Part shown: piece by piece, positions 1 to 64,000 of the stretch | Layout: each line of letters opens with the position of its first letter | How positions within the stretch are numbered: the stretch's first letter is position 1 | IMG/VR virus record: IMGVR_UViG_3300046787_000438 | Location: 1 to 64,000 of that record | Origin: a virus | Direction: 5' to 3' (one strand) | Length of the DNA stretch: 64,000 nucleotides | Notes under the pieces: model-generated | Database searches by the model: none | Told to the model about the DNA's origin: nothing | The model's input: only the letters and a program-made list of their open reading frames with translations | Made by a program: the position numbers and the translations under genes

Positions 1-129
1 AGCAAGGCTAAAGCTGCGCTAGGAATGGTGGACCCAGGAACCTGGACACTCTACGCTTCTTCAACCGAAGATGGCATCGAGAGCCTGGTCGAACTTGCAT
101 CTGGAAACCTCCAGATCAAGATGTACTAA
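1..129 (+). CDS. 3' end of a hypothetical (probably virion) protein, truncated by the window edge
   Basis: Open frame 1 SKAKAALGMVDPGTWTLYASSTEDGIESLVELASGNLQIKMY to TAA at 127-129, followed by the RBS of the next gene. Confidence 0.6.
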   Translation, partial: SKAKAALGMVDPGTWTLYASSTEDGIESLVELASGNLQIKMY

Positions 130-142
130 GAAAGAAGGAAAT

Positions 143-337
143 ATGTCAATTCAGACTAACTTCCGCGCCCAGGACATGTTGGGTGCCGAAAAACCTGTCG
201 CAAAGAAAACTGCACCTGCTCCACGAGTTGCTGCTCCTACCCCTAAGGTAGAGCCAGTAGTTGTAGAGCCAGTTGTTGCTGAAGTTGAAGAGACCGTTGC
301 TGCTCCTGCAGCAGAGGAGACCTCTACCGAGGAGTAG
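143..337 (+). CDS. Small Pro/Ala/Glu-rich hypothetical protein (64 aa)
   Basis: ATG at 143 preceded by AAGAAGGAA; the ORF-track start at 71 overlaps the upstream gene. Confidence 0.7.
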   Translation: MSIQTNFRAQDMLGAEKPVAKKTAPAPRVAAPTPKVEPVVVEPVVAEVEETVAAPAAEETSTEE

Positions 338-340
338 TAA

Positions 341-850
341 ATGCCAAGTCAAGAATTAGATTTAACTGGAGTATCCGAGGATGCAGTACATCTTCGCGAC
401 CTGATGGATGGCATTCTTGAACGTATTGAATCTACTTTTCAATCATATAACGTGGAGCTGCCCCAGCGTAGATACTGGACAATGGGGCAGCCTGCGATTG
501 ATTCAGAGCAGCTAGTAGTGTCTTTTATTCAGATGTATCTAGGTGCTCCTGGAGATCAGGCAGTGGCCCCTCAGCGGTGTCACGTACCTAGGACAGCGGT
601 CGTTGGTATCTCGATTGCCAGATCCGCCCCTGTAGTAGGTGCTAATGGTAGGCCACCATCTGGTCGTCAAATTCAAGCAGCAGCCGAGGTTTCGGCAATT
701 GACTCGTGGGTTCTCATGGACTCTGTTAACCTGCTTGACCAGTGGGACGACAGCGGTTTTGGGTTAGGCGTTATTGCTACCTTAGAGACCGCTGGAATTG
801 ATGGCGGATATCAGACTGTAAATATGCAGCTGACTATGGCTATCCCATAA
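341..850 (+). CDS. Putative tail completion/terminator-like virion protein
   Basis: 169 aa; position in the tail module upstream of the gp10-like, chaperone and tape measure genes; function from synteny only. Confidence 0.5.
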   Translation: MPSQELDLTGVSEDAVHLRDLMDGILERIESTFQSYNVELPQRRYWTMGQPAIDSEQLVVSFIQMYLGAPGDQAVAPQRCHVPRTAVVGISIARSAPVVGANGRPPSGRQIQAAAEVSAIDSWVLMDSVNLLDQWDDSGFGLGVIATLETAGIDGGYQTVNMQLTMAIP

Positions 851-852
851 TC

Positions 853-1266
853 ATGGAGTTTAAAGTAGTAGAAGTAACTCTCTACAAAGAAGAGTTACGA
901 AGATTCCTAAACACCGACTACCCTGGTGATGCAAAAACTCTTTGGAAGTATTTAGAGCGCAGAAACAAGATAGCGCTACTTCGTGCAAAAAAGCAGGTGG
1001 GCTTCCAGACTGGAGCCCTCCAACGAAATATTCGTGCATACCACCTAGGCAATGCTATGGGGCAGTTTGCTGGACTAATTGCTGACAAGCCATACGCGCT
1101 GGCACACCACGAGGGGACACGCCCCCACATTATTAAGCCAAAAGAAGCTGGCGGGGTACTAGTTTTTAGTAAGGGGTCTAGGGTCATTAGGACTCGAGAG
1201 GTTCATCACCCTGGAACTAAGGCCAATAAATACCTAAGCGACCAGTTAATTCACTATAGGTCCTAG
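853..1266 (+). CDS. HK97 gp10-like tail-component protein
   Basis: TGALQRNI ... YALAHHEGT..H.I.P ... VHHPGTKANKYL motifs typical of this family. Confidence 0.7.
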   Translation: MEFKVVEVTLYKEELRRFLNTDYPGDAKTLWKYLERRNKIALLRAKKQVGFQTGALQRNIRAYHLGNAMGQFAGLIADKPYALAHHEGTRPHIIKPKEAGGVLVFSKGSRVIRTREVHHPGTKANKYLSDQLIHYRS

Positions 1267-1293
1267 TCACTCTAATCTGGCCTTCATTTATAC

Positions 1294-1302
1294 GGTAAAA
1301 TA
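1294..1302 (+). promoter_or_regulatory. GGTAAAATA putative late/extended -10 promoter motif
   Basis: Intergenic, about 50 nt upstream of the chaperone gene; the same motif recurs upstream of several structural genes. Confidence 0.5.
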
Positions 1303-1351
1303 TTAGTACGGGGTTTGCCCGCAATTGACATATAAATGAAATGGATTATTA

Positions 1352-1684
1352 ATGACTAAGTTTAAGGACTTTGGCTCTGGCTCATCCGAGCAGAAGGAAG
1401 CAGTTAGCTTCAAGCTTCACGGCGAAGACTTTGCATGTCGCCCAGCAATTCAGGGTAAGCTCCTGATCGACCTTGCTAAGGACGCAGCGTCAGAGGACGC
1501 AGCTGCGGCAGCCGAGACTATCGAAAAATTCTTTGCAAACGTACTGACCCCTGAGGACTCAGATCGTTTTCAGGCTCTCCTTGTAGACCCAGACCGTATC
1601 GTTGAAGTAGAGACCCTAACCGAGATTATTTCTTGGTTGATGGAAGTCTACACAGACCGCCCAAATCAGCAGCCAGAGGCTTAA
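1352..1684 (+). CDS. Tail assembly chaperone (G-type)
   Basis: 110 aa, two ORFs before the tape measure gene; slippery heptamer near the 3' end. Confidence 0.8.
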   Translation: MTKFKDFGSGSSEQKEAVSFKLHGEDFACRPAIQGKLLIDLAKDAASEDAAAAAETIEKFFANVLTPEDSDRFQALLVDPDRIVEVETLTEIISWLMEVYTDRPNQQPEA

Positions 1685-2079
1685 TCGACTGGGCAGTTGA
1701 CCTCTGGCCGTATATAAATGGAAAAGCCCTAGTGAGTGGATTGAATTTGAAGGAAATGGATGCAACTGATCTAGTTGACGTGCTTCACTATTTCTTCGAA
1801 GAAGACCATGTTCGGTACGAAAGTAGCGAGCACGCGGAGTCAGCCTCAAAAATGAGAACTCGTCTGTATAGAGATCTCTACGACAGAGACTACAAGTACG
1901 CGATCGAAGCAAGTTCCAATAGCACTAGCGGTGGACGTAGATATGTAAGTGATAGCGATGAATCTGACTATGATGAATTCGCTAGAACTGACCAGGTCAA
2001 GCCATATATTCCACCGACGCAATTTAATCCAGATTCCGCTGATCCATTTAACGGAGCTCTAGATGCGCCAATCAGATAA
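1633..2079 (+). CDS. Tail assembly chaperone C-terminal extension (GT-type, frameshift product)
   Basis: Overlaps ORF 1352 in the -1 frame and lies directly before the tape measure gene. Confidence 0.75.
   Translation: MVDGSLHRPPKSAARGLIDWAVDLWPYINGKALVSGLNLKEMDATDLVDVLHYFFEEDHVRYESSEHAESASKMRTRLYRDLYDRDYKYAIEASSNSTSGGRRYVSDSDESDYDEFARTDQVKPYIPPTQFNPDSADPFNGALDAPIR
1660..1666 (+). other. -1 programmed ribosomal frameshift site C CCA AAT
   Basis: X XXY YYZ heptamer in frame with ORF 1352; the -1 frame continues PKSAARGLIDW into ORF 1633-2079. Confidence 0.8.
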
Positions 2080-2097
2080 CGTAGGAGGTGATGGCAC

Positions 2098-5000
2098 ATG
2101 GCAGTAGTAGGTGAAGCACGCATTGTTGTTAGAGCCATCACCGCTGGCGTTGGCGAGCAGATTTCCGCGTCTCTTCGAAAAGCATCAGCTGAGACCAGTA
2201 AAGTCGGGGATCAGATTGGTAAGGACTTAAATAACTCTATTAAAAAGAGTACATCTAAGTCTCCGTTCGGAAATCTAGCAAAAGATGCGCTAGATGCTAG
2301 GGACGCGTTCTCCAATCTACAACGCTCTGGATTCTTTATGCAGTCCGCGATGGGTGGCCTGGCTGGATCTATTGGCTCATTAGTCGGTGCCTTGGGCGGT
2401 CTAATAGGTGCCTTAGGAGCTGCAGCGCCTTCCATGGCTGCAGTTGCAGGAGCGGCTGTAGGTCTCGGTCTAGGCATGAAACTAGCTGGTATGGCTCTTG
2501 GTGGAGTAACTGGCCCGCTTAAGGCTGTAGGTAAGAGTGCTGGCGGAACAAAGAAGACCATAAAGGAGCTTAGGGAAGAGCTCCAACAGCTCAAATTTGA
2601 TGCTGAAGACGCGGCAATCGGAGAAAAAGAAGCTGCTCTAAACCTTGAAAAAGCTAGAGCTAACTTAGCTAGAATGGCCGATCTGCCGCCTAACTCCAAT
2701 GCCAGGCGTGACGCAGAAATCGAGTTTGAGAAGGCTGACCTAGCCTACCGTAGGGCTAAGGATCGAAATAAAGATCTACAGGATGAAATAGCTAATCCTA
2801 AAAAGAAAAAAGCCGCAGCGGGCACTGACCCGTATGCTGGGCTAACGAAGTCTCAGAAGGCTTTCGCTAAACTACTAGTAGGGCTAAAACCAAAGTTTGA
2901 CATGCTTAAGGAAGCTGTAGCTAGCGGATTCCTACCTAAGCTCGGTGATCTGATTAATCAGCTCATGACTAAGAACTTCCCTGCCTTGCAAAAAGGATTC
3001 ACTTCAATTGGTACGGCACTAGGCTCTGTATCAGATAAAATGGGTATTGCCTTTGACAAGGCAGATAAGAGTGGGGCCTTAGGATCCGTATTCGAGACCT
3101 CTGCTAAGGTGATTGAGTCATTTGGTGGGACTATAAGCCACCTCTTCGGTGCACTTCTTACAATCCTAAAAGCTGCTGCACCTATTACCGAGAGATTCGT
3201 TAAATGGATCGAGAAAGGCGCTGCAAACTTTGAAGCCTTTATCGATAAGGCCGATAAAGATAATAAGTTGGCTCAGTTCTTCGAGGATGCCTCTAAAATT
3301 GCTGAACGCTTCGGTGGGATCTTCGGGAACATTTTTAAGGGTATCGGTAAGCTAATTGAAGATGCCTTCAAGCCTGGCTCTGGTGCCGATATTATGCTCA
3401 CCTGGCTTGAAAAAGTTACTGCTGGATTTGCCAACATGGGTGCTGATGGCGGCCTGCACGAATTCTTAGCTGCTGCAGCAACTAATGCAACAAAGATGCT
3501 AGATGTATTAGGCGGGCTAGGCAAGATTATTATTGATCTTGGAGCTGACCCTAATATCGGTGTTATGTGGGATACCCTAGGTAAGGGTCTACCTATTGTA
3601 AAGAAGATCCTAGAGGATGGCGTAAAGTCTGGCCCAGCTATGGCCGAGCTGTTCTATCAAGTTACTCGCGTTCTCGGGGCCTTCTCTGATAACAAGACTC
3701 TAGAGATATTCTTCAAAACTCTCAGCGATGCAGCTAAGGTAGCAGCAGACTTCTTTAATAACCCAGATGTTAAAAAATTCATGGATAGCTTATCTCAAGT
3801 TCATGGATTCTTACTAGCTGTAGGCCTTGGTCTGATACTAGCCAAGCAGGCTGGGCTGATTCTACTTGGAACTCTCCTCAAACTTATTGGTCCATTTAAG
3901 TACTTCTTCTGGGTAGGTAAGGATGGGACAACTAAGTTTGCGGGCCAGATGACCCAAATGAAAGCTTCGATAGGTAAGTTTAAAGAAAGTGTAGTTAGCG
4001 CGAAAGACGCTATAGTCAACATGGGAAAGAAGACCGTAGATGCGGTTAAGACTGGTGCATCTGCATTCGCTGAGTGGGGCAGACAGGCTGGAACCTATGT
4101 TGTTCAAAAGTCTAAGGATGCTGCAACTGCTATCGGCAACTTCGGTAAAAAGAGTGTTGACGCTCTAAAGTCTGGTATGTCTGCTATGGCTAACTGGGGC
4201 AAGCAGATGGGCACCTTTGTAATTGGTAACCTTAAGAAGGCTGCAACAGCCGTAGGTGCCCTAACTACTAAGATTGCTCTAAACACCTGGGCAGTTATGA
4301 AGAACGTCGGCCAGTGGATTGCGCAGAAGGTAGCTCTCGTTGCCTCTACAATTGCTCAGACTGCCATGCGTGTTGCTACCGTAATCGCTACTGGAGTTCA
4401 GGCTGCCTTCAACTTTGTTATGGCTCTGAACCCGATTACATTGATTATTATTGGTATCGTAGCCCTTATTGCTGCCCTAGCCGTCTTCTTCACTCAGACG
4501 GAAATTGGTAAGCAGATCTGGCAAGGATTCGTAGACTTTATGTCTACCCTTTGGAATGGCCTTATTGACTTCTTCACTGGTCTAGGGCCATTCTTCGCTG
4601 ACTTATGGAACGGTATCGTAAACGGTATAGTTGCTGCCTGGAACTGGGTCGTAGGTGGGATAAGAACTGCCATCGATTGGGTAGTTGGAGTCTTCAGAAC
4701 TGCCTGGAATGGCATCACTGGGTTCTTCAGAACCCTAGTAAATGGTCTCATTGGAATGTTCGAAGGTTTTGTTAACTTCGTGATTAATGGTCTAAATAAC
4801 TTCCTGCGCCCGCTTCGTGATGCCATAAATGGTATTCTTCAAACCTTAGGTATCGACTTCGAGTTCAATGTAATCCCTAACGTTAGAATTCCTCGCTTAG
4901 CCAAGGGTGGAACCGTTATGCCTTCATCTGGTGGCTCGCTAGTTAACGTAGCTGAAGCTGGACGTCCAGAGCGTATCGAACCATTAGATCCAGACGGCCT

Positions 5001-5157
5001 ATCGAAGCGTGACAAGGCTATGATTGCAAAACTTTCTGGTGGCGGGCCTGGTAATATTCAAATTACTGTGAATCCTAGCCCTGGCATGGATGAGAGGGAG
5101 CTAGCCTCCATCATTTCTCGCCGTCTAGCCTTCGAGATGCGTAAGGGAACCGTTTAA
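2098..5157 (+). CDS. Tape measure protein
   Basis: 1019 aa, Ala/Gly-rich helical; Trp-periodic repeats (IWQGF/LWNG/AWNW); C-terminal IPRLAKGG..VAEAG.PE motif; RBS AGGAGG. Confidence 0.95.
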   Translation: MAVVGEARIVVRAITAGVGEQISASLRKASAETSKVGDQIGKDLNNSIKKSTSKSPFGNLAKDALDARDAFSNLQRSGFFMQSAMGGLAGSIGSLVGALGGLIGALGAAAPSMAAVAGAAVGLGLGMKLAGMALGGVTGPLKAVGKSAGGTKKTIKELREELQQLKFDAEDAAIGEKEAALNLEKARANLARMADLPPNSNARRDAEIEFEKADLAYRRAKDRNKDLQDEIANPKKKKAAAGTDPYAGLTKSQKAFAKLLVGLKPKFDMLKEAVASGFLPKLGDLINQLMTKNFPALQKGFTSIGTALGSVSDKMGIAFDKADKSGALGSVFETSAKVIESFGGTISHLFGALLTILKAAAPITERFVKWIEKGAANFEAFIDKADKDNKLAQFFEDASKIAERFGGIFGNIFKGIGKLIEDAFKPGSGADIMLTWLEKVTAGFANMGADGGLHEFLAAAATNATKMLDVLGGLGKIIIDLGADPNIGVMWDTLGKGLPIVKKILEDGVKSGPAMAELFYQVTRVLGAFSDNKTLEIFFKTLSDAAKVAADFFNNPDVKKFMDSLSQVHGFLLAVGLGLILAKQAGLILLGTLLKLIGPFKYFFWVGKDGTTKFAGQMTQMKASIGKFKESVVSAKDAIVNMGKKTVDAVKTGASAFAEWGRQAGTYVVQKSKDAATAIGNFGKKSVDALKSGMSAMANWGKQMGTFVIGNLKKAATAVGALTTKIALNTWAVMKNVGQWIAQKVALVASTIAQTAMRVATVIATGVQAAFNFVMALNPITLIIIGIVALIAALAVFFTQTEIGKQIWQGFVDFMSTLWNGLIDFFTGLGPFFADLWNGIVNGIVAAWNWVVGGIRTAIDWVVGVFRTAWNGITGFFRTLVNGLIGMFEGFVNFVINGLNNFLRPLRDAINGILQTLGIDFEFNVIPNVRIPRLAKGGTVMPSSGGSLVNVAEAGRPERIEPLDPDGLSKRDKAMIAKLSGGGPGNIQITVNPSPGMDERELASIISRRLAFEMRKGTV

Positions 5158-6116
5158 TGCCAAATCAATATTATGAGCCTAATAACATAGATCCAATCTC
5201 ACAGGCACTCGAAAATAAACTTGTAAACAATGCACTTAGTCCGCTACCCACTCCCTACATCTCGGGACTGAAACTGAATGCAGACATATCTATAAATGGA
5301 CTAACCCTAAACACGGTTGATAGTAATAATGTTATCTGGGTTATGTCTGATCTTCAGGGCTGGTGGACACTACCAGACTCAGAACTGCCAGACCTACCAC
5401 GCGGTTGGGGCGATGGTTCATATGACGCTATTGGCCGCTGGGCTAATCGAAACATCACGCTTACTGGGTCTTTTCTACCTCAGAAACCTCAGGACGCTGC
5501 AGCTGCTAGAAACTCACTTATACAGGCACTATCATTAGTTAAGACTGGTGGTTGGCTAATTGTTAACGAGACGCCTACAAGAGCGGCATATGTCCGACTT
5601 AGCGGAACCCCCGACATCTCTAGTGTCAATGCCAAGGGTCGTCATGACTTCTCTATTGGTCTCAAGGCTGTCGATCCTATTAAGTACGAGTGGGTGGACG
5701 GTGCTTCGGATGGGTATAACTCTATTACTGTTGCTGAAGGGTCTACATCCGCGACTGTATTGAATACGGGTAACACTCCAGTTCCTCTAATTTTTGAAAT
5801 TACTGGAGCACTGAGCCCGTCAGGAGATCAGCCAGCAACAATAATTAATGATGTTACTGGCGATACAATTTCCATTGTTGGCTCTACTACTTCCTCGCAG
5901 AGGCTAGAGATTGATACATACAACAGAGAAGTTTTAATAGTTACGGGCGCTGAGCCTGACACTACTGTCGTCAATGGCAGGTCTAAGGCCGCGGTATTAA
6001 TTGACTGGATGTATTTAGAGCCAGGTGTTCCAACTACTTTCTCTTTTGATGACCCAGCTAATGGTTCTAGCACAGCGTCTTGTAAAATTCTATGGAGATC
6101 TGGCTGGATCGGCTAG
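5157..6116 (+). CDS. Distal tail (Dit-like) protein
   Basis: Directly follows the tape measure gene; RNITLTG and LKAVDPIKY motifs and a W..GW C-terminus. Confidence 0.8.
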   Translation: MPNQYYEPNNIDPISQALENKLVNNALSPLPTPYISGLKLNADISINGLTLNTVDSNNVIWVMSDLQGWWTLPDSELPDLPRGWGDGSYDAIGRWANRNITLTGSFLPQKPQDAAAARNSLIQALSLVKTGGWLIVNETPTRAAYVRLSGTPDISSVNAKGRHDFSIGLKAVDPIKYEWVDGASDGYNSITVAEGSTSATVLNTGNTPVPLIFEITGALSPSGDQPATIINDVTGDTISIVGSTTSSQRLEIDTYNREVLIVTGAEPDTTVVNGRSKAAVLIDWMYLEPGVPTTFSFDDPANGSSTASCKILWRSGWIG

Positions 6117-6152
6117 CTGCTAGACTTATATAAAGACATTTAAGGACGTGAA

Positions 6153-8258
6153 ATGCCAGTAGCAACCTCGCCAGACAATCAAGCGGTAGACTATCGCTAC
6201 TTTGTTTGCGATCTCATGACTAACGAGTTGCTAGCCGAGATGCCGTTTAGAAGCGTCTCCTACTCTAGATCTCTTACAGAAGCTGGCACATTTAACGGTG
6301 ATATTGCCGTAACGCCAGACACCTACAATCTAAGCGTCTACGAAAATACTCTTCCAGCTAGAACTGCACTTTACGTAGTCCGTAACGGTATCTGCGTTTG
6401 GGGAGGAATCATCTGGGGACGTACCTACAGCCTCATAGATAAAGTTCTATCTGTAACTGCTGCAGAATTCACTAGCTACCTAAGTCACAGAGTTGTGTGG
6501 AAAACTTGGAACAGCTCTTACGCGGCTACTGCAGAAGTGGCTAGCGGAACTCTAACTGCCACTCTAATTGGCGGTCAATATAATTTTACAGTTGGCGAGC
6601 CGATATACATATCTTGGCCTACTGACTACAACAAGTACAATGGATACTTCGATGTGCTGACTAAGTCGAGTACTTCTGATGATAGATCTATAATTACTGC
6701 CACTGCCACGTTCACTGACGCGCTCGGTGTGGAGCGCGATATCCCCAATCTATCGATGGGCGAGGATAATGCCCTCACTATAGAGACTAGACAAGATACT
6801 TACCAATATGCTCAGGATCTGCTTAGGGAGCTGCAGACAGATTTATTTGACTTCGACTTTGCTAATGATTTAATTCGCCCTGGCATCGATCTATTCAATG
6901 AAATAGCATCAGTGTCACGCTCAGGCAACGTGGCCACCATAGTCACGAGCAAGAAGCACGAGCTCACCCCTGGTCAAAAAATTAAGGTTTCAGATATCTC
7001 GGCGGGGTCTGGCTTCGACGATCCAGAAGCTGTCGTAAAAGACATCATAAGTGATTACAGCATCTCATACGTGAATACTGGTACTAACGTATCTAGTACA
7101 AACGAAACGGATCACGTTAAGACCATCTCTAGCTTTAAGCGATCTGCGAATATTGCAACCTTCGAGACTACCTCAGCCCATGGGCTCTCGGAAGGGCAGA
7201 TTGTTCTGCTAGAGAACGTTAGCGAGACATTCGACGGATACTTTACTGTCTACGGGGCACCTGCATCGACTACGTCATTTCAGGTAGTAATGTATGGCGC
7301 AAATATCGCCAAGAGCTATACAGATACTACGGCCTCTATCAAGCCAACCCTAACTCGTAGAGCTGCTATGACTTATAGCACTTTTGGAGAGCACAGCACC
7401 TTAGGTGATATTGGATATGACTTCTCTGAAAATGATGCGTTCAGCTCGGCTAGGGAGGCTAACCCAGTAATTAGAGGTTTCGAGCTTAAGACTGTTGCCA
7501 ATATCTTCGAAGAATACAGTACTAAACCTAATGGCTTTGAGTATCGAGTAGATTGCGAATATGATGCAACTACCAATTCCTTCAAGCGCCACTTCAGATT
7601 TCTATCTATCGTTCCAAAGTCACTAAAAGACTGGCTAGCAGATCAGCCGAACGGGACTTCTGACTCTATTCCAGCAAGTGCCTACGGTGCTGACCGTCTT
7701 ATATTCGAGTACCCTGGAAACATTCTAGAGGCAGAATTTGAAGAGAATGCAGACGAGGCCGCTACTCGATTCTTTGTCCAGGGTAAGGACTCTGACTTAA
7801 GCTCTGATGCCAGCCAGCCATACTCTGCTGCATCTAACCACAAGCTCCTGCGCCAGGGGTGGCCAATTCTAGACGCAGTGGATACCCTAGATTCGGCAGA
7901 CGAGATAGTCCTATGGAAGCAAGCCTCTAGACTTCTTTCTGAGTCTATCCCGCCTATCAGTACTTTTACCATTTCAACAAATGGGTCAGCTCACCCGATA
8001 CTGGGTACGTATAAGCCTGGAGACTGGTGCTCGGTTAAATTGAATGATGCCTTTGTATCTCTAAGAGCCGATAGCTATCTAGAGCAGGACTACGGCATAG
8101 ACAACGGCGTCCTAGTCAGAAAAATAATCTCGTATTCAGTAGAAGTACCAGATACCCCTAGCTATCCAGAGAAGGTTAGCCTGGAGCTAGTGACGGAGCC
8201 GTCACTTCCTATATCTGGTGTCGTAGTTATTGATGGAAAGGTTTTCAATGGGAATTAG
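6153..8258 (+). CDS. Tail hub/baseplate (Tal-like) minor tail protein with inserted beta-domains
   Basis: N-terminal YRYFVCDL..ELLAEMPF..VSYSRSL..AGTF and VWGGIIW typical of actinophage hub proteins; internal TxxxH(E/G)LxxGQ repeats. Confidence 0.75.
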   Translation: MPVATSPDNQAVDYRYFVCDLMTNELLAEMPFRSVSYSRSLTEAGTFNGDIAVTPDTYNLSVYENTLPARTALYVVRNGICVWGGIIWGRTYSLIDKVLSVTAAEFTSYLSHRVVWKTWNSSYAATAEVASGTLTATLIGGQYNFTVGEPIYISWPTDYNKYNGYFDVLTKSSTSDDRSIITATATFTDALGVERDIPNLSMGEDNALTIETRQDTYQYAQDLLRELQTDLFDFDFANDLIRPGIDLFNEIASVSRSGNVATIVTSKKHELTPGQKIKVSDISAGSGFDDPEAVVKDIISDYSISYVNTGTNVSSTNETDHVKTISSFKRSANIATFETTSAHGLSEGQIVLLENVSETFDGYFTVYGAPASTTSFQVVMYGANIAKSYTDTTASIKPTLTRRAAMTYSTFGEHSTLGDIGYDFSENDAFSSAREANPVIRGFELKTVANIFEEYSTKPNGFEYRVDCEYDATTNSFKRHFRFLSIVPKSLKDWLADQPNGTSDSIPASAYGADRLIFEYPGNILEAEFEENADEAATRFFVQGKDSDLSSDASQPYSAASNHKLLRQGWPILDAVDTLDSADEIVLWKQASRLLSESIPPISTFTISTNGSAHPILGTYKPGDWCSVKLNDAFVSLRADSYLEQDYGIDNGVLVRKIISYSVEVPDTPSYPEKVSLELVTEPSLPISGVVVIDGKVFNGN

Positions 8259-11250
8259 AAGACGTCGCAGAAAACTAACGACTCTCATGAGTCGCCTAGA
8301 CGATAGGATGAAGGCTGTAGAGCTGCGCCCTATTAGCCTACTCACGCAAGCTCAGGTATCTGCTGCTGTAGATTCAGGCGCGGCAGATACTCCGCCAGCC
8401 GCATATGTAGGCCCAGATGCCCCCGCGAGATTTATAAAGATTGAAAGTGCCTATGTATATCCCAAAGGCATAGCTAACTCTAAACTTACCGAGGATAGGG
8501 TAGAGATATTCTTAGAGTCTACTCTAGGAGTGTCTAAAGATGGAATCCTAGAGATTCACGGTATTCACGGTACATCAACTCAGGCTATCGACGTAGATGG
8601 CAAAGCATTTAAGGTTATATCTACGGATACTGCCCCCTGGACTGATAGGCCATCATACGCCCAGAGCCCTACATCTGGTCAGCGCACTGGCGTTACTATA
8701 TCTAATACATACACGTTTAAGCCTGAAACTGTTGCACCAAAGACTTGGACATCTAAAAAAACTCTTATAACTAAAGTTGCTATTTCTACGTATGCAATTT
8801 CAGGCTCTACAGTGACCCTAGCCCTAGCCAGTGCCCACAAATTTGTTGTTGGCGACATACTGTACGTGGACATTTATGCTGCGGATTCGAGAGCTTACGG
8901 CGTTGATGGTTTAGTGAAGGTGACCGCGGTTACTAGCTCTAGCATCACCTATGTTCTAGATGCGGGAGTAGATACTCCTATAGCCGCCACTGCCCCCGAT
9001 ACTACGATGTACGTGTTCCCCGTGGCTAGACAATACCTAGCCGTAGGCTCTACCTGGGCAGACACTGCCAACAATATCCTGTATTACTGGGATGGAATAC
9101 GTTGGGTTGATTATAGTAAGGTTGCAGATCCAATACGGGATGGCGATCCTCCAGCTGCTCCCACTAGCCTAACGTTTGCTAACGATGATGTAGAGTTTTA
9201 TGGGAATAACTCCGTACCAGTAGCCACTTTTACTGTGAGCTGGACTGCCCCCGATAAAACTAAAGCTGGTAAGGCATTAACTGACCTAGTAGGGTATACC
9301 CTGAAGTGGCGTAAAAGTACCTCTGACCCGTGGACTTCAGCAGATATTCGTGGTGGGGCCACTACATACAAGTTCTCAGGGTCTGACATGCTGAAGCAGG
9401 GAACGCTTTATTACTTCTCTGTAATCGCATATGACAGTGGGCTTCAGGACTCAATCGCGCTGACTGGTACCCATACAACTAGAACGGGGCCAGTTAGCTC
9501 TCTACCAAACGTGCGACCTACACCTCTAACGGCTACTTCGTACATGGGGACTATAACCCTTACTTGGAACGGTAATATGGAGAACTCCTCTGGAGTAGTT
9601 CAGCCGATGCCACCAGGTGTATCCATGCTATACATCTATGCAGCAATAACTAGTGCATCATTTACTCCTACCGATGCAAATTTAATTGGAGTTATATCCG
9701 CTGTTACAGGTGCAAAATTAGTTTTTGCCGACGGAATAACCTACGGAACTAGTTACTACTTTAAAGCTAAAGTTATGGACGCCTCTGGACAGTCCTCGGG
9801 ATTCTCTGCACCCACTACCGCCAAAGCCGAATCTCTAGTTGATGCTAACGCTATTGCTGGAGTCATAGCTGCTGCAAATATAGTCCCTGGAACTATGGTT
9901 GTTGGCGACAAAATTACAGGAATGACCGTAACTGGGCAATTAGTACAGGGTATGGAGATTCATGGGAACCTAGTTAAAGCTAATACTATCGAGGCAGATA
10001 GGATCAAGGCTGGAGCAATAACTGCCAAGATTGTCCAAGGTGATGTAATTAGCAGTAAGCTATCCCAGACTGGTAATCGAGTTACTATGGATAGTACTGG
10101 TTTCTACGGGTATGACACTAATGGAAGTGTCACTTTTAGAGTATTAGCCAATACAGGCGCGGTATATATCGCTAGTGGAGTTCAAATTGGTGGCTATGCC
10201 ACTACGGACTCCTTAAACACCGTGTCAGCTACTGCTAGTACCGCTAAATCAACTGCTGATACTGCTAAGTCAACGGCCGATAGCGTCAATATAACGGTCA
10301 ATGGTAAGCTAGATAAGGGTAAAGCTGCCGATGATATAAATTATGGTTCTACGACTATAAATGGCGGCATGATAACCACTGGCTCTATTTCGGCAGATCA
10401 GATAGCCGCGTACACCATTACTGCTCTTGAAATTGACACTAACTACATATACGCTGGTGCTATTTCAGCTACTCAGATATCGGCTGGTACTCTAACTGGT
10501 AGGACAGTAAGGACAGCATCTAGTGGAACTCGTGTCCAAATGGACTCTGCTACGGATTCACTTAGATTTTTTAATGGATCTACTGAAGTAGGCACTATCT
10601 ATGGTGGTAGCGTGTCCACATACGGGCTAACTTTAGACAATAACTCTACGGAGAGCTTGCGACTACTTCCAGGAGCAATCTCGCTGGTAGGTTCTGGTGT
10701 AGGCATTAGGCTGTCTGCGGCAGCTACCAAAGCTAGCTCCATAATTAAATTAGACTCTGGAAGTTTAGATATCCCCGATCTATATGGAACGGGGTATGGA
10801 ATTGTTGGAGTTACTGCAGCTGGTAGGACGTTTAGATCTAGCTTGTCCCACACTTCCGTATCTAACAAGGTAGTTTACGTGGGCTCAGACGGGTTATTGA
10901 CTACGTCTAGCTCAGATGAGCGAATTAAGCAAAATATATCAGAGTTGCCGCTTGGTTTGGATTTTGTATCTAGATTAGAGCCTAAGCAGTATGAATTTAA
11001 ATATCACCCAGGTGTAGTCGAGTATGGTCTGCTGGCTCAGGAAGTTAAATCTTTACTACAAGAGTATGGATCGGAAGCTACCGAAACTATCGTCCCTATC
11101 GATGATTCTGACTGGGGTAAGGCGCATCTACCCGATGGACAGACCGATGCACTGCTCGGTATGGAATATGTTCGGCTTATACCTATACTAATCAACTCCA
11201 TTAAAGAGTTAAAGGCAAAGGTAGACGAACTCGAGCAGAGAGGTTTTTGA
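8248..11250 (+). CDS. Central tail fibre/spike with FN3 domains and a C-terminal intramolecular chaperone (peptidase S74-like)
   Basis: FN3 signatures (PAAPTSL..VSW.AP..GY...YYFSV.AYD); I.A..I.AG repeats; SSDERIKQNI chaperone motif; likely start ATG 8248. Confidence 0.85.
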   Translation: MGIRRRRRKLTTLMSRLDDRMKAVELRPISLLTQAQVSAAVDSGAADTPPAAYVGPDAPARFIKIESAYVYPKGIANSKLTEDRVEIFLESTLGVSKDGILEIHGIHGTSTQAIDVDGKAFKVISTDTAPWTDRPSYAQSPTSGQRTGVTISNTYTFKPETVAPKTWTSKKTLITKVAISTYAISGSTVTLALASAHKFVVGDILYVDIYAADSRAYGVDGLVKVTAVTSSSITYVLDAGVDTPIAATAPDTTMYVFPVARQYLAVGSTWADTANNILYYWDGIRWVDYSKVADPIRDGDPPAAPTSLTFANDDVEFYGNNSVPVATFTVSWTAPDKTKAGKALTDLVGYTLKWRKSTSDPWTSADIRGGATTYKFSGSDMLKQGTLYYFSVIAYDSGLQDSIALTGTHTTRTGPVSSLPNVRPTPLTATSYMGTITLTWNGNMENSSGVVQPMPPGVSMLYIYAAITSASFTPTDANLIGVISAVTGAKLVFADGITYGTSYYFKAKVMDASGQSSGFSAPTTAKAESLVDANAIAGVIAAANIVPGTMVVGDKITGMTVTGQLVQGMEIHGNLVKANTIEADRIKAGAITAKIVQGDVISSKLSQTGNRVTMDSTGFYGYDTNGSVTFRVLANTGAVYIASGVQIGGYATTDSLNTVSATASTAKSTADTAKSTADSVNITVNGKLDKGKAADDINYGSTTINGGMITTGSISADQIAAYTITALEIDTNYIYAGAISATQISAGTLTGRTVRTASSGTRVQMDSATDSLRFFNGSTEVGTIYGGSVSTYGLTLDNNSTESLRLLPGAISLVGSGVGIRLSAAATKASSIIKLDSGSLDIPDLYGTGYGIVGVTAAGRTFRSSLSHTSVSNKVVYVGSDGLLTTSSSDERIKQNISELPLGLDFVSRLEPKQYEFKYHPGVVEYGLLAQEVKSLLQEYGSEATETIVPIDDSDWGKAHLPDGQTDALLGMEYVRLIPILINSIKELKAKVDELEQRGF

Positions 11251-11254
11251 TTTA

Positions 11255-11716
11255 ATGTACTCAGTTAAGGACGGGGAGAGGACCTTACAGTTCAATGGGA
11301 CCCTACTTGCAAAATCTACTTCAGAACGAAATGGTGCCTATCGCTGGATAGAGTTTGAGCTATATCGTACAGATAGTGGATCTTATATTCTTTCTCGTAC
11401 GGGGGTGTCTTTGATATACCACGGAGCTGCATGCCCCCTAGTGTCGAGGTATCGACTCACCGAGGCACCCCAGGGAGAGCTTCAGGATGCAGCTGTACAG
11501 TGCGAAGAGTGTAGTCCAGACTCTAGTTTGGCTTTGATTTTTCCTGAAAAGTACCGCCACTGGGCTCAAATTACGGAGGATCCGTCAGACATAGTCAATG
11601 CCCTATATAAATATGATGATGCTCATGGCATTTACTACCTAACTGGAGTAGCTCAGCGTTTATTAAAGGATGCATCTAAAGTTGACTCTAAGATAAAAAG
11701 TGTGTATGCTACTTAA
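11255..11716 (+). CDS. Hypothetical protein
   Basis: 153-aa ORF with H/C and CxxC residues; fills the gap between flanking genes. Confidence 0.7.
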   Translation: MYSVKDGERTLQFNGTLLAKSTSERNGAYRWIEFELYRTDSGSYILSRTGVSLIYHGAACPLVSRYRLTEAPQGELQDAAVQCEECSPDSSLALIFPEKYRHWAQITEDPSDIVNALYKYDDAHGIYYLTGVAQRLLKDASKVDSKIKSVYAT

Positions 11717-11749
11717 ATAGTTTTATAGCCTCAATAGAAAAGACATTTA

Positions 11750-13567
11750 ATGACATCAGCTCTAGAGGGAGTTAATCTCCACCTTGTAGACACCGTAGAA
11801 AAAGCTCAGGCGTTTATGACCTGGCTGGGGGAGCGGCGTCCATTAAATGCTATTGCCATTGACACCGAGACTGGCGAGCTTCCAGGAAATCCAAAGAAAG
11901 ATGCTTTCTCCCCTTGGCATGGTCGCCTACGCCTAGTTCAGGTTGGTGATGGGCAGACTGGCTGGTCTATACCATGGGAAGATTGGAAGGGTGTTTTCTA
12001 TAACGCCATGGACCGTTTCGACGGACCTATTGTCTGCCACAATATCGCCTTCGAAGCTCGCTGGTTCGACGTTCAGTCTGACTGGGAACTTCCTTGGCAC
12101 CGTGCGCATGACACGATGATTATGTCGAAAATTATTAATCCTCTTGAGAGCGCTGCTCTAAAGGAGCTAACACGTGTCCACGTAGATCCTCGTGCAGCAG
12201 CACTCCAAAGTATCTTGGATCATGGGCTAGCTGATAACGGCTGGACATGGGGAACTGTACCTATCAACTACGAACCCTACTGGTCTTATGGTGCACTTGA
12301 TACAGTGCTAACTATGAAGCTCTTTGAAAAGTTTTGGGATCTGACTGCCCCTGGTAAGCCATATAGCATGGCCTACGAACTCGAGATGAATACTCGTCGT
12401 ATCACAACTAAAATGGAACTCAATGGTGCTCGTGTAGACCTTGAGTACTCCAAGAAAAAGTACGATGAACTCATCTCATACACCGAGCAGGTGTCCACTT
12501 GGGCGAAGCAGAACTATGGCCTAGGTATTGGAAGTAATCCCCAGCTGGTAAGGACGTTCGAGGGCCTGGGGGCCGAGATTACTGACTTTACTCCCTCTGG
12601 TCAGAAGTCTGCCTCGAAAGATCAACTGAAAAAGCTGACGATTGATGGCACCCCCGAAGTAAAGCAACTTGCAGATACTACCCTGAAGTACCGTCAGGCA
12701 CTTAAGGTTGCAAATACATATTTCTTAAACTTCTTGAACGACAATACAAATGGGCTAGTCCACCCGTCGATCAATACAATGGGCGCTCGTACTGGACGTA
12801 TGTCTATCCAGAATCCAGCGTTGCAGACCCTCCCAAAGGGTGACGATACAGTCCGTCGTGCATTTCTTCCTAAGGATGATGACCACGTAATCATCACTTC
12901 TGACCTTGACCAGGTCGAGTTCCGTATGTTTTCGTCCCTATCTCAAGACCAGAACTTGATTAACCTATTCAATCTTGCAGATGCGACTGGCTCTGACCCA
13001 TTCACCGAGATCGGTCGTGAAGTATATAACGACCCTTCTATGGTTAAATCAGACAAGCGACGTGGTCTCATCAAGGGCGTTGTGTATGGGCGTCTATATG
13101 GCGCTGGTGTATCTAAGCAAGCACTAACTGCTGGTGTTCCAGAAGACCAGATGCGTGCTGTGTCCAACGCGTTTGACGAGCGCTACCCTGGAATGCAACT
13201 ATTCCAGAAGGCAGTCGAAAAGCGTGGAACCGAGCGTCTTGAGACAGAAGGTCAGGGTTTCGTAAATACTTGGACTGGTCGTCGTATCCCTTGCGATGAA
13301 GACCGCGTATACACTCTTGTTAACTACCTAATTCAGGGCGGTGCAGCCGAGGTATTCAAGTCAAACCTAGTCAAACTTGACCAGGCTGACCTTACAGATC
13401 TACTTATTGTCCCTGTACACGATGAAATTGTGCTCAATGCCCCTCGCAAGGATGCAGAAGAAATCAAGGAACTTGTGCGTAGGTGCATGACAACTACCGA
13501 TGGCTGGGCCGTGCCTCTTACGGCAGATGCAGATGGCCCACTAGAAAACTGGGGAGAGAAGTACTAA
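11750..13567 (+). CDS. polA: DNA polymerase family A (3'-5' exonuclease + polymerase)
   Basis: ExoI DTET, ExoII HNIAFE, RTGRMS, motif A DLDQVEFR, motif B RRGLIKGVVYGRLYG, motif C VHDEI. Confidence 0.97.
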   Translation: MTSALEGVNLHLVDTVEKAQAFMTWLGERRPLNAIAIDTETGELPGNPKKDAFSPWHGRLRLVQVGDGQTGWSIPWEDWKGVFYNAMDRFDGPIVCHNIAFEARWFDVQSDWELPWHRAHDTMIMSKIINPLESAALKELTRVHVDPRAAALQSILDHGLADNGWTWGTVPINYEPYWSYGALDTVLTMKLFEKFWDLTAPGKPYSMAYELEMNTRRITTKMELNGARVDLEYSKKKYDELISYTEQVSTWAKQNYGLGIGSNPQLVRTFEGLGAEITDFTPSGQKSASKDQLKKLTIDGTPEVKQLADTTLKYRQALKVANTYFLNFLNDNTNGLVHPSINTMGARTGRMSIQNPALQTLPKGDDTVRRAFLPKDDDHVIITSDLDQVEFRMFSSLSQDQNLINLFNLADATGSDPFTEIGREVYNDPSMVKSDKRRGLIKGVVYGRLYGAGVSKQALTAGVPEDQMRAVSNAFDERYPGMQLFQKAVEKRGTERLETEGQGFVNTWTGRRIPCDEDRVYTLVNYLIQGGAAEVFKSNLVKLDQADLTDLLIVPVHDEIVLNAPRKDAEEIKELVRRCMTTTDGWAVPLTADADGPLENWGEKY

Positions 13568-14034
13568 TGACTGACTATGTATTGGCTATTGATCCAGGGA
13601 AAGCCACTGGAATGGCCCTATTTAGCCGCGAGGCGGGCGCAGAGCCTGTTATGGAGTGGTCTAGAGAGCTAGAGCAGTGGGAAGTTGCCGATGCCGTACG
13701 CGAGGTCCTATGGAATCCTGTAATGCGTAACCATCTCGATGTTGTCTGCGAGAGATTTGTCATCAATGCTCAGACGGTCCGTAACTCACAAGCCCCCTAC
13801 TCTTTGGAAGTAATCGGTATTGTAAAACAATGCCTACTAGATAACGGTAGAAAGATGGACGATATATACTTCCAGGCTCCTGCAAATGCTATGTCAATGT
13901 TCACCAACGAGGCACTGAAGAAGCTGGGCTACTGGCATCGTGGTGGAGCGGGCCATGCTCTGGATGCAATCCGACACGCCCTACTTAGACTTGTGTCTAA
14001 AGGCTGGAAACCAGTAAGATTGCTAGATAAATAA
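13567..14034 (+). CDS. RuvC-like Holliday junction resolvase
   Basis: VLAIDPGKATG, VVCERF, HALDA motifs; ATG overlaps the polA stop. Confidence 0.8.
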   Translation: MTDYVLAIDPGKATGMALFSREAGAEPVMEWSRELEQWEVADAVREVLWNPVMRNHLDVVCERFVINAQTVRNSQAPYSLEVIGIVKQCLLDNGRKMDDIYFQAPANAMSMFTNEALKKLGYWHRGGAGHALDAIRHALLRLVSKGWKPVRLLDK

Positions 14035-14060
14035 ATTTTTAAGTTATTATCAAAAAAAGC

Positions 14061-14089
14061 TTGCACACACGATTTTTTTCTGATAATAT
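14061..14089 (+). promoter_or_regulatory. Sigma70/SigA-type promoter TTGCAC-17-TAATAT (with TGn) inside an imperfect inverted repeat
   Basis: Sequence as stated; ATTATCA (14046-14052) and TGATAAT (14081-14087) flank it. Confidence 0.55.
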
Positions 14090-14117
14090 AGTTGTAGTAA
14101 CAGATTGGAGACCCTAA

Positions 14118-15956
14118 TTGGGTGTTTTTGTAGAACTAGATGGTGAGCACATCATTGTCAATGCCGAGTGGCGTCTAAAAGAGGTTTGCCGCTCACTTCC
14201 AGGTGCCAAGTGGGACTCAGACCGCAACGTTTGGCGCATCCCTGTTTCTTGGACTGGATGCCTATCCCTCCGCTCAACCTTTGGCGATCAGCTGGAGATT
14301 GGCCCTAACTTAGCTAAGTGGGCTACAGACGAGAAGATCAATCGTATCGATCCAAGCAACGTCTTACGTGAAATCGAAATGATGGAAGAGGGCGATGAAG
14401 ACCTGTTCCCTCACCAGCGTGCTGGCGTAGAGTTCCTCTCTAAGGCTCGTAGAGCTCTGCTAGCAGACGAACCAGGGCTTGGCAAGACTGCCCAGGCTAT
14501 CCGCGCTCTAAAACGCCTACATGACTCTGGAGAGCAGGTTTTTCCTGCCATGATCGTGTGCCCCAACACTTTGAAGACTAACTGGGAGCGCGAGTTTGAC
14601 CGCTGGTGGCCAGGTATCGATGTTCAGGTAGTTAAGGGCTCTGCAACCCAGCGTCGTAAGGCCTTCGAGCACGAGGCTCAGGTTTACGTTGTAAACTGGG
14701 AGTCTCTGCGCAGTCACTCGCGTCTCCTATCTTACGGAAGCATTGCGCTAGCCAGATGCACCGAGTGTGGTGGCCATGACAGTAAAATCAGCGCCTCCCG
14801 CTGTGAGGTACATCAGCGTGACCTAAACTTTATTAACTTCAAGTCAGTGGTTGCCGATGAGATTCACCGCTCAAAGGATCCTAAGTCTAAGCAGACTCGT
14901 GCCTTCTGGGCAGCATCTGGTAATGCAGACATTAGATTTGCCCTGACTGGTACTCCAATTGCTAACACTGTAGTTGACCTCTGGCCAATTCTTCACTGGC
15001 TAGATGCCAAAGAGTGGCCTAGTAAAACTAAATGGTTGGATCGTTACGTGAATACCATGATGAACGCCTTCGGCGGGCTCATGATTTTAGGTCTTAAGCC
15101 AGCTATGGAGTCAGAGTTCTTTGCTGGAATTAATCCTAGAATGCGTCGCATGCTGAAGTCGCGCGTTCTCCCTTGGCTGCCAGAGGTCATAAATGATCGT
15201 CGTGATGTTGAGATGGGCGCTAAGCAGGCTAAAGCCTATAAGCAAATGCTCGATCACATGATGTCGGTGTTGGACTCAACGCCCGAGGAGTTGCTAGCTG
15301 ATATCAACATCGATGCTGGAACCTTAGATGGCGGAGTTGTAGTGGCCCCTAACCCTCTAACTCAGGCGATGCGTCTAAATCAGTTTGCTAGTGCGTATGG
15401 CGTGATAGAGGTTACTGAAACAGGGGAAAAGATGCTTTTGTCAGACCCTTCTTGTAAGGTTGATGCTTTGATGGATGATATCGAGAGCGGAGACTTCGGA
15501 GAGGACTCTGTTGCAGTCTGTGCTGTCTCTCGGCAGCTAATCGAACTACTAAGCGCACGTATGCTCAAGGAAAAGATTCCACATGGACTAATTACTGGTG
15601 CACAGTCTGCTGAAGAGCGTCAGCAGGCAATCGATGATTTCCAGGCTGGCCGCACTAAGTGGATTCTTTTCACTGCCCAGGCTGGTGGTGTTGGGGTCAC
15701 CTTGACAACTGCGCGTCGACTTGTTATGCTTCAAAGACCATGGTCGCTTGTGGACTACAAGCAGGCCTTGGACCGTGTTCACCGAATTGGCTCTGAGATC
15801 CATGATTCGATTCTCATTACTGACTACGTGACTGCGGGATCCATCGAAGAGCGAGTAATTGAAGCTCTAGATGCTAAAGCACACAACTTTGAGCAGGTAG
15901 TTAAGGATAAGACCCAGCTCATGAAGATGCTCGTTGAGAGCAGAAAGGAACTCTGA
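14118..15956 (+). CDS. SNF2-family (SF2) helicase
   Basis: LADEPGLGKT, VADEIH, LTGTP, GGVGVTL, QALDRVHRIG motifs. Confidence 0.93.
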   Translation: MGVFVELDGEHIIVNAEWRLKEVCRSLPGAKWDSDRNVWRIPVSWTGCLSLRSTFGDQLEIGPNLAKWATDEKINRIDPSNVLREIEMMEEGDEDLFPHQRAGVEFLSKARRALLADEPGLGKTAQAIRALKRLHDSGEQVFPAMIVCPNTLKTNWEREFDRWWPGIDVQVVKGSATQRRKAFEHEAQVYVVNWESLRSHSRLLSYGSIALARCTECGGHDSKISASRCEVHQRDLNFINFKSVVADEIHRSKDPKSKQTRAFWAASGNADIRFALTGTPIANTVVDLWPILHWLDAKEWPSKTKWLDRYVNTMMNAFGGLMILGLKPAMESEFFAGINPRMRRMLKSRVLPWLPEVINDRRDVEMGAKQAKAYKQMLDHMMSVLDSTPEELLADINIDAGTLDGGVVVAPNPLTQAMRLNQFASAYGVIEVTETGEKMLLSDPSCKVDALMDDIESGDFGEDSVAVCAVSRQLIELLSARMLKEKIPHGLITGAQSAEERQQAIDDFQAGRTKWILFTAQAGGVGVTLTTARRLVMLQRPWSLVDYKQALDRVHRIGSEIHDSILITDYVTAGSIEERVIEALDAKAHNFEQVVKDKTQLMKMLVESRKEL

Positions 15957-16894
15957 TGAGTGTAGTTCCAGTACGTATCTCTAACTCAGAGATTCAGACA
16001 TTTAAAGATTGTCGTCGCCGTTGGTGGCTGACCTATTACCGTCGTCTAAAGCCAAAGGTCACAGAATTTACAGGCGCACTAGCCCTAGGTTCGCGCATTC
16101 ACGAGGCCCTAGACCGCCACTACTCGACTGGTCAAGACCTACTAGAGGCTCATGCAGATTTAGTTCGTGAAGACTTGAAGAAGATGAATGACAGCTATCG
16201 AGACACAACCAATCTAGAAGCTGACGCGGAATTGGGTCGTGTAATGCTAGAGGGTTACCTAGAGTGGGTAGAGCATGAGGGTATTGATGCAGAACTAGAG
16301 ATGATCTCTACAGAAGAAATCTTGGAGCGTCCGATGATGGATGGCCGAGTAATTCTTCAAGGAAAGATCGACATGCGTGTTCGTCGTAAGATCGATGGTG
16401 CTCGCATGATCCGCGACTTTAAAACTGTAGGCGGGTCGTTCGCTGACTTTGGGTCCATGGCTCACATGAACGAGCAGGTCAAGACTTATATGCTTCTGGA
16501 TGAAGTTCAGAGTGCAGAAGACGGTAATCGTACTGATGGTGCCATTTTTACGATGCTTCGTAAGGTTAAGCGCGGTGCTTATGCTAAGCCACCGTTCTAC
16601 GACCAGATCGAAGTTCGTCACAATAGATTTACACTTCGCGCCTTCCTAGAGCAGTTGGAAGGCACTCTCGAAGACATGCTCCGCGTCCGTGACGCGCTGG
16701 ATGAAGGAGGGAGCCACTTTAAGCACGTCTACCCGAAGCCGAGTAAAGACTGCAAGTGGAAATGTCAATTCTTCGCTACCTGCCCGCTGTTTGACGACGG
16801 CTCGGCAGCAGAGGCCGCTCTGAGCGATGCGTTTGTGTCATCCGACCCATACGGTTACTACGGAATCGAAGAAAAGAAGGGAAGTGAGGAGTAA
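15956..16894 (+). CDS. PD-(D/E)XK exonuclease (RecB/Cas4-like)
   Basis: SNSEIQTFKDC, GSRIHEAL, GKID, DFKT, C-terminal CKWKCQF..TC. Confidence 0.85.
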   Translation: MSVVPVRISNSEIQTFKDCRRRWWLTYYRRLKPKVTEFTGALALGSRIHEALDRHYSTGQDLLEAHADLVREDLKKMNDSYRDTTNLEADAELGRVMLEGYLEWVEHEGIDAELEMISTEEILERPMMDGRVILQGKIDMRVRRKIDGARMIRDFKTVGGSFADFGSMAHMNEQVKTYMLLDEVQSAEDGNRTDGAIFTMLRKVKRGAYAKPPFYDQIEVRHNRFTLRAFLEQLEGTLEDMLRVRDALDEGGSHFKHVYPKPSKDCKWKCQFFATCPLFDDGSAAEAALSDAFVSSDPYGYYGIEEKKGSEE

Positions 16895-17664
16895 TGTCAG
16901 ACGTCGATCGCAGTTTAACAATTATGGTTTATGGCGAATCTAAAGTTGGTAAGTCCAGCTTTGCAGTCACGGCACCATACCCACGCCTAATGCTTGATGT
17001 TGAGGGCGGACACCGTTTCCTCCCGATCAACGTAAAGTATTGGGATCCACTTACTGAGGAGCCACCACTGGCAGACGGGACTTGGGACACAGTTGTAGTT
17101 AAGGTAAACAACTACGACGTTGTCATGAAGGCCTTTCAGTGGTTGCAGTCAGGTAAGCACCAGTTCAAATCTTTGATCATCGACTCAATCTCTGAGTTGC
17201 AGGTCAAGTGCATGGACAACATTGCGGGAACCGAACAGATGAAGATGCAGCAGTGGGGCGAATTGCTTCGCCACATGGGTGCACTACTTCGTGATCTTCG
17301 TGACCTAACAATGCACCCTACTCAGCCTCTCGAGGCTGTAGTACTGACTGCTATGGCACGTAAGGGTCAGGACGGCGTTTACCGTCCTTATCTACAGGGT
17401 CAGCTAGCAATTCAGGCCCCGTATTTCTATGACATTCTGGGCGCAATCACCGTGGAGACGGAACCAAATCCAGATCCAATGCAGCCAGCATTCAAGGTAA
17501 GACGCATGTATGTAGAGCGTACCCCTGAATGGGAAGCTGGAGAGCGCGTTCAAGGACGTCTCGGTAAAGTAGTACAGCAGCAAGACCTTGGTGTCGAGCG
17601 CATGCTGGATATGGTCTTCGGAGAGAAGAAGGCTGCAACAACAACAACAAAGAAAGCAGAGTAA
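16894..17664 (+). CDS. AAA ATPase, Sak4-like single-strand annealing protein
   Basis: Walker A GESKVGKS, LDVEGG, IIDSISE; sits between the exonuclease and SSB. Confidence 0.8.
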   Translation: MSDVDRSLTIMVYGESKVGKSSFAVTAPYPRLMLDVEGGHRFLPINVKYWDPLTEEPPLADGTWDTVVVKVNNYDVVMKAFQWLQSGKHQFKSLIIDSISELQVKCMDNIAGTEQMKMQQWGELLRHMGALLRDLRDLTMHPTQPLEAVVLTAMARKGQDGVYRPYLQGQLAIQAPYFYDILGAITVETEPNPDPMQPAFKVRRMYVERTPEWEAGERVQGRLGKVVQQQDLGVERMLDMVFGEKKAATTTTKKAE

Positions 17665-17670
17665 TAAATT

Positions 17671-18219
17671 ATGAGTACTGTAAATTTCGCAGAACTTTAC
17701 GCTAAGGCTGGAGATGCCGCGGCTAGCACCAACTACGAGCCTCTACCAGAGGGTGACTACGAGCTTAAGGTGGTGGAGGCTACTGCAACAACTACCTCCA
17801 CGGGAAAGCTTATGTTCAAGCTAACTACTGAAGTTCAGGGTGGCCCTTACGCTAAGCGTCGCATCTGGGACCAGTGGGTTGTTTCAGCAGATAACGAAAC
17901 TGCAATGAACATCTTCTTTGGTAAGGGTGCTGCACTCGGTCTTTCTAAGGACTACTGGTTGGCAAACCCTACTCCTGCTCAGGTTGAGCAGGCTCTTGCA
18001 CACCGCACCTTCCGTGGAAAGATTGCTATCCGTACTTACAACGGTAAGCAGGGCAATGAGATCAAGAGCTACTTCCCTTCACAGGGAGTGGCTGCTGCAG
18101 CTACCGCTGCACCAGTAGCTGCTGCTCCAGCACCAGCACCTGCTCCAGCTGCTGCTCCAGCACCAGCACCTGCTCCAGCTCCAGCAGCACCAATCGCTAG
18201 CGCAGATACACCGTTCTAA
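17671..18219 (+). CDS. ssDNA-binding protein (DUF669-like) with a Pro/Ala linker
   Basis: YEPLPEGDY, GNEIK motifs, (PA)n linker and C-terminal DTPF. Confidence 0.8.
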   Translation: MSTVNFAELYAKAGDAAASTNYEPLPEGDYELKVVEATATTTSTGKLMFKLTTEVQGGPYAKRRIWDQWVVSADNETAMNIFFGKGAALGLSKDYWLANPTPAQVEQALAHRTFRGKIAIRTYNGKQGNEIKSYFPSQGVAAAATAAPVAAAPAPAPAPAAAPAPAPAPAPAAPIASADTPF

Positions 18220-18230
18220 TAAAGCTGTAC

Positions 18231-18254
18231 GCGGGGCATCGAAAGGTGCCCCGC
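18231..18254 (+). terminator. GC-rich hairpin terminator after ssb
   Basis: GCGGGGCATC-GAAA-GGTGCCCCGC; no U-tract. Confidence 0.7.
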
Positions 18255-18274
18255 TACACCTATCTAGGGATATT

Positions 18275-19279
18275 ATGAAGGTATTAATAACTGGTATGGG
18301 GTCGCACCACTGTAAGCGCCCAGACAATGTGAGCTTTTTCACGCTCCTGGCCGACACAATCGCCGAGTTCGCTGATGTCACGTGGATGTCCCCTAGTACA
18401 TCTTGGACATTAGAAGATTTAGATAAGTACGACCAAATAGTCTTTGGATTTATGCCACCAACATCTCTAAGTGCCAATAAACTATACGGGGCACTTAATG
18501 TCTTAGGCTTGATGTTCGAGTCACCTAAGTTGAAACTTGTACTAGATAGTCCTCAGGTTTGGCAGTATAAAAATAGTATTAAGGCTGTAGTTCGTAACCC
18601 GCAGATCCTACTCGGTTCATACTACAGTAAGCGTGAAGGCTACACCTCTGCTACGTCCAATCAGGGAATTCTATCTAAAGTATCGGAATACCTATCAGGA
18701 GATAAGTGGCCAACTATTATCTACCCTAGCCTCCCTTGGAACTCGGATGCAAAAATAGCTTCGCTACTTGGATTTGTCTCAGAAAAAGACTTAATAGGTA
18801 TAAACCTAGACGCATCATTACTTGACATAGAGCCTATAAGAATCGGAAGATTAGACGTATGGGCAGTAGAAAGCCCTAAAAGCTCGTGGCTACAGGGGCT
18901 ATATAAGACATTAGTTTTTCCTCAGATGGCTACAAAAATAGGTAGAAAAACTGATGATGAGTATGCCTTATCGACTATACGCAACAGCGTCGGACTGATT
19001 CTCCCGCCTCAGGAGAGAAACTCTACCACTTGGTGGAATTACAGAGTAATCCAAGCCCTAAATACCTCCACCCCTATTGCCACTCATTGGCCTGATACTA
19101 AAGACTTCAGTGCCGCATGGGCAGTCTTGGCATATCAAATAGAGGACATGAGCCCAGCTGAGCGCCAGGCGTTGTCCGCAACTCAAAGGGATGTTTATTT
19201 TAGTAGTATTAGTAGTAAAGAAGAGTCACTACGTATGCTAGAGCGCCTACTCGCAGACTCTACTAAGGAGAGAATATAG
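18275..19279 (+). CDS. Putative GT-B glycosyltransferase (T4 beta-glucosyltransferase-like)
   Basis: N-terminal MKVLITGMG, DLDKYDQIV and C-terminal WNYRVIQAL resemble the BGT/GT-B layout; by-eye similarity only. Confidence 0.4.
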   Translation: MKVLITGMGSHHCKRPDNVSFFTLLADTIAEFADVTWMSPSTSWTLEDLDKYDQIVFGFMPPTSLSANKLYGALNVLGLMFESPKLKLVLDSPQVWQYKNSIKAVVRNPQILLGSYYSKREGYTSATSNQGILSKVSEYLSGDKWPTIIYPSLPWNSDAKIASLLGFVSEKDLIGINLDASLLDIEPIRIGRLDVWAVESPKSSWLQGLYKTLVFPQMATKIGRKTDDEYALSTIRNSVGLILPPQERNSTTWWNYRVIQALNTSTPIATHWPDTKDFSAAWAVLAYQIEDMSPAERQALSATQRDVYFSSISSKEESLRMLERLLADSTKERI

Positions 19280-19716
19280 TGCCAGAAATCAATAAAGACT
19301 GGGTATCCGAGCAGCTGTCAGCAGCAAAAGTAAAGGTTGGATCGGGTAAGGCGATTCTACGTCTACTAGAGACTTGGTCGGACCTGCCTAAGCTCAGTGA
19401 TGCAATGCTTGATGAAGTACTTACAGTGTTCCCTAAGCTTGCTAGAGGGTATACCCTCAAGGAAGAAGAGAACGAAGCAGACTATGAGTGGCGTCCGCTA
19501 CAGCCTGGTCAGATCAGTCTAAGCGATGTTGTCCGAGTTAAATCCGACGCATTTAGGGGTGACATCGGGCCAATGCACAACTCTAGGGTTGGCAAGGTTA
19601 TCGCAGTGCGATATGGTGATGTTATTATAAACTCTACTGACGGAAAGACTCCCGAGCTTAAGGGCGTCCACTACTCCCCATACAAGCTAGAGAAGCGCTA
19701 CAAGAAAGCCAACTAA
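19279..19716 (+). CDS. Hypothetical protein
   Basis: 145 aa, RBS AAGGAG, GTG start; C-terminal half looks SH3/KOW-like. Confidence 0.7.
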   Translation: MPEINKDWVSEQLSAAKVKVGSGKAILRLLETWSDLPKLSDAMLDEVLTVFPKLARGYTLKEEENEADYEWRPLQPGQISLSDVVRVKSDAFRGDIGPMHNSRVGKVIAVRYGDVIINSTDGKTPELKGVHYSPYKLEKRYKKAN

Positions 19717-19970
19717 TGCGTACTGGATTTGAACTGAAGATCGTTGCCGAAACCGTAACCGAAGCAAAGGCTATTGCACTGAGAGAGATCTCTAGATTTT
19801 TAGAGATACCTGAAGAATCCGTCGAGGACAGTGTGGCTATAGAACTAAAAGTTTCCTACCCTAAAGCAGAGACTATCTCTGAAATAGAGACTTTAGTTGA
19901 AGCTAGGATATTTCAGATCACTGCATACGGGTCGGTGAAACAGAGTGTCACAGGAGCCTTCGGCTTTTAG
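19716..19970 (+). CDS. Hypothetical protein
   Basis: 84-aa ORF translationally coupled to the upstream gene. Confidence 0.65.
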   Translation: MRTGFELKIVAETVTEAKAIALREISRFLEIPEESVEDSVAIELKVSYPKAETISEIETLVEARIFQITAYGSVKQSVTGAFGF

Positions 19971-20895
19971 TATATCCGAGTACCTAGTATCGCCCAATGA
20001 TAATGACCCTATAGTTGACCTGAGCTACTTAGCCGATCTCAGCGATGTAAATTTTAGGAAGTTCTTATCATTAGATAGATTTGCCACTAAAGATCAGCTC
20101 TACGATCAGGACTACGAGAGATACTATAAGTATGTGTATAGTGGGTGTTCTGAGACTATGGGGGAGTATCTATCTGATGCTCCCAAAGATTCCCCGTTTG
20201 ATTATGAAAAAACAAAAAAACTTATATGGGGCCAATTAGTAGGCGAGTATTTAGATACTCCTGATAACTTAAACCTAGGAATGGGAGGGGCAAGTATTTT
20301 GGGGATAACTACTGGATTAGTGCGACATATACGAGCCAATGGTGCTCCTGAACACTTACTACTGCTACTGCCTAATCCAGATACACGAATAACTCTTGTC
20401 CAGGACAGCCATACGTTAGTTTCTAGCAATAAATTTAATAGACTAATCTCTGATATAGGTGGCATAGGAGATCTAGAATCTAAATACTCCAAAAAACCTC
20501 ACGCGGCAGAGGACGTCCTTAGTAGACGATGGGCGACGTATTTAAACATACAAAGCCTCTTAACCATAGAAGAACTCTGTAAGGCTTTAAAAATAAACTT
20601 AGTATATTCTACTTGGAGCACAGTTCTGCATAGGCTACTAACTGCGGGGAATCTTCTGGCTCAGCGGGGAGGTGATCCGATTCCTTTTGCTAACTATATA
20701 GTCTCTGACTATCAAAAATCTGGGGGTAAGGGCGGGTGCATACACGCTGCGGATAATATGAAGAAAGACTGCCACTACAATGATAAAAATATATCAGTAT
20801 GGGATATAGGTAGAGGTGGAGACCACATGGGGGCCCATGCTCATATACATATGGCGGAATTATTTATTGAAGAGCTAGCTAACCGTGGCCTATAG
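19945..20895 (+). CDS. SGNH-hydrolase-like protein
   Basis: GCSETMG, NLGMGGAS and GDHMG..AH match the SGNH block I/II/V pattern; start uncertain. Confidence 0.55.
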   Translation: MSQEPSAFSISEYLVSPNDNDPIVDLSYLADLSDVNFRKFLSLDRFATKDQLYDQDYERYYKYVYSGCSETMGEYLSDAPKDSPFDYEKTKKLIWGQLVGEYLDTPDNLNLGMGGASILGITTGLVRHIRANGAPEHLLLLLPNPDTRITLVQDSHTLVSSNKFNRLISDIGGIGDLESKYSKKPHAAEDVLSRRWATYLNIQSLLTIEELCKALKINLVYSTWSTVLHRLLTAGNLLAQRGGDPIPFANYIVSDYQKSGGKGGCIHAADNMKKDCHYNDKNISVWDIGRGGDHMGAHAHIHMAELFIEELANRGL

Positions 20896-20946
20896 ATAAT
20901 TTGTAATTCACGGTGTCTCCTGTATTTAGCTAGATAAATTTATACC

Positions 20947-21285
20947 ATGCAACGTAAAAAGCAATTCATTGCTCCCACATGGCTTATGTGGGAAGGCGGT
21001 GAGTTTCCCAGGAAGCTACACTCTGACTCTGTAATCTTATTTATTAGTGAGCATCTATATCTAGATACCGATGAGGTGGCTAAGAAGTCGCTAGCTAGAC
21101 AGCTACAGCGTGAAGGGCTGGTGGAGTCTCTGGGTGAAGCCTATACGATGATCAATTCTGGCATAGAGACCAGAGCTGGCTACTACTATGAGGATGGCGA
21201 TGAGCTATTCCCCGTCTACGCTGAGTATGATGACATAGAGCTAGAATATGATGCAACATTCGTAGAGGTACCATATGTTATTTGA
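20947..21285 (+). CDS. Hypothetical protein
   Basis: 112-aa ORF. Confidence 0.65.
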   Translation: MQRKKQFIAPTWLMWEGGEFPRKLHSDSVILFISEHLYLDTDEVAKKSLARQLQREGLVESLGEAYTMINSGIETRAGYYYEDGDELFPVYAEYDDIELEYDATFVEVPYVI

Positions 21286-21733
21286 CTCCCCTGACTGGCA
21301 TGAAGATGCAGAGTGCTCGAAACTAGAGAATGCCGATAAGGTAGACAGTTTCTTCGCAAATAAGCCCTCCCAGCAGTGGGAGGCAAAAAAGATGTGCGGA
21401 CAATGTCCTGTACGTCGCGATTGCGCTAAGTGGGCGCTGGATAATAAACAAATATGGGGAATATGGGGCGGACTAGATTCGGGAGAGATTAGAAACACTT
21501 TGTCAGTCAATTGGGACGGGCAAGAGATGCGCTACAAGAGATTCCCTCTTTGCCCTGGATGTAGGGCAAAAACTAAGTATTTAGAAACAGCTACCGTAGA
21601 TAGACCTGATGGCGGCCGCTGGGCTACAATGCGAATCGTTCACTGCACTAGCTGTGATTTTATTTGGCAGAGTCGCACTAGTGCAAATGCAGTTGACACC
21701 TACCATGCTCAGAATGAGAAAAAAGATATCTAA
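21275..21733 (+). CDS. whiB: WhiB-family Fe-S transcription factor with a C-terminal Zn-ribbon
   Basis: C...CxxC-x5-C and GIWGG; extra CPGC...CTSC. Confidence 0.9.
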   Translation: MLFDSPDWHEDAECSKLENADKVDSFFANKPSQQWEAKKMCGQCPVRRDCAKWALDNKQIWGIWGGLDSGEIRNTLSVNWDGQEMRYKRFPLCPGCRAKTKYLETATVDRPDGGRWATMRIVHCTSCDFIWQSRTSANAVDTYHAQNEKKDI

Positions 21734-22479
21734 TGTCTTTAGCGGATATTACTGCTAAATCAGCGGTCCATCAGATATTGCTCTCTAAAGGTGAAATAGA
21801 TAGAGTGCCTGTAGCTAAAATAGAGGATATAAAGAGTGCTATGCCTGGGACACACACCCTGTGGCTGGAGCCCGATATTAAAGAATTATTGTCCAACAAC
21901 TTTGGCCCCGAAGTCCTAGCTGCATTCGAAAAAATAAAACCATTGGCATATAAGGCTGATTTGGCTAGGTATTGCATACTATATGCGCTTGGCGGATGGT
22001 ATTTTGATCTAACTACTCAAATTCTAGATCCATCTCTTTTATCCAGATATAGTGAAGATTTCCAAGTAATTATATTTAGGGACGTGCCGTCTAGTGGTGA
22101 TATAGCTGCCGTAGGTAACACCGTTATGTGGTTTAAGCATTCAGGGCATAAAATCCTGATGGAGGCTATAAATAGTACCACTAAAAATATTATGAGTGAG
22201 AATTACTCACATCATCAGCATGGGATAACTGGTCCTATAGTATTAGGTCGAGCTGTGGCGGAGCATCAAAAGATTCACTCTGCTTCTAATATCCTCGTTG
22301 GCGATACAATAATGTTGGAAAATCACCCAACACATATATTTAATGATCCGCTAGAACCTAACTTTCTAGCATTCTCTAGACGTAGGGCTATGCATGAAAA
22401 CCTATCAGCTATAATGCCAACTGGCTACGAAGCAACATCTAACTATTGGAAGATGTATAACGATAGAGAAGTGTACTAG
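21733..22479 (+). CDS. Glycosyltransferase, GT32/Och1-like
   Basis: KADLARYCILYALGGWYFD and TGP..LG motifs. Confidence 0.85.
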   Translation: MSLADITAKSAVHQILLSKGEIDRVPVAKIEDIKSAMPGTHTLWLEPDIKELLSNNFGPEVLAAFEKIKPLAYKADLARYCILYALGGWYFDLTTQILDPSLLSRYSEDFQVIIFRDVPSSGDIAAVGNTVMWFKHSGHKILMEAINSTTKNIMSENYSHHQHGITGPIVLGRAVAEHQKIHSASNILVGDTIMLENHPTHIFNDPLEPNFLAFSRRRAMHENLSAIMPTGYEATSNYWKMYNDREVY

Positions 22480-22480
22480 A

Positions 22481-23536
22481 TTAGCTAGTATAGAATTTTA
22501 TATTTTCTTGTAACCTATGGTTATCAGGATCTAAGCCAAGAGCTGTAGTCCCATAGATAGCAGCTTCGTCTTTTTCTCCTAGCCAGTAGGAAGATATTGC
22601 GGCAAGATCCCACGGTAAGTACCCCCAAGCAAAGTCCTCGCAAAGGAAGTCCAAGGGCTTCTCGTCTATTTCCAATGCCTTGCGTGCAAAGTGTAGGCAC
22701 GATGCCCATGACTCCAACTGATAGAAATGCTGAGCAAGCTCGACCAGAGGCTCTCTCCGCCCTGGGGCTTGCATATAAGCCTTCATCAACCAATCTTCAC
22801 GGTTATCTAGATCTATCTTTGCTAAATATCTCATGGACGCTGCACGCTCTGGTGCCCACGTGGCTGTGGGGAGCTCTAGGTGACGCTTAAACTCTTTAGC
22901 AGCTTCATCATATTGTCTATAGAAGAACAGCTCCCTGGCATAGTAGTACGCGTTCCTATCGTCATACGGATCTTCGAGCGTGGACTGCTTGAGCAATGGC
23001 AGGTATTGAGAACGTGATTTAGTGTTATCTGGATGGTGATGAAGATTGAGCTGAGTCCAAACTTGCTTTTCCTGTGTATCTCCATACGGAACTATGACTT
23101 CGTGTACTGGATGCTTCCATCTATATCCGCGTCTAGCATGAATCTTGTCGCCTCCAAAAATCGTAGCTGGAATTGTTTGAGCGTCATCTTTCCAATTCCA
23201 GGTGTAGTTGTATCGAATCCTAGTTGCACCTAGTGCGAAGGCTTTTTCCACCTCTTCACGCCAGCCAGGGAGTAGGATCTCATCCATATCCAGCTGGATG
23301 CATATGTCCGTATCTATCGGAAGTGCGGCTAGGGATGCATTACGCGCATCGTCAAAGCGCCACGGTTTTATGGATATGTTTATAACACATATACCAAGCT
23401 CTTCTGCAATGGCCACTGTACGGTCTGTACTCCCTGTATCTGCTATCAGTAAGTAGTCAGCATCCGTAGCGCTTTGGTGCCAGCGCTCTACAAATTGCTC
23501 TTCATTTAGGGCAATTGTGTAAACTGCAATTTTCAT
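22481..23536 (-). CDS. GT2 glycosyltransferase with C-terminal TPR repeats
   Basis: IALNEE, ADTGSTD, FDDARN, LDMDE, VHE motifs; TPR-like helices. Confidence 0.9.
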   Translation of the reverse strand: MKIAVYTIALNEEQFVERWHQSATDADYLLIADTGSTDRTVAIAEELGICVINISIKPWRFDDARNASLAALPIDTDICIQLDMDEILLPGWREEVEKAFALGATRIRYNYTWNWKDDAQTIPATIFGGDKIHARRGYRWKHPVHEVIVPYGDTQEKQVWTQLNLHHHPDNTKSRSQYLPLLKQSTLEDPYDDRNAYYYARELFFYRQYDEAAKEFKRHLELPTATWAPERAASMRYLAKIDLDNREDWLMKAYMQAPGRREPLVELAQHFYQLESWASCLHFARKALEIDEKPLDFLCEDFAWGYLPWDLAAISSYWLGEKDEAAIYGTTALGLDPDNHRLQENIKFYTS

Positions 23537-23537
23537 A

Positions 23538-23744
23538 TTATTTCTTTTTTGATAGCTTAGAGGCTCTAGCCCAGAGTCTTTCGTGAATGTAGTAACCTAA
23601 GGATTCAATAGCAATATATAGAATTGCTCCTGCACCAGCGTACTCCCACTCTCCAGTGAAAATATATAAAATTCCAGCTAAGACAATGAAGTGCCAAATC
23701 TCCCAGCTGACTGTCTTGGTTATACTTTTTTTAGTTGATTCCAT
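23538..23744 (-). CDS. DUF2061-like small membrane protein
   Basis: KSITKTVSW ... YYIHERLW. Confidence 0.75.
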   Translation of the reverse strand: MESTKKSITKTVSWEIWHFIVLAGILYIFTGEWEYAGAGAILYIAIESLGYYIHERLWARASKLSKKK

Positions 23745-23745
23745 G

Positions 23746-24951
23746 TTATACCTTCTTAACTGCTAGCACACTTAAGTGCTCGCGAGCATCGTAATCGCCA
23801 CCGAATACCATGGTCAACAGTCCAGCACGCGACTGAGCACCAGCACGGTCACGATACCAGTCTGAGCCTGGGTCTGTTGTCGGGCACTGGCACCACAGGC
23901 GGTCACCGATGTCCATAGAACGGAAGTTGTGGAAGTGCCCAGAGATCCAAATATCGGCTCCGCCAAGTGCGGTCTGACCAAGGGTCTGACCAGCTAAATA
24001 TTTTTCGATTGTGTTCTGGTTAGCTTGGTGGCCATGGAACATACCGAGATGTACACCGCAAATCTCAGTTACAAGGGTTTGGTGACCTGACCCTGGGTAG
24101 CGGAACTCTACATGGCTTAGCGCTGGATTCTCTGCGCAGGCGTCCTGTACAGCGGACGCGATCTCCACGTTCCACCCATCGGCTGGATCGGTGGCGACAT
24201 AACGGCCTGGCTCATCATGATTTCCATTGATTACTGGGACGATCATTCGTTCAGCTAACGGAGCGTGCGCCTTAATTTGAGCCATCAAGATACGTCGAGC
24301 CACTCTAACCTGCTCTGTCATACCTAAATCAGATGCTGCAAGTCCTTGTAAGCGCCCACCCTGGGAAGTAGTGCCTTCTACGTGATCACCTGGTAGACCT
24401 AATGTTATAGTTCCAAGGTTTAAGCCAATTTTCTGATAATCTTTAAAACGTTGTACAGATACTTCAGTCAGATTTAGAAGTCTATCAATGGTCTGCTGCG
24501 TACCACCGCTAGCAGCCTTTTTACCGATCTGCTGGTCAGCAGGGAATAGTCCGTAAGATCCTGTACCAGTAGCTACTTTAATTCCTTTTACGGGACGCCA
24601 TTTCTTAATCTCATCGATAAGTTTTTCGGCATCTAAATGATCCTCCGCAGATAGTTTGGATGGTACCACATTCACACGTTGTGACTCTAAATACTCGCCG
24701 TCATATTTCTGCCACTTACCTAGTCGAACTGAGGTTACTGTCCATGACTCTGGATCTAAGCCAAAGTCTTCTAATACCTGGCGAGCATCCGAGGACTGCC
24801 CAGCGGGGCGTGCCTCAGAAATAAGGAACCCCCCCGTGATGCTGTCGATGTCCATACGAGGACGCCAACTTTCGGGGGTATTGAGTGATTTAAAATCTGA
24901 TCCGCTATGTCCAGGCATGCGAAGTTTTTCTAGTTTTTCTGACAGGCTCAT
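23746..24951 (-). CDS. Calcineurin-like metallophosphoesterase/nuclease
   Basis: DQQIG, GDHVEG, GNHD, FHGH, GHFH motifs. Confidence 0.85.
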   Translation of the reverse strand: MSLSEKLEKLRMPGHSGSDFKSLNTPESWRPRMDIDSITGGFLISEARPAGQSSDARQVLEDFGLDPESWTVTSVRLGKWQKYDGEYLESQRVNVVPSKLSAEDHLDAEKLIDEIKKWRPVKGIKVATGTGSYGLFPADQQIGKKAASGGTQQTIDRLLNLTEVSVQRFKDYQKIGLNLGTITLGLPGDHVEGTTSQGGRLQGLAASDLGMTEQVRVARRILMAQIKAHAPLAERMIVPVINGNHDEPGRYVATDPADGWNVEIASAVQDACAENPALSHVEFRYPGSGHQTLVTEICGVHLGMFHGHQANQNTIEKYLAGQTLGQTALGGADIWISGHFHNFRSMDIGDRLWCQCPTTDPGSDWYRDRAGAQSRAGLLTMVFGGDYDAREHLSVLAVKKV

Positions 24952-24959
24952 AGTTCTCC

Positions 24960-25226
24960 CTAAATTAGCCTAGTGCACGAGCAGGTTCTACGACGGTGTC
25001 TATCTACGGCACTCGCGCTAACGTCAAAACCTTCTTCTCTAAGCGCCTGAGAAAGTCGGCTATTCGGCACGTGATTCTCATCGCCAGGGTTAGAATTTAT
25101 AATTTTGATAAGCGCGTCTACGTCATCTTTGGATAACTTGGGATTCAAGGTGACTTGCATCAATTTGCAAATAAAAGTTTTTTGGTATACGCTATTAGCC
25201 TGCATGAGGCGTTCTGCTAAAGCCAT
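24960..25226 (-). CDS. Small putative DNA-binding protein
   Basis: 88 aa; HTH-like LSQALREEG..VSASAVDRHRR..CSC; RBS AAGGAG. Confidence 0.65.
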   Translation of the reverse strand: MALAERLMQANSVYQKTFICKLMQVTLNPKLSKDDVDALIKIINSNPGDENHVPNSRLSQALREEGFDVSASAVDRHRRRTCSCTRLI

Positions 25227-25278
25227 AGTTCTCTCCTTAAACCAAAGGTTGAGACTATACTACTACATAAACCCTACA

Positions 25279-25395
25279 TTACTCTGATTTAGGTAAAATA
25301 TTTTTCTTGTGATTCTCTTCACAAATTCTGGCTAGGGACCTAACTACAAACCACTTAGAACATACTGAGCATGTGTAATCTTTATCATTAGCCAC
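25279..25395 (-). CDS. 38-aa zinc-finger microprotein (not in the ORF track)
   Basis: GTG start after GAAGG; MANDKDYTCSVCSKWFVVRSLARICEENHKKNILPKSE = C-x2-C-x12-C-x3-H. Confidence 0.65.
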   Translation of the reverse strand: MANDKDYTCSVCSKWFVVRSLARICEENHKKNILPKSE

Positions 25396-25442
25396 TATTT
25401 AATTACCTTCGAGTCTAGGGATACCTAGTACTATTTTCTCAC

Positions 25443-26228
25443 CTATTCGGGGGTGGCTGTTTCCTGGTCCCTTGCTGCTTCTGCTTGTAATTCTCTAATC
25501 TTTGATAGTTCGATCATCTTAGGGAATTGTCCTGCAAAATTGTAATCTCCAGAGTGAGTGATACGGACCCAGGGGGCTGACCACACCTCTCCGCCAATAG
25601 CTTGCCACATGCGGCAGAGAGCATAGTCCTCGGATAGGAGAATACCTTTCTCGTCAATAGTTGTGGTGAAATACTCGGTTATCTCTTCACCAAACTCGAT
25701 TCCCGTATTGCCAACATTGTTATTGATATATTTTTTGCATGTTGGCTTAAGCTGATCGAAGACCTTGCGGGTAATGAACATCATGCCAGTTCCAATATCT
25801 TTCACCTTAAAAGGCTCTTGATCATTGAATACCTGAGACTCGTCGAGTAGGTTGATGGCAAAGTACCCCGAGTATTCTTCGAGATTTTCCTTACCTAGTA
25901 GGGCAGCCATTCTGATATTTTCCCAGTTAAGCCCCTTCATCGGGTATATTGCCCCAATTAAATCTTTTTCTGACTCGACCATTCTGATTATGTCATCCGA
26001 GTCCCAGCCGTGATCAGCGTCAATGAATAGAAGCGCATCTAAATCACTTTTCATAAACTTGTGAGCTAGCGTATTTCTAGCTCTGGTAATTAGGCTTTCA
26101 TTACCTATAGTAGTTGTCTGAACTGAGTGCCCTCGCTGCGATAGCTTTACAATCAGATTCTGAAGGGAAATAGTGTATTGGTTCTTGGCAATTCCGCCAT
26201 ACATCGGGGTAGCTATAAAAATTTTCAT
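25443..26228 (-). CDS. GT-A fold glycosyltransferase-like protein
   Basis: IATPMYGG, SLITRARN, FIDAD (DxD), GTGMMFI, LSEDY. Confidence 0.75.
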   Translation of the reverse strand: MKIFIATPMYGGIAKNQYTISLQNLIVKLSQRGHSVQTTTIGNESLITRARNTLAHKFMKSDLDALLFIDADHGWDSDDIIRMVESEKDLIGAIYPMKGLNWENIRMAALLGKENLEEYSGYFAINLLDESQVFNDQEPFKVKDIGTGMMFITRKVFDQLKPTCKKYINNNVGNTGIEFGEEITEYFTTTIDEKGILLSEDYALCRMWQAIGGEVWSAPWVRITHSGDYNFAGQFPKMIELSKIRELQAEAARDQETATPE

Positions 26229-26249
26229 ATTATTTATATCCTATCTCAC

Positions 26250-28931
26250 TTAAAAAGACATGTTAGAGAATCTTGCAGACGTTGCAAAGTCTGGTTGGGT
26301 CATCTGAGTTACCTCGTGTGGAGCTAGAGTGATTCCAGTTAGAATCGCTCTATTTCCTGCCCCTAGAACTTCTAGACCTCTATCAGAAAGCTTTCTATGG
26401 AAGGCAATCTGACTTAAGCCCTTTTCCCCCCTAGAGTCACTCCAGCCCTTGTAGCGACGATATAGATCGTTCATCTTCATATCACTCGTTGGGCTAGCTA
26501 TAGTCTCTTCCTCTAAGAAAGATCCAATTCTGTCTTCATTACGTCGATAGATCTCATGCGCATCACGTACCACGGTACACATCTCGAGCGGGTTATCCTG
26601 GCTAGATGATAGGTACTTAACTGCCCCCTCAACGATCCACGCTAGGACTGCTGGCAATGCACCCTCTGGGTCCGCCAGATACTTCTTAAGACTAGGGTCT
26701 GGCCTAGATGGCTTGTTGGTTAGAGGGATAGGCAGCAATCGACGCCACATTGCCTCATCAGTGATGATAGGTCTGTGGTTCGTAGACACCCAGAGCTTCC
26801 CAGTAGATGTGAACTGGATAGGCTTCTCTCCTGGAGAGCGACCCTGAATAGTTCCAGAACCAGTGAGCTTCTTTACCTGGTTTTCCTTGATGCGTTCCGA
26901 CTCAGGCAACTCATCTACCCAAATCATACGGCGTCCACGTAGCTCGGCCATGTGGTATTCATCTGATGTACTGACTCTATCACCTAGTGCTAGGACGTTC
27001 GAATCTAGTGCCCAGGCATGCTGCGCTTTACCTAGAGCTTCGAAAATGGTTTCGATAAATGTGTTTTTACCAGACCCTGGAGGACCGTAAATTAGGAAGA
27101 TTGCATCTTGATTGTTTAGACCAGTTGCCGTGTATCCCACAGCTTTTTGTAGCCAATCTAGATACTCTCGATCCCCGTTCACTGCTTCTAACAGGAACGT
27201 TTCCCATCTGGTGTCCCGAATACCTTGGGTATATGCAATAGGCGAGATTCTAGTGATGTGAGATTCAATGTCTCCCTGTGTTAGCTTGCCAGTCTTTAGA
27301 TCAACAACACCATTCTTAACGCCCAGTAGGTAAGCATTCTTATCCCAGTCTTCGACTTCTACTTGGATTCGTGCATCTGACTGAGCCTGCTCCAGCATCG
27401 CATTGATTCGCCCATTTGACTTAGCCTGATTTGCCCACTTGACTATCTCTGGACCTCTAGGGTCATCGAGTGACTGAAGCATCGCTGCTTCACGGGCAAT
27501 AACGGTAGATACTGACTTACATAGTTCTTTTATATCTGCGGATTCTCGGTCTGGACGCCAGTAGTTACCACTCCACACAAACCAGCCAACATTTGAGGTA
27601 TACCTAATACTTGACCCAAAGGCATCAATGAGGCGACGCCCATTACCAACATCTGTCAAACTTCTAGCCCCTGCTCGGCCGCCAGCCGCCTCGCTAATAG
27701 CATCTACGTCTTTAGGGAGATCTAGATTACCTCCGAGGGTAATGTCCTGAATAGACTTACCCCTAGAGGCTAGAACTGCTACTTGATTACCTACAGCATT
27801 ACTGATATCAGTAATAGGGACGTCTACATCGATTCGATCGGCAGCACCACTGTAGTTGAAAGAACTAGAGACATCGGGTGCCTTGATGAACTGAGCCTCG
27901 GCATTCTTTGCCCACTCCATGGCATTTTCTGGCACATACTCCTTCAGACCTTCCCACCACTTGTCCCAAATTGGGTTATTAGCTACAAAGTCAATAGCAC
28001 GACGAGTGTGCATAAGAATTGAATTAGGGCCTTCAATCTCCATTGGAGGTCGCACCATCTCGGCATTAAACTTGAGCATCATTGCTTCTACAGCGGTTCT
28101 ACCAGATAGATCTGTACCGTGCTTATTAGCTAATGCACATGCCAGCTGATATAGACCTACGGCTCGTCCGCCCTCTTCAATACCCTCCTCGAGGATGTTG
28201 TCGATGTCGAGCTTACCCTTATCACCAAAATTTAGTTCCCGCAGGAAGTCCCAGTCGCTAGTTGCATACCCTGTACCAGAGCTGCCAGCAGATCGCTTAA
28301 GAGTCTTTGATCTAATTACATTTAGAAGTTCTTCAGGAGCTTCGGCAATCTCCATATTCCACGGCTCGTGTCCGTCTTTCCACTCATAACAGTGACCAGA
28401 GAAGTGTCTAGATGGAGCGATAAGAATATAGCCATTGTGTTTGACGTCAATACCAGGCAAACCTTCTTTATTGAAGTTTGCAATAAATTTCTCGTCTGGC
28501 GAACAGCGGTATAGGAGGTGGCGTCCGCGCTTCGGACCACCATCCGTATTGTACTCTCCAGTTATTGCTTCAACGGTTGGAGGAAGCTCTCCTAGAGCAC
28601 GCTCCTCGAGCTTGAGGATCGACTTATCTCCACCATTACGCGGATCAATATCTATTACAAAAAATCCAGAAGGTTTAGCAAAAACACCAATGTTATAGTG
28701 GGGGTTCTCTGCCCACCATGTTTCTATGGTGCCTACGTCAGTAGTCGCGTCTTTCTGCCCCTGAGCAGATGCTGGGTGTTTACCCTTTTCTTTAGGATCT
28801 AGGTGCTCTCTACCGCAGGTGCACATCCCAGTGCGATCGATACCATGAACTGGTAATACATGCCATCCGTTGTTAGCGTACCAAGTAGCGCCAGGCAATA
28901 GTCTGCCATCGGCGTCTCCCCACCCAGCCAC
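26250..28931 (-). CDS. Bifunctional primase-polymerase fused to a D5/P4-type SF3 helicase
   Basis: N-terminal Prim-Pol (GKHP, NIG, IDIDPRNGG, GRHL); Walker A GPPGSGKNT; STNHRP, WRRL. Confidence 0.93.
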   Translation of the reverse strand: MAGWGDADGRLLPGATWYANNGWHVLPVHGIDRTGMCTCGREHLDPKEKGKHPASAQGQKDATTDVGTIETWWAENPHYNIGVFAKPSGFFVIDIDPRNGGDKSILKLEERALGELPPTVEAITGEYNTDGGPKRGRHLLYRCSPDEKFIANFNKEGLPGIDVKHNGYILIAPSRHFSGHCYEWKDGHEPWNMEIAEAPEELLNVIRSKTLKRSAGSSGTGYATSDWDFLRELNFGDKGKLDIDNILEEGIEEGGRAVGLYQLACALANKHGTDLSGRTAVEAMMLKFNAEMVRPPMEIEGPNSILMHTRRAIDFVANNPIWDKWWEGLKEYVPENAMEWAKNAEAQFIKAPDVSSSFNYSGAADRIDVDVPITDISNAVGNQVAVLASRGKSIQDITLGGNLDLPKDVDAISEAAGGRAGARSLTDVGNGRRLIDAFGSSIRYTSNVGWFVWSGNYWRPDRESADIKELCKSVSTVIAREAAMLQSLDDPRGPEIVKWANQAKSNGRINAMLEQAQSDARIQVEVEDWDKNAYLLGVKNGVVDLKTGKLTQGDIESHITRISPIAYTQGIRDTRWETFLLEAVNGDREYLDWLQKAVGYTATGLNNQDAIFLIYGPPGSGKNTFIETIFEALGKAQHAWALDSNVLALGDRVSTSDEYHMAELRGRRMIWVDELPESERIKENQVKKLTGSGTIQGRSPGEKPIQFTSTGKLWVSTNHRPIITDEAMWRRLLPIPLTNKPSRPDPSLKKYLADPEGALPAVLAWIVEGAVKYLSSSQDNPLEMCTVVRDAHEIYRRNEDRIGSFLEEETIASPTSDMKMNDLYRRYKGWSDSRGEKGLSQIAFHRKLSDRGLEVLGAGNRAILTGITLAPHEVTQMTQPDFATSARFSNMSF

Positions 28932-29102
28932 TAGGTAGTCACCTCAAAAAAATGTGTGTGCATAATTTCACTTTCCAAAATCTAAATTCAGCATACACCT
29001 TACGTCTACGTTTGCAAATCGAAACGCGAAAGATGTTGAAAAAAATTTGGGAAGGTGACCGACTTAACGGCTAGACCCACCAAATCGAGAAGCCCGAAAT
29101 GG

Positions 29103-29111
29103 GGTAAAATA
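29103..29111 (+). promoter_or_regulatory. GGTAAAATA promoter motif
   Basis: Intergenic, about 45 nt upstream of ORF 29157. Confidence 0.5.
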
Positions 29112-29156
29112 GGATGATACGGACCTAACCGCTCTCTCCTGTAGGAACAATTATAC

Positions 29157-29510
29157 ATGACTAACGATCTATTATTGGCCATTGCTGCAAGCATCTCGGC
29201 TTTCGGCGTTCTCATAGGTGGCACAATTGCGATCTACAGGGTTGCAAAACGAATTAGCGATGCATTAGGTTTAGATCGCGATGGTCGAACATTGTCCGAT
29301 CGAATGGAGCGAGTAGAGCATCAGCTCTGGGAGAATGGCGGAAGCTCTTTAGCTGATCGTGTCAACAATATCGAAAGACATATTGTTAAGGTATCCACTG
29401 AGATTGAATTTATTAAAGATCTAACACTCGGATTACACAATGCGCAGACTGAGCCATTAGAAACGGTCCAGCCACTAATAAAGCCAGCAAAGAAGCGTAA
29501 CGTAAACTAA
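29157..29510 (+). CDS. Membrane protein with an N-terminal TM helix and coiled coil (NGGSSL.D motif)
   Basis: Hydrophobic N-terminus; ENGGSSLADRV resembles actinophage holin-associated proteins. Confidence 0.6.
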   Translation: MTNDLLLAIAASISAFGVLIGGTIAIYRVAKRISDALGLDRDGRTLSDRMERVEHQLWENGGSSLADRVNNIERHIVKVSTEIEFIKDLTLGLHNAQTEPLETVQPLIKPAKKRNVN

Positions 29511-29762
29511 CTATTCTACGCCTGGTATTGCTGGTGGTGCCACAGCTACTGGGCGAGGAATCACGGGGGTAGTTGGCGAGGGCCCAGCTAGGTCTGCTGT
29601 AAGGTCTTCTATACTTAGTATCTGCTGCTCAGCCCAGGCTGAAGCCTCCGCTGAGTCAGACCACGGTGTCCCATCTGGCCATGTAGGCTGATATATCACT
29701 TCCGCGTTACCTACATCAAAAATTCTTACTTCGTGGGTTCCTGATTCGATTTCGTATCTCAT
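29511..29762 (-). CDS. Small hypothetical protein, possible fibre chaperone/cap
   Basis: 83 aa directly downstream of the large fibre gene; QPTWPDGTPW motif. Confidence 0.6.
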   Translation of the reverse strand: MRYEIESGTHEVRIFDVGNAEVIYQPTWPDGTPWSDSAEASAWAEQQILSIEDLTADLAGPSPTTPVIPRPVAVAPPAIPGVE

Positions 29763-29769
29763 CGTATTC

Positions 29770-32700
29770 CTATCCTATGTTTACAGAGCCGATACTTGCA
29801 GAAGTGTACGATCTCTCTGGTCTAGCCGTTACGGTGGAGAACTCATTTACTCCATTGCTACCGACCACCAATGGGTATCCACCATTAGCAAGTCCTAGAA
29901 TTTTAAGATCCCATGTGATGCCGTCATATGATACTGCAGCTATATTTGTATCATCACCGTTGTAACTGGCATGTCCTACAATGATATATGAATTTCCAGA
30001 ATAGATTCCCTTGACCCATACAGGGGAGGTTACAGATGCAAATCTTATTTTCGCTGGTGCCTCTATCCAAGTAGCGCCATCAGTCGAGTATAAAGATGTA
30101 ATACTATCTTGACTAAATAGTACGTAATTTTTACCGCTGTTTCCACCGAATACCTGGGTCCAGGTCGCAGCTATGGGAAGGGTTGTAGACGTCCACGAAG
30201 ATCCATCGTTGGAGTAGTACAGTGAGCTAGTTCCGCTGTTAATCAGGTAAAATTTTCCATTTGCTGTTGTAATAGCTACAGAAGGGCTAGCTGGCAGAGC
30301 TACTGCAGACCACGAGGAGATGTTTGTCGCCTTTGCAGCGGCTGTAGTCCCCACTGCGCTGACTACATAGATGCTGGATTCCGAGTCGTAACAAATTTCC
30401 GACCATGCCTGAGACGACGGCAGTGTGGCAGTACTCCAAGTAGGTGTAGTAGGCACACTATACGCCACGGTAGCTGTGTTTTTTGCAATTACGGCATAAC
30501 TCTTTGTAGTTGGATTATATGCTCCAGGAATCCAAATTTGAGAACTTGGCATTGTTTGCCTACTCCAGTTAAACCCGTCTCTAGAGATATAAATATAAGA
30601 AGATGCCGAACCAGAGGCTCCAATGAACCGTCCGTTAGAGTACGTTATGAGTCCACCAGAGTAAGAACTAGGTACATGCAAACTTGACCATGTAGCGCCT
30701 TGGTCTGAGCTCTCTACTAGAGTGCTAGCATATCCAGCAAGAAGAATCTTACCAGATGGCATAGTGTCCCCCGATGACGGCTTAAGGGTGTGGTAAAATC
30801 TACCAGCCACGGGAAGAGTGCCATAGCTCCAAGAAGTTCCGTTAGTAGATATGGCAACCGCATTGGTCTCCGTGCTAGCAAGAATAAATCTACCGTTAGC
30901 GTAGGACACTGTAATTCCATTAGTGTCGGGCCAAGATATTGTAGATTCAGTCCAACTAGTCCCGTTAGATGACACGGCTACCTTACCGCCTGCAGCAGTC
31001 ATGACATATATTCCGCCACCGTATGCAATACTTAGGTAGCTATTCGAGAGGTTAGTTCTAGTCCATGTAACTGCATCAGCCGAAGTATATACGCAGGCGT
31101 CATACATAATGGGAGCTACAAATTTAGATCCATCCCAGATAGCATTCATCGGCCCGCTATTAGAGCTCATACTCGGATACTCTCTACGAGTCCAAGTTGT
31201 GCCGTCATCAGATGTGTAGTAGAACGTATAATTTCCAAAGTAGCTGTATGTATAGAATCTAGTTCCATTGTGCAATATCCCCTGTGCATTCCAGGTATCT
31301 CCGTTAGGTAGCGCTGTTGCAAAAGCCCTCTGAGTCCAGCTACCAGTTCCGCTTGATGACGTGTACGCGTAGTTTCCATATCCTACTGCAACATATACCC
31401 CGCTCTTATATGCGAAATACTTCAACTCAGCGGCTGGCATAGTTATGCTAGCCCAAGTCACGCCCGCATCATCGGAGTAGTGAGCAGCAGTGGTCGAAGT
31501 GGACACATATAATCTAGACCCAGCCACGCTTAGACCGTAAAATACTGACTGCCCTGAAACGTCTAGCTGAGTCCAAGACTGCGCATTAGACGAATAGCCC
31601 CATACGGTAGTGTAGAGGGACCCAAAAATGAAATTACCATTACCGTATGCGTAGGCTGAGTATATTGTAGAAGCGCCAATCCCAGATGGAGCGGTTCGGC
31701 TAGTCCAAGTTACAGCATCAGATGATGTATAAGACGCAGTGCCGTCAAAATTAATAATGGAGTATACCCCCCCACCATATGCTAGATTGTACCAGCTACT
31801 TGAGACTGGAAGCGTTCTAGAAGTCCAAGTTGTACCATCCGTAGATGTGTGGTACGTACTAGTAGATTGTCCTACAGAAATGTATATTCCATTTAGATAC
31901 TTGACAGCTGCATCGCTTCGTATACCAGTAACCGTGATATTGCTCCATGTGACACCATCAGTCGATCTTTCTACCTTATTGCTAGAAATAATAGTGAACG
32001 TAGTTCCGTCACTGACAACTTTCTCTTTAGTTGATCCAGACGCTAGAGGTGCACTAGCGGACCAAAATCTTCCAGTTGTTGATATAAATACAGCTCCATT
32101 TCCAGCTACTGCAAGGAATTTACCGCTAGCAAATGCAATGCTATACACATAGTCAGAACCAGTACCTGGATGAGGTATAAACTCCCATGAGACGGCATCG
32201 GCAGAGAACCAGAACCCATTAGTGTACGTAGTTATTACAAAACCAACTCCAGCACCATATGCTATAGAGGTCGGTGCTCCAGAGCCCCCTGTTAGGGCTG
32301 TATATGTCCAGTTAACTCCATCTTCAGATCTGTACACGCCCGTGAACTGGCCAGTATTTGCTCCAATAAACCCGTACCCAGGGAAGTACTCTAAGACTCG
32401 CAAATTCACCTGCGACTGGTTTGGTAAATAGTTTCTAGAAGCCTGAGCAGTCCAGGTCTCACCAGGGATAGTCACTGTACCGCCACCAGTATTTAGGGCA
32501 GTGGTGGTTGCGTTCTGTATAGATACATTACCAACAAAGCTGTCTATAGATACGAAACCATCAATGCTATCTGATAAGGTAACTCTGGTTCTATAGAATT
32601 CAGTGACATACGGCACGTCAACTAGAGGATATAAGCTAGGAACTCCGTTAGCATAAGAGACTAGTCTTAGCTTACCGTACCCCTCGAAGGAGACTATATA

Positions 32701-34422
32701 GTCGCCAGCAGCATACTCTGCAGCGATCGCTGAGTTATTTCCGTCTACAAGATATAGGTCTTCCTCCACGCCAGTACCAGCTGGGCCAGTATTTCCTGTC
32801 GCTCCTGTTGCCCCCGTTGGGCCTTGAATTGATCCGATCTCTATGTATGCGTTCGCCCCTGGGGTCCACATATATAAGATACCAGCTACTAGATATGCCC
32901 TACCTAATACGCCAGAAGGATCCGCTGCCACAAACTCTTCGTACGACGAGTAGCTACCCGCTAACGTCAGTGGAGCCCCCGTCTCCCCCTGAGGACCTGT
33001 GTCGCCTGTTGCCCCTGTAGCTCCTGTATCTCCAGCAGGTCCAGTTTCACCAGTAGGACCTGTGTCGCCTGTTGCTCCCTGAGGACCTGTGTCGCCTGTT
33101 GCTCCCTGAGGACCTGTGTCGCCTGTTGCTCCTGTAGCTCCAGATGCTCCCGTAGGGCCCTGAATAGATCCTAAGTCTACATATTGCTGGAATGAGTCAT
33201 CCCAGAAAAAAAGATGGCCACCGACAATATACGCTGTACCCAGTTCGCCAGACGTGATCTGGAGGTTAAACTCTTCTTCAGTACTATAGCTTGCTACAAT
33301 CTGGAATGGTGCGCCTACGTCACCCTGAGGGCCAGTAGGGCCAGCCTCTCCCGTAGCGCCAGTAGGGCCAGTGGTTCCTTGAATACCCTGAATGCCTTGA
33401 ATACCCTGAGCACCCTGAGGGCCAGTAGGGCCAACCTCCCCCTGATCTCCTTGAATACCCTGCTCGCCAGTAGCCCCCGTAGCTCCAGTCGGACCGACTT
33501 CGCCCTGAATACCTTGAATACCGTGACCGCCAATAGGGCCAGTGGGGCCCGTCGGGCCAAGCCCACCTTGTGCCCCAGTGGGGCCAGTCTCTCCAACTAA
33601 TCCCTGGATACCTTGAGTACCTGTAGCACCCGTTGGTCCTTGTAGCTGCCCAGTATTTACCCATGTCGAAGTCTCTATAGACCACACGTATAGGTAGCCA
33701 TCACCGACCAAGTGAGCGGAACCAGCTGAACCAGTCGGATGCTCGGCAATTAAATCTTCATAGGATGTGTGCGCATCTGTAATTTGTAGTCCTATACCTT
33801 GTGCACCAGTAGGGCCAGTAGGGCCAGTACCACCTGCTGGCCCGCTATTCCCTTGCGGTCCAGTAGTTCCGATTTCACCCTGAGGTCCTGTAGGACCTAA
33901 GTCACCCTGAGCACCCTGAGGACCAGTAGGGCCAGTTGGGCCAACTTCACCCTGAGGCCCAGTTGGACCTGTTGCACCAGTAGCGCCAGTTAATCCAGTT
34001 TGACCCGTGGATCCCTGATTCCCTTGCACACCTTGTGTGCCAGTTGGGCCAACTTCACCTTGTAGGCCAGTAGATCCTGTAGGACCCTGAACTCCCTGAG
34101 GCCCCGTTGGCCCAGTTATACCTTGAATACCTTGATTTCCTTGCGCACCTGTAGCGCCAGTAGCACCAACTGCACCCTGTGAGCCAGTTGGACCAGCTAT
34201 CGTGCTCGCAGCGCCAGTCGGGCCTGTAACACCAGTAGGACCGACATGCCCTGTTGGTCCAGTTGGGCCAGCTTCTCCCTGCGGTCCCGCAGCGCCAGTT
34301 GGGCCAGCAACTGTAGTTACAGTGACTGCACGCCAAGTAGAGCCATTCCATGTCCAAGTGTATAGACCGTAGGTGAATGAATCTCCGATGGATGGATTGC
34401 TCGGGAAATCAATAGTTGGCAT
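29770..34422 (-). CDS. Collagen-like fibre protein with a C-terminal BNR/Asp-box beta-propeller region
   Basis: Long (G-X-Y)n GPT/GAT/GPQ stalk; about 20 SxDGxTW repeats in the C-terminal 900 aa. Confidence 0.9.
33902..33969. repeat. 68-bp exact direct repeat shared with 38618-38685
   Basis: Identical nucleotide string in two different collagen genes. Confidence 0.9.
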
Positions 34423-34451
34423 TAGTGTCCTTAAATGGCAGAGATCACTAC

Positions 34452-34460
34452 TATTTTACC
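34452..34460 (-). promoter_or_regulatory. GGTAAAATA promoter motif
   Basis: Reverse strand, about 30 nt upstream of the ATG at 34422. Confidence 0.5.
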
Positions 34461-34481
34461 TTAAAACAGAGCAGCCGTTAA

Positions 34482-35462
34482 TTATACGCTGTCTATCCAG
34501 GTACCACTAGCAGCATCCCAGACTTTAACTGATGACTCTTTCCAGGTGCTATCTGCTTCATTATATATATATACAATGGATTCTTGCCACGTGGATGTTG
34601 CAGAATTATATACATGCACCCTCTGACCATCGTTAGCTACCACTAATGATAGTCCCGAGGTGTAAATAGTCCCACCATCACCTGATGCGCTTAGTACAAA
34701 GTTGTATGTGCCAGCTGACCCGTCTACAGGAGTACCAGTGAGTGCACCTGACGCAGTATTAATCGATATACCTGATGGTAGCGATCCGCTATATAGTGCG
34801 TAGCTAGACACGGCTGTCGCCGAGATACCATCTGAATACGCTGTATTTTCTTTCGCGCTAGCAGATATAGAGTTATCTAGCCATGTAGGGGTAGGCGGAA
34901 AATACGGAGGGAAGAACGGTGGGAAGAACGGGAAGAAAGGAGGGAAGAAGGGAGGGAAGAACGGGAAGAAAGGAGGGAAGAATGGTGGGAAGAACGGTGG
35001 GAAGAAAGGAGGGAAGAAAGGAGGGAAGAAGGGAGGGAAGAAAGGGAATGCTGGTGGTGCGCTAAATAGAGGTATAGTCTGAGCTACTGTAGACGTACCT
35101 AGCAGACCTCCTACTCCATCTGTCGCGGTTATAGTTAAGGTCGAGCTAGCAGATCCGTATGGAATATATCTAGTAAATTGTGAGAACACGGTTTGTGGGT
35201 CGCCATTAGCAAAGTTATATGACCAGTTGGCGGAGTTAGATGCTGATGCTGTACCTGTCGAGCTGCCAGATCTTGCTCCTGGAAGGCTCCACGATCTAGT
35301 TGCTATAGAGCTATTTGGAGTTCGAATTTCTCCAGCATTACGCTGAGCATAGGCGTAGATGTCAATTTGAGTGCCATCACCGACATCGTAGGTGTAAACG
35401 TCAACATAAAGCTTTACGGTAGTTCGTAAGCTAAATGAGGCCGATTTACTGTAGTACGCCAT
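34482..35462 (-). CDS. Virion-associated protein with a poly(PPFF) tract and an Ig-like (He_PIG-type) domain
   Basis: 55-aa PPFF tract; GSLPSGISI..SG.LTGTP Ig motif; C-terminal V.V.....W repeats. Confidence 0.8.
   Translation of the reverse strand: MAYYSKSASFSLRTTVKLYVDVYTYDVGDGTQIDIYAYAQRNAGEIRTPNSSIATRSWSLPGARSGSSTGTASASNSANWSYNFANGDPQTVFSQFTRYIPYGSASSTLTITATDGVGGLLGTSTVAQTIPLFSAPPAFPFFPPFFPPFFPPFFPPFFPPFFPPFFPFFPPFFPPFFPFFPPFFPPYFPPTPTWLDNSISASAKENTAYSDGISATAVSSYALYSGSLPSGISINTASGALTGTPVDGSAGTYNFVLSASGDGGTIYTSGLSLVVANDGQRVHVYNSATSTWQESIVYIYNEADSTWKESSVKVWDAASGTWIDSV
34893..35057 (-). repeat. Coding (PPFF/PFF)n repeat, about 14 units
   Basis: 12/9-nt units with synonymous variation; purine-rich on the + strand. 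Confidence 0.95.
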
Positions 35463-35475
35463 TTAAAATCAGACC

Positions 35476-36819
35476 TTAGGGACGCTTAATTAGTATGTCA
35501 CCATCGGACATGCCAGAGACTGGAAAGGTATTTTGAACGTATACCTTGTGTGAATTTATTTTTGTTGCATTAGAGGCAGTTCCTGTCAAATCCCCGATGA
35601 AAGTAGTTGCAGTGACATTGCCAGTCAAGGTTGGGTTACTTGCAAAAGATAAAGTGCCTGAGCTCAGGACTATTGGGCTAGTGACTGAATAGGTGCCTGC
35701 AGCCCCTGTACTACCAGTATCGCCCTTTGCGCCAGTATCGCCCTTAGGGCCAGTGTCACCCTGCGGGCCAACAATTTGACCGACATTGTGCCAAGGTAGT
35801 GCACCATCCCACACATATAAATCACCATCTGCATCAACAATATAAGCATCATTGACTAAATTATTAGATGAGGGTAGTGCAGATACCGTGGAAACAGAGC
35901 CCTTAAACGATATGCTTGTACCCTGAGGTCCCATTGCGCCTGTAGGCCCCATGATGGATCCTAGGTCATCATAAATTTCAGTGACTGGATTCCAAAAATA
36001 CAAGTGACCGTCTACTATGTACGCTGATCCTGGTTCATTTGCTAAAACAGAAAGATTGAACTCACTCAGAGTTGTATACGTTTGCACTATTTGAAAAGGT
36101 GCACCATTTAGTCCATCTGCACCAGGCTGACCAGTTGCCCCCGTGTCACCCTTAACTCCCTGCAAGCCAGTCGTACCAGTATTTCCCTGGATACCTTGAG
36201 GTCCAGTATCTCCAGTATCCCCCTTGACGCCTTGAATACCCTGAGCACCCTGAGGTCCAGTATCGCCTTGAATTCCCTGTTCGCCTTGGGGGCCTGTAAT
36301 TCCTTGAATACCTTGTAGACCTCTAGGCCCAAGTTCTCCCGCAGGGCCAGTATCTCCTCTAGCTCCCTGCGGACCAGTTAAACCTAAATCTCCCTGAGGC
36401 CCAGTGGGGCCAGTAACTCCTTGAAGCCCTTGAGGACCAAACTCTCCTTGAGGTCCCACCGAGCCAGTAGGCCCAGTATCACCCTGTGGCCCTACAATCT
36501 GGCCAGCGTTATCCCAGGAAGACCCGTTCCATACGTAGAGGTCTCCATCTTGGTTATTTACATATCCATCGTTTACAGAGGCACCTAAAGGCAGCTCTGA
36601 CACATCATTTACGGTACCCTTAAAAGTTAGCCCCACCCCCTGAGGCCCTTGAGGGCCAGTTGGCCCTGTTGGTCCACTGACTAGCTCAGTGGATAGTGCC
36701 TCCCAGTAATACCCATTCCAAGTCCAAGACTGAGTACTAGTAGCAAAAGCTCCACCTTGGGATGATGCTTCAAAAATATCGCCGATCTCGGGTGAGTTTG
36801 GAAAATCTAGAATGGTCAT
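35476..36819 (-). CDS. Collagen-like fibre protein
   Basis: G-X-Y stalks interrupted by GDLYVW..G.W.N.GQIVG modules. Confidence 0.9.
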
Positions 36820-36835
36820 TATATATATTCCTAGG

Positions 36836-37597
36836 TTAAATTTCTAATGCTTTAAGTCTACTAGCCAACTGATCCAATGCTTCGAATATGGTAGTAGGCG
36901 CTGGGCTCCAGTCAGATGACTGGGTGGGAGTGTAGTTAGAGCTCCCAGCAGCTCCAGTCGGGCCAGTAGGGCCGACTTCGCCTGCAATTGTCTCTACCCA
37001 AAAGTTGTCATAGTAAATTAGTAGCTTACCCTCTAGGCTGCTGTACCAAATCATGCCGTCTAGAGCTGGGCTAGGTGCTGAGTCCGAGATTAAAAAGGTT
37101 CCTGCCTGTCCAGTTGCACCCGTAGGACCCGTAGCTCCAGTTGGTCCAATTGGACCTAGATCTCCAGTATTGCCTAGATCGCCCTTAGGCCCTGTAGGCC
37201 CCATATCTCCATCAGTACCATCAAGCCCATCGTCTCCGCGATTGCCTTTGTCGCCTTTTAAACCTTGAGGACCAGTTGCTCCCTGAATACCCTGAGATCC
37301 AATTGGACCTGTCGCTCCGACTGCACCTTGTGGCCCAGTATCTCCAGTAGCTCCTTGCGCTCCAGTAGGTCCAGTAGGGCCAACTACTCCTGTTGGACCA
37401 GTCACACCTTGGATACCTTGAATTCCTCTAGGGCCTACGGGGCCAGTATCGCCTAACCCACCCTGAGGACCAGTTGGACCTATAGATGCTGTAGATGCAA
37501 GTACACCCCAAACGGCACCATCCCATTTCCAGGTTGTTCCTCCAGCTGAGTGAGTGTCATTCACTACTGGATTATTAGGAAAATTAATTGAAGACAT
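36836..37597 (-). CDS. Collagen-like fibre protein
   Basis: G-X-Y stalk of about 135 aa; N-terminal INFP..P module. Confidence 0.9.
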
Positions 37598-40458
37598 TAT
37601 GGAGTTCCTCCATCGATAGTGTCAGCCCAAATAAAGTCGTAATCATCTTCGCTAACTTTTATCAAGACTTGCCCAGCGGAACCGCCAGTAGGAAGTCCAA
37701 CTCCAGGTTGCCCAGTCGGTCCAGTCTCGCCTACGGCTCCAGTAGATCCCGTAGGGCCTATACCCCCCTGGGGGCCAACTTGCGTGTAAGTGACCTGCGT
37801 AGCCGTTAAAATTATAGATGGAATGTGCGGTGCAGGGGATCCAGTAGTATTGTGCAGCAATACTATGTTCGTATTATCGGTTGACCACATTAATTCATAG
37901 TAGTCTCCAGCGACTATCTCAAAGACATAGTTCCAGGCAACTACTATATACGGGTTATTCGTATTTACTGCGGTAGTTCCAGCCGAATCTGCCACGTCTA
38001 CGCCATTTTTACGTAGCCATATTCTTACAGTAGTTCCATTACCTCCGCCACCAGCATTGTGTAATTGGGCAGAAAATTGAATATTGTATACGCCATCACT
38101 ATTAAAAGTTATTCTGGTATTGCCAACTACTGTTACTCCGTTAGCTCCTCCGATCGAGCCATATTTAATGGCGTATGGCGTATTTACACTTCCAGCTACC
38201 TGGGTAGTCTCATCATAGAATGACCCCCAGTAAGCCACTGTTCCTCCTGCGCCAGGGGCTCCAGTTGGACCTATAGAGCCTGTAGCACCAGTTGGTCCCT
38301 GCGCTCCAGTTGGACCACTGTTACCTACAAACCCTTGAGCACCTTGAATACCTTGAATACCCTGTGCTCCAGTTGGGCCTATAGGTCCTGTATCTCCCGT
38401 AAGTCCTGCTTGTCCTGTGGGACCTGTTGGTCCAATATCTCCAGCATCTCCCTGAGCTCCAGTTGGGCCAGCTTCTCCCTGTGGTCCTGTGCTTCCTGTA
38501 TTACCTGCAGGTCCAGTCGTTCCTTGGATGCCTTGTTCCCCTGGAGCACCTTGATCTCCTTGATCACCTTTAAGACCCTGCTCACCTGCAGGCCCAGTTA
38601 TACCTTGAATACCCTGATCACCCTGAGCACCCTGAGGACCAGTAGGGCCAGTTGGGCCAACTTCACCCTGAGGCCCAGTTGGACCGATAGGCCCTTGCTC
38701 TGCAACTGCAACCTCTACCCAGAAACTGTCATAATACATGTAGAACTTAGCGTTGACTGAGTTAAACCAAGAGTCCCCTTCTGAAGGAGACAGCGGGGCA
38801 GTATCTGAAATAGTATAAGCACCCTGCGCACCTGTTGGTCCTGTAGGACCTAAGTCACCCTGGTTACCCTGCTGCCCCTGCGGACCAGTGGGCCCTTGAG
38901 GGAGCACTAAGTCGAGTATTTGATCTGGAGCCTCGCCTGAAATATAGGCAGAAGCTGATTCACCAGGGGCTGTAGTAGTTACGTCACCTATTGATAGCTC
39001 GTTAACGGCACCAGTTGGTCCTGTAACACCCTGAATACCTTGAATACCTTGCGCACCAGTCGGGCCAGTAGGGCCAGTAGGTCCTTGAATACCCTGTTCA
39101 CCCTGAGGTCCTACAATCTGACCAGCATCTACCCAGGAGTCGCCGCTCCAGACGTGCAGATTACCATCTTCATCGACAATGTAGGCATCATTAGTGTCTG
39201 CAGAATCTGGAAGGTCTGCTAGTACGGAAACAGATCCGACAAAATTAATGTTGGTGCCTTGAGGTCCAGTAGGGCCTGTAGATCCAGTCGGGCCTAGGGC
39301 TCCAGTTGGACCAGCTAAGCTTGCATTTACCTCTACCCAGTAGCCGTCGATATATAGATAAAATGCTGCACTAGTCGAGTCAAACCAGCCATCTCCTTCT
39401 TCTGGAGATTCTGGAGGTAGCGTAGAAACGGCAAAATTACCGTCTGGGCCAGTAGCACCAGTTGCGCCAGTCGGGCCAAGGGAGCCTGTCGGTCCTGTAA
39501 TGCTCAGGCCTGCCGCACCGCGAGAACCCGTTGGACCTGTTGCACCTGTGGGCCCTGCCTGACCTGCTGAACCAGTTGGTCCAACAATTGATAGACCTGC
39601 TAGACCCTGCGATCCAGTTGGCCCTTGAATACCCTGAGCACCCTGAGGGCCAGTAGCACCACGAGGTCCTGTAATACTTAGACCAGCTGAACCTTGAGAC
39701 CCAGTAGCACCAGTAGCACCAGTTGGTCCAGTGTCTCCCTTAGCTCCAGTAGATCCTGTTGCCCCGTTTGTACCGTCTCTACCAGCTGCACCTGTTGCGC
39801 CTGTAGGGCCAGCAGCACCAGTCGCGCCTGTAGCACCATTAGTGCCAGCTGCACCTGTCGGGCCTGTAGCACCGTCAACGCCATCGACACCATCAACACC
39901 ATCAGCGCCAGCGGCACCAGTTGGGCCTATAGCACCATCAACACCATCAGTGCCAGCTGCACCTGTCGGGCCTGTAGCACCTTGAATACCCTGTGCACCA
40001 GTAGGTCCTGTAATACTTAGACCTGCTAGACCTCGAGCACCCGTGGCACCTGTAGCACCAGTAGCACCGACTGTGCCAGTTGCACCAGTAGGTCCTGTAA
40101 TACTTAGACCTGCTAGACCTCGAGCACCCGTGGCACCAGTAGCACCGACTGTGCCAGTTGCACCAGTAGGTCCTGTAGCACCATCAATACCATCTGACCC
40201 ATCTGAGCCTCTTGCACCTGTAGCTCCTGTAGCACCCGTAGGACCTACCGAGCCCGTTGGTCCAGGCACGGTAGATGCTGCACCCGTGGCACCTGTAGCA
40301 CCAGTTGCACCTATCGCACCTGCTGGGCCTGTTGCACCTGTGGCACCTATCGCACCTGTGGGGCCTCCAGCTGGTCCTGCGGGACCAGTTGGTCCAGCGG
40401 GTCCCTGAGGTCCAGGACCTTTAATATCTACATATGCAAAGTTATCGGAGAGTGCCAT
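37597..40458 (-). CDS. Collagen-like fibre protein with a C1q/BclA-CTD-like C-terminal domain
   Basis: Extensive GPT/GAT repeats; C-terminal ITF...[23 protein letters not shown] beta-sandwich. Confidence 0.88.
38618..38685. repeat. 68-bp exact direct repeat shared with 33902-33969
   Basis: Identical nucleotide string. Confidence 0.9.
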
Positions 40459-40832
40459 TACTTAGTTACCTCAGGTCTCACAATAAATTTTCCTTGAATA
40501 ATTCTCGTAGTTTCACTAGTAGGTGATTCAACCTCTAGGTCATATACGTAAGATTTGGGCTCGTATGCAGCCATGTCCGCAGGTGGAATTAGAAGAGTCA
40601 CTGACCCTGCGGATTGATTTACTGTTAAATAGCCGTTTTGAGTAGTGTATTCGGCAACTATAGTGGTCGCTGGATCCCTGTTTTCCACGTCCCACGATCT
40701 GACTTGCATACGAGCCGTATACCCTGTAAGTGCGATAGGCTTACGCGCTGAGTTTTTGATACCAAAAACTTGGTGCACAGTCGACCCCTGGTCAGTGACC
40801 AGGTCGTGCACGTTGCCGCGAAAATAGCTCAT
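40458..40832 (-). CDS. Fibre adaptor-like protein (paralog of 56317-56679)
   Basis: Shared DQGST..GY.ARMQVR..Y.YDLE..QG.F.VR.EVT. Confidence 0.75.
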
Positions 40833-40868
40833 TGCGAGTCCTTACAGGGAGACTAGACTAATCCCTAT

Positions 40869-40877
40869 AATTTTACC
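40869..40877 (-). promoter_or_regulatory. GGTAAAATT promoter motif
   Basis: About 37 nt upstream of the adaptor gene. Confidence 0.5.
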
Positions 40878-40896
40878 GCAGTTTGGCTAAACTGAG

Positions 40897-41619
40897 TTAG
40901 TAGCCCCCAGTATTGACGCCAGACTTGAGAGGGTGCTCACCCTTGTCGAGCTGGTCCTTCCACTCTGCCTGCATCTCTTTTTGTTGAGCTCGGACGCCCT
41001 CTATTTCAGCTTCCCACTCCGCCATGCGTTCTTCAGTATAGGTAGATTCGGCGTAATCCCAGAAAGCCCCAATGGTATGGCGAGTCCCTGACTCTACGAC
41101 CTTTACTTCATGTACGTTACCAATGCCGCCAGGGAAAGTAATTAGCTGCCCTGTTTTTGGCTTGATAGTGATTGGGTGGTCTCGGTAATTCAAATCTCCA
41201 CCGACATAATCATCATTGATGTAGAGCAGGCATACGAGCTTGCTCTTTTCCCAAGCTGACCAGTTACCTTCCATATCTGTGTTGTCTGAGTGGAAAGGGG
41301 CAAACGCCCCTACTTGCCACTTCTGAGCATGAGATGAGACTGATTTGACTGGACGCTGGTGAGCGTCCTCAACTGCCGCCTTCATCCTGTCTGCAAGCTT
41401 ACCTAGGTAGTCAGTAGGTAGGCCGTACTTCTCTAGCAATGGGTCCTCTGGCATGATGCTCATACCGTATGACTCGAAGAACGCTGACATGCTCCAAGGC
41501 TGCTCGGGATCTTCAAAAAATTCTACGATTTTAGCGCATTCTTCGGAAGAGATGAAGTCCTCATATGAGATGATATCTTCTTTGTAGAGAGTCTTTTCAC
41601 CGAACTCAGTGTTTGTCAT
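40897..41619 (-). CDS. Fe(II)/2OG oxygenase (P4H-like fold, Arg-type)
   Basis: HSD ... Y.GG ... HEV-x-R(H+10). Confidence 0.9.
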   Translation of the reverse strand: MTNTEFGEKTLYKEDIISYEDFISSEECAKIVEFFEDPEQPWSMSAFFESYGMSIMPEDPLLEKYGLPTDYLGKLADRMKAAVEDAHQRPVKSVSSHAQKWQVGAFAPFHSDNTDMEGNWSAWEKSKLVCLLYINDDYVGGDLNYRDHPITIKPKTGQLITFPGGIGNVHEVKVVESGTRHTIGAFWDYAESTYTEERMAEWEAEIEGVRAQQKEMQAEWKDQLDKGEHPLKSGVNTGGY

Positions 41620-42085
41620 CTAAATCTCCTTCATAACCTAGCTCTACTAGGAATCTACTGCTGTCAAATCTTTGATTGTCTTTAGAAAATAGCTTAGCAA
41701 ACTCCATAGCTAAGTAGCGATGAGACTCTCCAGAAATTCTTCCAATTACCGACTTTAAAATCTGGCTCGTTTTATGGTAGTCGTCACGAACAAATGTACA
41801 CTCTCCACCACGTGGACGTCTAAGAACTTTAGTGTGTACCTTACCTGTAGGTTCATATAGTTCAATAGTCAAGAAATCTTTAGCAAATCCCCAGTCCGTG
41901 TAGGCTGCGTACCCATTGGCGGCGTTTATTGCATCACCATAGAAGTAGATAGACCTAGCTGGAGACTCTCCATCTCGGGCAATCGTAAGCATGTATGAGT
42001 CAGCAGTTTTACTTACCACTCGATTTCTATAGTCAGAAACCATGTCAACATGCTCTGTCTTTAATTCGCTCATTTGTCGGTCCAT
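41606..42085 (-). CDS. Hypothetical protein within the oxygenase cluster
   Basis: About 155-159 aa, overlapping both neighbours. Confidence 0.65.
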   Translation of the reverse strand: MDRQMSELKTEHVDMVSDYRNRVVSKTADSYMLTIARDGESPARSIYFYGDAINAANGYAAYTDWGFAKDFLTIELYEPTGKVHTKVLRRPRGGECTFVRDDYHKTSQILKSVIGRISGESHRYLAMEFAKLFSKDNQRFDSSRFLVELGYEGDLDDKH

Positions 42086-42933
42086 AGCTCCATGGTTGTA
42101 TACATACTGTTATCATAGATCTTTGGTCTAATGCCAATTCCAGTGAATTTACGTTGCCCAGCGGTGAAGCCACCCATTACAGAGTGGTACATTCTAAATA
42201 GATCGACTATTAAGATGTCGCCTTCTTCCCATAGCTGGGAATATCTAATCTCTAAATTATCATTTAAGTTAGTTTTTAGTACGTCTAGTAGGACATTTAG
42301 CCTATCTACTTGCTCTTCTGTTGGGGGCTTACCGTCCCAAAGGGCAAGTTCTGGCATTAAATAAGAGCCTCGGTCCGTCTCTACCCTAAGTATCTCTTGC
42401 TGAGTTAGAGGGTGCTTATCTACTACTTTAGTGTAGAAAGGTCCAGTGCCATGTGGTGTAGGTTTATCCCATTTCACTATAGATTTAGAAAGAAACTCTC
42501 TATCCTTATTGCTATATAACGCGTACAATTCAGCAGAATCTACGAATCTAGTAGTCCCCGAGCCAGCAGGTGCTGTAAAAGTTGTCATGTGCCACACTCC
42601 AGCGAGTATCGGGTAGACGTAGTATACCTGCTCTATATGCCAATCTAAAACATACTCTTCAGAGGTCTGATTATAGTCTTTATCTACATTGTCAGAGTGC
42701 CCGCCAGGGTATATAGACGTTTCTATAGTAGAGCGAGGAGCATCCGATGACACATTCCAGCCCATGGAGTTACCTAGAGTCTTTGTTAGCTCGACTTGAT
42801 CCTCGAGCGAGAAGTCTCCGCCCCTAATAACTAAAACGCCATCACGTTTAAATACTGCCTTAAGGGCGTCTACGTCACTAAAAAGATCTTCAACAGATGT
42901 AGCTTCAATTATCTTTATCGATTTTTCTGGCAT
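42070..42933 (-). CDS. TauD/TfdA-family Fe(II)/2OG dioxygenase
   Basis: GVLVIRG, WHIE, G.T.FVD, HP.T, W..GD.LI.D...MYH ... R. Confidence 0.85.
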   Translation of the reverse strand: MPEKSIKIIEATSVEDLFSDVDALKAVFKRDGVLVIRGGDFSLEDQVELTKTLGNSMGWNVSSDAPRSTIETSIYPGGHSDNVDKDYNQTSEEYVLDWHIEQVYYVYPILAGVWHMTTFTAPAGSGTTRFVDSAELYALYSNKDREFLSKSIVKWDKPTPHGTGPFYTKVVDKHPLTQQEILRVETDRGSYLMPELALWDGKPPTEEQVDRLNVLLDVLKTNLNDNLEIRYSQLWEEGDILIVDLFRMYHSVMGGFTAGQRKFTGIGIRPKIYDNSMYTTMELWTDK

Positions 42934-42936
42934 TCT

Positions 42937-43812
42937 CTAAATCTCTTCATCTGGCTCGTAGCGGTCTTTTAGATTACCTGACTCTAAAAGCTGGTAGTAC
43001 TCTTTTAGAGTTACTCTCATTTTCATATATGGCTCCATAATTTTCAAATCATGGCGCTTCCTGCGTGAGATCTCTAGTTCTTCAAACTCGTCGCCGTACT
43101 TCTCCTTAAGCTCATGCCAGTCTGGAGTTCCTTCAAAGTTATACATCCAATAGAGTCTAGTTATATATTTAGGTGCTCCATAAATTCTTTTAACGGCGTG
43201 AAAATAAGGGTATCCTGAAGGAAATATTACTAAATCCCCCGCTTTGGGCTTATATTCAAACTCTCGTACAACTTCCCCGTCCTCGATCACGCGGTATGCA
43301 ATTTCTCCACCCTCGTAGTCGTCATTTGGGTATAAGACACCAGTTATGCCGAATTTATCTCCAGGACTGTCGGCAATCTCTGGCATATAATCAGAGTGAT
43401 AGTTCATGGTTAAATGTTCGTTACCATTTAGATTTTCATCAGGTATGTATCTAGCTAGGCCCCAGGGTTGGCATGACCAGTTGGTAAGCGATATCCCCGT
43501 GTGTTCGATATAAAATTTAGTTGCAAAGTGAAATGCCTTAGCCACCTCTAAAAAGTACTTGTCCGCTCCCTGCTCAGTTTCTGCTTTTTTGGCAACATCC
43601 TCCCACTCCTGTAGCGTCGGGAAGTGTGGGTGTGCTATAAAGGTATGTACTCTGCTATCTATTTGACGACCAAAACCGTACCAACCTCTCCAGTCGCCGT
43701 ATTCTTCATAGTAGTCGATATAGTCGTCAGGGTCGGACAGCACGTTGTGGAATACTATTACATTGTCATCTAGTATCTCGACATTTGGATTGTCTTTAGT
43801 GTAGTCTTCCAT
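42937..43812 (-). CDS. Fe(II)/2OG oxygenase, prolyl 4-hydroxylase-like (Lys-type)
   Basis: HSD, YEGGE, HAVKRIYGAPK. Confidence 0.88.
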   Translation of the reverse strand: MEDYTKDNPNVEILDDNVIVFHNVLSDPDDYIDYYEEYGDWRGWYGFGRQIDSRVHTFIAHPHFPTLQEWEDVAKKAETEQGADKYFLEVAKAFHFATKFYIEHTGISLTNWSCQPWGLARYIPDENLNGNEHLTMNYHSDYMPEIADSPGDKFGITGVLYPNDDYEGGEIAYRVIEDGEVVREFEYKPKAGDLVIFPSGYPYFHAVKRIYGAPKYITRLYWMYNFEGTPDWHELKEKYGDEFEELEISRRKRHDLKIMEPYMKMRVTLKEYYQLLESGNLKDRYEPDEEI

Positions 43813-43822
43813 CTAATCCTCG

Positions 43823-44470
43823 TTAAACTTCCATATCAATAAGACTATTTATCGGCATATGCACATGAGTGATTATTGTCTTACGACCACTAATTAGCGG
43901 TCTAGACTCGTGTAAATAGCCTGAGGGGAACACTACAATACTACCAGCCTTGTTTTTTATAGCTATATCTAGCCCTGGCTGCACGATCCCTAGCTCGCCA
44001 CCCTCGTACTCATCATCTAGGTATACAGCGATAGTTACCGTATCTCTACCTGAAACGACCATGTCACGGTGAGGCCCCATGTCTTTGTACTCGTCATACC
44101 TACGAATTCCATACGTATGGGTACCGAAGATCTCTTTATGTAGATGCTCTAGCTCCGAATCAGCTGCTCCATGTGCTTTTAGGTACGTGGCTGTACAAGC
44201 TTCCATCGAGCCCAGGATTGAGTTTAAAACATACTCTGATTTTTCTTTGATTAGTGGATTAGACTCTCTAATCAAATCTGGATAGCTAAGTGTCTTTAAA
44301 TCTCCGTATGGATTTTCTTTTGAGTCATTATTGGCATACCAGGTCTCCCAGGGGGTTACGGATAAGCTATTAATATCCTCTAGAGTTTCCATGACATTAG
44401 CTATCTCTGGAATAGCTCCTGGAAAGTAATAAACGTTCCTATGAAGAACCTCGACCGTTAGTGCAGACAT
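43823..44470 (-). CDS. Fe(II)/2OG oxygenase, prolyl 4-hydroxylase-like (Lys-type)
   Basis: HRD, YEGGE, HESRPLISGRK. Confidence 0.88.
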   Translation of the reverse strand: MSALTVEVLHRNVYYFPGAIPEIANVMETLEDINSLSVTPWETWYANNDSKENPYGDLKTLSYPDLIRESNPLIKEKSEYVLNSILGSMEACTATYLKAHGAADSELEHLHKEIFGTHTYGIRRYDEYKDMGPHRDMVVSGRDTVTIAVYLDDEYEGGELGIVQPGLDIAIKNKAGSIVVFPSGYLHESRPLISGRKTIITHVHMPINSLIDMEV

Positions 44471-44471
44471 G

Positions 44472-45257
44472 TTAGTCCTCGTCTAGGTACTTAGTTGGTC
44501 CAGCGTTCACGTCATTGTATGCTGAACCAGCATTGAACTTTTTACGAGATTCTGGGTCATTTGCATCAAACTCTGGTTGGAAGATGAATCCAGGGAACAT
44601 GTACTTATCCCCGCTCTTCATTAGGTGTACCTGATGCTTATATGGATGAGTAGACGGGAAGATTAGTGCTTGACCAGCTTTAGGCTTGATCGTGAAGTCT
44701 ACTAGTTCAGAATTCGATTGATCATTGACGTCGTCTGCTGGGCGTAGGTGCCCATTTTTTGGGTTACGTAGGTCATACGGTCTGATGATGAATGACAATT
44801 CTCCACCATCGTAGTCATCATTCACATATACAACAATTGACCATTTAATGCTTAGGTCACCAGCCTGCGCGTCAAAGTGGGCACCCATCGCGCAACCTGG
44901 CCTATACTTCATGATACCAGCGAATGGAGAGATATTAGGCTCTCCCTCTTCTTCATGATCTTTATAGAAAGCATGAGAGATATTCTCAATAGCACCTCTG
45001 ATTTGTCCAACAACCCAGCGGACATCTTCAGCACGCTCTGAGGTGAGCTCGTCTAGCCCCTCGAGGTTAAAGTCTTTCTTGCTGCCGAAGCTGTGCCCGT
45101 CTTGTGTATTAGAAAACCAGAACCCCCACTCAGGGATTACGGACTGGACGGTCTCGTCCTCGTCTAGTTCTTCGATTAGTTGGAGTAGGCGTGCTGGGTC
45201 ATCTAGCACATCACCATATAGATATACGTTCTCGTGTAGTTTTTGTTCTAAGTGCAT
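44472..45257 (-). CDS. Fe(II)/2OG oxygenase, prolyl 4-hydroxylase-like (Lys-type)
   Basis: HFD, YDGGE, HQVHLMKSGDK. Confidence 0.88.
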   Translation of the reverse strand: MHLEQKLHENVYLYGDVLDDPARLLQLIEELDEDETVQSVIPEWGFWFSNTQDGHSFGSKKDFNLEGLDELTSERAEDVRWVVGQIRGAIENISHAFYKDHEEEGEPNISPFAGIMKYRPGCAMGAHFDAQAGDLSIKWSIVVYVNDDYDGGELSFIIRPYDLRNPKNGHLRPADDVNDQSNSELVDFTIKPKAGQALIFPSTHPYKHQVHLMKSGDKYMFPGFIFQPEFDANDPESRKKFNAGSAYNDVNAGPTKYLDED

Positions 45258-45259
45258 TA

Positions 45260-45937
45260 CTAATTACTTCCTAAGTGGTTTTTAATTGTCCAAAAGAACG
45301 GGCATACATATCTAATGCCAGATCTAATCTCGGTTACTCCGTGGATGTAGTGCATATCGCCAGGGAAGAAGTATGCAGCTCCAGCCTTAGGCTTAAACTG
45401 AATCCCCTGGTTAGGGAAGTATAACTCGCCGCCCTCGTAGTCGTCGTTGATATAGAAAAGGCCAGCGATGTCATAGTATGGGAAATCGTTTGGCTTGCCA
45501 CGATTCTCACCCTCATGTAGCTCTTTATCGGCATGTGGCTGCTGACGTTGTCCAGGGAGCCATCTAACAATTGCTGGACTAGTTGCGTGAGCGTCTACAT
45601 TGAAGAACGCGTCTACCTTTTCTTTTAGACGAAGCTGCATACCAACAATAGTTTCTGTAATCCTAGGATCTACGCTATTTAGGGTGGGGGCAGTGGCAAC
45701 CCTATGGTCCCAATAGCCAGAGTCGTAAATGACAGTCCCGTCCTCGTTATAATGAGTCTCGGTCTTATCCCAGGTTTGGTTAGTCTTAGCGAACTCAGTT
45801 AAAATTCTGAGCTCATCCTCGGTCATAAAGTTTTCCAGGGAGACAATGTTATCTCTAGAATCACCAAAAAATCCAGATGGTGTGGTTGACTCATAGGGTC
45901 TATCACTACCATTGGTAACATGCGCTGTCATTGCCAT
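45260..45937 (-). CDS. Fe(II)/2OG oxygenase (Arg-type)
   Basis: HAD, YEGGE, HGVTEIRSGIR. Confidence 0.9.
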   Translation of the reverse strand: MAMTAHVTNGSDRPYESTTPSGFFGDSRDNIVSLENFMTEDELRILTEFAKTNQTWDKTETHYNEDGTVIYDSGYWDHRVATAPTLNSVDPRITETIVGMQLRLKEKVDAFFNVDAHATSPAIVRWLPGQRQQPHADKELHEGENRGKPNDFPYYDIAGLFYINDDYEGGELYFPNQGIQFKPKAGAAYFFPGDMHYIHGVTEIRSGIRYVCPFFWTIKNHLGSN

Positions 45938-45951
45938 ATAGCTATCCTACC

Positions 45952-46692
45952 CTACTCGTACTTACGTCGTTCCCAGACTTCGCGTTGATACACGCCTCCG
46001 TCTGGAACTCTATATTTCATGCTATTTTCTTGATTTTTTGCCATCATTTCCATTGGCCCGAACTTGGTAATCGTTTCTGACTCCCAGTTTTCCCGTTTAA
46101 ATGGGAGTATTTGAGCATATGGAGTACCAGCTGGGATAGTGCCCTTGAATCCCTTAGCAATAAAAAATGGCATAGTGCCAGGTAGATGTACTTTATCGTT
46201 ATCGATAATTCCACTAGTGGTTAGGAATGGTAGTTCGAAGCGGTTAAAAGGCTGAGTGTATAGAGCGCTGTAGCCCTCTGGTAGCTCTACGGCCCAATCA
46301 GCCCACCAAGCAAAGTGCTTCTCGTGGTACCCATATGGGTTATGGAATTGAGGCATCGGCATACGTTCTTGGATAAAATCTTTATTTTTTTCGTCCAAAA
46401 CTTTAACTTGGATCTGCCCCGTGGAGTCCTCGTAGAACTCTATATCGCATGGGGTTTTATACATATACCCGCTGCCCATAATATCGTACACTGCTGGGCA
46501 GGCTTTCCATGTAGGGATCTTTCCGCCGCCATTTGGCATTTCCCATGGCTTGCCAGTCATTGGATTTACGGCAAAACGATCTGCGTCTCTATACCAATCT
46601 GGAATAGTCTTTATTGCAGGCCCTGGCTTAGATGGGCTCTCGTTATTGAGCCACGGTCTATTTAGTATAAATTTAGCCTTCTGAGTGTCCAT
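45952..46692 (-). CDS. Hypothetical protein, DUF6065-related/dUTPase-like beta fold
   Basis: TWKACP..D...GY, SGIIDND, IPAGTP..Q.LPFKRE; shares IPAGTP with its neighbour. Confidence 0.55.
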   Translation of the reverse strand: MDTQKAKFILNRPWLNNESPSKPGPAIKTIPDWYRDADRFAVNPMTGKPWEMPNGGGKIPTWKACPAVYDIMGSGYMYKTPCDIEFYEDSTGQIQVKVLDEKNKDFIQERMPMPQFHNPYGYHEKHFAWWADWAVELPEGYSALYTQPFNRFELPFLTTSGIIDNDKVHLPGTMPFFIAKGFKGTIPAGTPYAQILPFKRENWESETITKFGPMEMMAKNQENSMKYRVPDGGVYQREVWERRKYE

Positions 46693-47440
46693 CTGACTCC
46701 CCCTCCTCTACTTCGTAGGTTTGACCAGTGAATGGACACATTACTGTCTTGAGCTTAATTGATTTTGTTTCGTGGGCTCCCACGGTCTCTCCTCTATAAT
46801 CGACAGCATCTCGGTACATTTTTGACCAGTCGCCTACGCCATTCTTAATTTCTTGGATATCACCATACTTGCGGACTTCCTGCCAGTATTCCTGGGCTGG
46901 GAGGCCATCTAAAATTTCCAGGCTGTAGTCCTGCTGTAGAGCACTCAATGATATCGGTAATACTGCGGCAATTGGTGTCCCCGCTGGGATATGTACTTCT
47001 ACATTAGGCTCGGTGAGCCTCCAGGCTATCGGTAACATGTGCATATAAAAGGAAGTACTCATTAGGGTCGTGTAGCACTGAGTCCCTCTTATGAATTGAT
47101 TAGGGACTGGCATAGCTAACATTGTGGTGTCAGAGTCGGTTATTAGTTTCAATCCAGTAGTGAAACTAATAGTGGCGTTTCCTCTACCAGTATTTAGAAA
47201 CTGATGGCCCTCTAAAATTGTTACATGGTCTGGAGTAGTGTCGGTTATCCCGTCCCATATAAATCTAAGATCCTCGGGAAATGATATCCCCCAGCCTAAC
47301 CTGTTAGTTAGATTAATTGGGAAGCACATATAGGCGTGCTTATCATCGGTGCTATCCATCCAGTCTCGACGAGCTTGGAGCTGCTCTATATTAGCTGTCT
47401 TACCTTCATGGAAAAGCTTTTGAACCTTAATAGTACCCAC
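46673..47440 (-). CDS. DUF6065-like protein
   Basis: RDWMD...HAY.CFP....N..GW motif and IPAGTP. Confidence 0.6.
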   Translation of the reverse strand: MGTIKVQKLFHEGKTANIEQLQARRDWMDSTDDKHAYMCFPINLTNRLGWGISFPEDLRFIWDGITDTTPDHVTILEGHQFLNTGRGNATISFTTGLKLITDSDTTMLAMPVPNQFIRGTQCYTTLMSTSFYMHMLPIAWRLTEPNVEVHIPAGTPIAAVLPISLSALQQDYSLEILDGLPAQEYWQEVRKYGDIQEIKNGVGDWSKMYRDAVDYRGETVGAHETKSIKLKTVMCPFTGQTYEVEEGESDGHSEG

Positions 47441-48222
47441 TATGCGTCTGTATCTTCGTAGAATTCTGGACGATGATACTTTTCAGAGAAATCCAACATG
47501 GTGACCATTGAGTACTTGACACCTGACTTCACTGGCATAGCGCGATGAGGGTACATGAAATTTGATGGGAAGATATATACATCTCCAGCGCGAGCCTTTA
47601 TTTGTGCATTTTGCAATCTAAAAAATAGCTCGCCGCCTTCGTAATCATCGTTAGGGAACGCAACTAGTGATACCACACAGTTATACGAGTATCCATGGTC
47701 GTGGTGCTCCTGGAAATGCTGGCCTTCACCGTATCGGACATAGTTAGTGGCCTCCCAGTAGCGTAGCTCTCCGACATTGTAGTGACGAGTGTAATCCTTA
47801 ACTACCTGAAGCTCTCTATATGTTACATCATCTGCTAGCTTCTTTAGAATCTCCCCCGCTTCAGAATTATCGTGCTCTATGTCGGTCTTCTTATATTTAA
47901 AATCAACACAATCGCGATACTCTGGCATCTTCATTTGATAGCCAACCATAGCTTCACGCCAGTCGTAGTTGTTGGATGGGTCGTCTACGACAGACTCTAG
48001 TCGCTTGATGATATCCATCTCTTTAGGAAGAACGTCCCTATAAACCCAAATGCCGCTACCAGGAATCACTTCCTGAGATGACGACCATGTCTGCTCATCT
48101 AAGGTGTACCACTTAGCTAATCGATTTTGTAGATTTTGCTGCTCTTGCTTACCTTTTTGGTCAATAGCGGCGTCTGCTTTTTGCTTTTCCATTAGCTCTT
48201 CTGGAGTCAAGTCCTGTGCCAT
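47440..48222 (-). CDS. Fe(II)/2OG oxygenase, prolyl 4-hydroxylase-like (Lys-type)
   Basis: HHD, YEGGE, HRAMPVKSGVK. Confidence 0.9.
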   Translation of the reverse strand: MAQDLTPEELMEKQKADAAIDQKGKQEQQNLQNRLAKWYTLDEQTWSSSQEVIPGSGIWVYRDVLPKEMDIIKRLESVVDDPSNNYDWREAMVGYQMKMPEYRDCVDFKYKKTDIEHDNSEAGEILKKLADDVTYRELQVVKDYTRHYNVGELRYWEATNYVRYGEGQHFQEHHDHGYSYNCVVSLVAFPNDDYEGGELFFRLQNAQIKARAGDVYIFPSNFMYPHRAMPVKSGVKYSMVTMLDFSEKYHRPEFYEDTDA

Positions 48223-48230
48223 TTTTATCC

Positions 48231-48962
48231 TTAGTACTTTAGTTTGTAGTCTTCGACAACTTGAGAAACTCTTTGGTTTACACCGTCTCTATCGTGATAG
48301 TCAGTCATTACAACTACGGCATATTTGGTACCCTCTATCATTTCTTTAGAGGCATGTTCATAAATAAATGTAGAGGGGAATATTGCGATATCTCCCTGTT
48401 TCGGCTTTAAGTCTACACCGAATCTAGGGAACCAGAGCTCTCCACCTTCGTAATTATCATTTAGATATATAACGGCAGATATTGTTGCTACATATGTTGG
48501 CCCGTGATCAGCGTGAATTCTAAACTGGGTACCAGCCCCCTCGTACTTTACAAAATTAAACGCTTCGTAAGCTCGGATTCCTACGCCCCAGTAGGCTCCG
48601 TAGTCGTCGACGCACATACGTAACTTCTGAAAAATTTCTTCGTGGAGATCGTAAAGAGCGGAGTTCTCGGGGGTTCTAGGCCCTAAGTTGTTACTCGAAA
48701 CCTTAAAGTCCTGAGCTTTTCTGGCGTAGTTATCCACCTCAGCGGAGTTAGAAACTTTGGCATTGCTCCACTCAAACTGAGTGCTGCCATCTAAATTAGC
48801 CTCTAACTGAGATATGTACCTATCGCAATCGGCTGGTGATATAGCGTTTCTATAGACGTTTATACCCAGCGCTGGGTTGAGGACTGACATGTGCCCTAGT
48901 TGGCGGTCTGCCATTCTAGAGGATGCAGTCTCTGATCTATCTTTAGTGAACCATATATTCAT
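48231..48962 (-). CDS. Fe(II)/2OG oxygenase, prolyl 4-hydroxylase-like (Lys-type)
   Basis: HAD, YEGGE, HASKEMIEGTK. Confidence 0.9.
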   Translation of the reverse strand: MNIWFTKDRSETASSRMADRQLGHMSVLNPALGINVYRNAISPADCDRYISQLEANLDGSTQFEWSNAKVSNSAEVDNYARKAQDFKVSSNNLGPRTPENSALYDLHEEIFQKLRMCVDDYGAYWGVGIRAYEAFNFVKYEGAGTQFRIHADHGPTYVATISAVIYLNDNYEGGELWFPRFGVDLKPKQGDIAIFPSTFIYEHASKEMIEGTKYAVVVMTDYHDRDGVNQRVSQVVEDYKLKY

Positions 48963-48983
48963 AGTAGATATCCTACTACAGAT

Positions 48984-49016
48984 AAAAAGAAAAGCGGCTA
49001 GATTTCTCTAGCCGCT
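48984..49016 (-). terminator. Rho-independent terminator after the PPFF/FN3 gene
   Basis: AGCGGCTAGA-GAAA-TCTAGCCGCT followed by TTTCTTTTT on the - strand. Confidence 0.85.
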
Positions 49017-49031
49017 ATCTCTTTTTGGAGA

Positions 49032-49925
49032 CTACTTATCGTCGTCTTCCTTCAACTCTTCCCATGATTCCCATGGGATTGAGTAAGCGAAGTAAGGAGG
49101 GAAGAAAGGAGGGAAGAATGGTGGGAAGAACGGGAAGAAAGGAGGGAAGAATGGTGGGAAGAACGGTGGGAAGAAAGGAGGGAAGAACGGGAAGAAAGGA
49201 GGGAAGAATGGTGGGAAGAACGGGAAGAAAGGAGGGAAGAAGGGAGGGAAGAACGGGAAGAAAGGAGGGAAGAATGGAGGGAAGAACGGTGGGAAGAATG
49301 GTGGGAGCGTAGTTACGTTGCCTGACAGATCTGATGCAGCGGAATTACCGTTAGCATTAGTTGCAATAACGCTGTACTGCTGCGCTGTATTCATTTCCTG
49401 CGGGACAGTTATTGATGTAACAGTTGAAGCAACTGTATTTCCCTTAGCATCTGTTGATGCCCAGGTGTAGCTAGAAATAGCTTTTCCACCGTCATTTGGT
49501 GCTGTCCAAGAGACAGAGTCTTGGTCTGGCACTGTTGATGATGCTGTAGGAGCTGCGGGCTTTGCTGGAACTGTTGTTACAGTTCTAGCTGGTGCGGCCG
49601 TGCCTGGTGAGGTACCAGCCGCATTAGATAGTTTGACAGTAGCAGTGACTGAAGAATTGCTGGCTAGCCCTGTGACTGTAGCTGTATATGTACCGCTAGC
49701 TGGTGTGGGAAGGGCCCCACTACCTATGGTCGTACCAGCCGCATTACTTACTATATAGTTAGTGGGTGCAGGGGATAGAGCATTAATTGTCCAGGTAATT
49801 GTAAGTGCACCGTCATTGAAGGCACGGTCAGTGCCTACATCAGTTGCAGTTACATTTTCTGGGGCCATAGGCTCCAGGAAGTCATTTTGAGCAGCGGAAC
49901 GGCCGCCAGCCTCTTTCTTTGCCAT
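49032..49925 (-). CDS. Two-FN3-domain protein with a C-terminal poly(PPFF) tract and acidic tail
   Basis: FN3 motifs (AP.NVTA..ITW; VSWTAPNDGG..I.SY..YSV.ATN.NG.S); 72-aa PPFF tract. Confidence 0.88.
   Translation of the reverse strand: MAKKEAGGRSAAQNDFLEPMAPENVTATDVGTDRAFNDGALTITWTINALSPAPTNYIVSNAAGTTIGSGALPTPASGTYTATVTGLASNSSVTATVKLSNAAGTSPGTAAPARTVTTVPAKPAAPTASSTVPDQDSVSWTAPNDGGKAISSYTWASTDAKGNTVASTVTSITVPQEMNTAQQYSVIATNANGNSAASDLSGNVTTLPPFFPPFFPPFFPPFFPFFPPFFPPFFPFFPPFFPPFFPFFPPFFPPFFPPFFPPFFPFFPPFFPPFFPPYFAYSIPWESWEELKEDDDK
49089..49304 (-). repeat. Coding (PPFF/PFF)n repeat, 19 units
   Basis: 15 four-residue plus 4 three-residue units; synonymous codon variation. Confidence 0.95.
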
Positions 49926-49943
49926 TTCTTATCTCCCTAAGTA

Positions 49944-52424
49944 CTAAGCAGTCAGGTCGCCGTAGACGATCCAGGTGTTAGCAGCTCTCTTTAATAGTGT
50001 AGCAGATGACCAGCGGGTGCGTAGTTTCAGTCCAGGGGTTGCGTTAACGGTAACTCCGTCAGCTCCAGCAATAGTCACTTGGCCAGTATTTGTCTGAATA
50101 ATGTCGATGCTAGTACCGACTGGGTAGGCTACAGATGAATCTAGAGGGATCGTGATAGTTGTTGCTGATGTATTTGACACCTCGATGATATCATCACGTA
50201 GCCCTAAGTTATCTAGGGTATAGCTAGCGGTCTTATAGATGAAACTAGAGATTGAAGGAACGCCAGCTGAACTCTGCTGAGTTCCGTCATTGAAGGCTAC
50301 AAACCCAGTAGAAACCCCTGCGTTGGCTATAACATTTTGAGCTTCGATGCTTGCAAAAGAGAAAGATGCATCAGCTGTGTCAATGTAAAGTGACTCGTCT
50401 GGCTCTGGAACATAATTGTCAAAGAACTTAAATCGGCCATCAGTAGCATCTCGGAACATGCCAGTGTGTGCATAGGTACCGCTAGCATAACGTCCAGCGG
50501 CCCAACCTAGGTCTGGATCGGTACTAACTCTAGCTCTAGCAGCTCCACCAGTGAGGTAGGTGTCAGTTACTGTACTTGCTACAGTAAATGTATTCGCTGT
50601 CACCTCTAAAATCTGTGCGCCAGGTGCTGCTATATCAAATGAGCTAGGAGAGGAATCCGTTATGACAACATAGTGTCCAGCAGCATACCCGTGGTTTGCA
50701 ATAGTCTCGTATACAACGTAGGTACCGTCCCCTATAGCACTATTAATTCCGTTTAGGCCAGGGTTATTCAGGTAAATCATGTTGTCTTGTACAGCAAGAT
50801 TTGCTGTGTTAACGGTGGTTGTTGTACCTACAACATATAGATCACCAGTGATAGTGACATTTGTTGCCTCTACATCTCCAGTAAAAATTGCACCATCTAG
50901 ATTTGCCTTGGCATCTAGTGCACCCTGGGTAGCTATAGATACTGGCTTGTCAGCATCTGAAGTGTTGTCAACATCACCAAGGCCGACCATTGACTTTGTG
51001 ATACCAGAGGTTGTACCAGTAAAGGTAGCATTTGCAGTAGGTGCTTTAGCGTCAATCTGGGTCTGAATAGCTGAAGTAACACCATTCAAATAGCCGATCT
51101 CTACGTTAGAGGTGTCACCAATTGAAGTAGTTGATGGTAGCACTACGGTACCAGTGAATGTCGGTGCAGCTAATGGTGCATAAGTAGTTGCTGCAGTAGC
51201 AGATGCAAGTTTTGCATCTAACTGAGTCTGGATAGCTCCAGTAACCCCATTTACGTAGCTGAGCTCGGTCCCAGATACGTCACCAATTGAAGTAGTTGAT
51301 GGTAGCACTACGGTACCAGTGAAGCTAGGACCTTCTAATTGAGCATAAGCTTCTAGGTCCGAGGCAATAACCAGAGTGCTAGTATCTGCAATGCCGTGAA
51401 CATTGGTGGTATCATCTGAGTGCGCTGCCAAGATAGATGTAGTAACTAGATCTGCAGTATTGGCAATACCGTGAACATTGGTGGTGTCAACGTTGTGGGT
51501 ATTAATTGCTGAATTCAAGTCAGCTGTCACCACTAGGTCAGCAACGCTAGCGATACCGTGGACTCCAGAAGTTAGAGCTTCGTGACTACTTAGTGTATTT
51601 GCAACGTCTGAAGCTGCGTCTAAGGCACCAGCAATATCAGTCTGATATGCCAAGTTTGCAGTATTAGAGATACCATGAACGTTTGTATCCAAGTTCTCGT
51701 GGTCGTTCATTAGGTTGTCAGCATATGATTTACCAACAAAATCCAAGCTGTTATAGTGTGTAACCCCGTCACCAACACGCACAAAACCAGCGTGGTCGCT
51801 TTCGATGTATAAAGTATTTGCGGCAGTTACTACGTTTGCAGTTGCAAAATTAGCAGCAGTGTCGATTACAAAGTTAATTTTGCCACCAAGCGAAGTAGCC
51901 ATAGTGGTTGCAAAATTAGGGTCATCAGAAAGAGCTGCTGCAAGCTCATTTAGAGTATTTAAGGTTCCTGGGGACGAATCTATTAGATTAGCAACAGCGG
52001 TATCAGTGTATGAAGCGGCATTAGCCTGAGCCGCATTTGCCTTGTTCTGAGCACCAGTCTGAGTTTCTAGAGCTGCAGTGTCTGCAATTCCATGTACATT
52101 TGTAGCGTCATCTATATGAGCGTCCAATGTTGATAGCCCAGCTGTGACAGTATTGCCGAAGTTAGCGTCGCCACCGATAGACGCAGCTAGCTCGGCTAGG
52201 GTGTCCAAAGTCTCTGGGGCAAGACCCACTACATCAGCAAGCGCATTGTCTACATATGACTGGCTAATTGCGCTATATGCAAGTGCACCCCAGTTATCAG
52301 TAGCATTACCAATCTTAAATGCACCAGTATCTGACTCATAACCTAATTCACCAGCTGCTAGTACTGGATTGGCGCTTGCCCATTCTGCAGCGGTGCCGCG
52401 TCTGAACTGAATTCTAATTGCCAT
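49944..52424 (-). CDS. Fibre protein with an Mtd_N/hyaluronidase-type N-terminal domain
   Basis: IQFRRGTAAEW..ANPVL..GE.G.E.DTG.FKIG; APETLDTL.ELA and NVHGI repeats. Confidence 0.85.
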   Translation of the reverse strand: MAIRIQFRRGTAAEWASANPVLAAGELGYESDTGAFKIGNATDNWGALAYSAISQSYVDNALADVVGLAPETLDTLAELAASIGGDANFGNTVTAGLSTLDAHIDDATNVHGIADTAALETQTGAQNKANAAQANAASYTDTAVANLIDSSPGTLNTLNELAAALSDDPNFATTMATSLGGKINFVIDTAANFATANVVTAANTLYIESDHAGFVRVGDGVTHYNSLDFVGKSYADNLMNDHENLDTNVHGISNTANLAYQTDIAGALDAASDVANTLSSHEALTSGVHGIASVADLVVTADLNSAINTHNVDTTNVHGIANTADLVTTSILAAHSDDTTNVHGIADTSTLVIASDLEAYAQLEGPSFTGTVVLPSTTSIGDVSGTELSYVNGVTGAIQTQLDAKLASATAATTYAPLAAPTFTGTVVLPSTTSIGDTSNVEIGYLNGVTSAIQTQIDAKAPTANATFTGTTSGITKSMVGLGDVDNTSDADKPVSIATQGALDAKANLDGAIFTGDVEATNVTITGDLYVVGTTTTVNTANLAVQDNMIYLNNPGLNGINSAIGDGTYVVYETIANHGYAAGHYVVITDSSPSSFDIAAPGAQILEVTANTFTVASTVTDTYLTGGAARARVSTDPDLGWAAGRYASGTYAHTGMFRDATDGRFKFFDNYVPEPDESLYIDTADASFSFASIEAQNVIANAGVSTGFVAFNDGTQQSSAGVPSISSFIYKTASYTLDNLGLRDDIIEVSNTSATTITIPLDSSVAYPVGTSIDIIQTNTGQVTIAGADGVTVNATPGLKLRTRWSSATLLKRAANTWIVYGDLTA

Positions 52425-52445
52425 CTGTCTTATTCCTTATATACT

Positions 52446-52673
52446 CTAGAAGCTGGAGGGGTTTCCGCCGTCGTAATTGATGTTGTACGAGCTAGCCGCA
52501 TTCCCACCATCGACGTTTGTGATGTCTGAAGCTGTCATAGAAACCCATGCTGACCCATCGTAGGTATACATAGCTCCTAAGTCAGATCTAAAGAAAAGGT
52601 CACCAGAAGATGCCTGAACTGGATACTCTGTTCCGTTAACGATGTTAATCGGGGAGAGAAACTTCTTTGCCAT
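52446..52673 (-). CDS. Small fibre-linker protein
   Basis: MAKKFL N-terminus, GDLFF..Y.YDG..W, C-terminal DGG motifs; RBS AAGGAAAAGG. Confidence 0.7.
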   Translation of the reverse strand: MAKKFLSPINIVNGTEYPVQASSGDLFFRSDLGAMYTYDGSAWVSMTASDITNVDGGNAASSYNINYDGGNPSSF

Positions 52674-52703
52674 TTAAGTGACCTTTTCCTTAGTCTGTCT
52701 AAA

Positions 52704-52712
52704 TATTTTACT
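52704..52712 (-). promoter_or_regulatory. AGTAAAATA promoter-motif variant
   Basis: About 31 nt upstream of the ATG at 52673. Confidence 0.4.
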
Positions 52713-52713
52713 A

Positions 52714-55113
52714 TTAACCGATTACTACTACACGGTAGCTGTCTGCTGAAACAGTAGACGAAGCAATCCATGAGATAGTCACCGCGTTGGTGCTTGTCAC
52801 CATTACATCAGCCTCTACTAGCGAGTTATCGGCTAGATCGCGGATCTGAACGGTTACATCAAGAGTACCAATACCGTGAGTCACGGTCCAGGTGACAACA
52901 CCAGCCGACGGGGTCAAGCTTGAGTTATTCTCTGAGTACTTAGTAGTTGCAGCAAGGTTAGCGCGTGCACCAGCAGCAGTTGTTGCTCCAGTACCACCGT
53001 TAGCAATTGCTACGGTTCCGTTCACATTGTCAGCATTTCCAGAAATGTCACCAGAGATGTCTTCACCAGGAATAGATGCTACAGATGTAAGGAATCCACC
53101 TTCACCTCCACCAACTAGGTATGAACCTGAGGTGAAGAAGGTGTTTCCAGTACCACCGTGTGATACAGGGATGGTAGAGCCATTCCAGACACCAGTTGTG
53201 ATGGTTCCAACAGTATCGATCGAGGTCTGACCAGCATAGTCAGAAGCAATCGAGATACCGTTTACATCAACAGTAATTCCAGATCCAGCGTCAGCCGAGA
53301 TTGAAGTACCAGAGATATTTACACCACTACCTGCAGTGTACTGACCAGCTGCAGAGAACTGAGTCCAGGTAGCGCCAGACATCCCCGAGTAGGCCGTTAC
53401 AATGTATCCGCGGGCCTGGTTGGTTCCTAGCTCAACGAATACAAAGTCGCCAACTTCAGGAGTTTGCTGATCGTCAGCTGCAATGAGCATTGACATGGCA
53501 GGCCCAGCCGCTGAGTCGTATACGTAGATTCCGTTATACAGACCCATGCCGCCAGCTTGGTTCTTAACAAGAACGCGGTCGCCATCTTGCAGTGTTATTC
53601 CGTCAATAGCACTATCGCGGAATGGAGCACTTAGAGAGCTAGTTGTAGCTACCTTTACAGAATCTTTAACATTCAGACCCTGTGAGGCGGCCGAGATCTC
53701 GCCACGAAGAGTAGAGAGAACTACGTCATCTGCAGCATTGAAGTCGGAGGTTAGGCTGGTCTCGAGTGCATCTAGGCCAGAGGTTAGGTCAGAAGCTACG
53801 TTGCTGATGTCAGTGGTTAGACCAGAAGCTACAGTGTTTGTGTAGTCCTTCGAGGTCTGAATCGCATTGCTGATGTCAGTTCCAAGGCCGCTAACAGAGC
53901 TAGTAACGGTGTTAGATAGGTCTGAAATGTCTCCAGCTAGACCCTGATCTGCAAGTTCGAAAGCTGAAGTTACGTTAGTACCAATAGCATTTGCGTAGTT
54001 CTTGTATGCAGTCTCAGTTGCTGAGGACGCGCTTGAAACCGCTGAGTCAGTGTAGTCATTTGCATTAGATTCAGCAGTTGCAGCTGAGCCAGAAGCGTCA
54101 TACCACGAGTCAGTAGCATTTCGATCGATTTCTACCTCATTGGTAGAGCCAATCTTAAGGCCATTTCCAGTATCGACGTTCAGTACGCTGTTAGTTACGG
54201 TCAGACCGTCGCCAGATGAGGTAGCAAAGATACCTGCTACAGCGTTGTCGATATCGCTCTGTAGTCCAGTAGCTACACCATCAACGTATGAGACGGCATT
54301 GCTGTAAGCAACTCCTGCAGCATCGGCGATATCGGTAGATAGGCCAGAGGCTACGGTGTTTGTGTAGTCCTTTGCATCCGACAAAGCCGAGGCAGCTGCG
54401 CCTGATGCATCGTAAGTCCCTGAGGTAACCGAGATGGTGTCAGAATCAATTGTGATTCCTGTACCTGCAGTTAGAGTATTCTGCTTGCCAGAGATCATGG
54501 CGGCAATGTCAGTTGCATAGTTCGGGTTATCTGCAAGTGCAGCAGCGAGCTCATTTAGAGTGTTCAGAAGTGCAGGTGCACCATCAACTAGGTTAGCTAC
54601 CGCAGTGTCGGTGTAGTCATTGGCATCTGAAAGAGCAGAGGCAGCAGCACCAGCAGCATCGTAGTTAGATGCTAGGCCATCTGCGTAGCTCTTAGCGTTA
54701 TTTTCTGCAGTTGTTGCAGCACCAGCAGCATCGTAGTTAGATGCTAGGCCATCTGCGTAGCTCTTAGCGTTATTTTCTGCAGTTGTTGCAGCACCAGCAG
54801 CATCGTAGTTAGATGCTAGGCCATCTGCATAAGCTTCTGCATTTGCCTGAGCAGTTGAGGCAGATCCAATTGCATCGTAAGTATTAGCTAGATCAAGTGC
54901 AGTGATTGCAGCATTGATTGCTTCGGTAACATTACCGCCCGCAGCAAGGGCAACCCAGGACGTACCGTCATAGTATTTTAGAGCTGAATCTACGGTGTTG
55001 TAGTAGATCTGACCTACAACAGGCGAAGAGGGAGCTGTTGCAAGGTTTTGAATCCTTGCATTCTGAAGCTCGTTTTTATTGAGGTTCAGGTTCGTTAAGA
55101 ACTGCTTTGCCAT
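52714..55113 (-). CDS. Fibre protein (coiled-coil/beta repeats)
   Basis: MAKQFL N-terminus, YDAAGAA repeats, [21 protein letters not shown]; C-terminal TH.IG domain. Confidence 0.85.
54644..54828. repeat. Perfect 72-bp tandem repeat (about 2.6 copies)
   Basis: Unit encodes [24 protein letters not shown]; copies start at 54644, 54716 and 54788. Confidence 0.9.
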
Positions 55114-55123
55114 TTGTTATTCC

Positions 55124-55498
55124 TTAGGAGAGGTATGCGGTGCCAGAAATGGCAACCGAGAAGGTGATTGTTAGGTTATTTGTGTCTTGGTGCTCGATAG
55201 CTCCCTCTACAACATCGCCAGAACTCATAAAGATCGTGACAGCGGGGTAGAAGCCTAGGTTGTGTTCAATTGTCCAGACGGTACTATCTGCACCCTGTAC
55301 GTGAGAGTACGACACTAGAGGAATGAGCGCCTCTGAATCTACCCCTGTGTATGGAAGAGTGTTCCATGTATTGGTACCAGTACCGATTTTCATCTTATTG
55401 GTATCAATTTCAACGCCAAGTTCTCCCTTGGCAAGAGTCGGGTTAGCTGCGGTCCAGTTGGCCGCGGTGTCATTTCGTAGTTGTATTTGAACTGCCAT
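55124..55498 (-). CDS. Mtd_N-domain fibre-linker protein
   Basis: IQLRNDTAANW...NP.L..GE.G.E.DT.K.KIG plus a C-terminal WTI.HNLG domain. Confidence 0.8.
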   Translation of the reverse strand: MAVQIQLRNDTAANWTAANPTLAKGELGVEIDTNKMKIGTGTNTWNTLPYTGVDSEALIPLVSYSHVQGADSTVWTIEHNLGFYPAVTIFMSSGDVVEGAIEHQDTNNLTITFSVAISGTAYLS

Positions 55499-55519
55499 AA
55501 TTACGCCTTAAGTTTATTG

Positions 55520-56317
55520 CTAGAATTCGCTAGCTGACCCACCATTAATTGTACCTGAAATGCTAGAGGCTGAGATTCCTATCTCTAGCGTTGATTTGTT
55601 TATCCACTTAGAAATTTCAGGATCATATATAAGAACCTGACCGTTGCCTAGATCGGTAAGTTGTACGTCTGTAAGCTCTGTCATTGCTACGTCTTGTACT
55701 GCTTCGGGGTCTACCCATTCGGTAGCATAATTTGCCGAGCCAGTCTTTCTTAGTATCTGACCAGCAGTACCTCCAGTCGGAACTCCTGGGCCTGCTGCAC
55801 CAGTAGGACCAGTGGCACCTGGTATACCCGCATCTCCAATAGGAGAGACCATGAAAACAAGGTTGTCGTTATAGGTCCAAGATCTAGCTGTACCATCTAT
55901 GTAAGCAAGATCTAAAGTTCTCCAACCAGAAGACATTGACTGCTCTAAAACGTAGTATCTAGAGAACTTTCTAGTATTCACTGCATCTTGAATAGTTATA
56001 ACTGCCTTATAGCTGTTCGTCGATGTGATAGCAGCATCTAGTAATCCCGATTGACTATCAGTCTGACTGTCAGTCTCTGATATATAAAGAGCTGTAGCCG
56101 AGAAAATACTGGAAGCGTTGAAAGCAAGATGCCCAGCGCCTGGGTTAGCTGAGGCATAAGTATTTAAGAACTTGTACGGTGCAGACAGACCTCCCGAGAC
56201 TCCAGCATCGCCCTTGTCACCCTTAGGACCCGCGGCACCTTGAGGGCCAGACGCCGCTACTGTAACTTGACGGGCATGCTTACCTGCTGTAACGGAGCTA
56301 ACTGTGTATCCAGCCAT
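55520..56317 (-). CDS. Fibre base protein with short collagen segments
   Basis: Short G-X-Y runs, PTGGTAGQIL.K motif (shared with 37597), LTDV, C-terminal INGG. Confidence 0.75.
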   Translation of the reverse strand: MAGYTVSSVTAGKHARQVTVAASGPQGAAGPKGDKGDAGVSGGLSAPYKFLNTYASANPGAGHLAFNASSIFSATALYISETDSQTDSQSGLLDAAITSTNSYKAVITIQDAVNTRKFSRYYVLEQSMSSGWRTLDLAYIDGTARSWTYNDNLVFMVSPIGDAGIPGATGPTGAAGPGVPTGGTAGQILRKTGSANYATEWVDPEAVQDVAMTELTDVQLTDLGNGQVLIYDPEISKWINKSTLEIGISASSISGTINGGSASEF

Positions 56318-56679
56318 TATCTGGTCACCTCTGATCTAACTGCAAAGTTGCCTTGTAAAATTTTGTATACGAATAAATCTGCAGATGGCGCGACTAGCTC
56401 TAAATCGTATAAATATATTCCTTCAGAGATTGAACCCATAGTTACATCATCTACAAATAGCGCGATACTGCCATCAGTTGTCCCCAGTTCGATACCGCCA
56501 TTTTCAGTCGTAAGCTCTAGAATCAGAGACTCTCCAGAGTTATTCGACCTAACCTGCATGCGAGCTTTATATCCAGTGAATGCTATAGGCTTTTTGGCTG
56601 GATCTTTGTAGTAGATGATGCGCGAAAGTGTCGAGCCTTGATCGGCTACGATATTGTACAGTGCTGCTGGGGCGCTCAA
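56317..56679 (-). CDS. Fibre adaptor-like protein (paralog of 40458-40832)
   Basis: DQGST..GY.ARMQVR..Y.YDLE..QG.F.VR.EVT. Confidence 0.75.
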   Translation of the reverse strand: MSAPAALYNIVADQGSTLSRIIYYKDPAKKPIAFTGYKARMQVRSNNSGESLILELTTENGGIELGTTDGSIALFVDDVTMGSISEGIYLYDLELVAPSADLFVYKILQGNFAVRSEVTR

Positions 56680-56721
56680 CTGGACTCATTTCGGCTTGGA
56701 GAGTGGGAATACAGTTCACTT

Positions 56722-56730
56722 AATTGTACC
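56722..56730 (-). promoter_or_regulatory. GGTACAATT promoter motif
   Basis: About 43 nt upstream of the adaptor gene, in a divergent intergenic region. Confidence 0.45.
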
Positions 56731-56769
56731 GCATGGCTGCATCCCTTATGTTGGGGCTATACTATGTTT

Positions 56770-57000
56770 ATGGCCAGATTACTAGATGACCCAGGGGTGC
56801 TTTCCACCACCATAGATAGTGACGAAATTAAATTTTCTCACTATGCTGAATCAGTCTCGGTTACTGAAGGGTACATACTAGGTAAGCCAGTTGTTGCGAT
56901 ATGCGGTCAAATTTTTATCCCGTCTAGGGACCCTAAAAAGTTCCCAATCTGCCCGATTTGCAAAGAGATAGCCGATTCACTACTATTAGCAGAAGAATAA
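56770..57000 (+). CDS. DUF3039-like actinobacterial protein
   Basis: FSHY ... G.PVVAICG ... RDP.KFPICP.CKEI; likely leaderless ATG 6 nt after TATACT. Confidence 0.8.
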   Translation: MARLLDDPGVLSTTIDSDEIKFSHYAESVSVTEGYILGKPVVAICGQIFIPSRDPKKFPICPICKEIADSLLLAEE

Positions 57001-57114
57001 AAATCAGCTACTAGATTTTGTTCTATACTGGTTATCCAGCCAGTCCTGACGTAGGTAGTTTTCTACCAAAAAGCGTCAGGATTTCTCATCTCTACCTCGA
57101 AAGGTACCAATAAA

Positions 57115-57330
57115 ATGGTAACTGTGTACACTCTCCCATCATGTGTCCAGTGCGAAAGCACTAAGAAATACTTGACAATGAAGGACGTGACATTCGAAGT
57201 AGTCGATTTGAGTCAAGATACAGCAGCGATGGATACTGTTAAGGCTCTTGGCTACCAGGCAGCTCCAGTTGTAATTGCTGGCGACGACCACTGGTCAGGC
57301 TTCCGCCCTGATCTACTTTCTGCACTCTAA
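57115..57330 (+). CDS. nrdH: Glutaredoxin-like NrdH
   Basis: CVQC, APVV, WSGFRPD. Confidence 0.97.
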
Positions 57331-57332
57331 AA

Positions 57333-57721
57333 GTGTATGGCCTAGTCTATTTCTCCAATATTTCGGAAAATACCAAAAGATTTGTTGAGAAGTTAGGTCT
57401 ACCAGCTACTAGAATCCCACTCAAATGGGATAAGGATAGCCCCCTAGTAGTCACTTATCCATATGTATTATTTGTCCCCACTTATGGGGGCGGGAATGAT
57501 AGCCATACAATTCCTAAGCAGGTCAAGAAATTTTTAAATATCGAGGCTAACAGAGACTTATTGCGCGGTGTTGTCGGATTAGGCAATACCAATTTTGGTG
57601 ACCACTATTGCAAGGCTGCCGAGATGATTTCAGCAAAAACAGGTGTACCCTTGCTGTATCGCGTAGAAATACTGGGTACATCAGATGATGTCGAACAAGT
57701 AACCGAGAGGCTAGAACAACT

Positions 57722-57749
<28 letters not shown>
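57333..57749 (+). CDS. nrdI: Flavodoxin-like NrdI
   Basis: [26 protein letters not shown]. Confidence 0.96.
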
Positions 57750-60780
<3,031 letters not shown>

Positions 60781-60790
60781 TCTAGATATA

Positions 60791-60820
60791 AAGAAACCCT
60801 CCTTCGGGAGGGTTTTCTTT
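60791..60820 (+). terminator. Rho-independent terminator after nrdF
   Basis: AAACCCTCC-TTCG-GGAGGGTTT followed by TCTTT. Confidence 0.9.
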
Positions 60821-60830
60821 ACCTTGAAAC

Positions 60831-60859
60831 TTGCACTTCTAATTGTATTTAATTAGAAT
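60831..60859 (+). promoter_or_regulatory. SigA-type promoter TTGCAC-17-TAGAAT
   Basis: Canonical spacing upstream of the second whiB. Confidence 0.6.
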
Positions 60860-60891
60860 ATAGGTACTTCTAAAAAAAAGGATATATACCT

Positions 60892-61185
60892 ATGGCATCT
60901 AAAGCCTCTCTGAATGCAGAAATCCCTAAATTTGTATTTGAAGGTGAGGCAGCATGCGCCGAGGTTGATCCAGAACTATTCTTTTCTGTAGATACGGAAG
61001 ACTACCAGGGGAGAATTATAGGTAGCTCTTACCCTAGTATTCAGCAAGCCAAGTCAGTCTGCGGTGGCTGCGAGCTTAAATTTGACTGCCTAGCTTACGC
61101 GCTGAAGGCAAATGTTATGGGTATATGGGGTGGCACTACCGAGGCTCAGCGTAACTCTCTCAGGAGGAACAGACGTGCAGCTTAG
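60892..61185 (+). CDS. whiB: WhiB-family transcription factor
   Basis: AC..VDPELFF ... CxxC-x5-C ... GIWGG. Confidence 0.93.
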   Translation: MASKASLNAEIPKFVFEGEAACAEVDPELFFSVDTEDYQGRIIGSSYPSIQQAKSVCGGCELKFDCLAYALKANVMGIWGGTTEAQRNSLRRNRRAA

Positions 61186-61188
61186 AGT

Positions 61189-61197
61189 GGTATAATT
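61189..61197 (+). promoter_or_regulatory. GGTATAATT promoter motif
   Basis: TGnTATAAT extended -10 upstream of ORF 61253. Confidence 0.55.
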
Positions 61198-61252
61198 AGA
61201 GTGCCCTTGGGAGAGAGGCGATAACTAATCACATCTATCCTAGGAGCTTCTA

Positions 61253-61528
61253 ATGGGAGTATTCGCTGAAGTATTCAGACGAACTGCAGCACTAATTATT
61301 CTTCGTGTAAGCGGAACATTTGCTGGTGGTTCGATTGCTGGAGTTGAACTCTGGCAGGCAGGCGCAATGGCTGCATTTATTGGTGTAATGGACGTAGCAG
61401 AGAACCTGTCACGCGCTTACATGATTGATGGCGCACTTGATGTTGCCGAGATTAACGCTGCGTTCGGTGGGCAGGCTGGCAACAAAAATGCTGCTGAAGA
61501 GCCTTCATCATCTGACACTGGTCTCTAA
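61253..61528 (+). CDS. Small membrane protein (holin-like)
   Basis: Two hydrophobic segments; DG.L...EINAAF tail. Confidence 0.55.
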   Translation: MGVFAEVFRRTAALIILRVSGTFAGGSIAGVELWQAGAMAAFIGVMDVAENLSRAYMIDGALDVAEINAAFGGQAGNKNAAEEPSSSDTGL

Positions 61529-61542
61529 TACCTAAAAGTAAT

Positions 61543-61580
61543 AACCCTACTTGACACTATGTCAGGTAGGGTTTATTATT
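61543..61580 (+). terminator. Terminator hairpin overlapping a TTGACA-17-TATTAT promoter
   Basis: AACCCTAC-TTGACA...TGTCAG-GTAGGGTT followed by a T-rich tail; -35 at 61551-61556, -10 at 61574-61579. Confidence 0.7.
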
Positions 61581-61585
61581 TATGT

Positions 61586-61825
61586 ATGGAAGATTTTGAA
61601 GCATGGCTTAAGCATGGTGTAGAAAAAGGATGGTGTGGACCAGCGGTCTGCTACACCCATGACGGACTACCTACATCTGAACCAGAGGACGCTGAGTTCG
61701 AGGATGGGGCAGACCCATGCATCCACATTGTGAGAATGTATGAAGACACTGATCACAAAAAGGCAGTAGAGGCAAACCATGCCCCTTCTACTTGGCGTGC
61801 AACAAATCGTGGCATCGACATTTAA
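61586..61825 (+). CDS. Hypothetical protein (probably leaderless)
   Basis: MEDFEAWLKHG..GWCGP.VC.THDG.P; ATG 6 nt after the -10 box. Confidence 0.7.
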   Translation: MEDFEAWLKHGVEKGWCGPAVCYTHDGLPTSEPEDAEFEDGADPCIHIVRMYEDTDHKKAVEANHAPSTWRATNRGIDI

Positions 61826-61837
61826 ATAATCCAACGA

Positions 61838-61911
61838 CGCGGAGTGGGGCAGTTCGGTAGCCCGCTAGGCTCATAATCTAGAGATCGTAGGTTCAAATCC
61901 TGCCTCCGCAA
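61838..61911 (+). tRNA. tRNA-Met(CAT), initiator-like
   Basis: Cloverleaf, anticodon loop CTCATAA, TTCAAAT T-loop, C1:A72 mismatch; no encoded CCA. Confidence 0.9.
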
Positions 61912-61933
61912 CTCAGTAAAAAAGGAAGAGATA

Positions 61934-62062
61934 ATGGCAAAAGGCAAGGGTGGAGCACCAGCTCCTTCTAAAACAACAACTGACCGCAAGAATGGCAAAA
62001 CTTCAAAGAAGTATCCTAAAGTTTGGGACTCAGAGAAGCGTCGTTTAGTTACAAAAAAGTAA
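61934..62062 (+). CDS. 42-aa highly basic microprotein (not in the ORF track)
   Basis: RBS AAGGAAG; MAKGKGGAPAPSKTTTDRKNGKTSKKYPKVWDSEKRRLVTKK. Confidence 0.65.
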   Translation: MAKGKGGAPAPSKTTTDRKNGKTSKKYPKVWDSEKRRLVTKK

Positions 62063-62089
62063 CGTATACTTTTTATATAACTAAATAGA

Positions 62090-62420
62090 GGGGATGACAG
62101 GTTTCGACGGTCATTCAACAAACTAGTGAAGCAAGCAGAGAAGCCTGTACCTCTTAAATCGGGCAAAGCAATAAATGCAAACTCACGTTCAGCATTCGCA
62201 CTAGCAGCCTAATAACTGTTAGTACCCCTAAGCAGCAGTAGTTCTAACTGGGCACTTAGGCTTTAAATAAATAGAACACCCTGCACCACGTCCATGCTGG
62301 AGACGTAAAACTGAAGCACCAGGAGATGTGGCAGTGCAGTCTCCGAAATATTCACTGCCTAAGCTTGTAGAAGAATAGTTTATTTTTGATCGGACGGGGG
62401 TTCAATTCCCCCCATCTCCA
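62090..62420 (+). ncRNA. ssrA: tmRNA; tag ANSRSAFALAA (62177-62212)
   Basis: 5' GGGGATGACAGGTTTCGAC; acceptor stem GGGGATG/CATCTCC with G3.U; 3' T-arm GGGGGTTCAATTCCCCC; resume codon after ATAAAT; tag ends LAA. Confidence 0.95.
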
Positions 62421-62514
62421 CAAACAGTATTGCTGCTCTATAGGTCCGCTAGGATTTAACGATTACGGATACTGGGGGCCAGACCCTTTGCCGCGGCAGG
62501 TCTGGCTCTAATTT

Positions 62515-62586
62515 TGCCCCTTAGCTCAATGGCAGAGCAGAGAGCTGTTAACTCTAAGGTTGTTGGTTCGAGTCCAGCAGGGGCAG
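62515..62586 (+). tRNA. tRNA-Asn(GTT)
   Basis: TGCCCCT/AGGGGCA acceptor stem, loop CTGTTAA, TTCGAGT T-loop. Confidence 0.9.
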
Positions 62587-62643
62587 CGAGGTAGCGGGTC
62601 AGGCTGCAGATACTGTCCTTTCACCATGTGGACTACCTCACCT

Positions 62644-62714
62644 GCGGATATTGCATAATGGTAGTGCCTCATCCTTCCAAGTTGAAGGCGGGAGTTCGAT
62701 TCTCCCTATCCGCT
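62644..62714 (+). tRNA. tRNA-Gly(TCC)
   Basis: GCGGATA/TATCCGC acceptor stem, loop CTTCCAA, TTCGATT T-loop, U73. Confidence 0.9.
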
Positions 62715-62719
62715 CTGAG

Positions 62720-63310
62720 TCACTGTTCAGCTATAAAATCTAGCCAGATATCTTCATCGTAAGGCGCGTCTAGCTCGAAGTTTCTAAAGAAGATAATGAC
62801 GTTAGTCCTAGTTCCGTCCGTCACTTGACGTACGCCGTGGAGATTTTCTGCGTTCCCTCGGAACATTATCAAGTCTCCCGCCTCTAGGCGCACTTCTACC
62901 CCATGATGCTCGAAGTATAGCTCCCCGCCCTGGTAGTCACTGTTTAGCATTAGAACACAGGAGTAGTGCTCCTCTACGGCTGGTTTTTCTGGATATACAT
63001 CGCCATCATCATCATGAGGCTCGTTTAGAGCTCCCTTATGCATAATATTGCCAAATAGGCGCTTCAGTTCAAATCTGTTATATCTGAATTCGTAGTTCTC
63101 ATTGAATATGGAGTTAGCTATCTTTATGGCCTTGCGAATTGGGGCAACTGGCGCTGGAACTTCTCCTGCCAGAATGTCATAGATTAGAATTCCCGAGTGT
63201 TGGTAGCCAGGGCGGTGATCGTCCTGGGCTGTCTGAGCTATGTGCTCCACTAACTCGCTACACTCTTGAGCAGAAAGAACTCCACGTTCTAGATAGTATA
63301 TTTCTGGCAT
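62720..63310 (-). CDS. Fe(II)/2OG oxygenase (Arg-type), stand-alone
   Basis: HDD, YQGGE, HGVRQVTDGTR. Confidence 0.88.
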   Translation of the reverse strand: MPEIYYLERGVLSAQECSELVEHIAQTAQDDHRPGYQHSGILIYDILAGEVPAPVAPIRKAIKIANSIFNENYEFRYNRFELKRLFGNIMHKGALNEPHDDDGDVYPEKPAVEEHYSCVLMLNSDYQGGELYFEHHGVEVRLEAGDLIMFRGNAENLHGVRQVTDGTRTNVIIFFRNFELDAPYDEDIWLDFIAEQ

Positions 63311-63381
63311 TACTCCAGTCTACTATTTGTTACGCTGCCCATATAGTTGCATAACTATAAGAATTATGCTAGTTTCTATCT

Positions 63382-64000
63382 ATGATCAGAAAACTAACTA
63401 GTACTGCCTTAGTTGCCGCTAGTGCAATAACTGCCATGCAGGGAGTTAACATTTCAACTAGCTCAGCTATCGAGCATACGTTCAGTGTTATGGGGACCCA
63501 GGGGGGAGCACCTTGGCCATTAGACCGCATAGACGGAATTAAAGATGGTTCATATACTTACGGCTCCTCGGGCGAAGCTGTACGTATCTACATAGTAGAT
63601 ACGGGAGTAGATGCGTCGCACCCAGATTTTGGTGGACGCGTGGTAGATGGTTTTGACTCGTTTGGGGAGAATTTAGATCAGGCTGATTGTCACGGCCATG
63701 GTACTCACGTTGCAGGTATAGCTGCTGGCACGTATTTTGGCGTAGCTAAGAAGGCGACGATTGTACCTATTAGAGTGATGAATTGCTCTGGACAGGGCAA
63801 GACTTCCACGCTAACTGCAGGGATTGATTGGATACTGGCCAACCACGCGAGGGGTTCGCTCGGCATAGTGAACATGAGCCTAGGTGGGCCAAAAGATGAT
63901 GCGGTAAACGCCGCTACTTCCAGACTGGTTTCCGCTGGTCTAGTTGTAGTATCTGCTGCTGGCAACTCTAATGTCGATGCCTGCACCAGCTCTCCAGCAA
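63382..64000 (+). CDS. Secreted subtilisin/proteinase K-like serine protease (S8), truncated by the window edge
   Basis: Signal-peptide-like N-terminus, APW.LDRID, VDTG, HGTHVAG, NMSLGG, AAGN; absent from the ORF track because there is no stop in the window. Confidence 0.92.
   Translation, partial: MIRKLTSTALVAASAITAMQGVNISTSSAIEHTFSVMGTQGGAPWPLDRIDGIKDGSYTYGSSGEAVRIYIVDTGVDASHPDFGGRVVDGFDSFGENLDQADCHGHGTHVAGIAAGTYFGVAKKATIVPIRVMNCSGQGKTSTLTAGIDWILANHARGSLGIVNMSLGGPKDDAVNAATSRLVSAGLVVVSAAGNSNVDACTSSPA

Follow-up and report, generated by a model that had tools for sequence, protein, structure and literature searches.

Gene content of the locus

In a record of an uncultured phage from a lake (IMG/VR IMGVR_UViG_3300046787_000438) we analysed positions 1 to 64,000, and this whole stretch of 64,000 nucleotides is called the window here. 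The phage carries two WhiB genes, which indicate an actinobacterial host. An earlier, sequence-only reading had described two fibre cassettes, A and B, each closed by a gene with a long (PPFF/PFF)n tract, on either side of an 11-gene block of oxygenases. All genes of both cassettes and of the block are encoded on the minus strand, in the positions which that reading had assigned to them:

56723-56730, minus: -10-like word GGTACAAT ahead of cassette A, a motif enriched in the window
56317-56679, minus: adaptor A, 120 aa, phrog_1084, weak tail-fibre assembly match
55520-56317, minus: fibre-like protein, 265 aa, PHROG tail and tail-fibre matches
55124-55498, minus: 124-aa protein with Mtd_N head (PF18454, 56.7 bits)
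52714-55113, minus: fibre or virion structural protein, 799 aa
49944-52424, minus: Mtd_N tail-fibre protein, 826 aa
49032-49925, minus: PPFF-A protein
49089-49304, minus: (PPFF/PFF)n tract A, unit pattern 4444344344344443444
48984-49016, minus: intrinsic terminator, 10-bp stem and T-run
48231-48962, minus: oxygenase (H150-A-D152, H203, K213)
47440-48222, minus: core oxygenase (H173-H-D175, H226, K236)
46673-47440, minus: DUF6065 type a, predicted dUTPase-like fold; invariant Arg, His and Cys
45952-46692, minus: DUF6065-like type b (phrog_7084), distantly paralogous to type a
45260-45937, minus: core oxygenase, Arg type (H135-A-D137, H199, R209)
44472-45257, minus: oxygenase (H127-F-D129, H208, K218)
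43823-44470, minus: oxygenase (H134-R-D136, H187, K197)
42937-43812, minus: oxygenase (H139-S-D141, H205, K215)
42070-42933, minus: TauD/TfdA-type dioxygenase, accessory
41606-42085, minus: 159-aa protein without Pfam match, accessory
40897-41619, minus: oxygenase, Arg type (H110-S-D112, H170, R180)
40870-40877, minus: -10-like word GGTAAAAT ahead of cassette B
40458-40832, minus: adaptor B, 124 aa
35476-40458, minus: three collagen-like fibre genes, 953, 253 and 447 aa (PF01391)
34482-35462, minus: PPFF-B protein
29770-34422, minus: collagen-like protein, 1550 aa, beyond the span first described, with a third GGTAAAAT at 34453-34460

By Pfam, the block comprised seven PF13640 genes, one TauD gene and one DUF6065 gene, with a DUF6065-like gene and the 159-aa gene remaining without match, in agreement with the composition first described. 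The adaptor genes which open the cassettes (56317-56679 and 40458-40832) were confirmed as paralogues (39% identity, E 2e-30). The word GGTA(A/C)AAT was likewise found 38-51 nt upstream of both cassettes (56730 and 40877), but its role as a mark of the cassettes did not hold. It also precedes the 1550-aa collagen gene (34460) and occurs 11 times in the window versus 3.3 copies expected, a count reached in 0 of 100 shuffles, and thus counts as a -10-like word general to this phage. Collagen Gly-X-Y repeats (PF01391) exceeded the Pfam cut-off in four genes between 29770 and 40458.

Both tracts were found where they had been placed, and both terminate in PPFFPPYF. Tract A spans residues 208-279 of its protein (72 aa), and tract B spans residues 140-188 (49 aa, window positions 34899-35045), 5.4 kb away from the oxygenase block. 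The tracts contain no Gly and are thus not collagen. PPFF-A consists of a conserved N-terminal peptide, a region which we name 2xFn3 type (Pfam detects one fn3), the tract and an acidic 18-aa end, and PPFF-B of a 139-aa N-domain, the tract and a He_PIG Ig domain. About one fifth of related tract proteins carry a domain of ~160 aa C-terminal to the tract, starting with C-I-x-E-D-T-L and often ending with H-N-K-stop, and its profile matched the bacterial intein-like (BIL/Hint) domain 2lwy (E 1.9e-10). This domain closes the protein, no more than a few residues following it, and so could cleave, whereas splicing is unlikely. A BIL/Hint domain was absent after the tract in both window proteins, as PPFF-A ends 18 aa on and PPFF-B continues into He_PIG. 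The earlier designation of the tract proteins as appendage tips went further than the data, which are positional: homologues of the Mtd_N fibre gene 49944-52424 are found directly upstream of 104 of 129 tract genes (81%) in other phages.

Oxygenases and DUF6065 proteins of the block

The seven PF13640 genes scored between 30.9 and 48.8 bits (cut-off 27), and the HxD...H iron triad with Lys or Arg at +10 from the distal His was present in all of them. The basic residue about ten positions after the distal His binds 2-oxoglutarate (2OG). The Lys expected there from the sequence-only reading was found in five genes; genes 40897 and 45260 carry Arg. No change in HxD...H was seen among 35 homologues of the 45260 type, nor among those of the 47440 type. 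A profile of the 45260 type matched prolyl 3-hydroxylase 1 and Bacillus anthracis P4H (E ~7e-7). The prolyl-hydroxylase-like double-stranded beta-helix fold was assessed on one model, that of the 47440 type (pLDDT 90.7), whose best 50 Foldseek neighbours were all protein prolyl hydroxylases, including PHD2, algal P4H with (Ser-Pro)5, vCPH and BaP4H. Judged by these matches, the block enzymes look like intact protein prolyl hydroxylases; their substrate cannot be read off the fold alone. The core enzymes were only ~28% identical to any protein encoded in cultured-phage records. The 48231-48962 type was present in 62 of 96 PPFF-type loci, and the TauD gene (PF02668, 72.8 bits, cut-off 27), which gave no PDB sequence match at E 0.01, had counterparts in about one tenth of related loci. 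More PF13640 genes are encoded elsewhere in the genome, outside the block.

Gene 46673-47440 matched DUF6065 (PF19541) with 85 bits (cut-off 26.6). Its neighbour 45952-46692 aligned to DUF6065 in hhalign (87.6%, E 3.5e-6), and both genes matched phrog_7084. At least 584 uncultured phage contigs encode the DUF6065 marker. The model of type a (pLDDT 84.7) resembled dUTPases: the top 22 VIA rows all belonged to the dUTPase/dCTP-deaminase superfamily (Z up to 10.7, rmsd 6.2, 131 residues aligned), and the top 50 Foldseek matches were all dUTPases. This likeness raises the possibility that the cluster acts on nucleotides or DNA, with DUF6065 as a dUTPase or dCTP-deaminase-like enzyme and the oxygenases as base or sugar oxidases. 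Type b homologues adjoin thymidylate synthase and PolB in halovirus HRTV-7 and nrdAB in S-RIM4, distant DUF6065 homologues are found beside thymidylate synthase or RNR, and by eye G-I-I-D-x-D and Y-A-Q in type b resemble dUTPase motifs III and IV. However, profiles of both DUF6065 types matched no dUTPase by sequence, and the oxygenases belong to the peptide-hydroxylase class and not to AlkB or TET/JBP; Tet_JBP matches in the block were all below the Pfam threshold. A nucleotide target would also leave the constant upstream tract gene unexplained, and we regard it as very improbable.

Association of tract genes with oxygenase operons

Co-occurrence of PPFF genes with oxygenase clusters had been suggested as a check of the proposed link, and was found. 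Among 47 viral records chosen by the PPFF DNA pattern alone, 43 encoded PF13640 genes, mostly in 6-11 copies (at least six in 32 records). The controls, 46 records with a collagen pattern, encoded them in nine cases with at most three copies each (Fisher p ~5e-13 for any copy, ~1e-13 for at least five copies). The synteny was near-universal: of the 84 DUF6065 loci whose upstream DNA reached 4 kb or more, 83 had a Pro-aromatic tract gene, and this gene was located upstream of DUF6065 on the same strand in 116/118, with a median gap of 1.6 kb. An oxygenase was encoded within 1 kb in 63 of 108 PPFF loci. Adjacency of tract and oxygenase genes depended on the carrier and was seen for 63 of 64 2xFn3-type and 22 of 26 other mid-size carriers, less frequently for short (9/16) and very large ones (1/4), and it was kept in one divergent layout (L029). 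Fibre gene, tract protein and oxygenase/DUF6065 operon thus follow each other in one direction, and the pairing of tract and oxygenases recurs in more than 100 related, uncultured phage contigs, although many of these loci are mutually related, so that counts are not independent events and the linkage may partly be due to shared descent. In an adaptor-based sample the positive records were just the closest relatives. Collagen was rejected as conserved partner, as collagen-fibre cassettes of relatives were mostly without oxygenases. No description of the module was found in the literature searched.

The terminator between the PPFF-A gene and the oxygenases was confirmed, and with its T-run (49016-48993) it is the strongest in the region. 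From this terminator it had been concluded that the link is positional and not co-transcriptional, which is too strict. The T-run is followed by the next ATG after ~21 nt, leaving no space for a promoter, so the oxygenases must be transcribed through this terminator, which is probably leaky. The tract gene and the first oxygenase gene are directly adjacent in most relatives.

The same neighbourhood might also be explained by oxygenases acting on other virion proteins, such as the Mtd_N or collagen-like fibres, or on host proteins, the tract gene being a mere conserved neighbour that closes the fibre module. Fibre and tract are confounded because most tract genes follow the fibre homologue, oxygenases follow tail-fibre genes without any tract in Syn9 and S-RIM2, and known enzyme relatives act on EF-Tu and HIF. 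Against this, fibre homologues stood without oxygenases at 13 adaptor-conditioned loci, PF13640 was rare in the collagen-pattern records, collagen ORFs occurred at just 12/108 PPFF loci, and the immediate upstream neighbour of the operon is the tract gene and not the fibre. We therefore consider such targets unlikely, though they deserve some weight. That the enzymes serve the physiology of the host, as oxygen sensors or as a drain on 2-oxoglutarate, is extremely unlikely: 2OG-linked roles and DNA repair were proposed for cyanophage copies by Sullivan et al. 2010 (PMC3037559), but they would leave unexplained the 5-11 divergent paralogues in fixed order with DUF6065, the position in a late fibre module and the link to the tract.

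Related arrays and a candidate substrate

The closest described counterpart is the tandem dioxygenase array gp41-gp54 of Syn9 (Iyer, Abhiman, de Souza and Aravind 2010, PMC2938197). Both phages have a tandem run of many divergent 2OG dioxygenases, five or more in number, together with a dUTPase-fold protein with conserved Cys, and Syn9 gp43 matched the profiles of DUF6065a (E 1.7e-6) and DUF6065b (E 5.5e-10). In both phages the array directly follows genes for tail fibres and fibre assembly. Syn9 alone encodes two tryptophan halogenases and a JmjC/MINA enzyme; none of the 11 block genes gave a Pfam match to these families. Two DUF6065-type genes, TauD and an immediately upstream tract protein distinguish the phage studied here, and Syn9 has no Pro-aromatic tract gene, which implies that such arrays have other targets at least there; together with the dUTPase-like fold of DUF6065 this leaves room for other targets here as well. 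For the Syn9 cluster Iyer et al. proposed the synthesis or tailoring of a small peptide or secondary metabolite, which would not involve modification of structural proteins. Tandem dioxygenases with a conserved-Cys dUTPase-fold protein are described there as a metabolite-type neighbourhood (PMC2938197), and relatives carry accessory SDR, glutathione peroxidase and TauD genes. We find this improbable for the present module, as no halogenase, NRPS, ATP-grasp or transporter was found among the Pfam-scanned block genes and scanned representatives of the relatives' accessory genes, and the tract protein is the sole constant non-enzyme partner.

The chlorovirus PBCV-1, which infects eukaryotes, encodes one P4H-class enzyme together with PAPK-like Pro-rich repeats of its own, which are plausible substrates. 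This prolyl 4-hydroxylase, vCPH (PDB 5c5t), appeared among the Foldseek neighbours of the 47440-type model; the pairing of a virus-encoded P4H-class enzyme with a plausible Pro-rich substrate is similar, whereas seven paralogues with DUF6065, PPFF repeats and tight gene linkage are particular to our phage. The best PDB sequence matches were collagen hydroxylases, namely B. anthracis P4H (3itq, 5hv0), P3H1 (8k0e) and LH3/mimivirus L230. These share the HxD...H core and the basic +10 residue with the block oxygenases and act on Gly-X-Y collagen, whereas collagen-like genes are not the conserved partner here.

We propose that the oxygenases hydroxylate the (PPFF)n tract of a fibre-associated carrier protein, and we give this candidate substrate about an even chance. 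The functional link drawn in the sequence-only reading is thus supported in part, by the statistical co-occurrence and the intact prolyl-hydroxylase-like enzymes. The carrier would bear the tract at its end and would be made in excess because of the terminator behind its gene, and the enzymes would be made by polymerases reading through. The operon of prolyl-hydroxylase-like Fe(II)/2-oxoglutarate oxygenases, built around two putative dUTPase-fold DUF6065 proteins, would then hydroxylate the tract prolines post-translationally, and the paralogues may each act on a different position or carbon. This might give the fibre-riding protein a polyproline-II-like tail that is stiffer and more soluble. 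Since 2OG oxygenase arrays of aquatic phages were described in 2010 (PMC3037559, PMC2938197), no substrate has become known for them, and a tract gene directly upstream of the array represents a genetically encoded and testable candidate. If correct, this would give phages their first example of hydroxylation directed at a protein of their own, define a new class of repeat proteins and assign a function to DUF6065, and it might show how adhesion of fibre-associated proteins is tuned.

A more elaborate version, which we offer as a rather unlikely extension, is a phage pathway for a protein material. Position-specific hydroxylases, perhaps with DUF6065 acting on the new hydroxyls or holding the substrate, would produce a heavily modified (PPFF)n rod or adhesive on the tail fibres, and the intein-like domain of relatives would activate the tract end as a thioester for release of the tract or covalent joining to another molecule. 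As to the modifications first envisaged, nothing points to hydroxylation of Phe. Priming of glycosylation was not borne out either, since no glycosyltransferase was found in the cluster or in the clusters of ~190 related loci; the two glycosyltransferase genes of the window are located ~17-19 kb from the block.

Pro-aromatic tracts and their linkage to oxygenase clusters

Every element listed in the sequence-only reading was found on the minus strand of the window, and its anatomy of two fibre cassettes, two Pro-aromatic tracts and an 11-gene block between the cassettes was confirmed. The following genes are discussed here:

34482-35462, minus strand: gene of PPFF-B, the cassette B tract protein; tract at residues 140-188 (window 34899-35045)
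45952-46692, minus strand: DUF6065b, block gene
46673-47440, minus strand: DUF6065a, block gene
49032-49925, minus strand: gene of PPFF-A, the cassette A tract protein; tract at residues 208-279 (window 49089-49304)

Both tracts mix PPFF with PFF units and terminate in PPFFPPYF. The PPFF-A tract contains neither Lys nor Arg. Phe was encoded by 61 TTC and 1 TTT codons in the tracts, versus 103 TTC and 113 TTT in neighbouring genes. Because Pro codons were mixed inside the tracts and the tract pattern was unchanged in a relative of 96-98% identity, the tract is maintained as amino-acid sequence.

At least 120 viral contigs were matched by a homology-blind, degenerate DNA pattern that encodes three PPFF units. 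PF13640 oxygenase genes were present in 43 of 47 PPFF-pattern records of at least 16 kb, with six or more copies in 32 of those, as expected from the proposed co-occurrence of tracts and oxygenase clusters. Among 46 control records chosen by a (Gly-Pro-x)6 pattern only nine had any PF13640 gene, with at most three copies (Fisher p ~5e-13). An oxygenase lay within 1 kb of the tract gene in 63/108 loci; collagen ORFs were present in only 12 of these loci. Collagen was rejected as the main substrate, since the controls and collagen-fibre relatives were mostly without the enzymes.

The reverse search found DUF6065 encoded on at least 584 viral contigs, and all 80 DUF6065 loci examined carried 2-11 oxygenases. 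Loci seemingly without PPFF had variant tracts, e.g. (PPxFFA)n, or the contig ended upstream. Where 4 kb or more of upstream sequence was available, 83 of 84 DUF6065 loci in the two pooled samples had a Pro-aromatic tract gene, and the tract gene was upstream and on the same strand in 116/118 (median gap 1.6 kb); these counts are not independent, as many loci are interrelated and a few contigs occur in two samples. The cluster core consisted of 47440-type and 45260-type oxygenases (named by the lower window coordinate of the gene) on either side of DUF6065a, with DUF6065b in about 75% of loci. Of 129 tract genes, 104 lay directly behind a gene homologous to that of the 826-aa Mtd_N fibre in the window. 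Adjacency to oxygenases held for 63/64 carriers of our 2xFn3 type (N-terminus like that of PPFF-A) and for 22/26 other mid-size carriers, and was rarer in very short or very large ones.

Relatives of the adaptor genes, which are 39% identical between the two cassettes, occurred in records holding tract and oxygenases together or neither. This pattern may reflect a single evolutionary event, and it was not counted as independent evidence because the positives coincide with the closest relatives. Tract type and enzyme set co-varied weakly, with the 48231-type oxygenase in 62/96 PPFF loci and 0/15 hexad loci, a difference that best-hit assignment may have created artificially.

The link between tract and oxygenases is strong. 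Hydroxylation of the tract prolines is its best explanation, to which we give about even chances. Nothing tested supported the further proposals of Phe modification and a role at fibre tips. Priming of glycosylation was likewise unsupported, as neither the block nor the accessory genes of related clusters included a glycosyltransferase.

Enzyme class and DUF6065 proteins

In the block, Pfam assigned seven genes to the PF13640 oxygenases, one to TauD and one to DUF6065, as had been read from the sequence; the second DUF6065-like gene (45952-46692) was indeed a remote relative adjoining the first. The HxD...H motif was intact in all seven oxygenases. A Lys ten residues after the distal His was found in five, the other two having Arg at this position. 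The profile of the 45260 type matched prolyl 3-hydroxylase 1 and Bacillus anthracis P4H, and the 47440 protein showed weak matches to P4H, PiuC and lysyl hydroxylases. The best 50 Foldseek neighbours of its AlphaFold model (pLDDT 90.7) were exclusively protein prolyl hydroxylases. These profile, sequence and model matches support the enzyme class and do not fix the substrate.

The model of 46673-47440 (pLDDT 84.7) had a dUTPase-like fold by two agreeing methods, consistent with Iyer et al. 2010 (PMC2938197); profile searches found no dUTPase match by sequence. Distant homologues of DUF6065b (phrog_7084) were located in haloarchaeal viruses and a cyanophage:

L411:6851-7741: Halorubrum tailed phage 7 gp38, adjoining thymidylate synthase and PolB
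L412:6998-7792: cyanophage S-RIM4 homologue, adjoining nrdA/nrdB

Neither locus had a tract; no oxygenase match was found at the halovirus locus and one weak match lay about 3 kb from the S-RIM4 gene. These neighbours hint at a nucleotide-related ancestry of the DUF6065-like family, and, together with the fold, leave a nucleotide-related role for DUF6065 as a candidate.

Cyanophage Syn9 offers the closest comparison. Its gp43 (L413:18055-18843) is a member of the DUF6065 superfamily and matched our DUF6065 profiles, and its dioxygenase/halogenase array (L413:3069-25145) begins right behind the tail-fibre and fibre-assembly genes gp32-gp39, a placement as in the window. Syn9 differs in having no Pro-aromatic tract gene; scans of Syn9 and S-RIM2 found no tract in either. 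Oxygenase arrays thus do not always need a tract.

Among cultured phages, megablast with the block and tblastn with DUF6065a or PPFF-A gave no match, the low-complexity filter probably masking the tract in the last search. Searches of cellular genomes returned only four MAG contigs (2.7-17.4 kb), and thus no cellular context. Our literature searches on PPFF and phage, or on DUF6065, found nothing; in the literature searched, only the Syn9-type array was described, and not the tract or its linkage.

Expression signals, tract ends and accessory genes

The word GGTA(A/C)AAT precedes both cassettes as proposed. The gene for a 1550-aa collagen-like protein has one too, and the 11 copies in the window, versus 3.3 expected, make it a promoter-like word used more widely by the phage and not a mark of the cassettes. 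The terminator between the PPFF-A gene and the oxygenases is real. The earlier caveat that it separates them goes too far: the next ATG follows its T-run after only about 21 nt, so that transcription of the oxygenase genes must depend on read-through. The terminator is probably an attenuator that would keep the substrate in large excess over the enzymes. As a family feature it held in part only, with terminators behind 34/160 tract genes and 37/663 oxygenase genes.

In about one fifth of the relatives' tract proteins the tract runs into a domain of about 160 aa that begins C-I-x-E-D-T-L, with Cys (or Ser) as first residue, and frequently ends H-N-K-stop. Examples are:

L131:7859-8374: post-tract Hint-like domain
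L186:3706-4221: post-tract Hint-like domain
L041:6875-7390: post-tract Hint-like domain

Pfam placed Hint families below their cut-offs; the assignment was settled by the PDB, where the domain profile matched a bacterial intein-like domain (E 1.9e-10) and, next in rank, mini-inteins. In about half of all tract proteins no more than 12 residues follow the tract, and the end is frequently PPxFK, an ending frequent in proteins lacking the Hint-like domain. Self-cleavage would leave a C-terminal tail of the same kind, and a possible function of the domain is to free the C-terminus of the tract or to activate it. Another group of tract proteins (e.g. L020, L029, L031, L037, L116) has a short Cys-rich tail past the tract.

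Accessory genes in the relatives' clusters encoded glutathione peroxidase, short-chain dehydrogenase (SDR), TauD and further oxygenases (e.g. L081:5671-6267 and L156:11403-12068 for an added peroxidase or dehydrogenase). The glutathione peroxidase may be protective when uncoupled turnover of the oxygenases releases peroxide.

Genome of the phage

The source record is a complete 152,411-bp IMG/VR phage with direct terminal repeats, of which the window is the first 64 kb; it encodes tape-measure protein, DNA polymerase, primase and RNR. Further features are:

21296-21487 and 60943-61161: two WhiB-family genes
21733-23536: GT32-like (DXD) and GT2-TPR glycosyltransferases, back to back
29770-34422: 1550-aa collagen-like protein with a long Trp/Ser/Thr-rich repeat C-terminus (DUF6242-like)
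61838-62715: tmRNA (tag ANSRSAFALAA) with flanking tRNA-Met, tRNA-Asn and tRNA-Gly
62720-63310, and genome 65.3-73 kb, 89.2 kb and 104.6-105.3 kb: PF13640 oxygenases beyond the block

The two WhiB genes, of a family that marks actinobacterial phages, point to an actinobacterial host. The glycosyltransferase pair lies about 17-19 kb off the oxygenase block and showed no link to the tracts. The PF13640 genes beyond the block differ from the core types of the cluster, and the 62720-63310 oxygenase showed an additional sub-threshold Tet_JBP match. A separate GGTAAAAT word precedes the collagen-like gene, which forms a third promoter-headed fibre unit.

Follow-up and report, generated by a model that had tools for sequence, protein, structure and literature searches.

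A portable proline/phenylalanine polymer on fibre-associated proteins of uncultured phages and its linkage to prolyl-4-hydroxylase-like oxygenase arrays

Two genes of a phage genome, here called ORF A and ORF B, carry long tracts of PPFF and PFF units. These tracts are a protein module without earlier description, a nearly pure Pro/Phe polymer. Full-text literature searches for the repeat strings, or for PPFF with phage, returned no paper describing the module, and a search combining prolyl 4-hydroxylase (P4H), phage and proline-rich repeat returned nothing relevant. The tracts are best explained as a stalk or tail of Pro and aromatic residues that is portable between fibre-associated proteins, held under strict selection at the protein level and probably hydroxylated by the P4H-like enzymes encoded next to it, a reading to which we give a probability of about 0.5. 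Both tracts would be copies of a P(P)xF polymer that phages of an uncultured lineage, probably actinophages, fuse to FN3, Ig-like and PASTA-like domains among their tail-fibre genes. Selection acts on the exact string of residues, on the length and even on the choice of codons; new copies arise when blocks of several units are duplicated in frame, and DNA passes between the two copies of a genome. Through its Phe side chains a tract would probably pack against other copies or against partners. The module is most likely the substrate of the P4H-like 2OG oxygenases encoded right after ORF A. Hydroxylation at Pro, and perhaps elsewhere in the unit, would make a strongly hydrophobic chain capable of hydrogen bonding, stiffer or more sticky, much as happens in extensins, in Pro-rich proteins of chloroviruses and in mussel foot protein. 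The sequences establish that the tracts exist, how they are constrained as protein, where they occur and to which genes they are linked; the conformation, the place in the virion and the modification are proposals.

The window analysed covers the first 64 kb of a virus record of 152,411 bp; the record is complete, with direct terminal repeats and 46.6% G+C, and features of the window are collected in Table 1. The nearest relatives of the primase are those of large Microbacterium phages and an 'Actinomycetia phage', at 47–51% identity, which makes an actinobacterial host likely for the phage. The two tracts are present where the preliminary description had placed them, and the scaffolds are as different as it had claimed: Pfam assigns fn3 to ORF A (E = 7.7e-6) and He_PIG to ORF B (E = 7.3e-10). 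Tract A is laid out as (PPFF)4-PFF-(PPFF)2-PFF-(PPFF)2-PFF-(PPFF)4-PFF-(PPFF)2-PPYF, and Pro accounts for 34 of its 72 residues (~47%). Tract B opens with PPAF-PFF and connects the N-terminal domain with the He_PIG Ig-like domain; a PPYF unit closes it, as it closes tract A, and these ends too had been recognised earlier. The acidic tail that follows tract A is of a type also present in the relatives L041/L130 and L131. No other tract of this kind occurs in the whole 152,411-bp genome, and none was found in 50 shuffled 20-kb chunks. An ORF of 95 aa on the plus strand over tract A is an antisense reading of the repeat and was disregarded.

Table 1. Coordinates of the tract-bearing genes, the neighbouring fibre genes and the oxygenase array in the window.
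Feature	Position	Strand	Description
Mtd_N-type tail fibre gene	49944-52424	minus	Directly upstream of ORF A; Pfam Mtd_N, PHROG tail-fibre families
ORF A	49032-49925	minus	297 aa: conserved N-terminal peptide, two FN3-type beta-sandwich domains, Pro/Phe tract, acidic tail
Tract A	49089-49304	minus	72 aa, ORF A residues 208-279; PPFF/PFF units, the last PPYF
Acidic C-terminal tail of ORF A	49035-49088	minus	18 aa, last residue Lys
Terminator-like hairpin	48993-49016	minus	10 pairs, 6 of them G-C, followed by a T-run; lies after ORF A and ahead of the first oxygenase gene
2OG-Fe(II) oxygenase, prolyl-4-hydroxylase-like	48231-48962	minus	Immediately downstream of ORF A; Pfam PF13640
2OG-Fe(II) oxygenase	47440-48222	minus	PF13640; HxD...H...K motif
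DUF6065 protein	46673-47440	minus	Pfam PF19541, E = 7e-24; constant array member
Two array genes without assigned family	45952-46692, 41606-42085	minus	
Five further PF13640 oxygenases	45260-45937, 44472-45257, 43823-44470, 42937-43812, 40897-41619	minus	
TauD-type oxygenase	42070-42933	minus	
Collagen-like genes	29770-40458		Fibre module holding ORF B
ORF B	34482-35462	minus	326 aa: N-terminal domain, Pro/Phe tract, He_PIG Ig-like domain, C-terminal region
Tract B	34893-35057	minus	~55 aa, ORF B residues 136-190; internal linker

The module is widespread among uncultured phages. A search with a three-unit degenerate DNA pattern finds P(P)xF tracts in at least 120 IMG/VR contigs, and the recurrent neighbours are 2OG oxygenases and the DUF6065 protein. 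ORF A has 644 homologs at E <= 0.01, which their sources, where a name is given, call 'hypothetical protein' or mark with generic labels. The family follows one plan, with an N-terminal peptide that is nearly invariant over 40 homologs (K4, G7, S10, F16, P19), two FN3 domains, a tract of 16–140 aa and a variable end. The end may be acidic, a single Lys or GPGFK, Cys-rich and knot-like, basic, or a Hint/intein-like domain; the last runs for ~150 aa from a Cys, is found in many homologs, and in P0055 scores above the Pfam cut-off for PT-HINT. Tracts are also carried by other scaffolds, namely small proteins with an N-domain of ~85 aa and a terminal Lys, proteins with a single FN3 domain, proteins with PASTA-like domains, and proteins of 725–1561 aa in which the tract lies ahead of further FN3-like domains. 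Similarly, in the ORF B family 28 of 30 He_PIG homologs (P0144–P0173) keep the tract in the same position, as an internal linker. The reading frame of the tract is P/F in every case and lies within long ORFs. The unit grammar differs by lineage (PPYF, PPHF, PPMF, PPRF, PYF, APPGFF, and PFF-PPFF 7-mers), and from these sequences the general motif is best written as P(P)xF, in which the final Phe is constant and x is mostly Phe or Tyr.

The plan of the ORF A family also invites a reading in which the tract and the variable C-terminal end form a distal, host-contacting adhesive tip, the polymer sticking to or inserting into the host envelope while the FN3 domains and the conserved N-terminal peptide serve as the virion anchor. 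The near invariance of that peptide across the 40 homologs agrees with an anchor, the strong variability of the end is typical of receptor-contacting tips, and PASTA-like scaffolds, on which the tract also occurs, are peptidoglycan-binding. In the B family, on the other hand, the tract is internal between two folded domains. Such a role is unlikely in our judgement; it is nonetheless compatible both with the hydroxylated stalk proposed above and with a purely structural stalk, and excludes neither.

The tract family seems absent from cultured phages, because searches with ORF A, with the region and with DUF6065 gave no match: megablast of the region and tblastn of ORF A found nothing in 50,697 cultured phage records (the low-complexity filter was on, yet the FN3 part should have matched), and tblastn of DUF6065 found nothing in any cultured phage record. 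PHROGs contains no family for ORF A or ORF B. Among 185,579 species genomes, 22 matches were obtained, most of them short, outside any coding frame and due to chance. Genuine tracts in this set are confined to a small number of MAG contigs, of which several have oxygenase genes as well. These contigs are probably mis-binned phage DNA, so the host cannot be inferred from them.

Comparison with a close relative, represented by the contigs L041 (for A) and L069 (for B) from one sample, indicates what is being conserved. At four-fold sites the fraction that differs is 0.68–0.72 inside the tracts and 0.40–0.55 in the flanking domains. For instance, 23 of the 34 four-fold sites of tract A differ from L041, yet not one of its 72 residues has changed and there is no indel. 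Tract B differs from L069 at 1 of 53 residues, again without an indel. The order of the units is identical in both tracts, while 8–15% of the residues differ in the flanking folded domains. In the more distant relative L131 the first 18 units are kept, and two extra PPFF units stand ahead of PPYF. Since the synonymous divergence is nearly saturated without change of residue or length, and since the module is kept across hundreds of divergent homologs on several scaffolds, the tracts are protein-level features under strong selection. The preliminary description had argued for maintenance at the protein level from synonymous variation among the units of a tract, which is weak evidence taken alone; it is the comparison with relatives that upholds the claim.

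The DNA of the tracts has a structure of its own. TRF reports periods of 12, 33 and 45 nt, and the PPFF-PPFF-PFF 11-mers that had been pointed out earlier are real. The 11-residue super-period proposed from them holds within the close lineage (L041, L131), but distant homologs use other grammars. The units consist of few codon variants arranged in higher-order repeats of 33 and 45 nt. Synonymous variation had been reported for both amino acids; the Pro codons do vary (CCA/CCT/CCG/CCC), but the Phe codons do not, all 60 core codons being TTC and the single TTT of the tracts belonging to the last PPYF unit of tract B. Every PFF unit in the interior of the repeats uses CCG, and the PFF next to the opening PPAF of tract B uses CCT.

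The uniformity of the Phe codons goes beyond this genome, in which TTT and TTC stand at 48:52 overall. TTC accounts for 85.5% of the Phe codons in 100 distinct tracts of other phages, compared with 42% outside the tract in the same ORFs and 25% in neighbouring genes, and the dicodons TTTTTT and CCCCCN are nearly absent from these 100 tracts. The preference for TTC points to selection on codons, either for avoidance of homopolymer runs or for decoding.

Tracts A and B share an identical run of 68 nt, a length reached in none of 300 codon shuffles, and are dependent at the DNA level. The identical runs between A and B within each of two related genomes are 68 and 58 nt long; those between the orthologous tracts of the two genomes are only 23 and 35 nt. 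From the small number of codon variants, the uniform use of CCG and TTC and the common 68-nt run, it follows that the tracts grew as blocks of several units were duplicated in the DNA, and that genes A and B exchange sequence. The pair is an instance of concerted evolution in one genome between tracts on two unrelated scaffolds.

These features of the DNA would also be expected of a slippage microsatellite or contingency locus without a constrained product. The tract is a higher-order tandem repeat with the three periods given above, multi-unit codon strings recur in it, a long run is common to both genes, and tract length varies widely among more distant relatives. What argues against slippage is the lack of length polymorphism between close relatives: neither tract has an indel against L041/L069, and L131 has gained only the two units. 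Nor are the residues unconstrained, for they change less inside the tracts than in the flanks, and tract A has not changed at all against a relative whose synonymous sites are close to saturation. The invariable P/F frame within long ORFs and the evident codon-level selection for TTC point in the same direction, and slippage alone is an extremely improbable account.

The shape of the tract can be predicted with less certainty. An AF2 model of ORF A, built with 40 homologs, has two beta-sandwich domains with pLDDT above 90 and no helix or strand in residues 210–297, the tract being extended with pLDDT of 54–60; at this low confidence, the conformation of the tract rests mainly on composition. 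With Pro at almost every other residue, a chain is by default expected to be extended and to resemble polyproline II. Helix or sheet should be impossible because of the high proportion of proline, and the tract most likely forms an aromatic stalk or tail of this extended, polyproline-II-like kind. At full extension, the tracts of 72 and 55 residues would measure ~22 and ~17 nm. The rigid, hydrophobic rod or adhesive element considered in the preliminary description is compatible with the extended tract in the model. That the products of ORF A and ORF B are incorporated into the virion is suggested by the position of their genes only.

Downstream of ORF A, between the fibre module to which it belongs and the collagen-like fibre module with ORF B, an array of minus-strand genes encodes seven PF13640 (P4H-type) oxygenases, one TauD-type oxygenase, the DUF6065 protein and two proteins without an assigned family. 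The array oxygenases have P4H-type HxD...H iron-triad motifs, and the Pfam matches of the array genes include no halogenase family. For the oxygenase next to ORF A, the best solved relative is the P4H of B. anthracis (3itq/5hv0, E = 7e-5). In other loci, orthologs of this gene come directly after 18 of the tract genes, and orthologs of the remaining array genes (40897–46692) recur in related loci. The DUF6065 protein has an invariant Cys, C39. Its best Foldseek matches are dUTPases, though weak ones (E = 5e-4, with TMq only 0.3–0.4), and a sequence search of the PDB gave no match.

The linkage of the tract to this prolyl-hydroxylase-like array, which the preliminary description had overlooked, is the strongest contextual fact. 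Among 88 tract genes, taken from loci fetched via the tract, an array gene starts downstream on the same strand within 150 nt in 31, within 1 kb in 55 and within 3 kb in 67; in the small-protein families the intergenic gap is 8–24 nt. When loci are instead fetched via DUF6065, all 32 of those with a length of at least 15 kb contain a tract, and the gene order Mtd_N fibre, FN3-tract gene, oxygenases is recurrent. Tracts in these array-selected loci were called by a compositional definition, the specificity of which was confirmed on the genome and on shuffled sequence; a strict regex missed 15 of 34 array-selected loci, where variant tracts, (APPxFF)n or Hint-bearing, occupy the same gene slot. 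Five records have no oxygenase near the tract: four of them carry 6–9 PF13640 genes elsewhere, and the fifth is only 31% complete. Tight linkage of tract and array spans more than one genome, the loci being phylogenetically non-independent. Collagen-like fibres were considered as the general substrate of the oxygenases and rejected, only 8 of the 32 array loci having a collagen-like run.

A long tandem Pro-rich repeat, a P4H-type oxygenase encoded with it, and linkage of the two in more than one genome, although in loci that are not independent, are what a P4H substrate would be expected to leave in sequence. We put forward, tentatively and at somewhat less than even confidence, that the P(P)xF polymer is the long-sought protein substrate of phage tandem dioxygenase arrays, and that a hydroxylated Pro/aromatic rod or glue is made in this way on fibre-associated proteins.

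Alternatively, the tract may be purely a structural stalk or linker, with the array directed at other fibre proteins, host molecules or small metabolites and the adjacency a matter of inherited order. Because the sampled loci are not phylogenetically independent, the linkage may reflect shared ancestry, that is, synteny inherited in one broad phage lineage, and most of the sampled loci indeed share the order of fibre, FN3-tract gene and oxygenases that common descent predicts. In cyanophage Syn9 a related array follows the fibre genes and the 49 kb examined contain no Pro/aromatic tract, so arrays can act on something else; synthesis of metabolites has been proposed for such arrays (Iyer et al. 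2010). Within the present genome, the terminator-like hairpin, which comes from a consensus scan alone and whose terminator function is presumed, would separate ORF A from the array, and ORF B is not adjacent to the array but 5.4 kb away, with collagen-like fibre genes in between. Inherited order does not easily explain, however, that the adjacency survives replacement of the scaffold, as in the small proteins of N-domain, tract and Lys and in proteins of 725–971 aa, or that it survives with the same short gaps of 8–24 nt while DUF6065 identity falls to ~25%. The constant partner of the array is the tract (32/32 loci) and not collagen (8/32). A structural tract with the oxygenases working elsewhere is the main rival account, though less likely than not.

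The neighbouring oxygenases are of a tailoring type, and the preliminary description had offered as one option a RiPP-like precursor with many cores, the tract being cut into modified PPFF peptides, linear or cyclic. Antamanide contains PPFF. The motif also occurs in cyclolinopeptide A, according to PMC9266943, and a self-cleaving Hint domain follows the tract in many homologs. The organisation of the genes does not bear this option out. Precursors of orbitides and MSDIN peptides are short, have leader and recognition sequences and are served by prolyl-oligopeptidase-type cyclases, none of which is present here. ORF A is no short dedicated precursor, since it has two folded FN3 domains, and in general the tract is found on proteins of 300–1500 aa with folded domains, as an internal segment in ORF B and in the majority of its homologs. 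One unit directly follows another, without spacer or recognition sequence, and the conserved neighbours, which are 2OG oxygenases, DUF6065 and others, include no protease, cyclase or transporter. Moreover, exact length and unit order are kept, which would be needless in a source of identical small peptides. Release of peptides from the tract is highly improbable.

Arrays of 2OG dioxygenases in phages, above all in cyanophages, have been known since at least 2010. A conserved and easily synthesised candidate substrate beside the arrays makes their function directly testable. If the hydroxylated polymer is real, bacterial viruses would have an equivalent of extensins and mussel adhesive proteins, and it would represent a novel class of virion component tailored after translation, the paralogous oxygenases being directed at different positions in the unit. 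A letter-perfect Pro/Phe polymer raises questions of fold, solubility and assembly, and a further one is how 30–70 consecutive Pro-Pro and Phe-Phe codons are translated. The module is abundant in uncultured phages and may thus bear on adsorption and host range in nature, and a natural Pro-Phe-Phe polymer may be of interest to peptide-materials research. What this genome adds is a test of synonymous against residue divergence that includes the order of units, a general bias toward TTC, and the negative result in Syn9.

The array itself is most readily compared with that of Syn9, in which genes gp41–gp54 form a tandem dioxygenase array for which synthesis of metabolites, not modification of virion proteins, was proposed, and which includes a 'dUTPase-fold protein with conserved cysteine' (Iyer et al. 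2010, PMC2938197). Both phages have diverse classical 2OG dioxygenases in a run right after tail-fibre genes and on the same strand; in the present one, eight tandem oxygenase genes lie in 40897–48962 between two fibre modules. Faint homology links the oxygenase at 45260–45937 with gp51 and the gene at 45952–46692 with gp43. The dUTPase-fold Cys protein of Syn9 may be comparable to DUF6065, which has no detectable sequence match in Syn9. The Syn9 array has tryptophan halogenases and a JmjC-type member, whereas no halogenase family was matched in the present array.

Phage fibres carry collagen-like and Ig-like/FN3 decoration domains. The tract resembles such modules in that a low-complexity, Pro-rich extended part and small beta-sandwich domains are combined and shuffled between genes. 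It is not collagen, since neither tract contains Gly, and the absence of Gly at every third residue excludes a triple helix; its units have 3–4 residues in mixed order. Tripeptides with the residues of the PFF unit in the same order form a stiff aromatic 'dry zipper', in which hydroxylation of Pro tightens the hydrogen-bond network. They are free molecules in crystals or fibres, joined head to tail by hydrogen bonds, whereas the phage tract is a covalent polymer with Pro-Pro steps, and the transfer of the dry zipper to the tract is a conjecture by analogy.

Extensins and other hydroxyproline-rich glycoproteins, and mussel foot protein 1, have Pro-rich units with aromatic residues and form extended polyproline-II rods. 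Hydroxylation by 2OG P4Hs makes these rods stiff, cross-linkable or adhesive. The likeness to the phage tract is one of mechanism only: the tract has no Ser-Pro4 or Tyr-Lys motif, far more Phe and almost no polar residues, and the array has no sign of a glycosyltransferase. Another virus offers a parallel. In work that Eriksson and colleagues are said to have published in 1999, the chlorovirus PBCV-1 reportedly encodes a prolyl 4-hydroxylase along with proline-rich repeat ORFs of its own, such as (Pro-Ala-Pro-Lys)n. Compared with PBCV-1, the present virus has a bacterial host and eight oxygenases instead of one; its repeat is Pro/aromatic (PPFF) and not Pro/Ala/Lys, is carried by FN3 and Ig proteins of the fibre region with conserved gene adjacency, and is known from sequence alone. 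In both cases a virus encodes a P4H-type 2OG oxygenase together with long tandem Pro-rich repeats that are its plausible or proven substrates.

A single Lys placed straight after the final unit forms the C-terminus of about one quarter of the tract proteins, which end in ...PP[ASVIR]FK or GPGFK (loci L012, L023, L033, L037, L048, L062, L063, L068, L070, L084, L086, L089, L097, L098, L108 and others). Lys is also the final residue of the acidic tail of ORF A, the FN3 protein of the window phage. In many ORF A homologs of 410-450 aa, the C-terminal part is a Hint/intein-like domain, which starts at a Cys immediately after the tract (homologs P0004, P0007, P0023, P0055, P0111 and others; loci L163, L174, L185, L194). 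The end of this domain is frequently marked by ...HN, after which only a few residues remain, none of them a nucleophile. Putative self-cleavage of the Hint-bearing homologs would make the tract the mature C-terminus, often with a final Lys or other basic residue, and the end so produced would resemble that of the Hint-less forms ending in ...PPxFK.

The units themselves vary among relatives. PPHF takes the place of many PPFF units in L152, L169, L181 and L187, and the tracts there are His-rich and far less hydrophobic; PPMF occurs in L133 and runs of PYF in L141. Extreme hydrophobicity is therefore not universal to the module. At the nucleotide level, tract A, the ORF A tract, reads on the plus strand as a polypurine run, in which GAAGAA units occur together with units of the GGAGG/GGTGG type. 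AGGAGG motifs of Shine-Dalgarno-like form are therefore numerous in it, and a spurious ORF lies over it. CCUCC is correspondingly repeated on the mRNA strand; no role is ascribed to these motifs.

In several relatives, as in the window phage with its Ig-like ORF B, a second tract gene lies about 10-12 kb downstream of the oxygenase array on the same strand (in L145 and L153, about 9.9 kb downstream of DUF6065), and the oxygenases are therefore bracketed by two tract genes. Contigs with tract genes were also found in GTDB MAGs assigned to Verrucomicrobiales, Gammaproteobacteria, Acidibacter and Cyclobacteriaceae (L212, L217, L221, L224, L225, L229). Several of these contigs carry the oxygenases too. 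The contigs appear to be of phage origin and to have been placed with cellular genomes during binning.

Feature coordinates in the window phage and in related loci
Feature	Location	Strand	Remark
Neighbour of DUF6065	45952-46692	minus	
DUF6065 gene	46673-47440	minus	
Spurious ORF	49025-49312	plus	95 aa
Final Lys of ORF A	49035-49037		
Polypurine run	49089-49304	plus	216 nt
799-aa ORF	52714-55113	minus	fibre or structural gene
Perfect tandem repeat	54644-54828		72 nt, 2.6 copies, 100% identity; inside 799-aa ORF
~235-aa gene	L163:8074-8781		
~235-aa gene	L185:5369-6079		
~235-aa gene	L189:8028-8750		

In some relatives the FN3-tract gene is separated from the oxygenases by a ~235-aa gene. The N-terminus of its product, MSIYHLHIPRT(S/A)GI..., looks like a putative PAPS-binding loop of the sulfotransferase type. 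Iyer et al. (2010, PMC2938197) associate dioxygenases with sulfotransferases in bacterial collagen-like systems.

The DUF6065 sequence lacks the iron-binding HxD...H pattern, has an invariant Cys and is predicted to adopt a weakly dUTPase-like fold. These features fit the description of a 'dUTPase-fold protein with conserved cysteine' in the dioxygenase array of cyanophage Syn9 (Iyer et al. 2010, PMC2938197), and the product of the neighbouring gene shows faint similarity to Syn9 gp43.

Follow-up and report, generated by a model that had tools for sequence, protein, structure and literature searches.

The end modules encoded by successive fibre genes of phages are strictly matched in type, and this pairing is widespread, recurring across hundreds of phages. 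We observed it in the uncultured 152-kb phage IMGVR_UViG_3300046787_000438, of which positions 1 to 64,000 (64,000 nucleotides) are hereafter the window. Seven neighbouring ORFs at 49032–56679 (p120, p265, p124, p799, p75, p826, and p297) probably encode a side fibre that is anchored to a collar and built from the N- to the C-terminus in gene order, with at least four junction types and with p124 and p75 serving as adaptors. All seven are on the minus strand. The eight C- and N-terminal motifs that the original prediction named are all present at the predicted positions and nowhere else in the 152-kb genome. The virus is siphovirus-like, with a tape measure gene at 2098–5157, and the region has no megablast match among cultured phages. 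The genes and the element closing the unit are as follows.

56317–56679, minus strand: p120, putative collar or anchor protein with an Ig-like fold, opening the operon
55520–56317, minus strand: p265, putative proximal segment with an N-terminal anchor strand (residues 1–30) and a GG tail
55124–55498, minus strand: p124, candidate adaptor with an Mtd_N start and an HNLG C-terminal domain
52714–55113, minus strand: p799, putative long middle segment of the fibre (phrog_8309, 30390, 2647)
52446–52673, minus strand: p75, candidate mini-adaptor consisting of a MAK-2 module (residues 1–53) and a double DGG tail (residues 54–75)
49944–52424, minus strand: p826, putative distal segment ending in a C826 tip-type domain (..WSSATLLKRAANTWIVYGDLTA), from profile and homologue comparison
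49032–49925, minus strand: p297, last gene, with a basic N-terminus, two FN3-like domains, and a PPFF repeat (~49077–49310)
48993–49016, both strands: bidirectional terminator-like hairpin with a 10-bp stem and T-runs on each strand, closing the seven-gene unit

The seven genes form one operon. Each has its own TAAGGA-type ribosome site, a single terminator stands at the end of the unit, and the stop codon of p120 overlaps the start of p265. Fusion of neighbouring ORFs by read-through or frameshifting is unlikely, given gaps of 10–40 nt, separate ribosome sites, and differing stop codons.

Two junctions, p265 to p124 and p75 to p826, join a GG tail to an Mtd_N domain. The C-terminal end of p265 is ..SGTINGGSASEF, and p75 terminates in NVDGGNAASSYNINYDGGNPSSF. 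The next proteins start with MAVQIQLRNDTAANW (p124) and MAIRIQFRRGTAAEW (p826).

55523–55549, minus strand: GG tail of p265 (..GTINGGSASEF), 42 nt before the next start
55340–55498, minus strand: Mtd_N domain of p124 (residues 1–53), Pfam PF18454, E 2.2e-15
52266–52424, minus strand: Mtd_N domain of p826 (residues 1–53), Pfam PF18454, E 7.6e-14

The Mtd_N matches score 56.7 bits over residues 5–42 of p124 and 51.8 bits over residues 5–40 of p826 (gathering cut-off 26.3 bits). They are the only two in the whole genome, both at the extreme N-terminus, and p826 carries a second, internal Mtd_N-like repeat. The model of the p124 domain superimposes on the N-domain of HylP (2c3f) with Z 6.8 and an rmsd of 1.2 over 46 residues. 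Upstream of its tail, p265 contains two GQxL..W hairpin motifs and short collagen-like stretches, with G-x-y runs limited to residues 23–42 and ~160–180; the collagen family PF01391 gives 15.3 bits and does not reach its cut-off of 27.2. The C-terminal region of p265 is homologous to adaptors of 132–133 aa in the related loci L010 and L040.

The adjacency of the motif pairs, which the original prediction expected to be conserved in related genomes, extends far beyond relatives. In an IMG/VR sample of Mtd_N loci picked with DNA patterns, the directly upstream ORF has [DN]GG within its last 10 residues for 59 of 115 Mtd_N genes (47 of 89 after dereplication), compared with 15 among 1396 background ORFs (p = 3e-59). 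These upstream partners are 53–838 aa long and unrelated in their N-terminal parts, so it is the junction that is conserved. The tail might instead be a by-product of the Shine-Dalgarno site (GGAGG) of the next gene lying inside the upstream reading frame, as the last GG codons end at most 13 nt before the start in 33 of the 59 positive pairs, mostly at 8 nt, and read GGAGG in 24 of them. However, tightly coupled pairs have the tail in 36 of 65 cases when the second gene is an Mtd_N gene and in 9 of 824 when it is not, and it persists in 22 of 49 pairs with gaps above 15 nt; these counts refute the Shine-Dalgarno site as sole cause. Moreover, the GG codons in the window lie ~40 nt from the next start, and those of p265, at 42 nt, are therefore no Shine-Dalgarno site. 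A second DGG copy also occurs 12–17 residues further upstream. We thus consider this explanation scarcely credible.

The size of the upstream proteins should also be noted. The GG-tail partners are often small (median 154 aa), and in many cases their translation is coupled to that of the Mtd_N gene (overlaps of −1, −4, or −8 nt). Both features would fit small upstream proteins such as p75, p124, and their kin acting as assembly chaperones, which help the next N-terminal domain to trimerise and then leave, being absent from the finished fibre. Known fibre chaperones, however, are encoded downstream of their clients, large structural proteins also end in GG tails (PblB, 658 aa; others, 534–838 aa), and p75 and p124 are themselves made of the fibre modules MAK, Mtd_N, and HNLG. 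A chaperone role is accordingly improbable.

The junctions of p124 with p799 and of p799 with p75 join an HNLG domain to a MAK module. WTIEHNLG is found in the C-terminal domain of p124 and WTVTHGIG in that of p799, while p799 begins with MAKQFL and p75 with MAKKFL.

55127–55330, minus strand: HNLG type-1 domain of p124, a beta-sandwich in the AF2 model (pLDDT 90), ending ..ISGTAYLS
54925–55113, minus strand: MAK-1 N-terminal module of p799, from sequence comparison with relatives
52717–52941, minus strand: HNLG type-2 domain of p799 (WTVTHGIG ..), from local HMM matches

The pairing of HNLG with MAKxFL proposed originally holds, though as two sub-types rather than one: tails of the form ..F.G.AYLS precede MA+x-type (MAK-1) starts, and tails of the form ..Y+VV.G precede MAKKFL.P (MAK-2) starts. 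This division explains why p799 need not bind itself. Among MAK-1 loci, likewise picked by DNA patterns, an ORF ending in HNLG-1 lies 6–18 nt upstream of 110 of 113 MAK-1 genes (57 of 59 clusters), and type-2 tails (..Y[RK]VV[IV].G) end 81 of the sampled MAK-1 proteins. The MAK-1 module of p799 is 45.7% identical to the N-terminus of a fibre protein of the Streptococcus pyogenes prophage Javan515, and p799 also has a fibre motif common to the fibre chains 9d93 and 6v8i. PDB sequence searches yielded no solved HNLG or MAK module, and the PDB holds no structure of a GG tail bound to Mtd_N or of an HNLG domain bound to a MAK module. Fold searches with the HNLG domain gave matches at noise level alone (Z 4.5–6.5); those from VIA-align, with Z 5.3 (7rfv), 4.8 (3u6x), and 4.5 (5e7t), are within the stated noise range of the tool.

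Both connector pairs of the original prediction are thus found, and further junction types occur beside them, at p120 to p265 and at p826 to p297. The C826 domain that ends p826 also terminates many stand-alone Mtd_N fibres, and proteins of the p297 type (FN3P) follow C826-type ends in 33 of 51 dereplicated pairs. p297 matches Pfam fn3 with E 7.7e-6, has a paralogue at 34482–35462, and is either a tip protein or an assembly factor.

In the window alone, with two C-end types and two N-start types at four junctions, a consistent pairing would arise by chance with a probability of ~1/6 to 1/3; the significance of the pairing therefore comes from the other genomes. Over all fetched loci, HNLG precedes MAK 145 times and Mtd_N never, the GG tail precedes Mtd_N 85 times and MAK never, and C826 precedes FN3P 33 times. 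The pairing still holds if the test of each pair is confined to loci that the other motif selected (p = 3e-41 and 1e-30). The sampled junction families are all homologous, so shared descent adds to these counts. Cultured phages have the same junctions. A GG tail ends the first protein of the pair in S. pyogenes phage 315.3 (PblB ..MILDGGS, followed by HylP) and Arthrobacter phage Ingrid (gp20 ..IIDGGTP, followed by gp21), junctions also occur in Arthrobacter phage Judy (gp30 and gp31), Gordonia phage TZGordon (gp28 and gp29), and Microbacterium phage Lyell (gp44 and gp45), and a protein ending in HNLG precedes a MAK..HNLG protein in Dinoroseobacter phage R5C and in Javan515.

Split and fused forms of these proteins also exist. 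As to whether paired proteins occur as single ORFs elsewhere, one fused form was found, a 105-aa protein (L010, L037–L042) that stands in relatives in place of p265 and p124 and is composed of residues 1–40 of p265 (53% identity, E 6e-10) and residues 51–124 of p124. The latter, the HNLG domain, is 49% identical to residues 32–105 of the L010 protein (E 8e-24). The point at which p265 and p124 are split is exactly the GG-tail/Mtd_N junction. The tail of the 953-aa paralogue is a separate protein of 84–88 aa in L085 and L087. Every relative possessing the next gene has a counterpart of p75 at this position (75–76, 83–84, or 132–133 aa), and no longer, fused relative of p75, including a fusion with p826, was found, which is weak evidence. 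Mtd_N is N-terminal in 120 of 124 sampled matches and in all 12 longer homologues read out of 101, among which no fusion of a GG tail with Mtd_N was present.

Not every sampled locus agrees with a chain. A GG-like tail is absent upstream of about a quarter of the sampled Mtd_N genes, and ReqiPepy6 (five tandem Mtd_N enzymes), syn9, and GMA6 lack GG tails as well; Mtd_N can therefore dock elsewhere. FPxxP-type N-termini also follow GG tails, and a MAK..HNLG-2 protein is the last fibre gene in many phages, so HNLG-2 can be a free end. The use of Mtd_N as a general anchor in these three phages, together with the module exchange known for fibre genes, would suit independent fibres or knobs, each anchored N-terminally to the virion, whose pairing reflects inherited gene order and recombination at conserved borders. 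But it is hard to see a 75-aa protein that lacks a binding domain as a separate fibre, the upstream partners are related in their last module only, and cross-pairs are absent. Conservation at the protein level spans phages of Actinobacteria, Proteobacteria, and Firmicutes, and only with a junction that binds does the p265/p124 split leave the anchor joined to the HNLG domain. Independent fibres are therefore rather unlikely.

The chain would begin at p120. Its AF2 model (pLDDT 91) predicts an Ig-superfamily fold of the p132 type (~120–140 residues), and the best PDB folds in Foldseek are 7qg9_L/J and 8hqz_Q/T (TM 0.72–0.75, E 4e-7 to 1e-6). These are tail-tip chains of T5 and DT57C with 137–140 aa, of which the 140-aa chain in 7qg9 is named p132. 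Likeness in sequence is marginal, with E 0.34 between the p120 family profile and 7qg9_R (p132). p120 matches phrog_1084, and also phrog_3304, ‘L-shaped tail fiber protein assembly’, with E 1.4e-5. Chain M of PDB entry 26dk is a further homologue. In T5, a dodecamer of p132 forms the collar that anchors the L-shaped fibres pb1 (PMC10038345; PDB 7qg9); this ring surrounds the tube-like p140 trimer and holds the fibre N-terminus, ~50 N-terminal residues of pb1 being intertwined with p132 (PMC10038345). As in T5, the protein with the p132 fold is encoded directly before a fibre protein, a relation seen here as gene adjacency and as the overlap of the p120 stop with the p265 start, and the conserved N-terminal strand of p265 is the part that p120 would hold. 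Unlike the single pb1 of T5, the fibre here is split over six proteins.

Taken together, these observations suggest the following assembly. As a collar or anchor on the virion, p120 would grip the N-terminal strand of p265, and the fibre would grow outward in gene order, each C-terminal module docking the N-terminal module of the next protein. With its GG tail p265 would bind Mtd_N of p124, which in turn would hold the MAK-1 module of p799 with its HNLG-1 domain. The HNLG-2 domain of p799 would then take up the MAK-2 module of p75, whose double DGG tail would bind Mtd_N of p826, and p826 would dock the basic N-terminus of p297 through its C826 domain. As adaptors, p124 and p75 would each change one connector type into the other. 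We infer that the paired modules are in direct contact, that the fibre proteins are trimers, and that the six- or seven-protein product is one linear chain.

The same connectors could also build a branched appendage, in which some C-terminal modules hold separate partners and several shorter fibres sit on one stem, as in CBA120 and Klebsiella phages. Such holders could be, for example, the collar or the HNLG domains, three to a trimer. The HNLG domain weakly resembles in fold the docking domains of CBA120 TSP4 (Z 5.3) and the C-terminal domains of BppU from TP901-1 and Tuc2009 (Z 4.5–4.8); the internal Mtd_N-like repeat of p826 and a p120 paralogue (40458–40832) with its own fibre cluster point the same way. 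However, these Z scores fall in the noise range of the tool, the junctions are one-to-one in gene order, and no C-terminal module is followed by two cognate N-termini. Branching is thus unlikely.

Returning to the serial chain, we tentatively propose a wider reading, which may or may not hold: short C-terminal modules, among them the DGG tail, both HNLG sub-types, and the C826 end, could make up, together with the N-terminal modules encoded next, a general, orthogonal docking code of tailed phages whose hosts are Actinobacteria, Proteobacteria, Firmicutes, and Cyanobacteria. Fibre order, and possibly branching, would then be legible from gene order, with mini-adaptors of 60–160 aa converting connector types. 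No part of an uncultured phage genome is harder to interpret than its fibre and receptor-binding genes, and if junction modules tell which protein sits on which, fibre architecture becomes legible from sequence. Small ‘hypothetical’ genes beside fibre genes could then be understood as adaptors, and the modular evolution of host recognition would acquire a concrete mechanism, the exchange of whole segments between conserved joints. The collar would likewise extend the p132 idea beyond T5-like phages, of which alone p132/p140 was called a landmark by the T5 authors (PMC10038345).

The principle of serial fibre assembly is already known from T4, and the present case is a variant of it. In the T4 long tail fibre, the separately made gp34, gp35, gp36, and gp37 join end to end, their genes lie side by side in the physical order, and trimeric gp36 binds the N-terminal region of gp37 (PMC3004832). 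The window likewise has several separately encoded proteins whose gene order is the proposed building order, but differs in having at least four junction types and two mini-adaptors (75 and 124 aa) in a siphovirus-like virus. None of the seven proteins matches the Pfam families Phage_T4_gp36, Gp34_trimer, Gp34_2nd, or gp37 Collar, whereas the T4 proteins do, and T4 gp36 lacks a DGG tail. Residues 6–38 of T4 gp37 nevertheless align with the Mtd_N profile (hhalign probability 87%, pairwise E 3.6e-6; BLASTP E 2e-5), though Pfam gives no Mtd_N match on gp37 at E ≤ 1. The N-terminal domain of HylP and of Bordetella phage Mtd (PF18454) is the one that starts p124 and p826. HylP and Mtd are single enzymatic or lectin tips; we found no description in the literature of a docking partner for either tip or of a role for the GG tail. 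In CBA120 TSP1–4 and the lactococcal BppU–BppL tripods, conserved N-terminal pieces dock on dedicated domains of another protein, so that one binding module can replace another. They form branched hubs and not serial chains with mini-adaptors, and the likeness of the HNLG domain to their docking domains is at noise level (Z 4.5–5.3). Our results suggest that the gp36–gp37 joint of T4 and the way in which the HylP and Mtd tips dock are instances of a single older device.

The seven genes p120, p265, p124, p799, p75, p826, and p297 at 49032–56679 (named by the lengths of their products in amino acids) are all encoded co-directionally on the minus strand with spacers of −1 to 40 nt, and each gene from p124 onward is preceded by a TAAGGA-type ribosome site of its own. 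The virus record (IMG/VR; 152,411 bp with direct terminal repeats), whose first 64 kb form the window, has a siphovirus-like tail module at 2–11 kb, in which the tape measure gene occupies 2098–5157. All the motifs listed in the original prediction are present in the seven proteins, and in the whole genome each is confined to them. The end of the unit and a paralogous fiber cluster are located as follows.

48993–49016, strong bidirectional terminator hairpin closing the seven-gene unit
29770–40832, minus strand, paralogous fiber cluster, including collagen-like proteins of 953, 253, 447, and 1550 aa
40458–40832, minus strand, p120 paralogue in that cluster (39% identity)
34482–35462, minus strand, FN3-PPFF protein paralogue in that cluster

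A run of approximately ten minus-strand proteins (roughly 160–290 aa) at 40897–48962 lies between the two fiber clusters, and the terminator divides it from the seven-gene operon.

The AF2 model of p120 (pLDDT 91) finds its best matches in 137–140-residue tail-tip chains of T5 and DT57C (TM 0.72–0.75, E 4e-7). The 140-residue chain in 7qg9 carries the name "L-shaped tail fiber protein p132", and p120 also matches phrog_3304 ("L-shaped tail fiber protein assembly"). A profile of the p120 family clearly matches chain M of PDB 26dk (E 1e-15), a 197-aa "Structural protein" of solved structure; this homologue of p120 has an insertion that spans residues ~39 to 106. Pfam Mtd_N is found at the N-termini of p124 (56.7 bits) and p826 (51.8 bits; cut-off, 26.3 bits). 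The p124 model (pLDDT 90) consists of Mtd_N and a β-sandwich, the HNLG domain. The N-domain of HylP (2c3f) superposes on the Mtd_N part (Z 6.8, rmsd 1.2, 46 residues), whereas fold matches of the HNLG part are at noise level, and sequence searches gave no solved relative of this domain. The HNLG domains ending p124 and p799 are highly diverged, with no link by BLAST; at their N-termini, p799 and p75 carry modules (MAK-1 and MAK-2) that are remote homologues (28% identity, E 1e-4). The PPFF repeat tail of p297 (49077–49310), of which a plus-strand ORF at 49025–49312 is the mirror image, is swapped in relatives (L005, L011, and L024) for NY/F-rich (..YNFYNYSNYFF..), Cys-rich (..CFCGYCWRCNVCC..), or other aromatic tails, with retention of the FN3 portion and basic N-terminus.

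A consistent match of two C-end and two N-start types over the four junctions would arise by chance with a probability of roughly 1/6 to 1/3; the pairing within the window alone is no more than chance, and other genomes decide. The adjacency of the motif pairs was examined in relatives found via p799 and p120, and the gene order is retained even at high divergence, as the original prediction required. A degenerate DNA pattern was used to sample 120 Mtd_N genes from IMG/VR, of which 115 have a co-directional ORF ending ≤100 nt upstream. A GG tail ([DN]GG among the final 10 residues) ends 59 of these 115 ORFs (47/89 after dereplication) and a looser GG motif 87, against 15/1396 (strict) and 70/1396 (loose) background ORFs in the same loci (Fisher p = 3e-59). 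The commonest form, also carried by p75, is the double motif ..DGGxPxSxY(4-8)[IV]DGG[TGS][PA]. Likewise, an ORF with a C-terminal HNLG domain lies 6–18 nt before 110 of the 113 MAK-1 genes sampled with the LNKNELQN pattern (57/59 clusters). The pairs are exclusive in the following table.

Dereplicated neighboring gene pairs, all loci
HNLG domain before MAK module: 145 pairs
HNLG domain before Mtd_N: 0 pairs
GG tail before Mtd_N: 85 pairs
GG tail before MAK module: 0 pairs
C-terminal domain of p826 (C826) before p297-type (FN3-PPFF) protein: 33 pairs

To control for ascertainment bias, the counts for each pair were restricted to loci that the other motif had selected. HNLG-to-MAK pairs then account for 18/22 HNLG ends and 18/21 MAK starts (p = 3e-41), and GG-to-Mtd_N pairs for 17/26 GG tails and 17/30 Mtd_N starts (p = 1e-30).

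The terminal GG codons could merely be the Shine–Dalgarno site of the next gene. They end ≤13 nt before the start in 33 of the 59 positive pairs, and in 24 of the 59 they read GGAGG. Where the GG-tail/Mtd_N pairs of L118–L237 are tightly coupled, the last two Gly codons are often GGAGG, with 8 nt left to the following start codon. However, tightly coupled pairs carry the tail in 36/65 cases with Mtd_N next and in only 9/824 without it, the tail is still there in 22/49 pairs with spacers >15 nt, and in the window the GG codons are ~40 nt from the next start. These three observations rule out the Shine–Dalgarno site as the cause of the tail. The spacing and the GGAGG codons rather indicate that the GG tail probably doubles as the Shine–Dalgarno site of the Mtd_N gene in some pairs.

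In many relatives, p120 is followed by a single 96–105-aa protein composed of an N-terminal strand and an HNLG domain. Such joining within one ORF, sought as a check on the original prediction, is clear in L010, where a 105-aa protein matches residues 1–40 of p265 (53% identity, E 6e-10) as well as residues 51–124 of p124 (49% identity, E 8e-24). In the window lineage, this single protein has thus been split. The block inserted at the split reads collagen-like stretch, hairpins, GG tail, stop and ribosome site, and Mtd_N; the C-terminal region of p265 shares homology with the central part of the 132–133-aa adaptors in the same relatives. Only binding of the GG tail to Mtd_N would keep the anchor and the HNLG domain within a single assembly, and this is the strongest single argument for the junction being a joint. 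A second split case is found in the paralogous cluster: the tail of the 953-aa collagen protein sits on a separate 84–88-aa protein in L085 and L087.

Both junctions also occur in cultured phages.

GG tail before Mtd_N, S. pyogenes phage 315.3: PblB (..MILDGGS) before HylP
GG tail before Mtd_N, Arthrobacter phage Ingrid: gp20 (..IIDGGTP) before gp21
GG tail before Mtd_N, Judy: gp30 (70 aa, ..FDGGSAA) before gp31
GG tail before Mtd_N, Gordonia phage TZGordon: gp28 (..DFDGGEL) before gp29
GG tail before Mtd_N, Microbacterium phage Lyell: gp44 (..LDGGTP) before gp45
HNLG end before MAK..HNLG protein, Dinoroseobacter phage R5C: adjoins the portal gene
HNLG end before MAK..HNLG protein, S. pyogenes prophage Javan515

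The GG-tail/Mtd_N junction was not found in syn9, GMA6, Sukkupi, and ReqiPepy6 (five tandem Mtd_N enzymes). Since the R5C module directly follows the portal gene, the attachment site may be at the neck. In Javan515 (L107), the 200-aa first protein seemingly fuses a p120-like domain (weak, E 0.005) to an HNLG domain; the MAK..HNLG protein and a 73-aa "hyaluronoglucosaminidase" fragment follow, the whole lying after the lysis genes and adjoining the speA toxin gene. Gordonia phage Orchid gp36 (L116; annotated as 117 aa) has Mtd_N from residue 35, after a Gly/Ser-rich stretch (..SSGGSSGGSG..); this arrangement reflects either a GG-type tail fused naturally to Mtd_N or a wrongly placed start codon. 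The shortest module version (L070, L095, L102–L104, L240, L244, and others) consists of a p120-like protein, a 96-aa strand-HNLG protein, and a MAK..HNLG-2 protein; a conserved 617–629-aa protein starting MGL[RFIL]DR[IFL]A.. is encoded next.

The claim of two connector pairs holds in that the pairs recur in other genomes, but HNLG/MAK comprises two sub-types and further junction types are present. HNLG type 1 (..F.G.AYL[SN]) precedes MA+xF[LV]T.[IL]NLNKNELQN, whereas type 2 (..Y[RK]VV[IV].G) ends MAK-1 proteins and is mostly followed by M[AS][KR]xF[LK].P-type starts. With two sub-types, the objection that p799 would self-polymerize, since it carries MAK and HNLG at opposite ends, falls. The junctions of p120 with the N-terminal strand and of C826 with the basic N-terminus are conserved too. 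GG tails also precede FPxxP-type N-termini, as after the 953-aa protein (..TIDGGTP), which is not followed by Mtd_N, and the MAK..HNLG-2 protein is the last fiber gene in many phages. The code therefore goes beyond two pairs and is less absolute. Another junction type occurs at IMG/VR loci L119, L144, L147, L171, L213, L216, L219, and L234, where ends of ..VTVVGTLLK or ..VKVHKTLIEA precede ~150-aa proteins that start MATVNKDFKVKNGL, end ..FDGGxxxDNFN, and precede MATRMQQRRGT Mtd_N fibers.

The proposal that connectors link six or seven proteins into one long appendage is thus partly supported: every comparative test is in its favor, the support being comparative in kind. The best explanation, which we hold to be fairly likely, is that a p120-type collar anchors a segmented fiber and that the fiber would assemble in gene order through matched end modules. 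A literature search found no paper on the DGG-tail/Mtd_N or HNLG/MAK junctions, a faint indication that they are new.

The collar of T5 consists of a p132 dodecamer, which carries the three side fibers and with which ~50 residues at the pb1 N-terminus are intertwined (PMC10038345). The T4 long tail fiber is encoded by genes 34-35-36-37 in physical order, with trimeric gp36 bound to the N-terminal region of gp37 (PMC3004832). Residues 6–38 of gp37 can be aligned with the profile of Mtd_N (hhalign probability, 87%; BLASTP E 2e-5). Pfam does not call Mtd_N on gp37, and gp36 has no DGG tail; gp37-like N-termini follow some DGGTF tails in IMG/VR. The seven-gene cluster would follow the long-tail-fiber principle of parts encoded in physical order; none of its proteins belongs to the gp34/35/36 families. 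The cluster thus probably works like the T4 fiber and the collar-anchored fiber of T5, but with a different set of parts.
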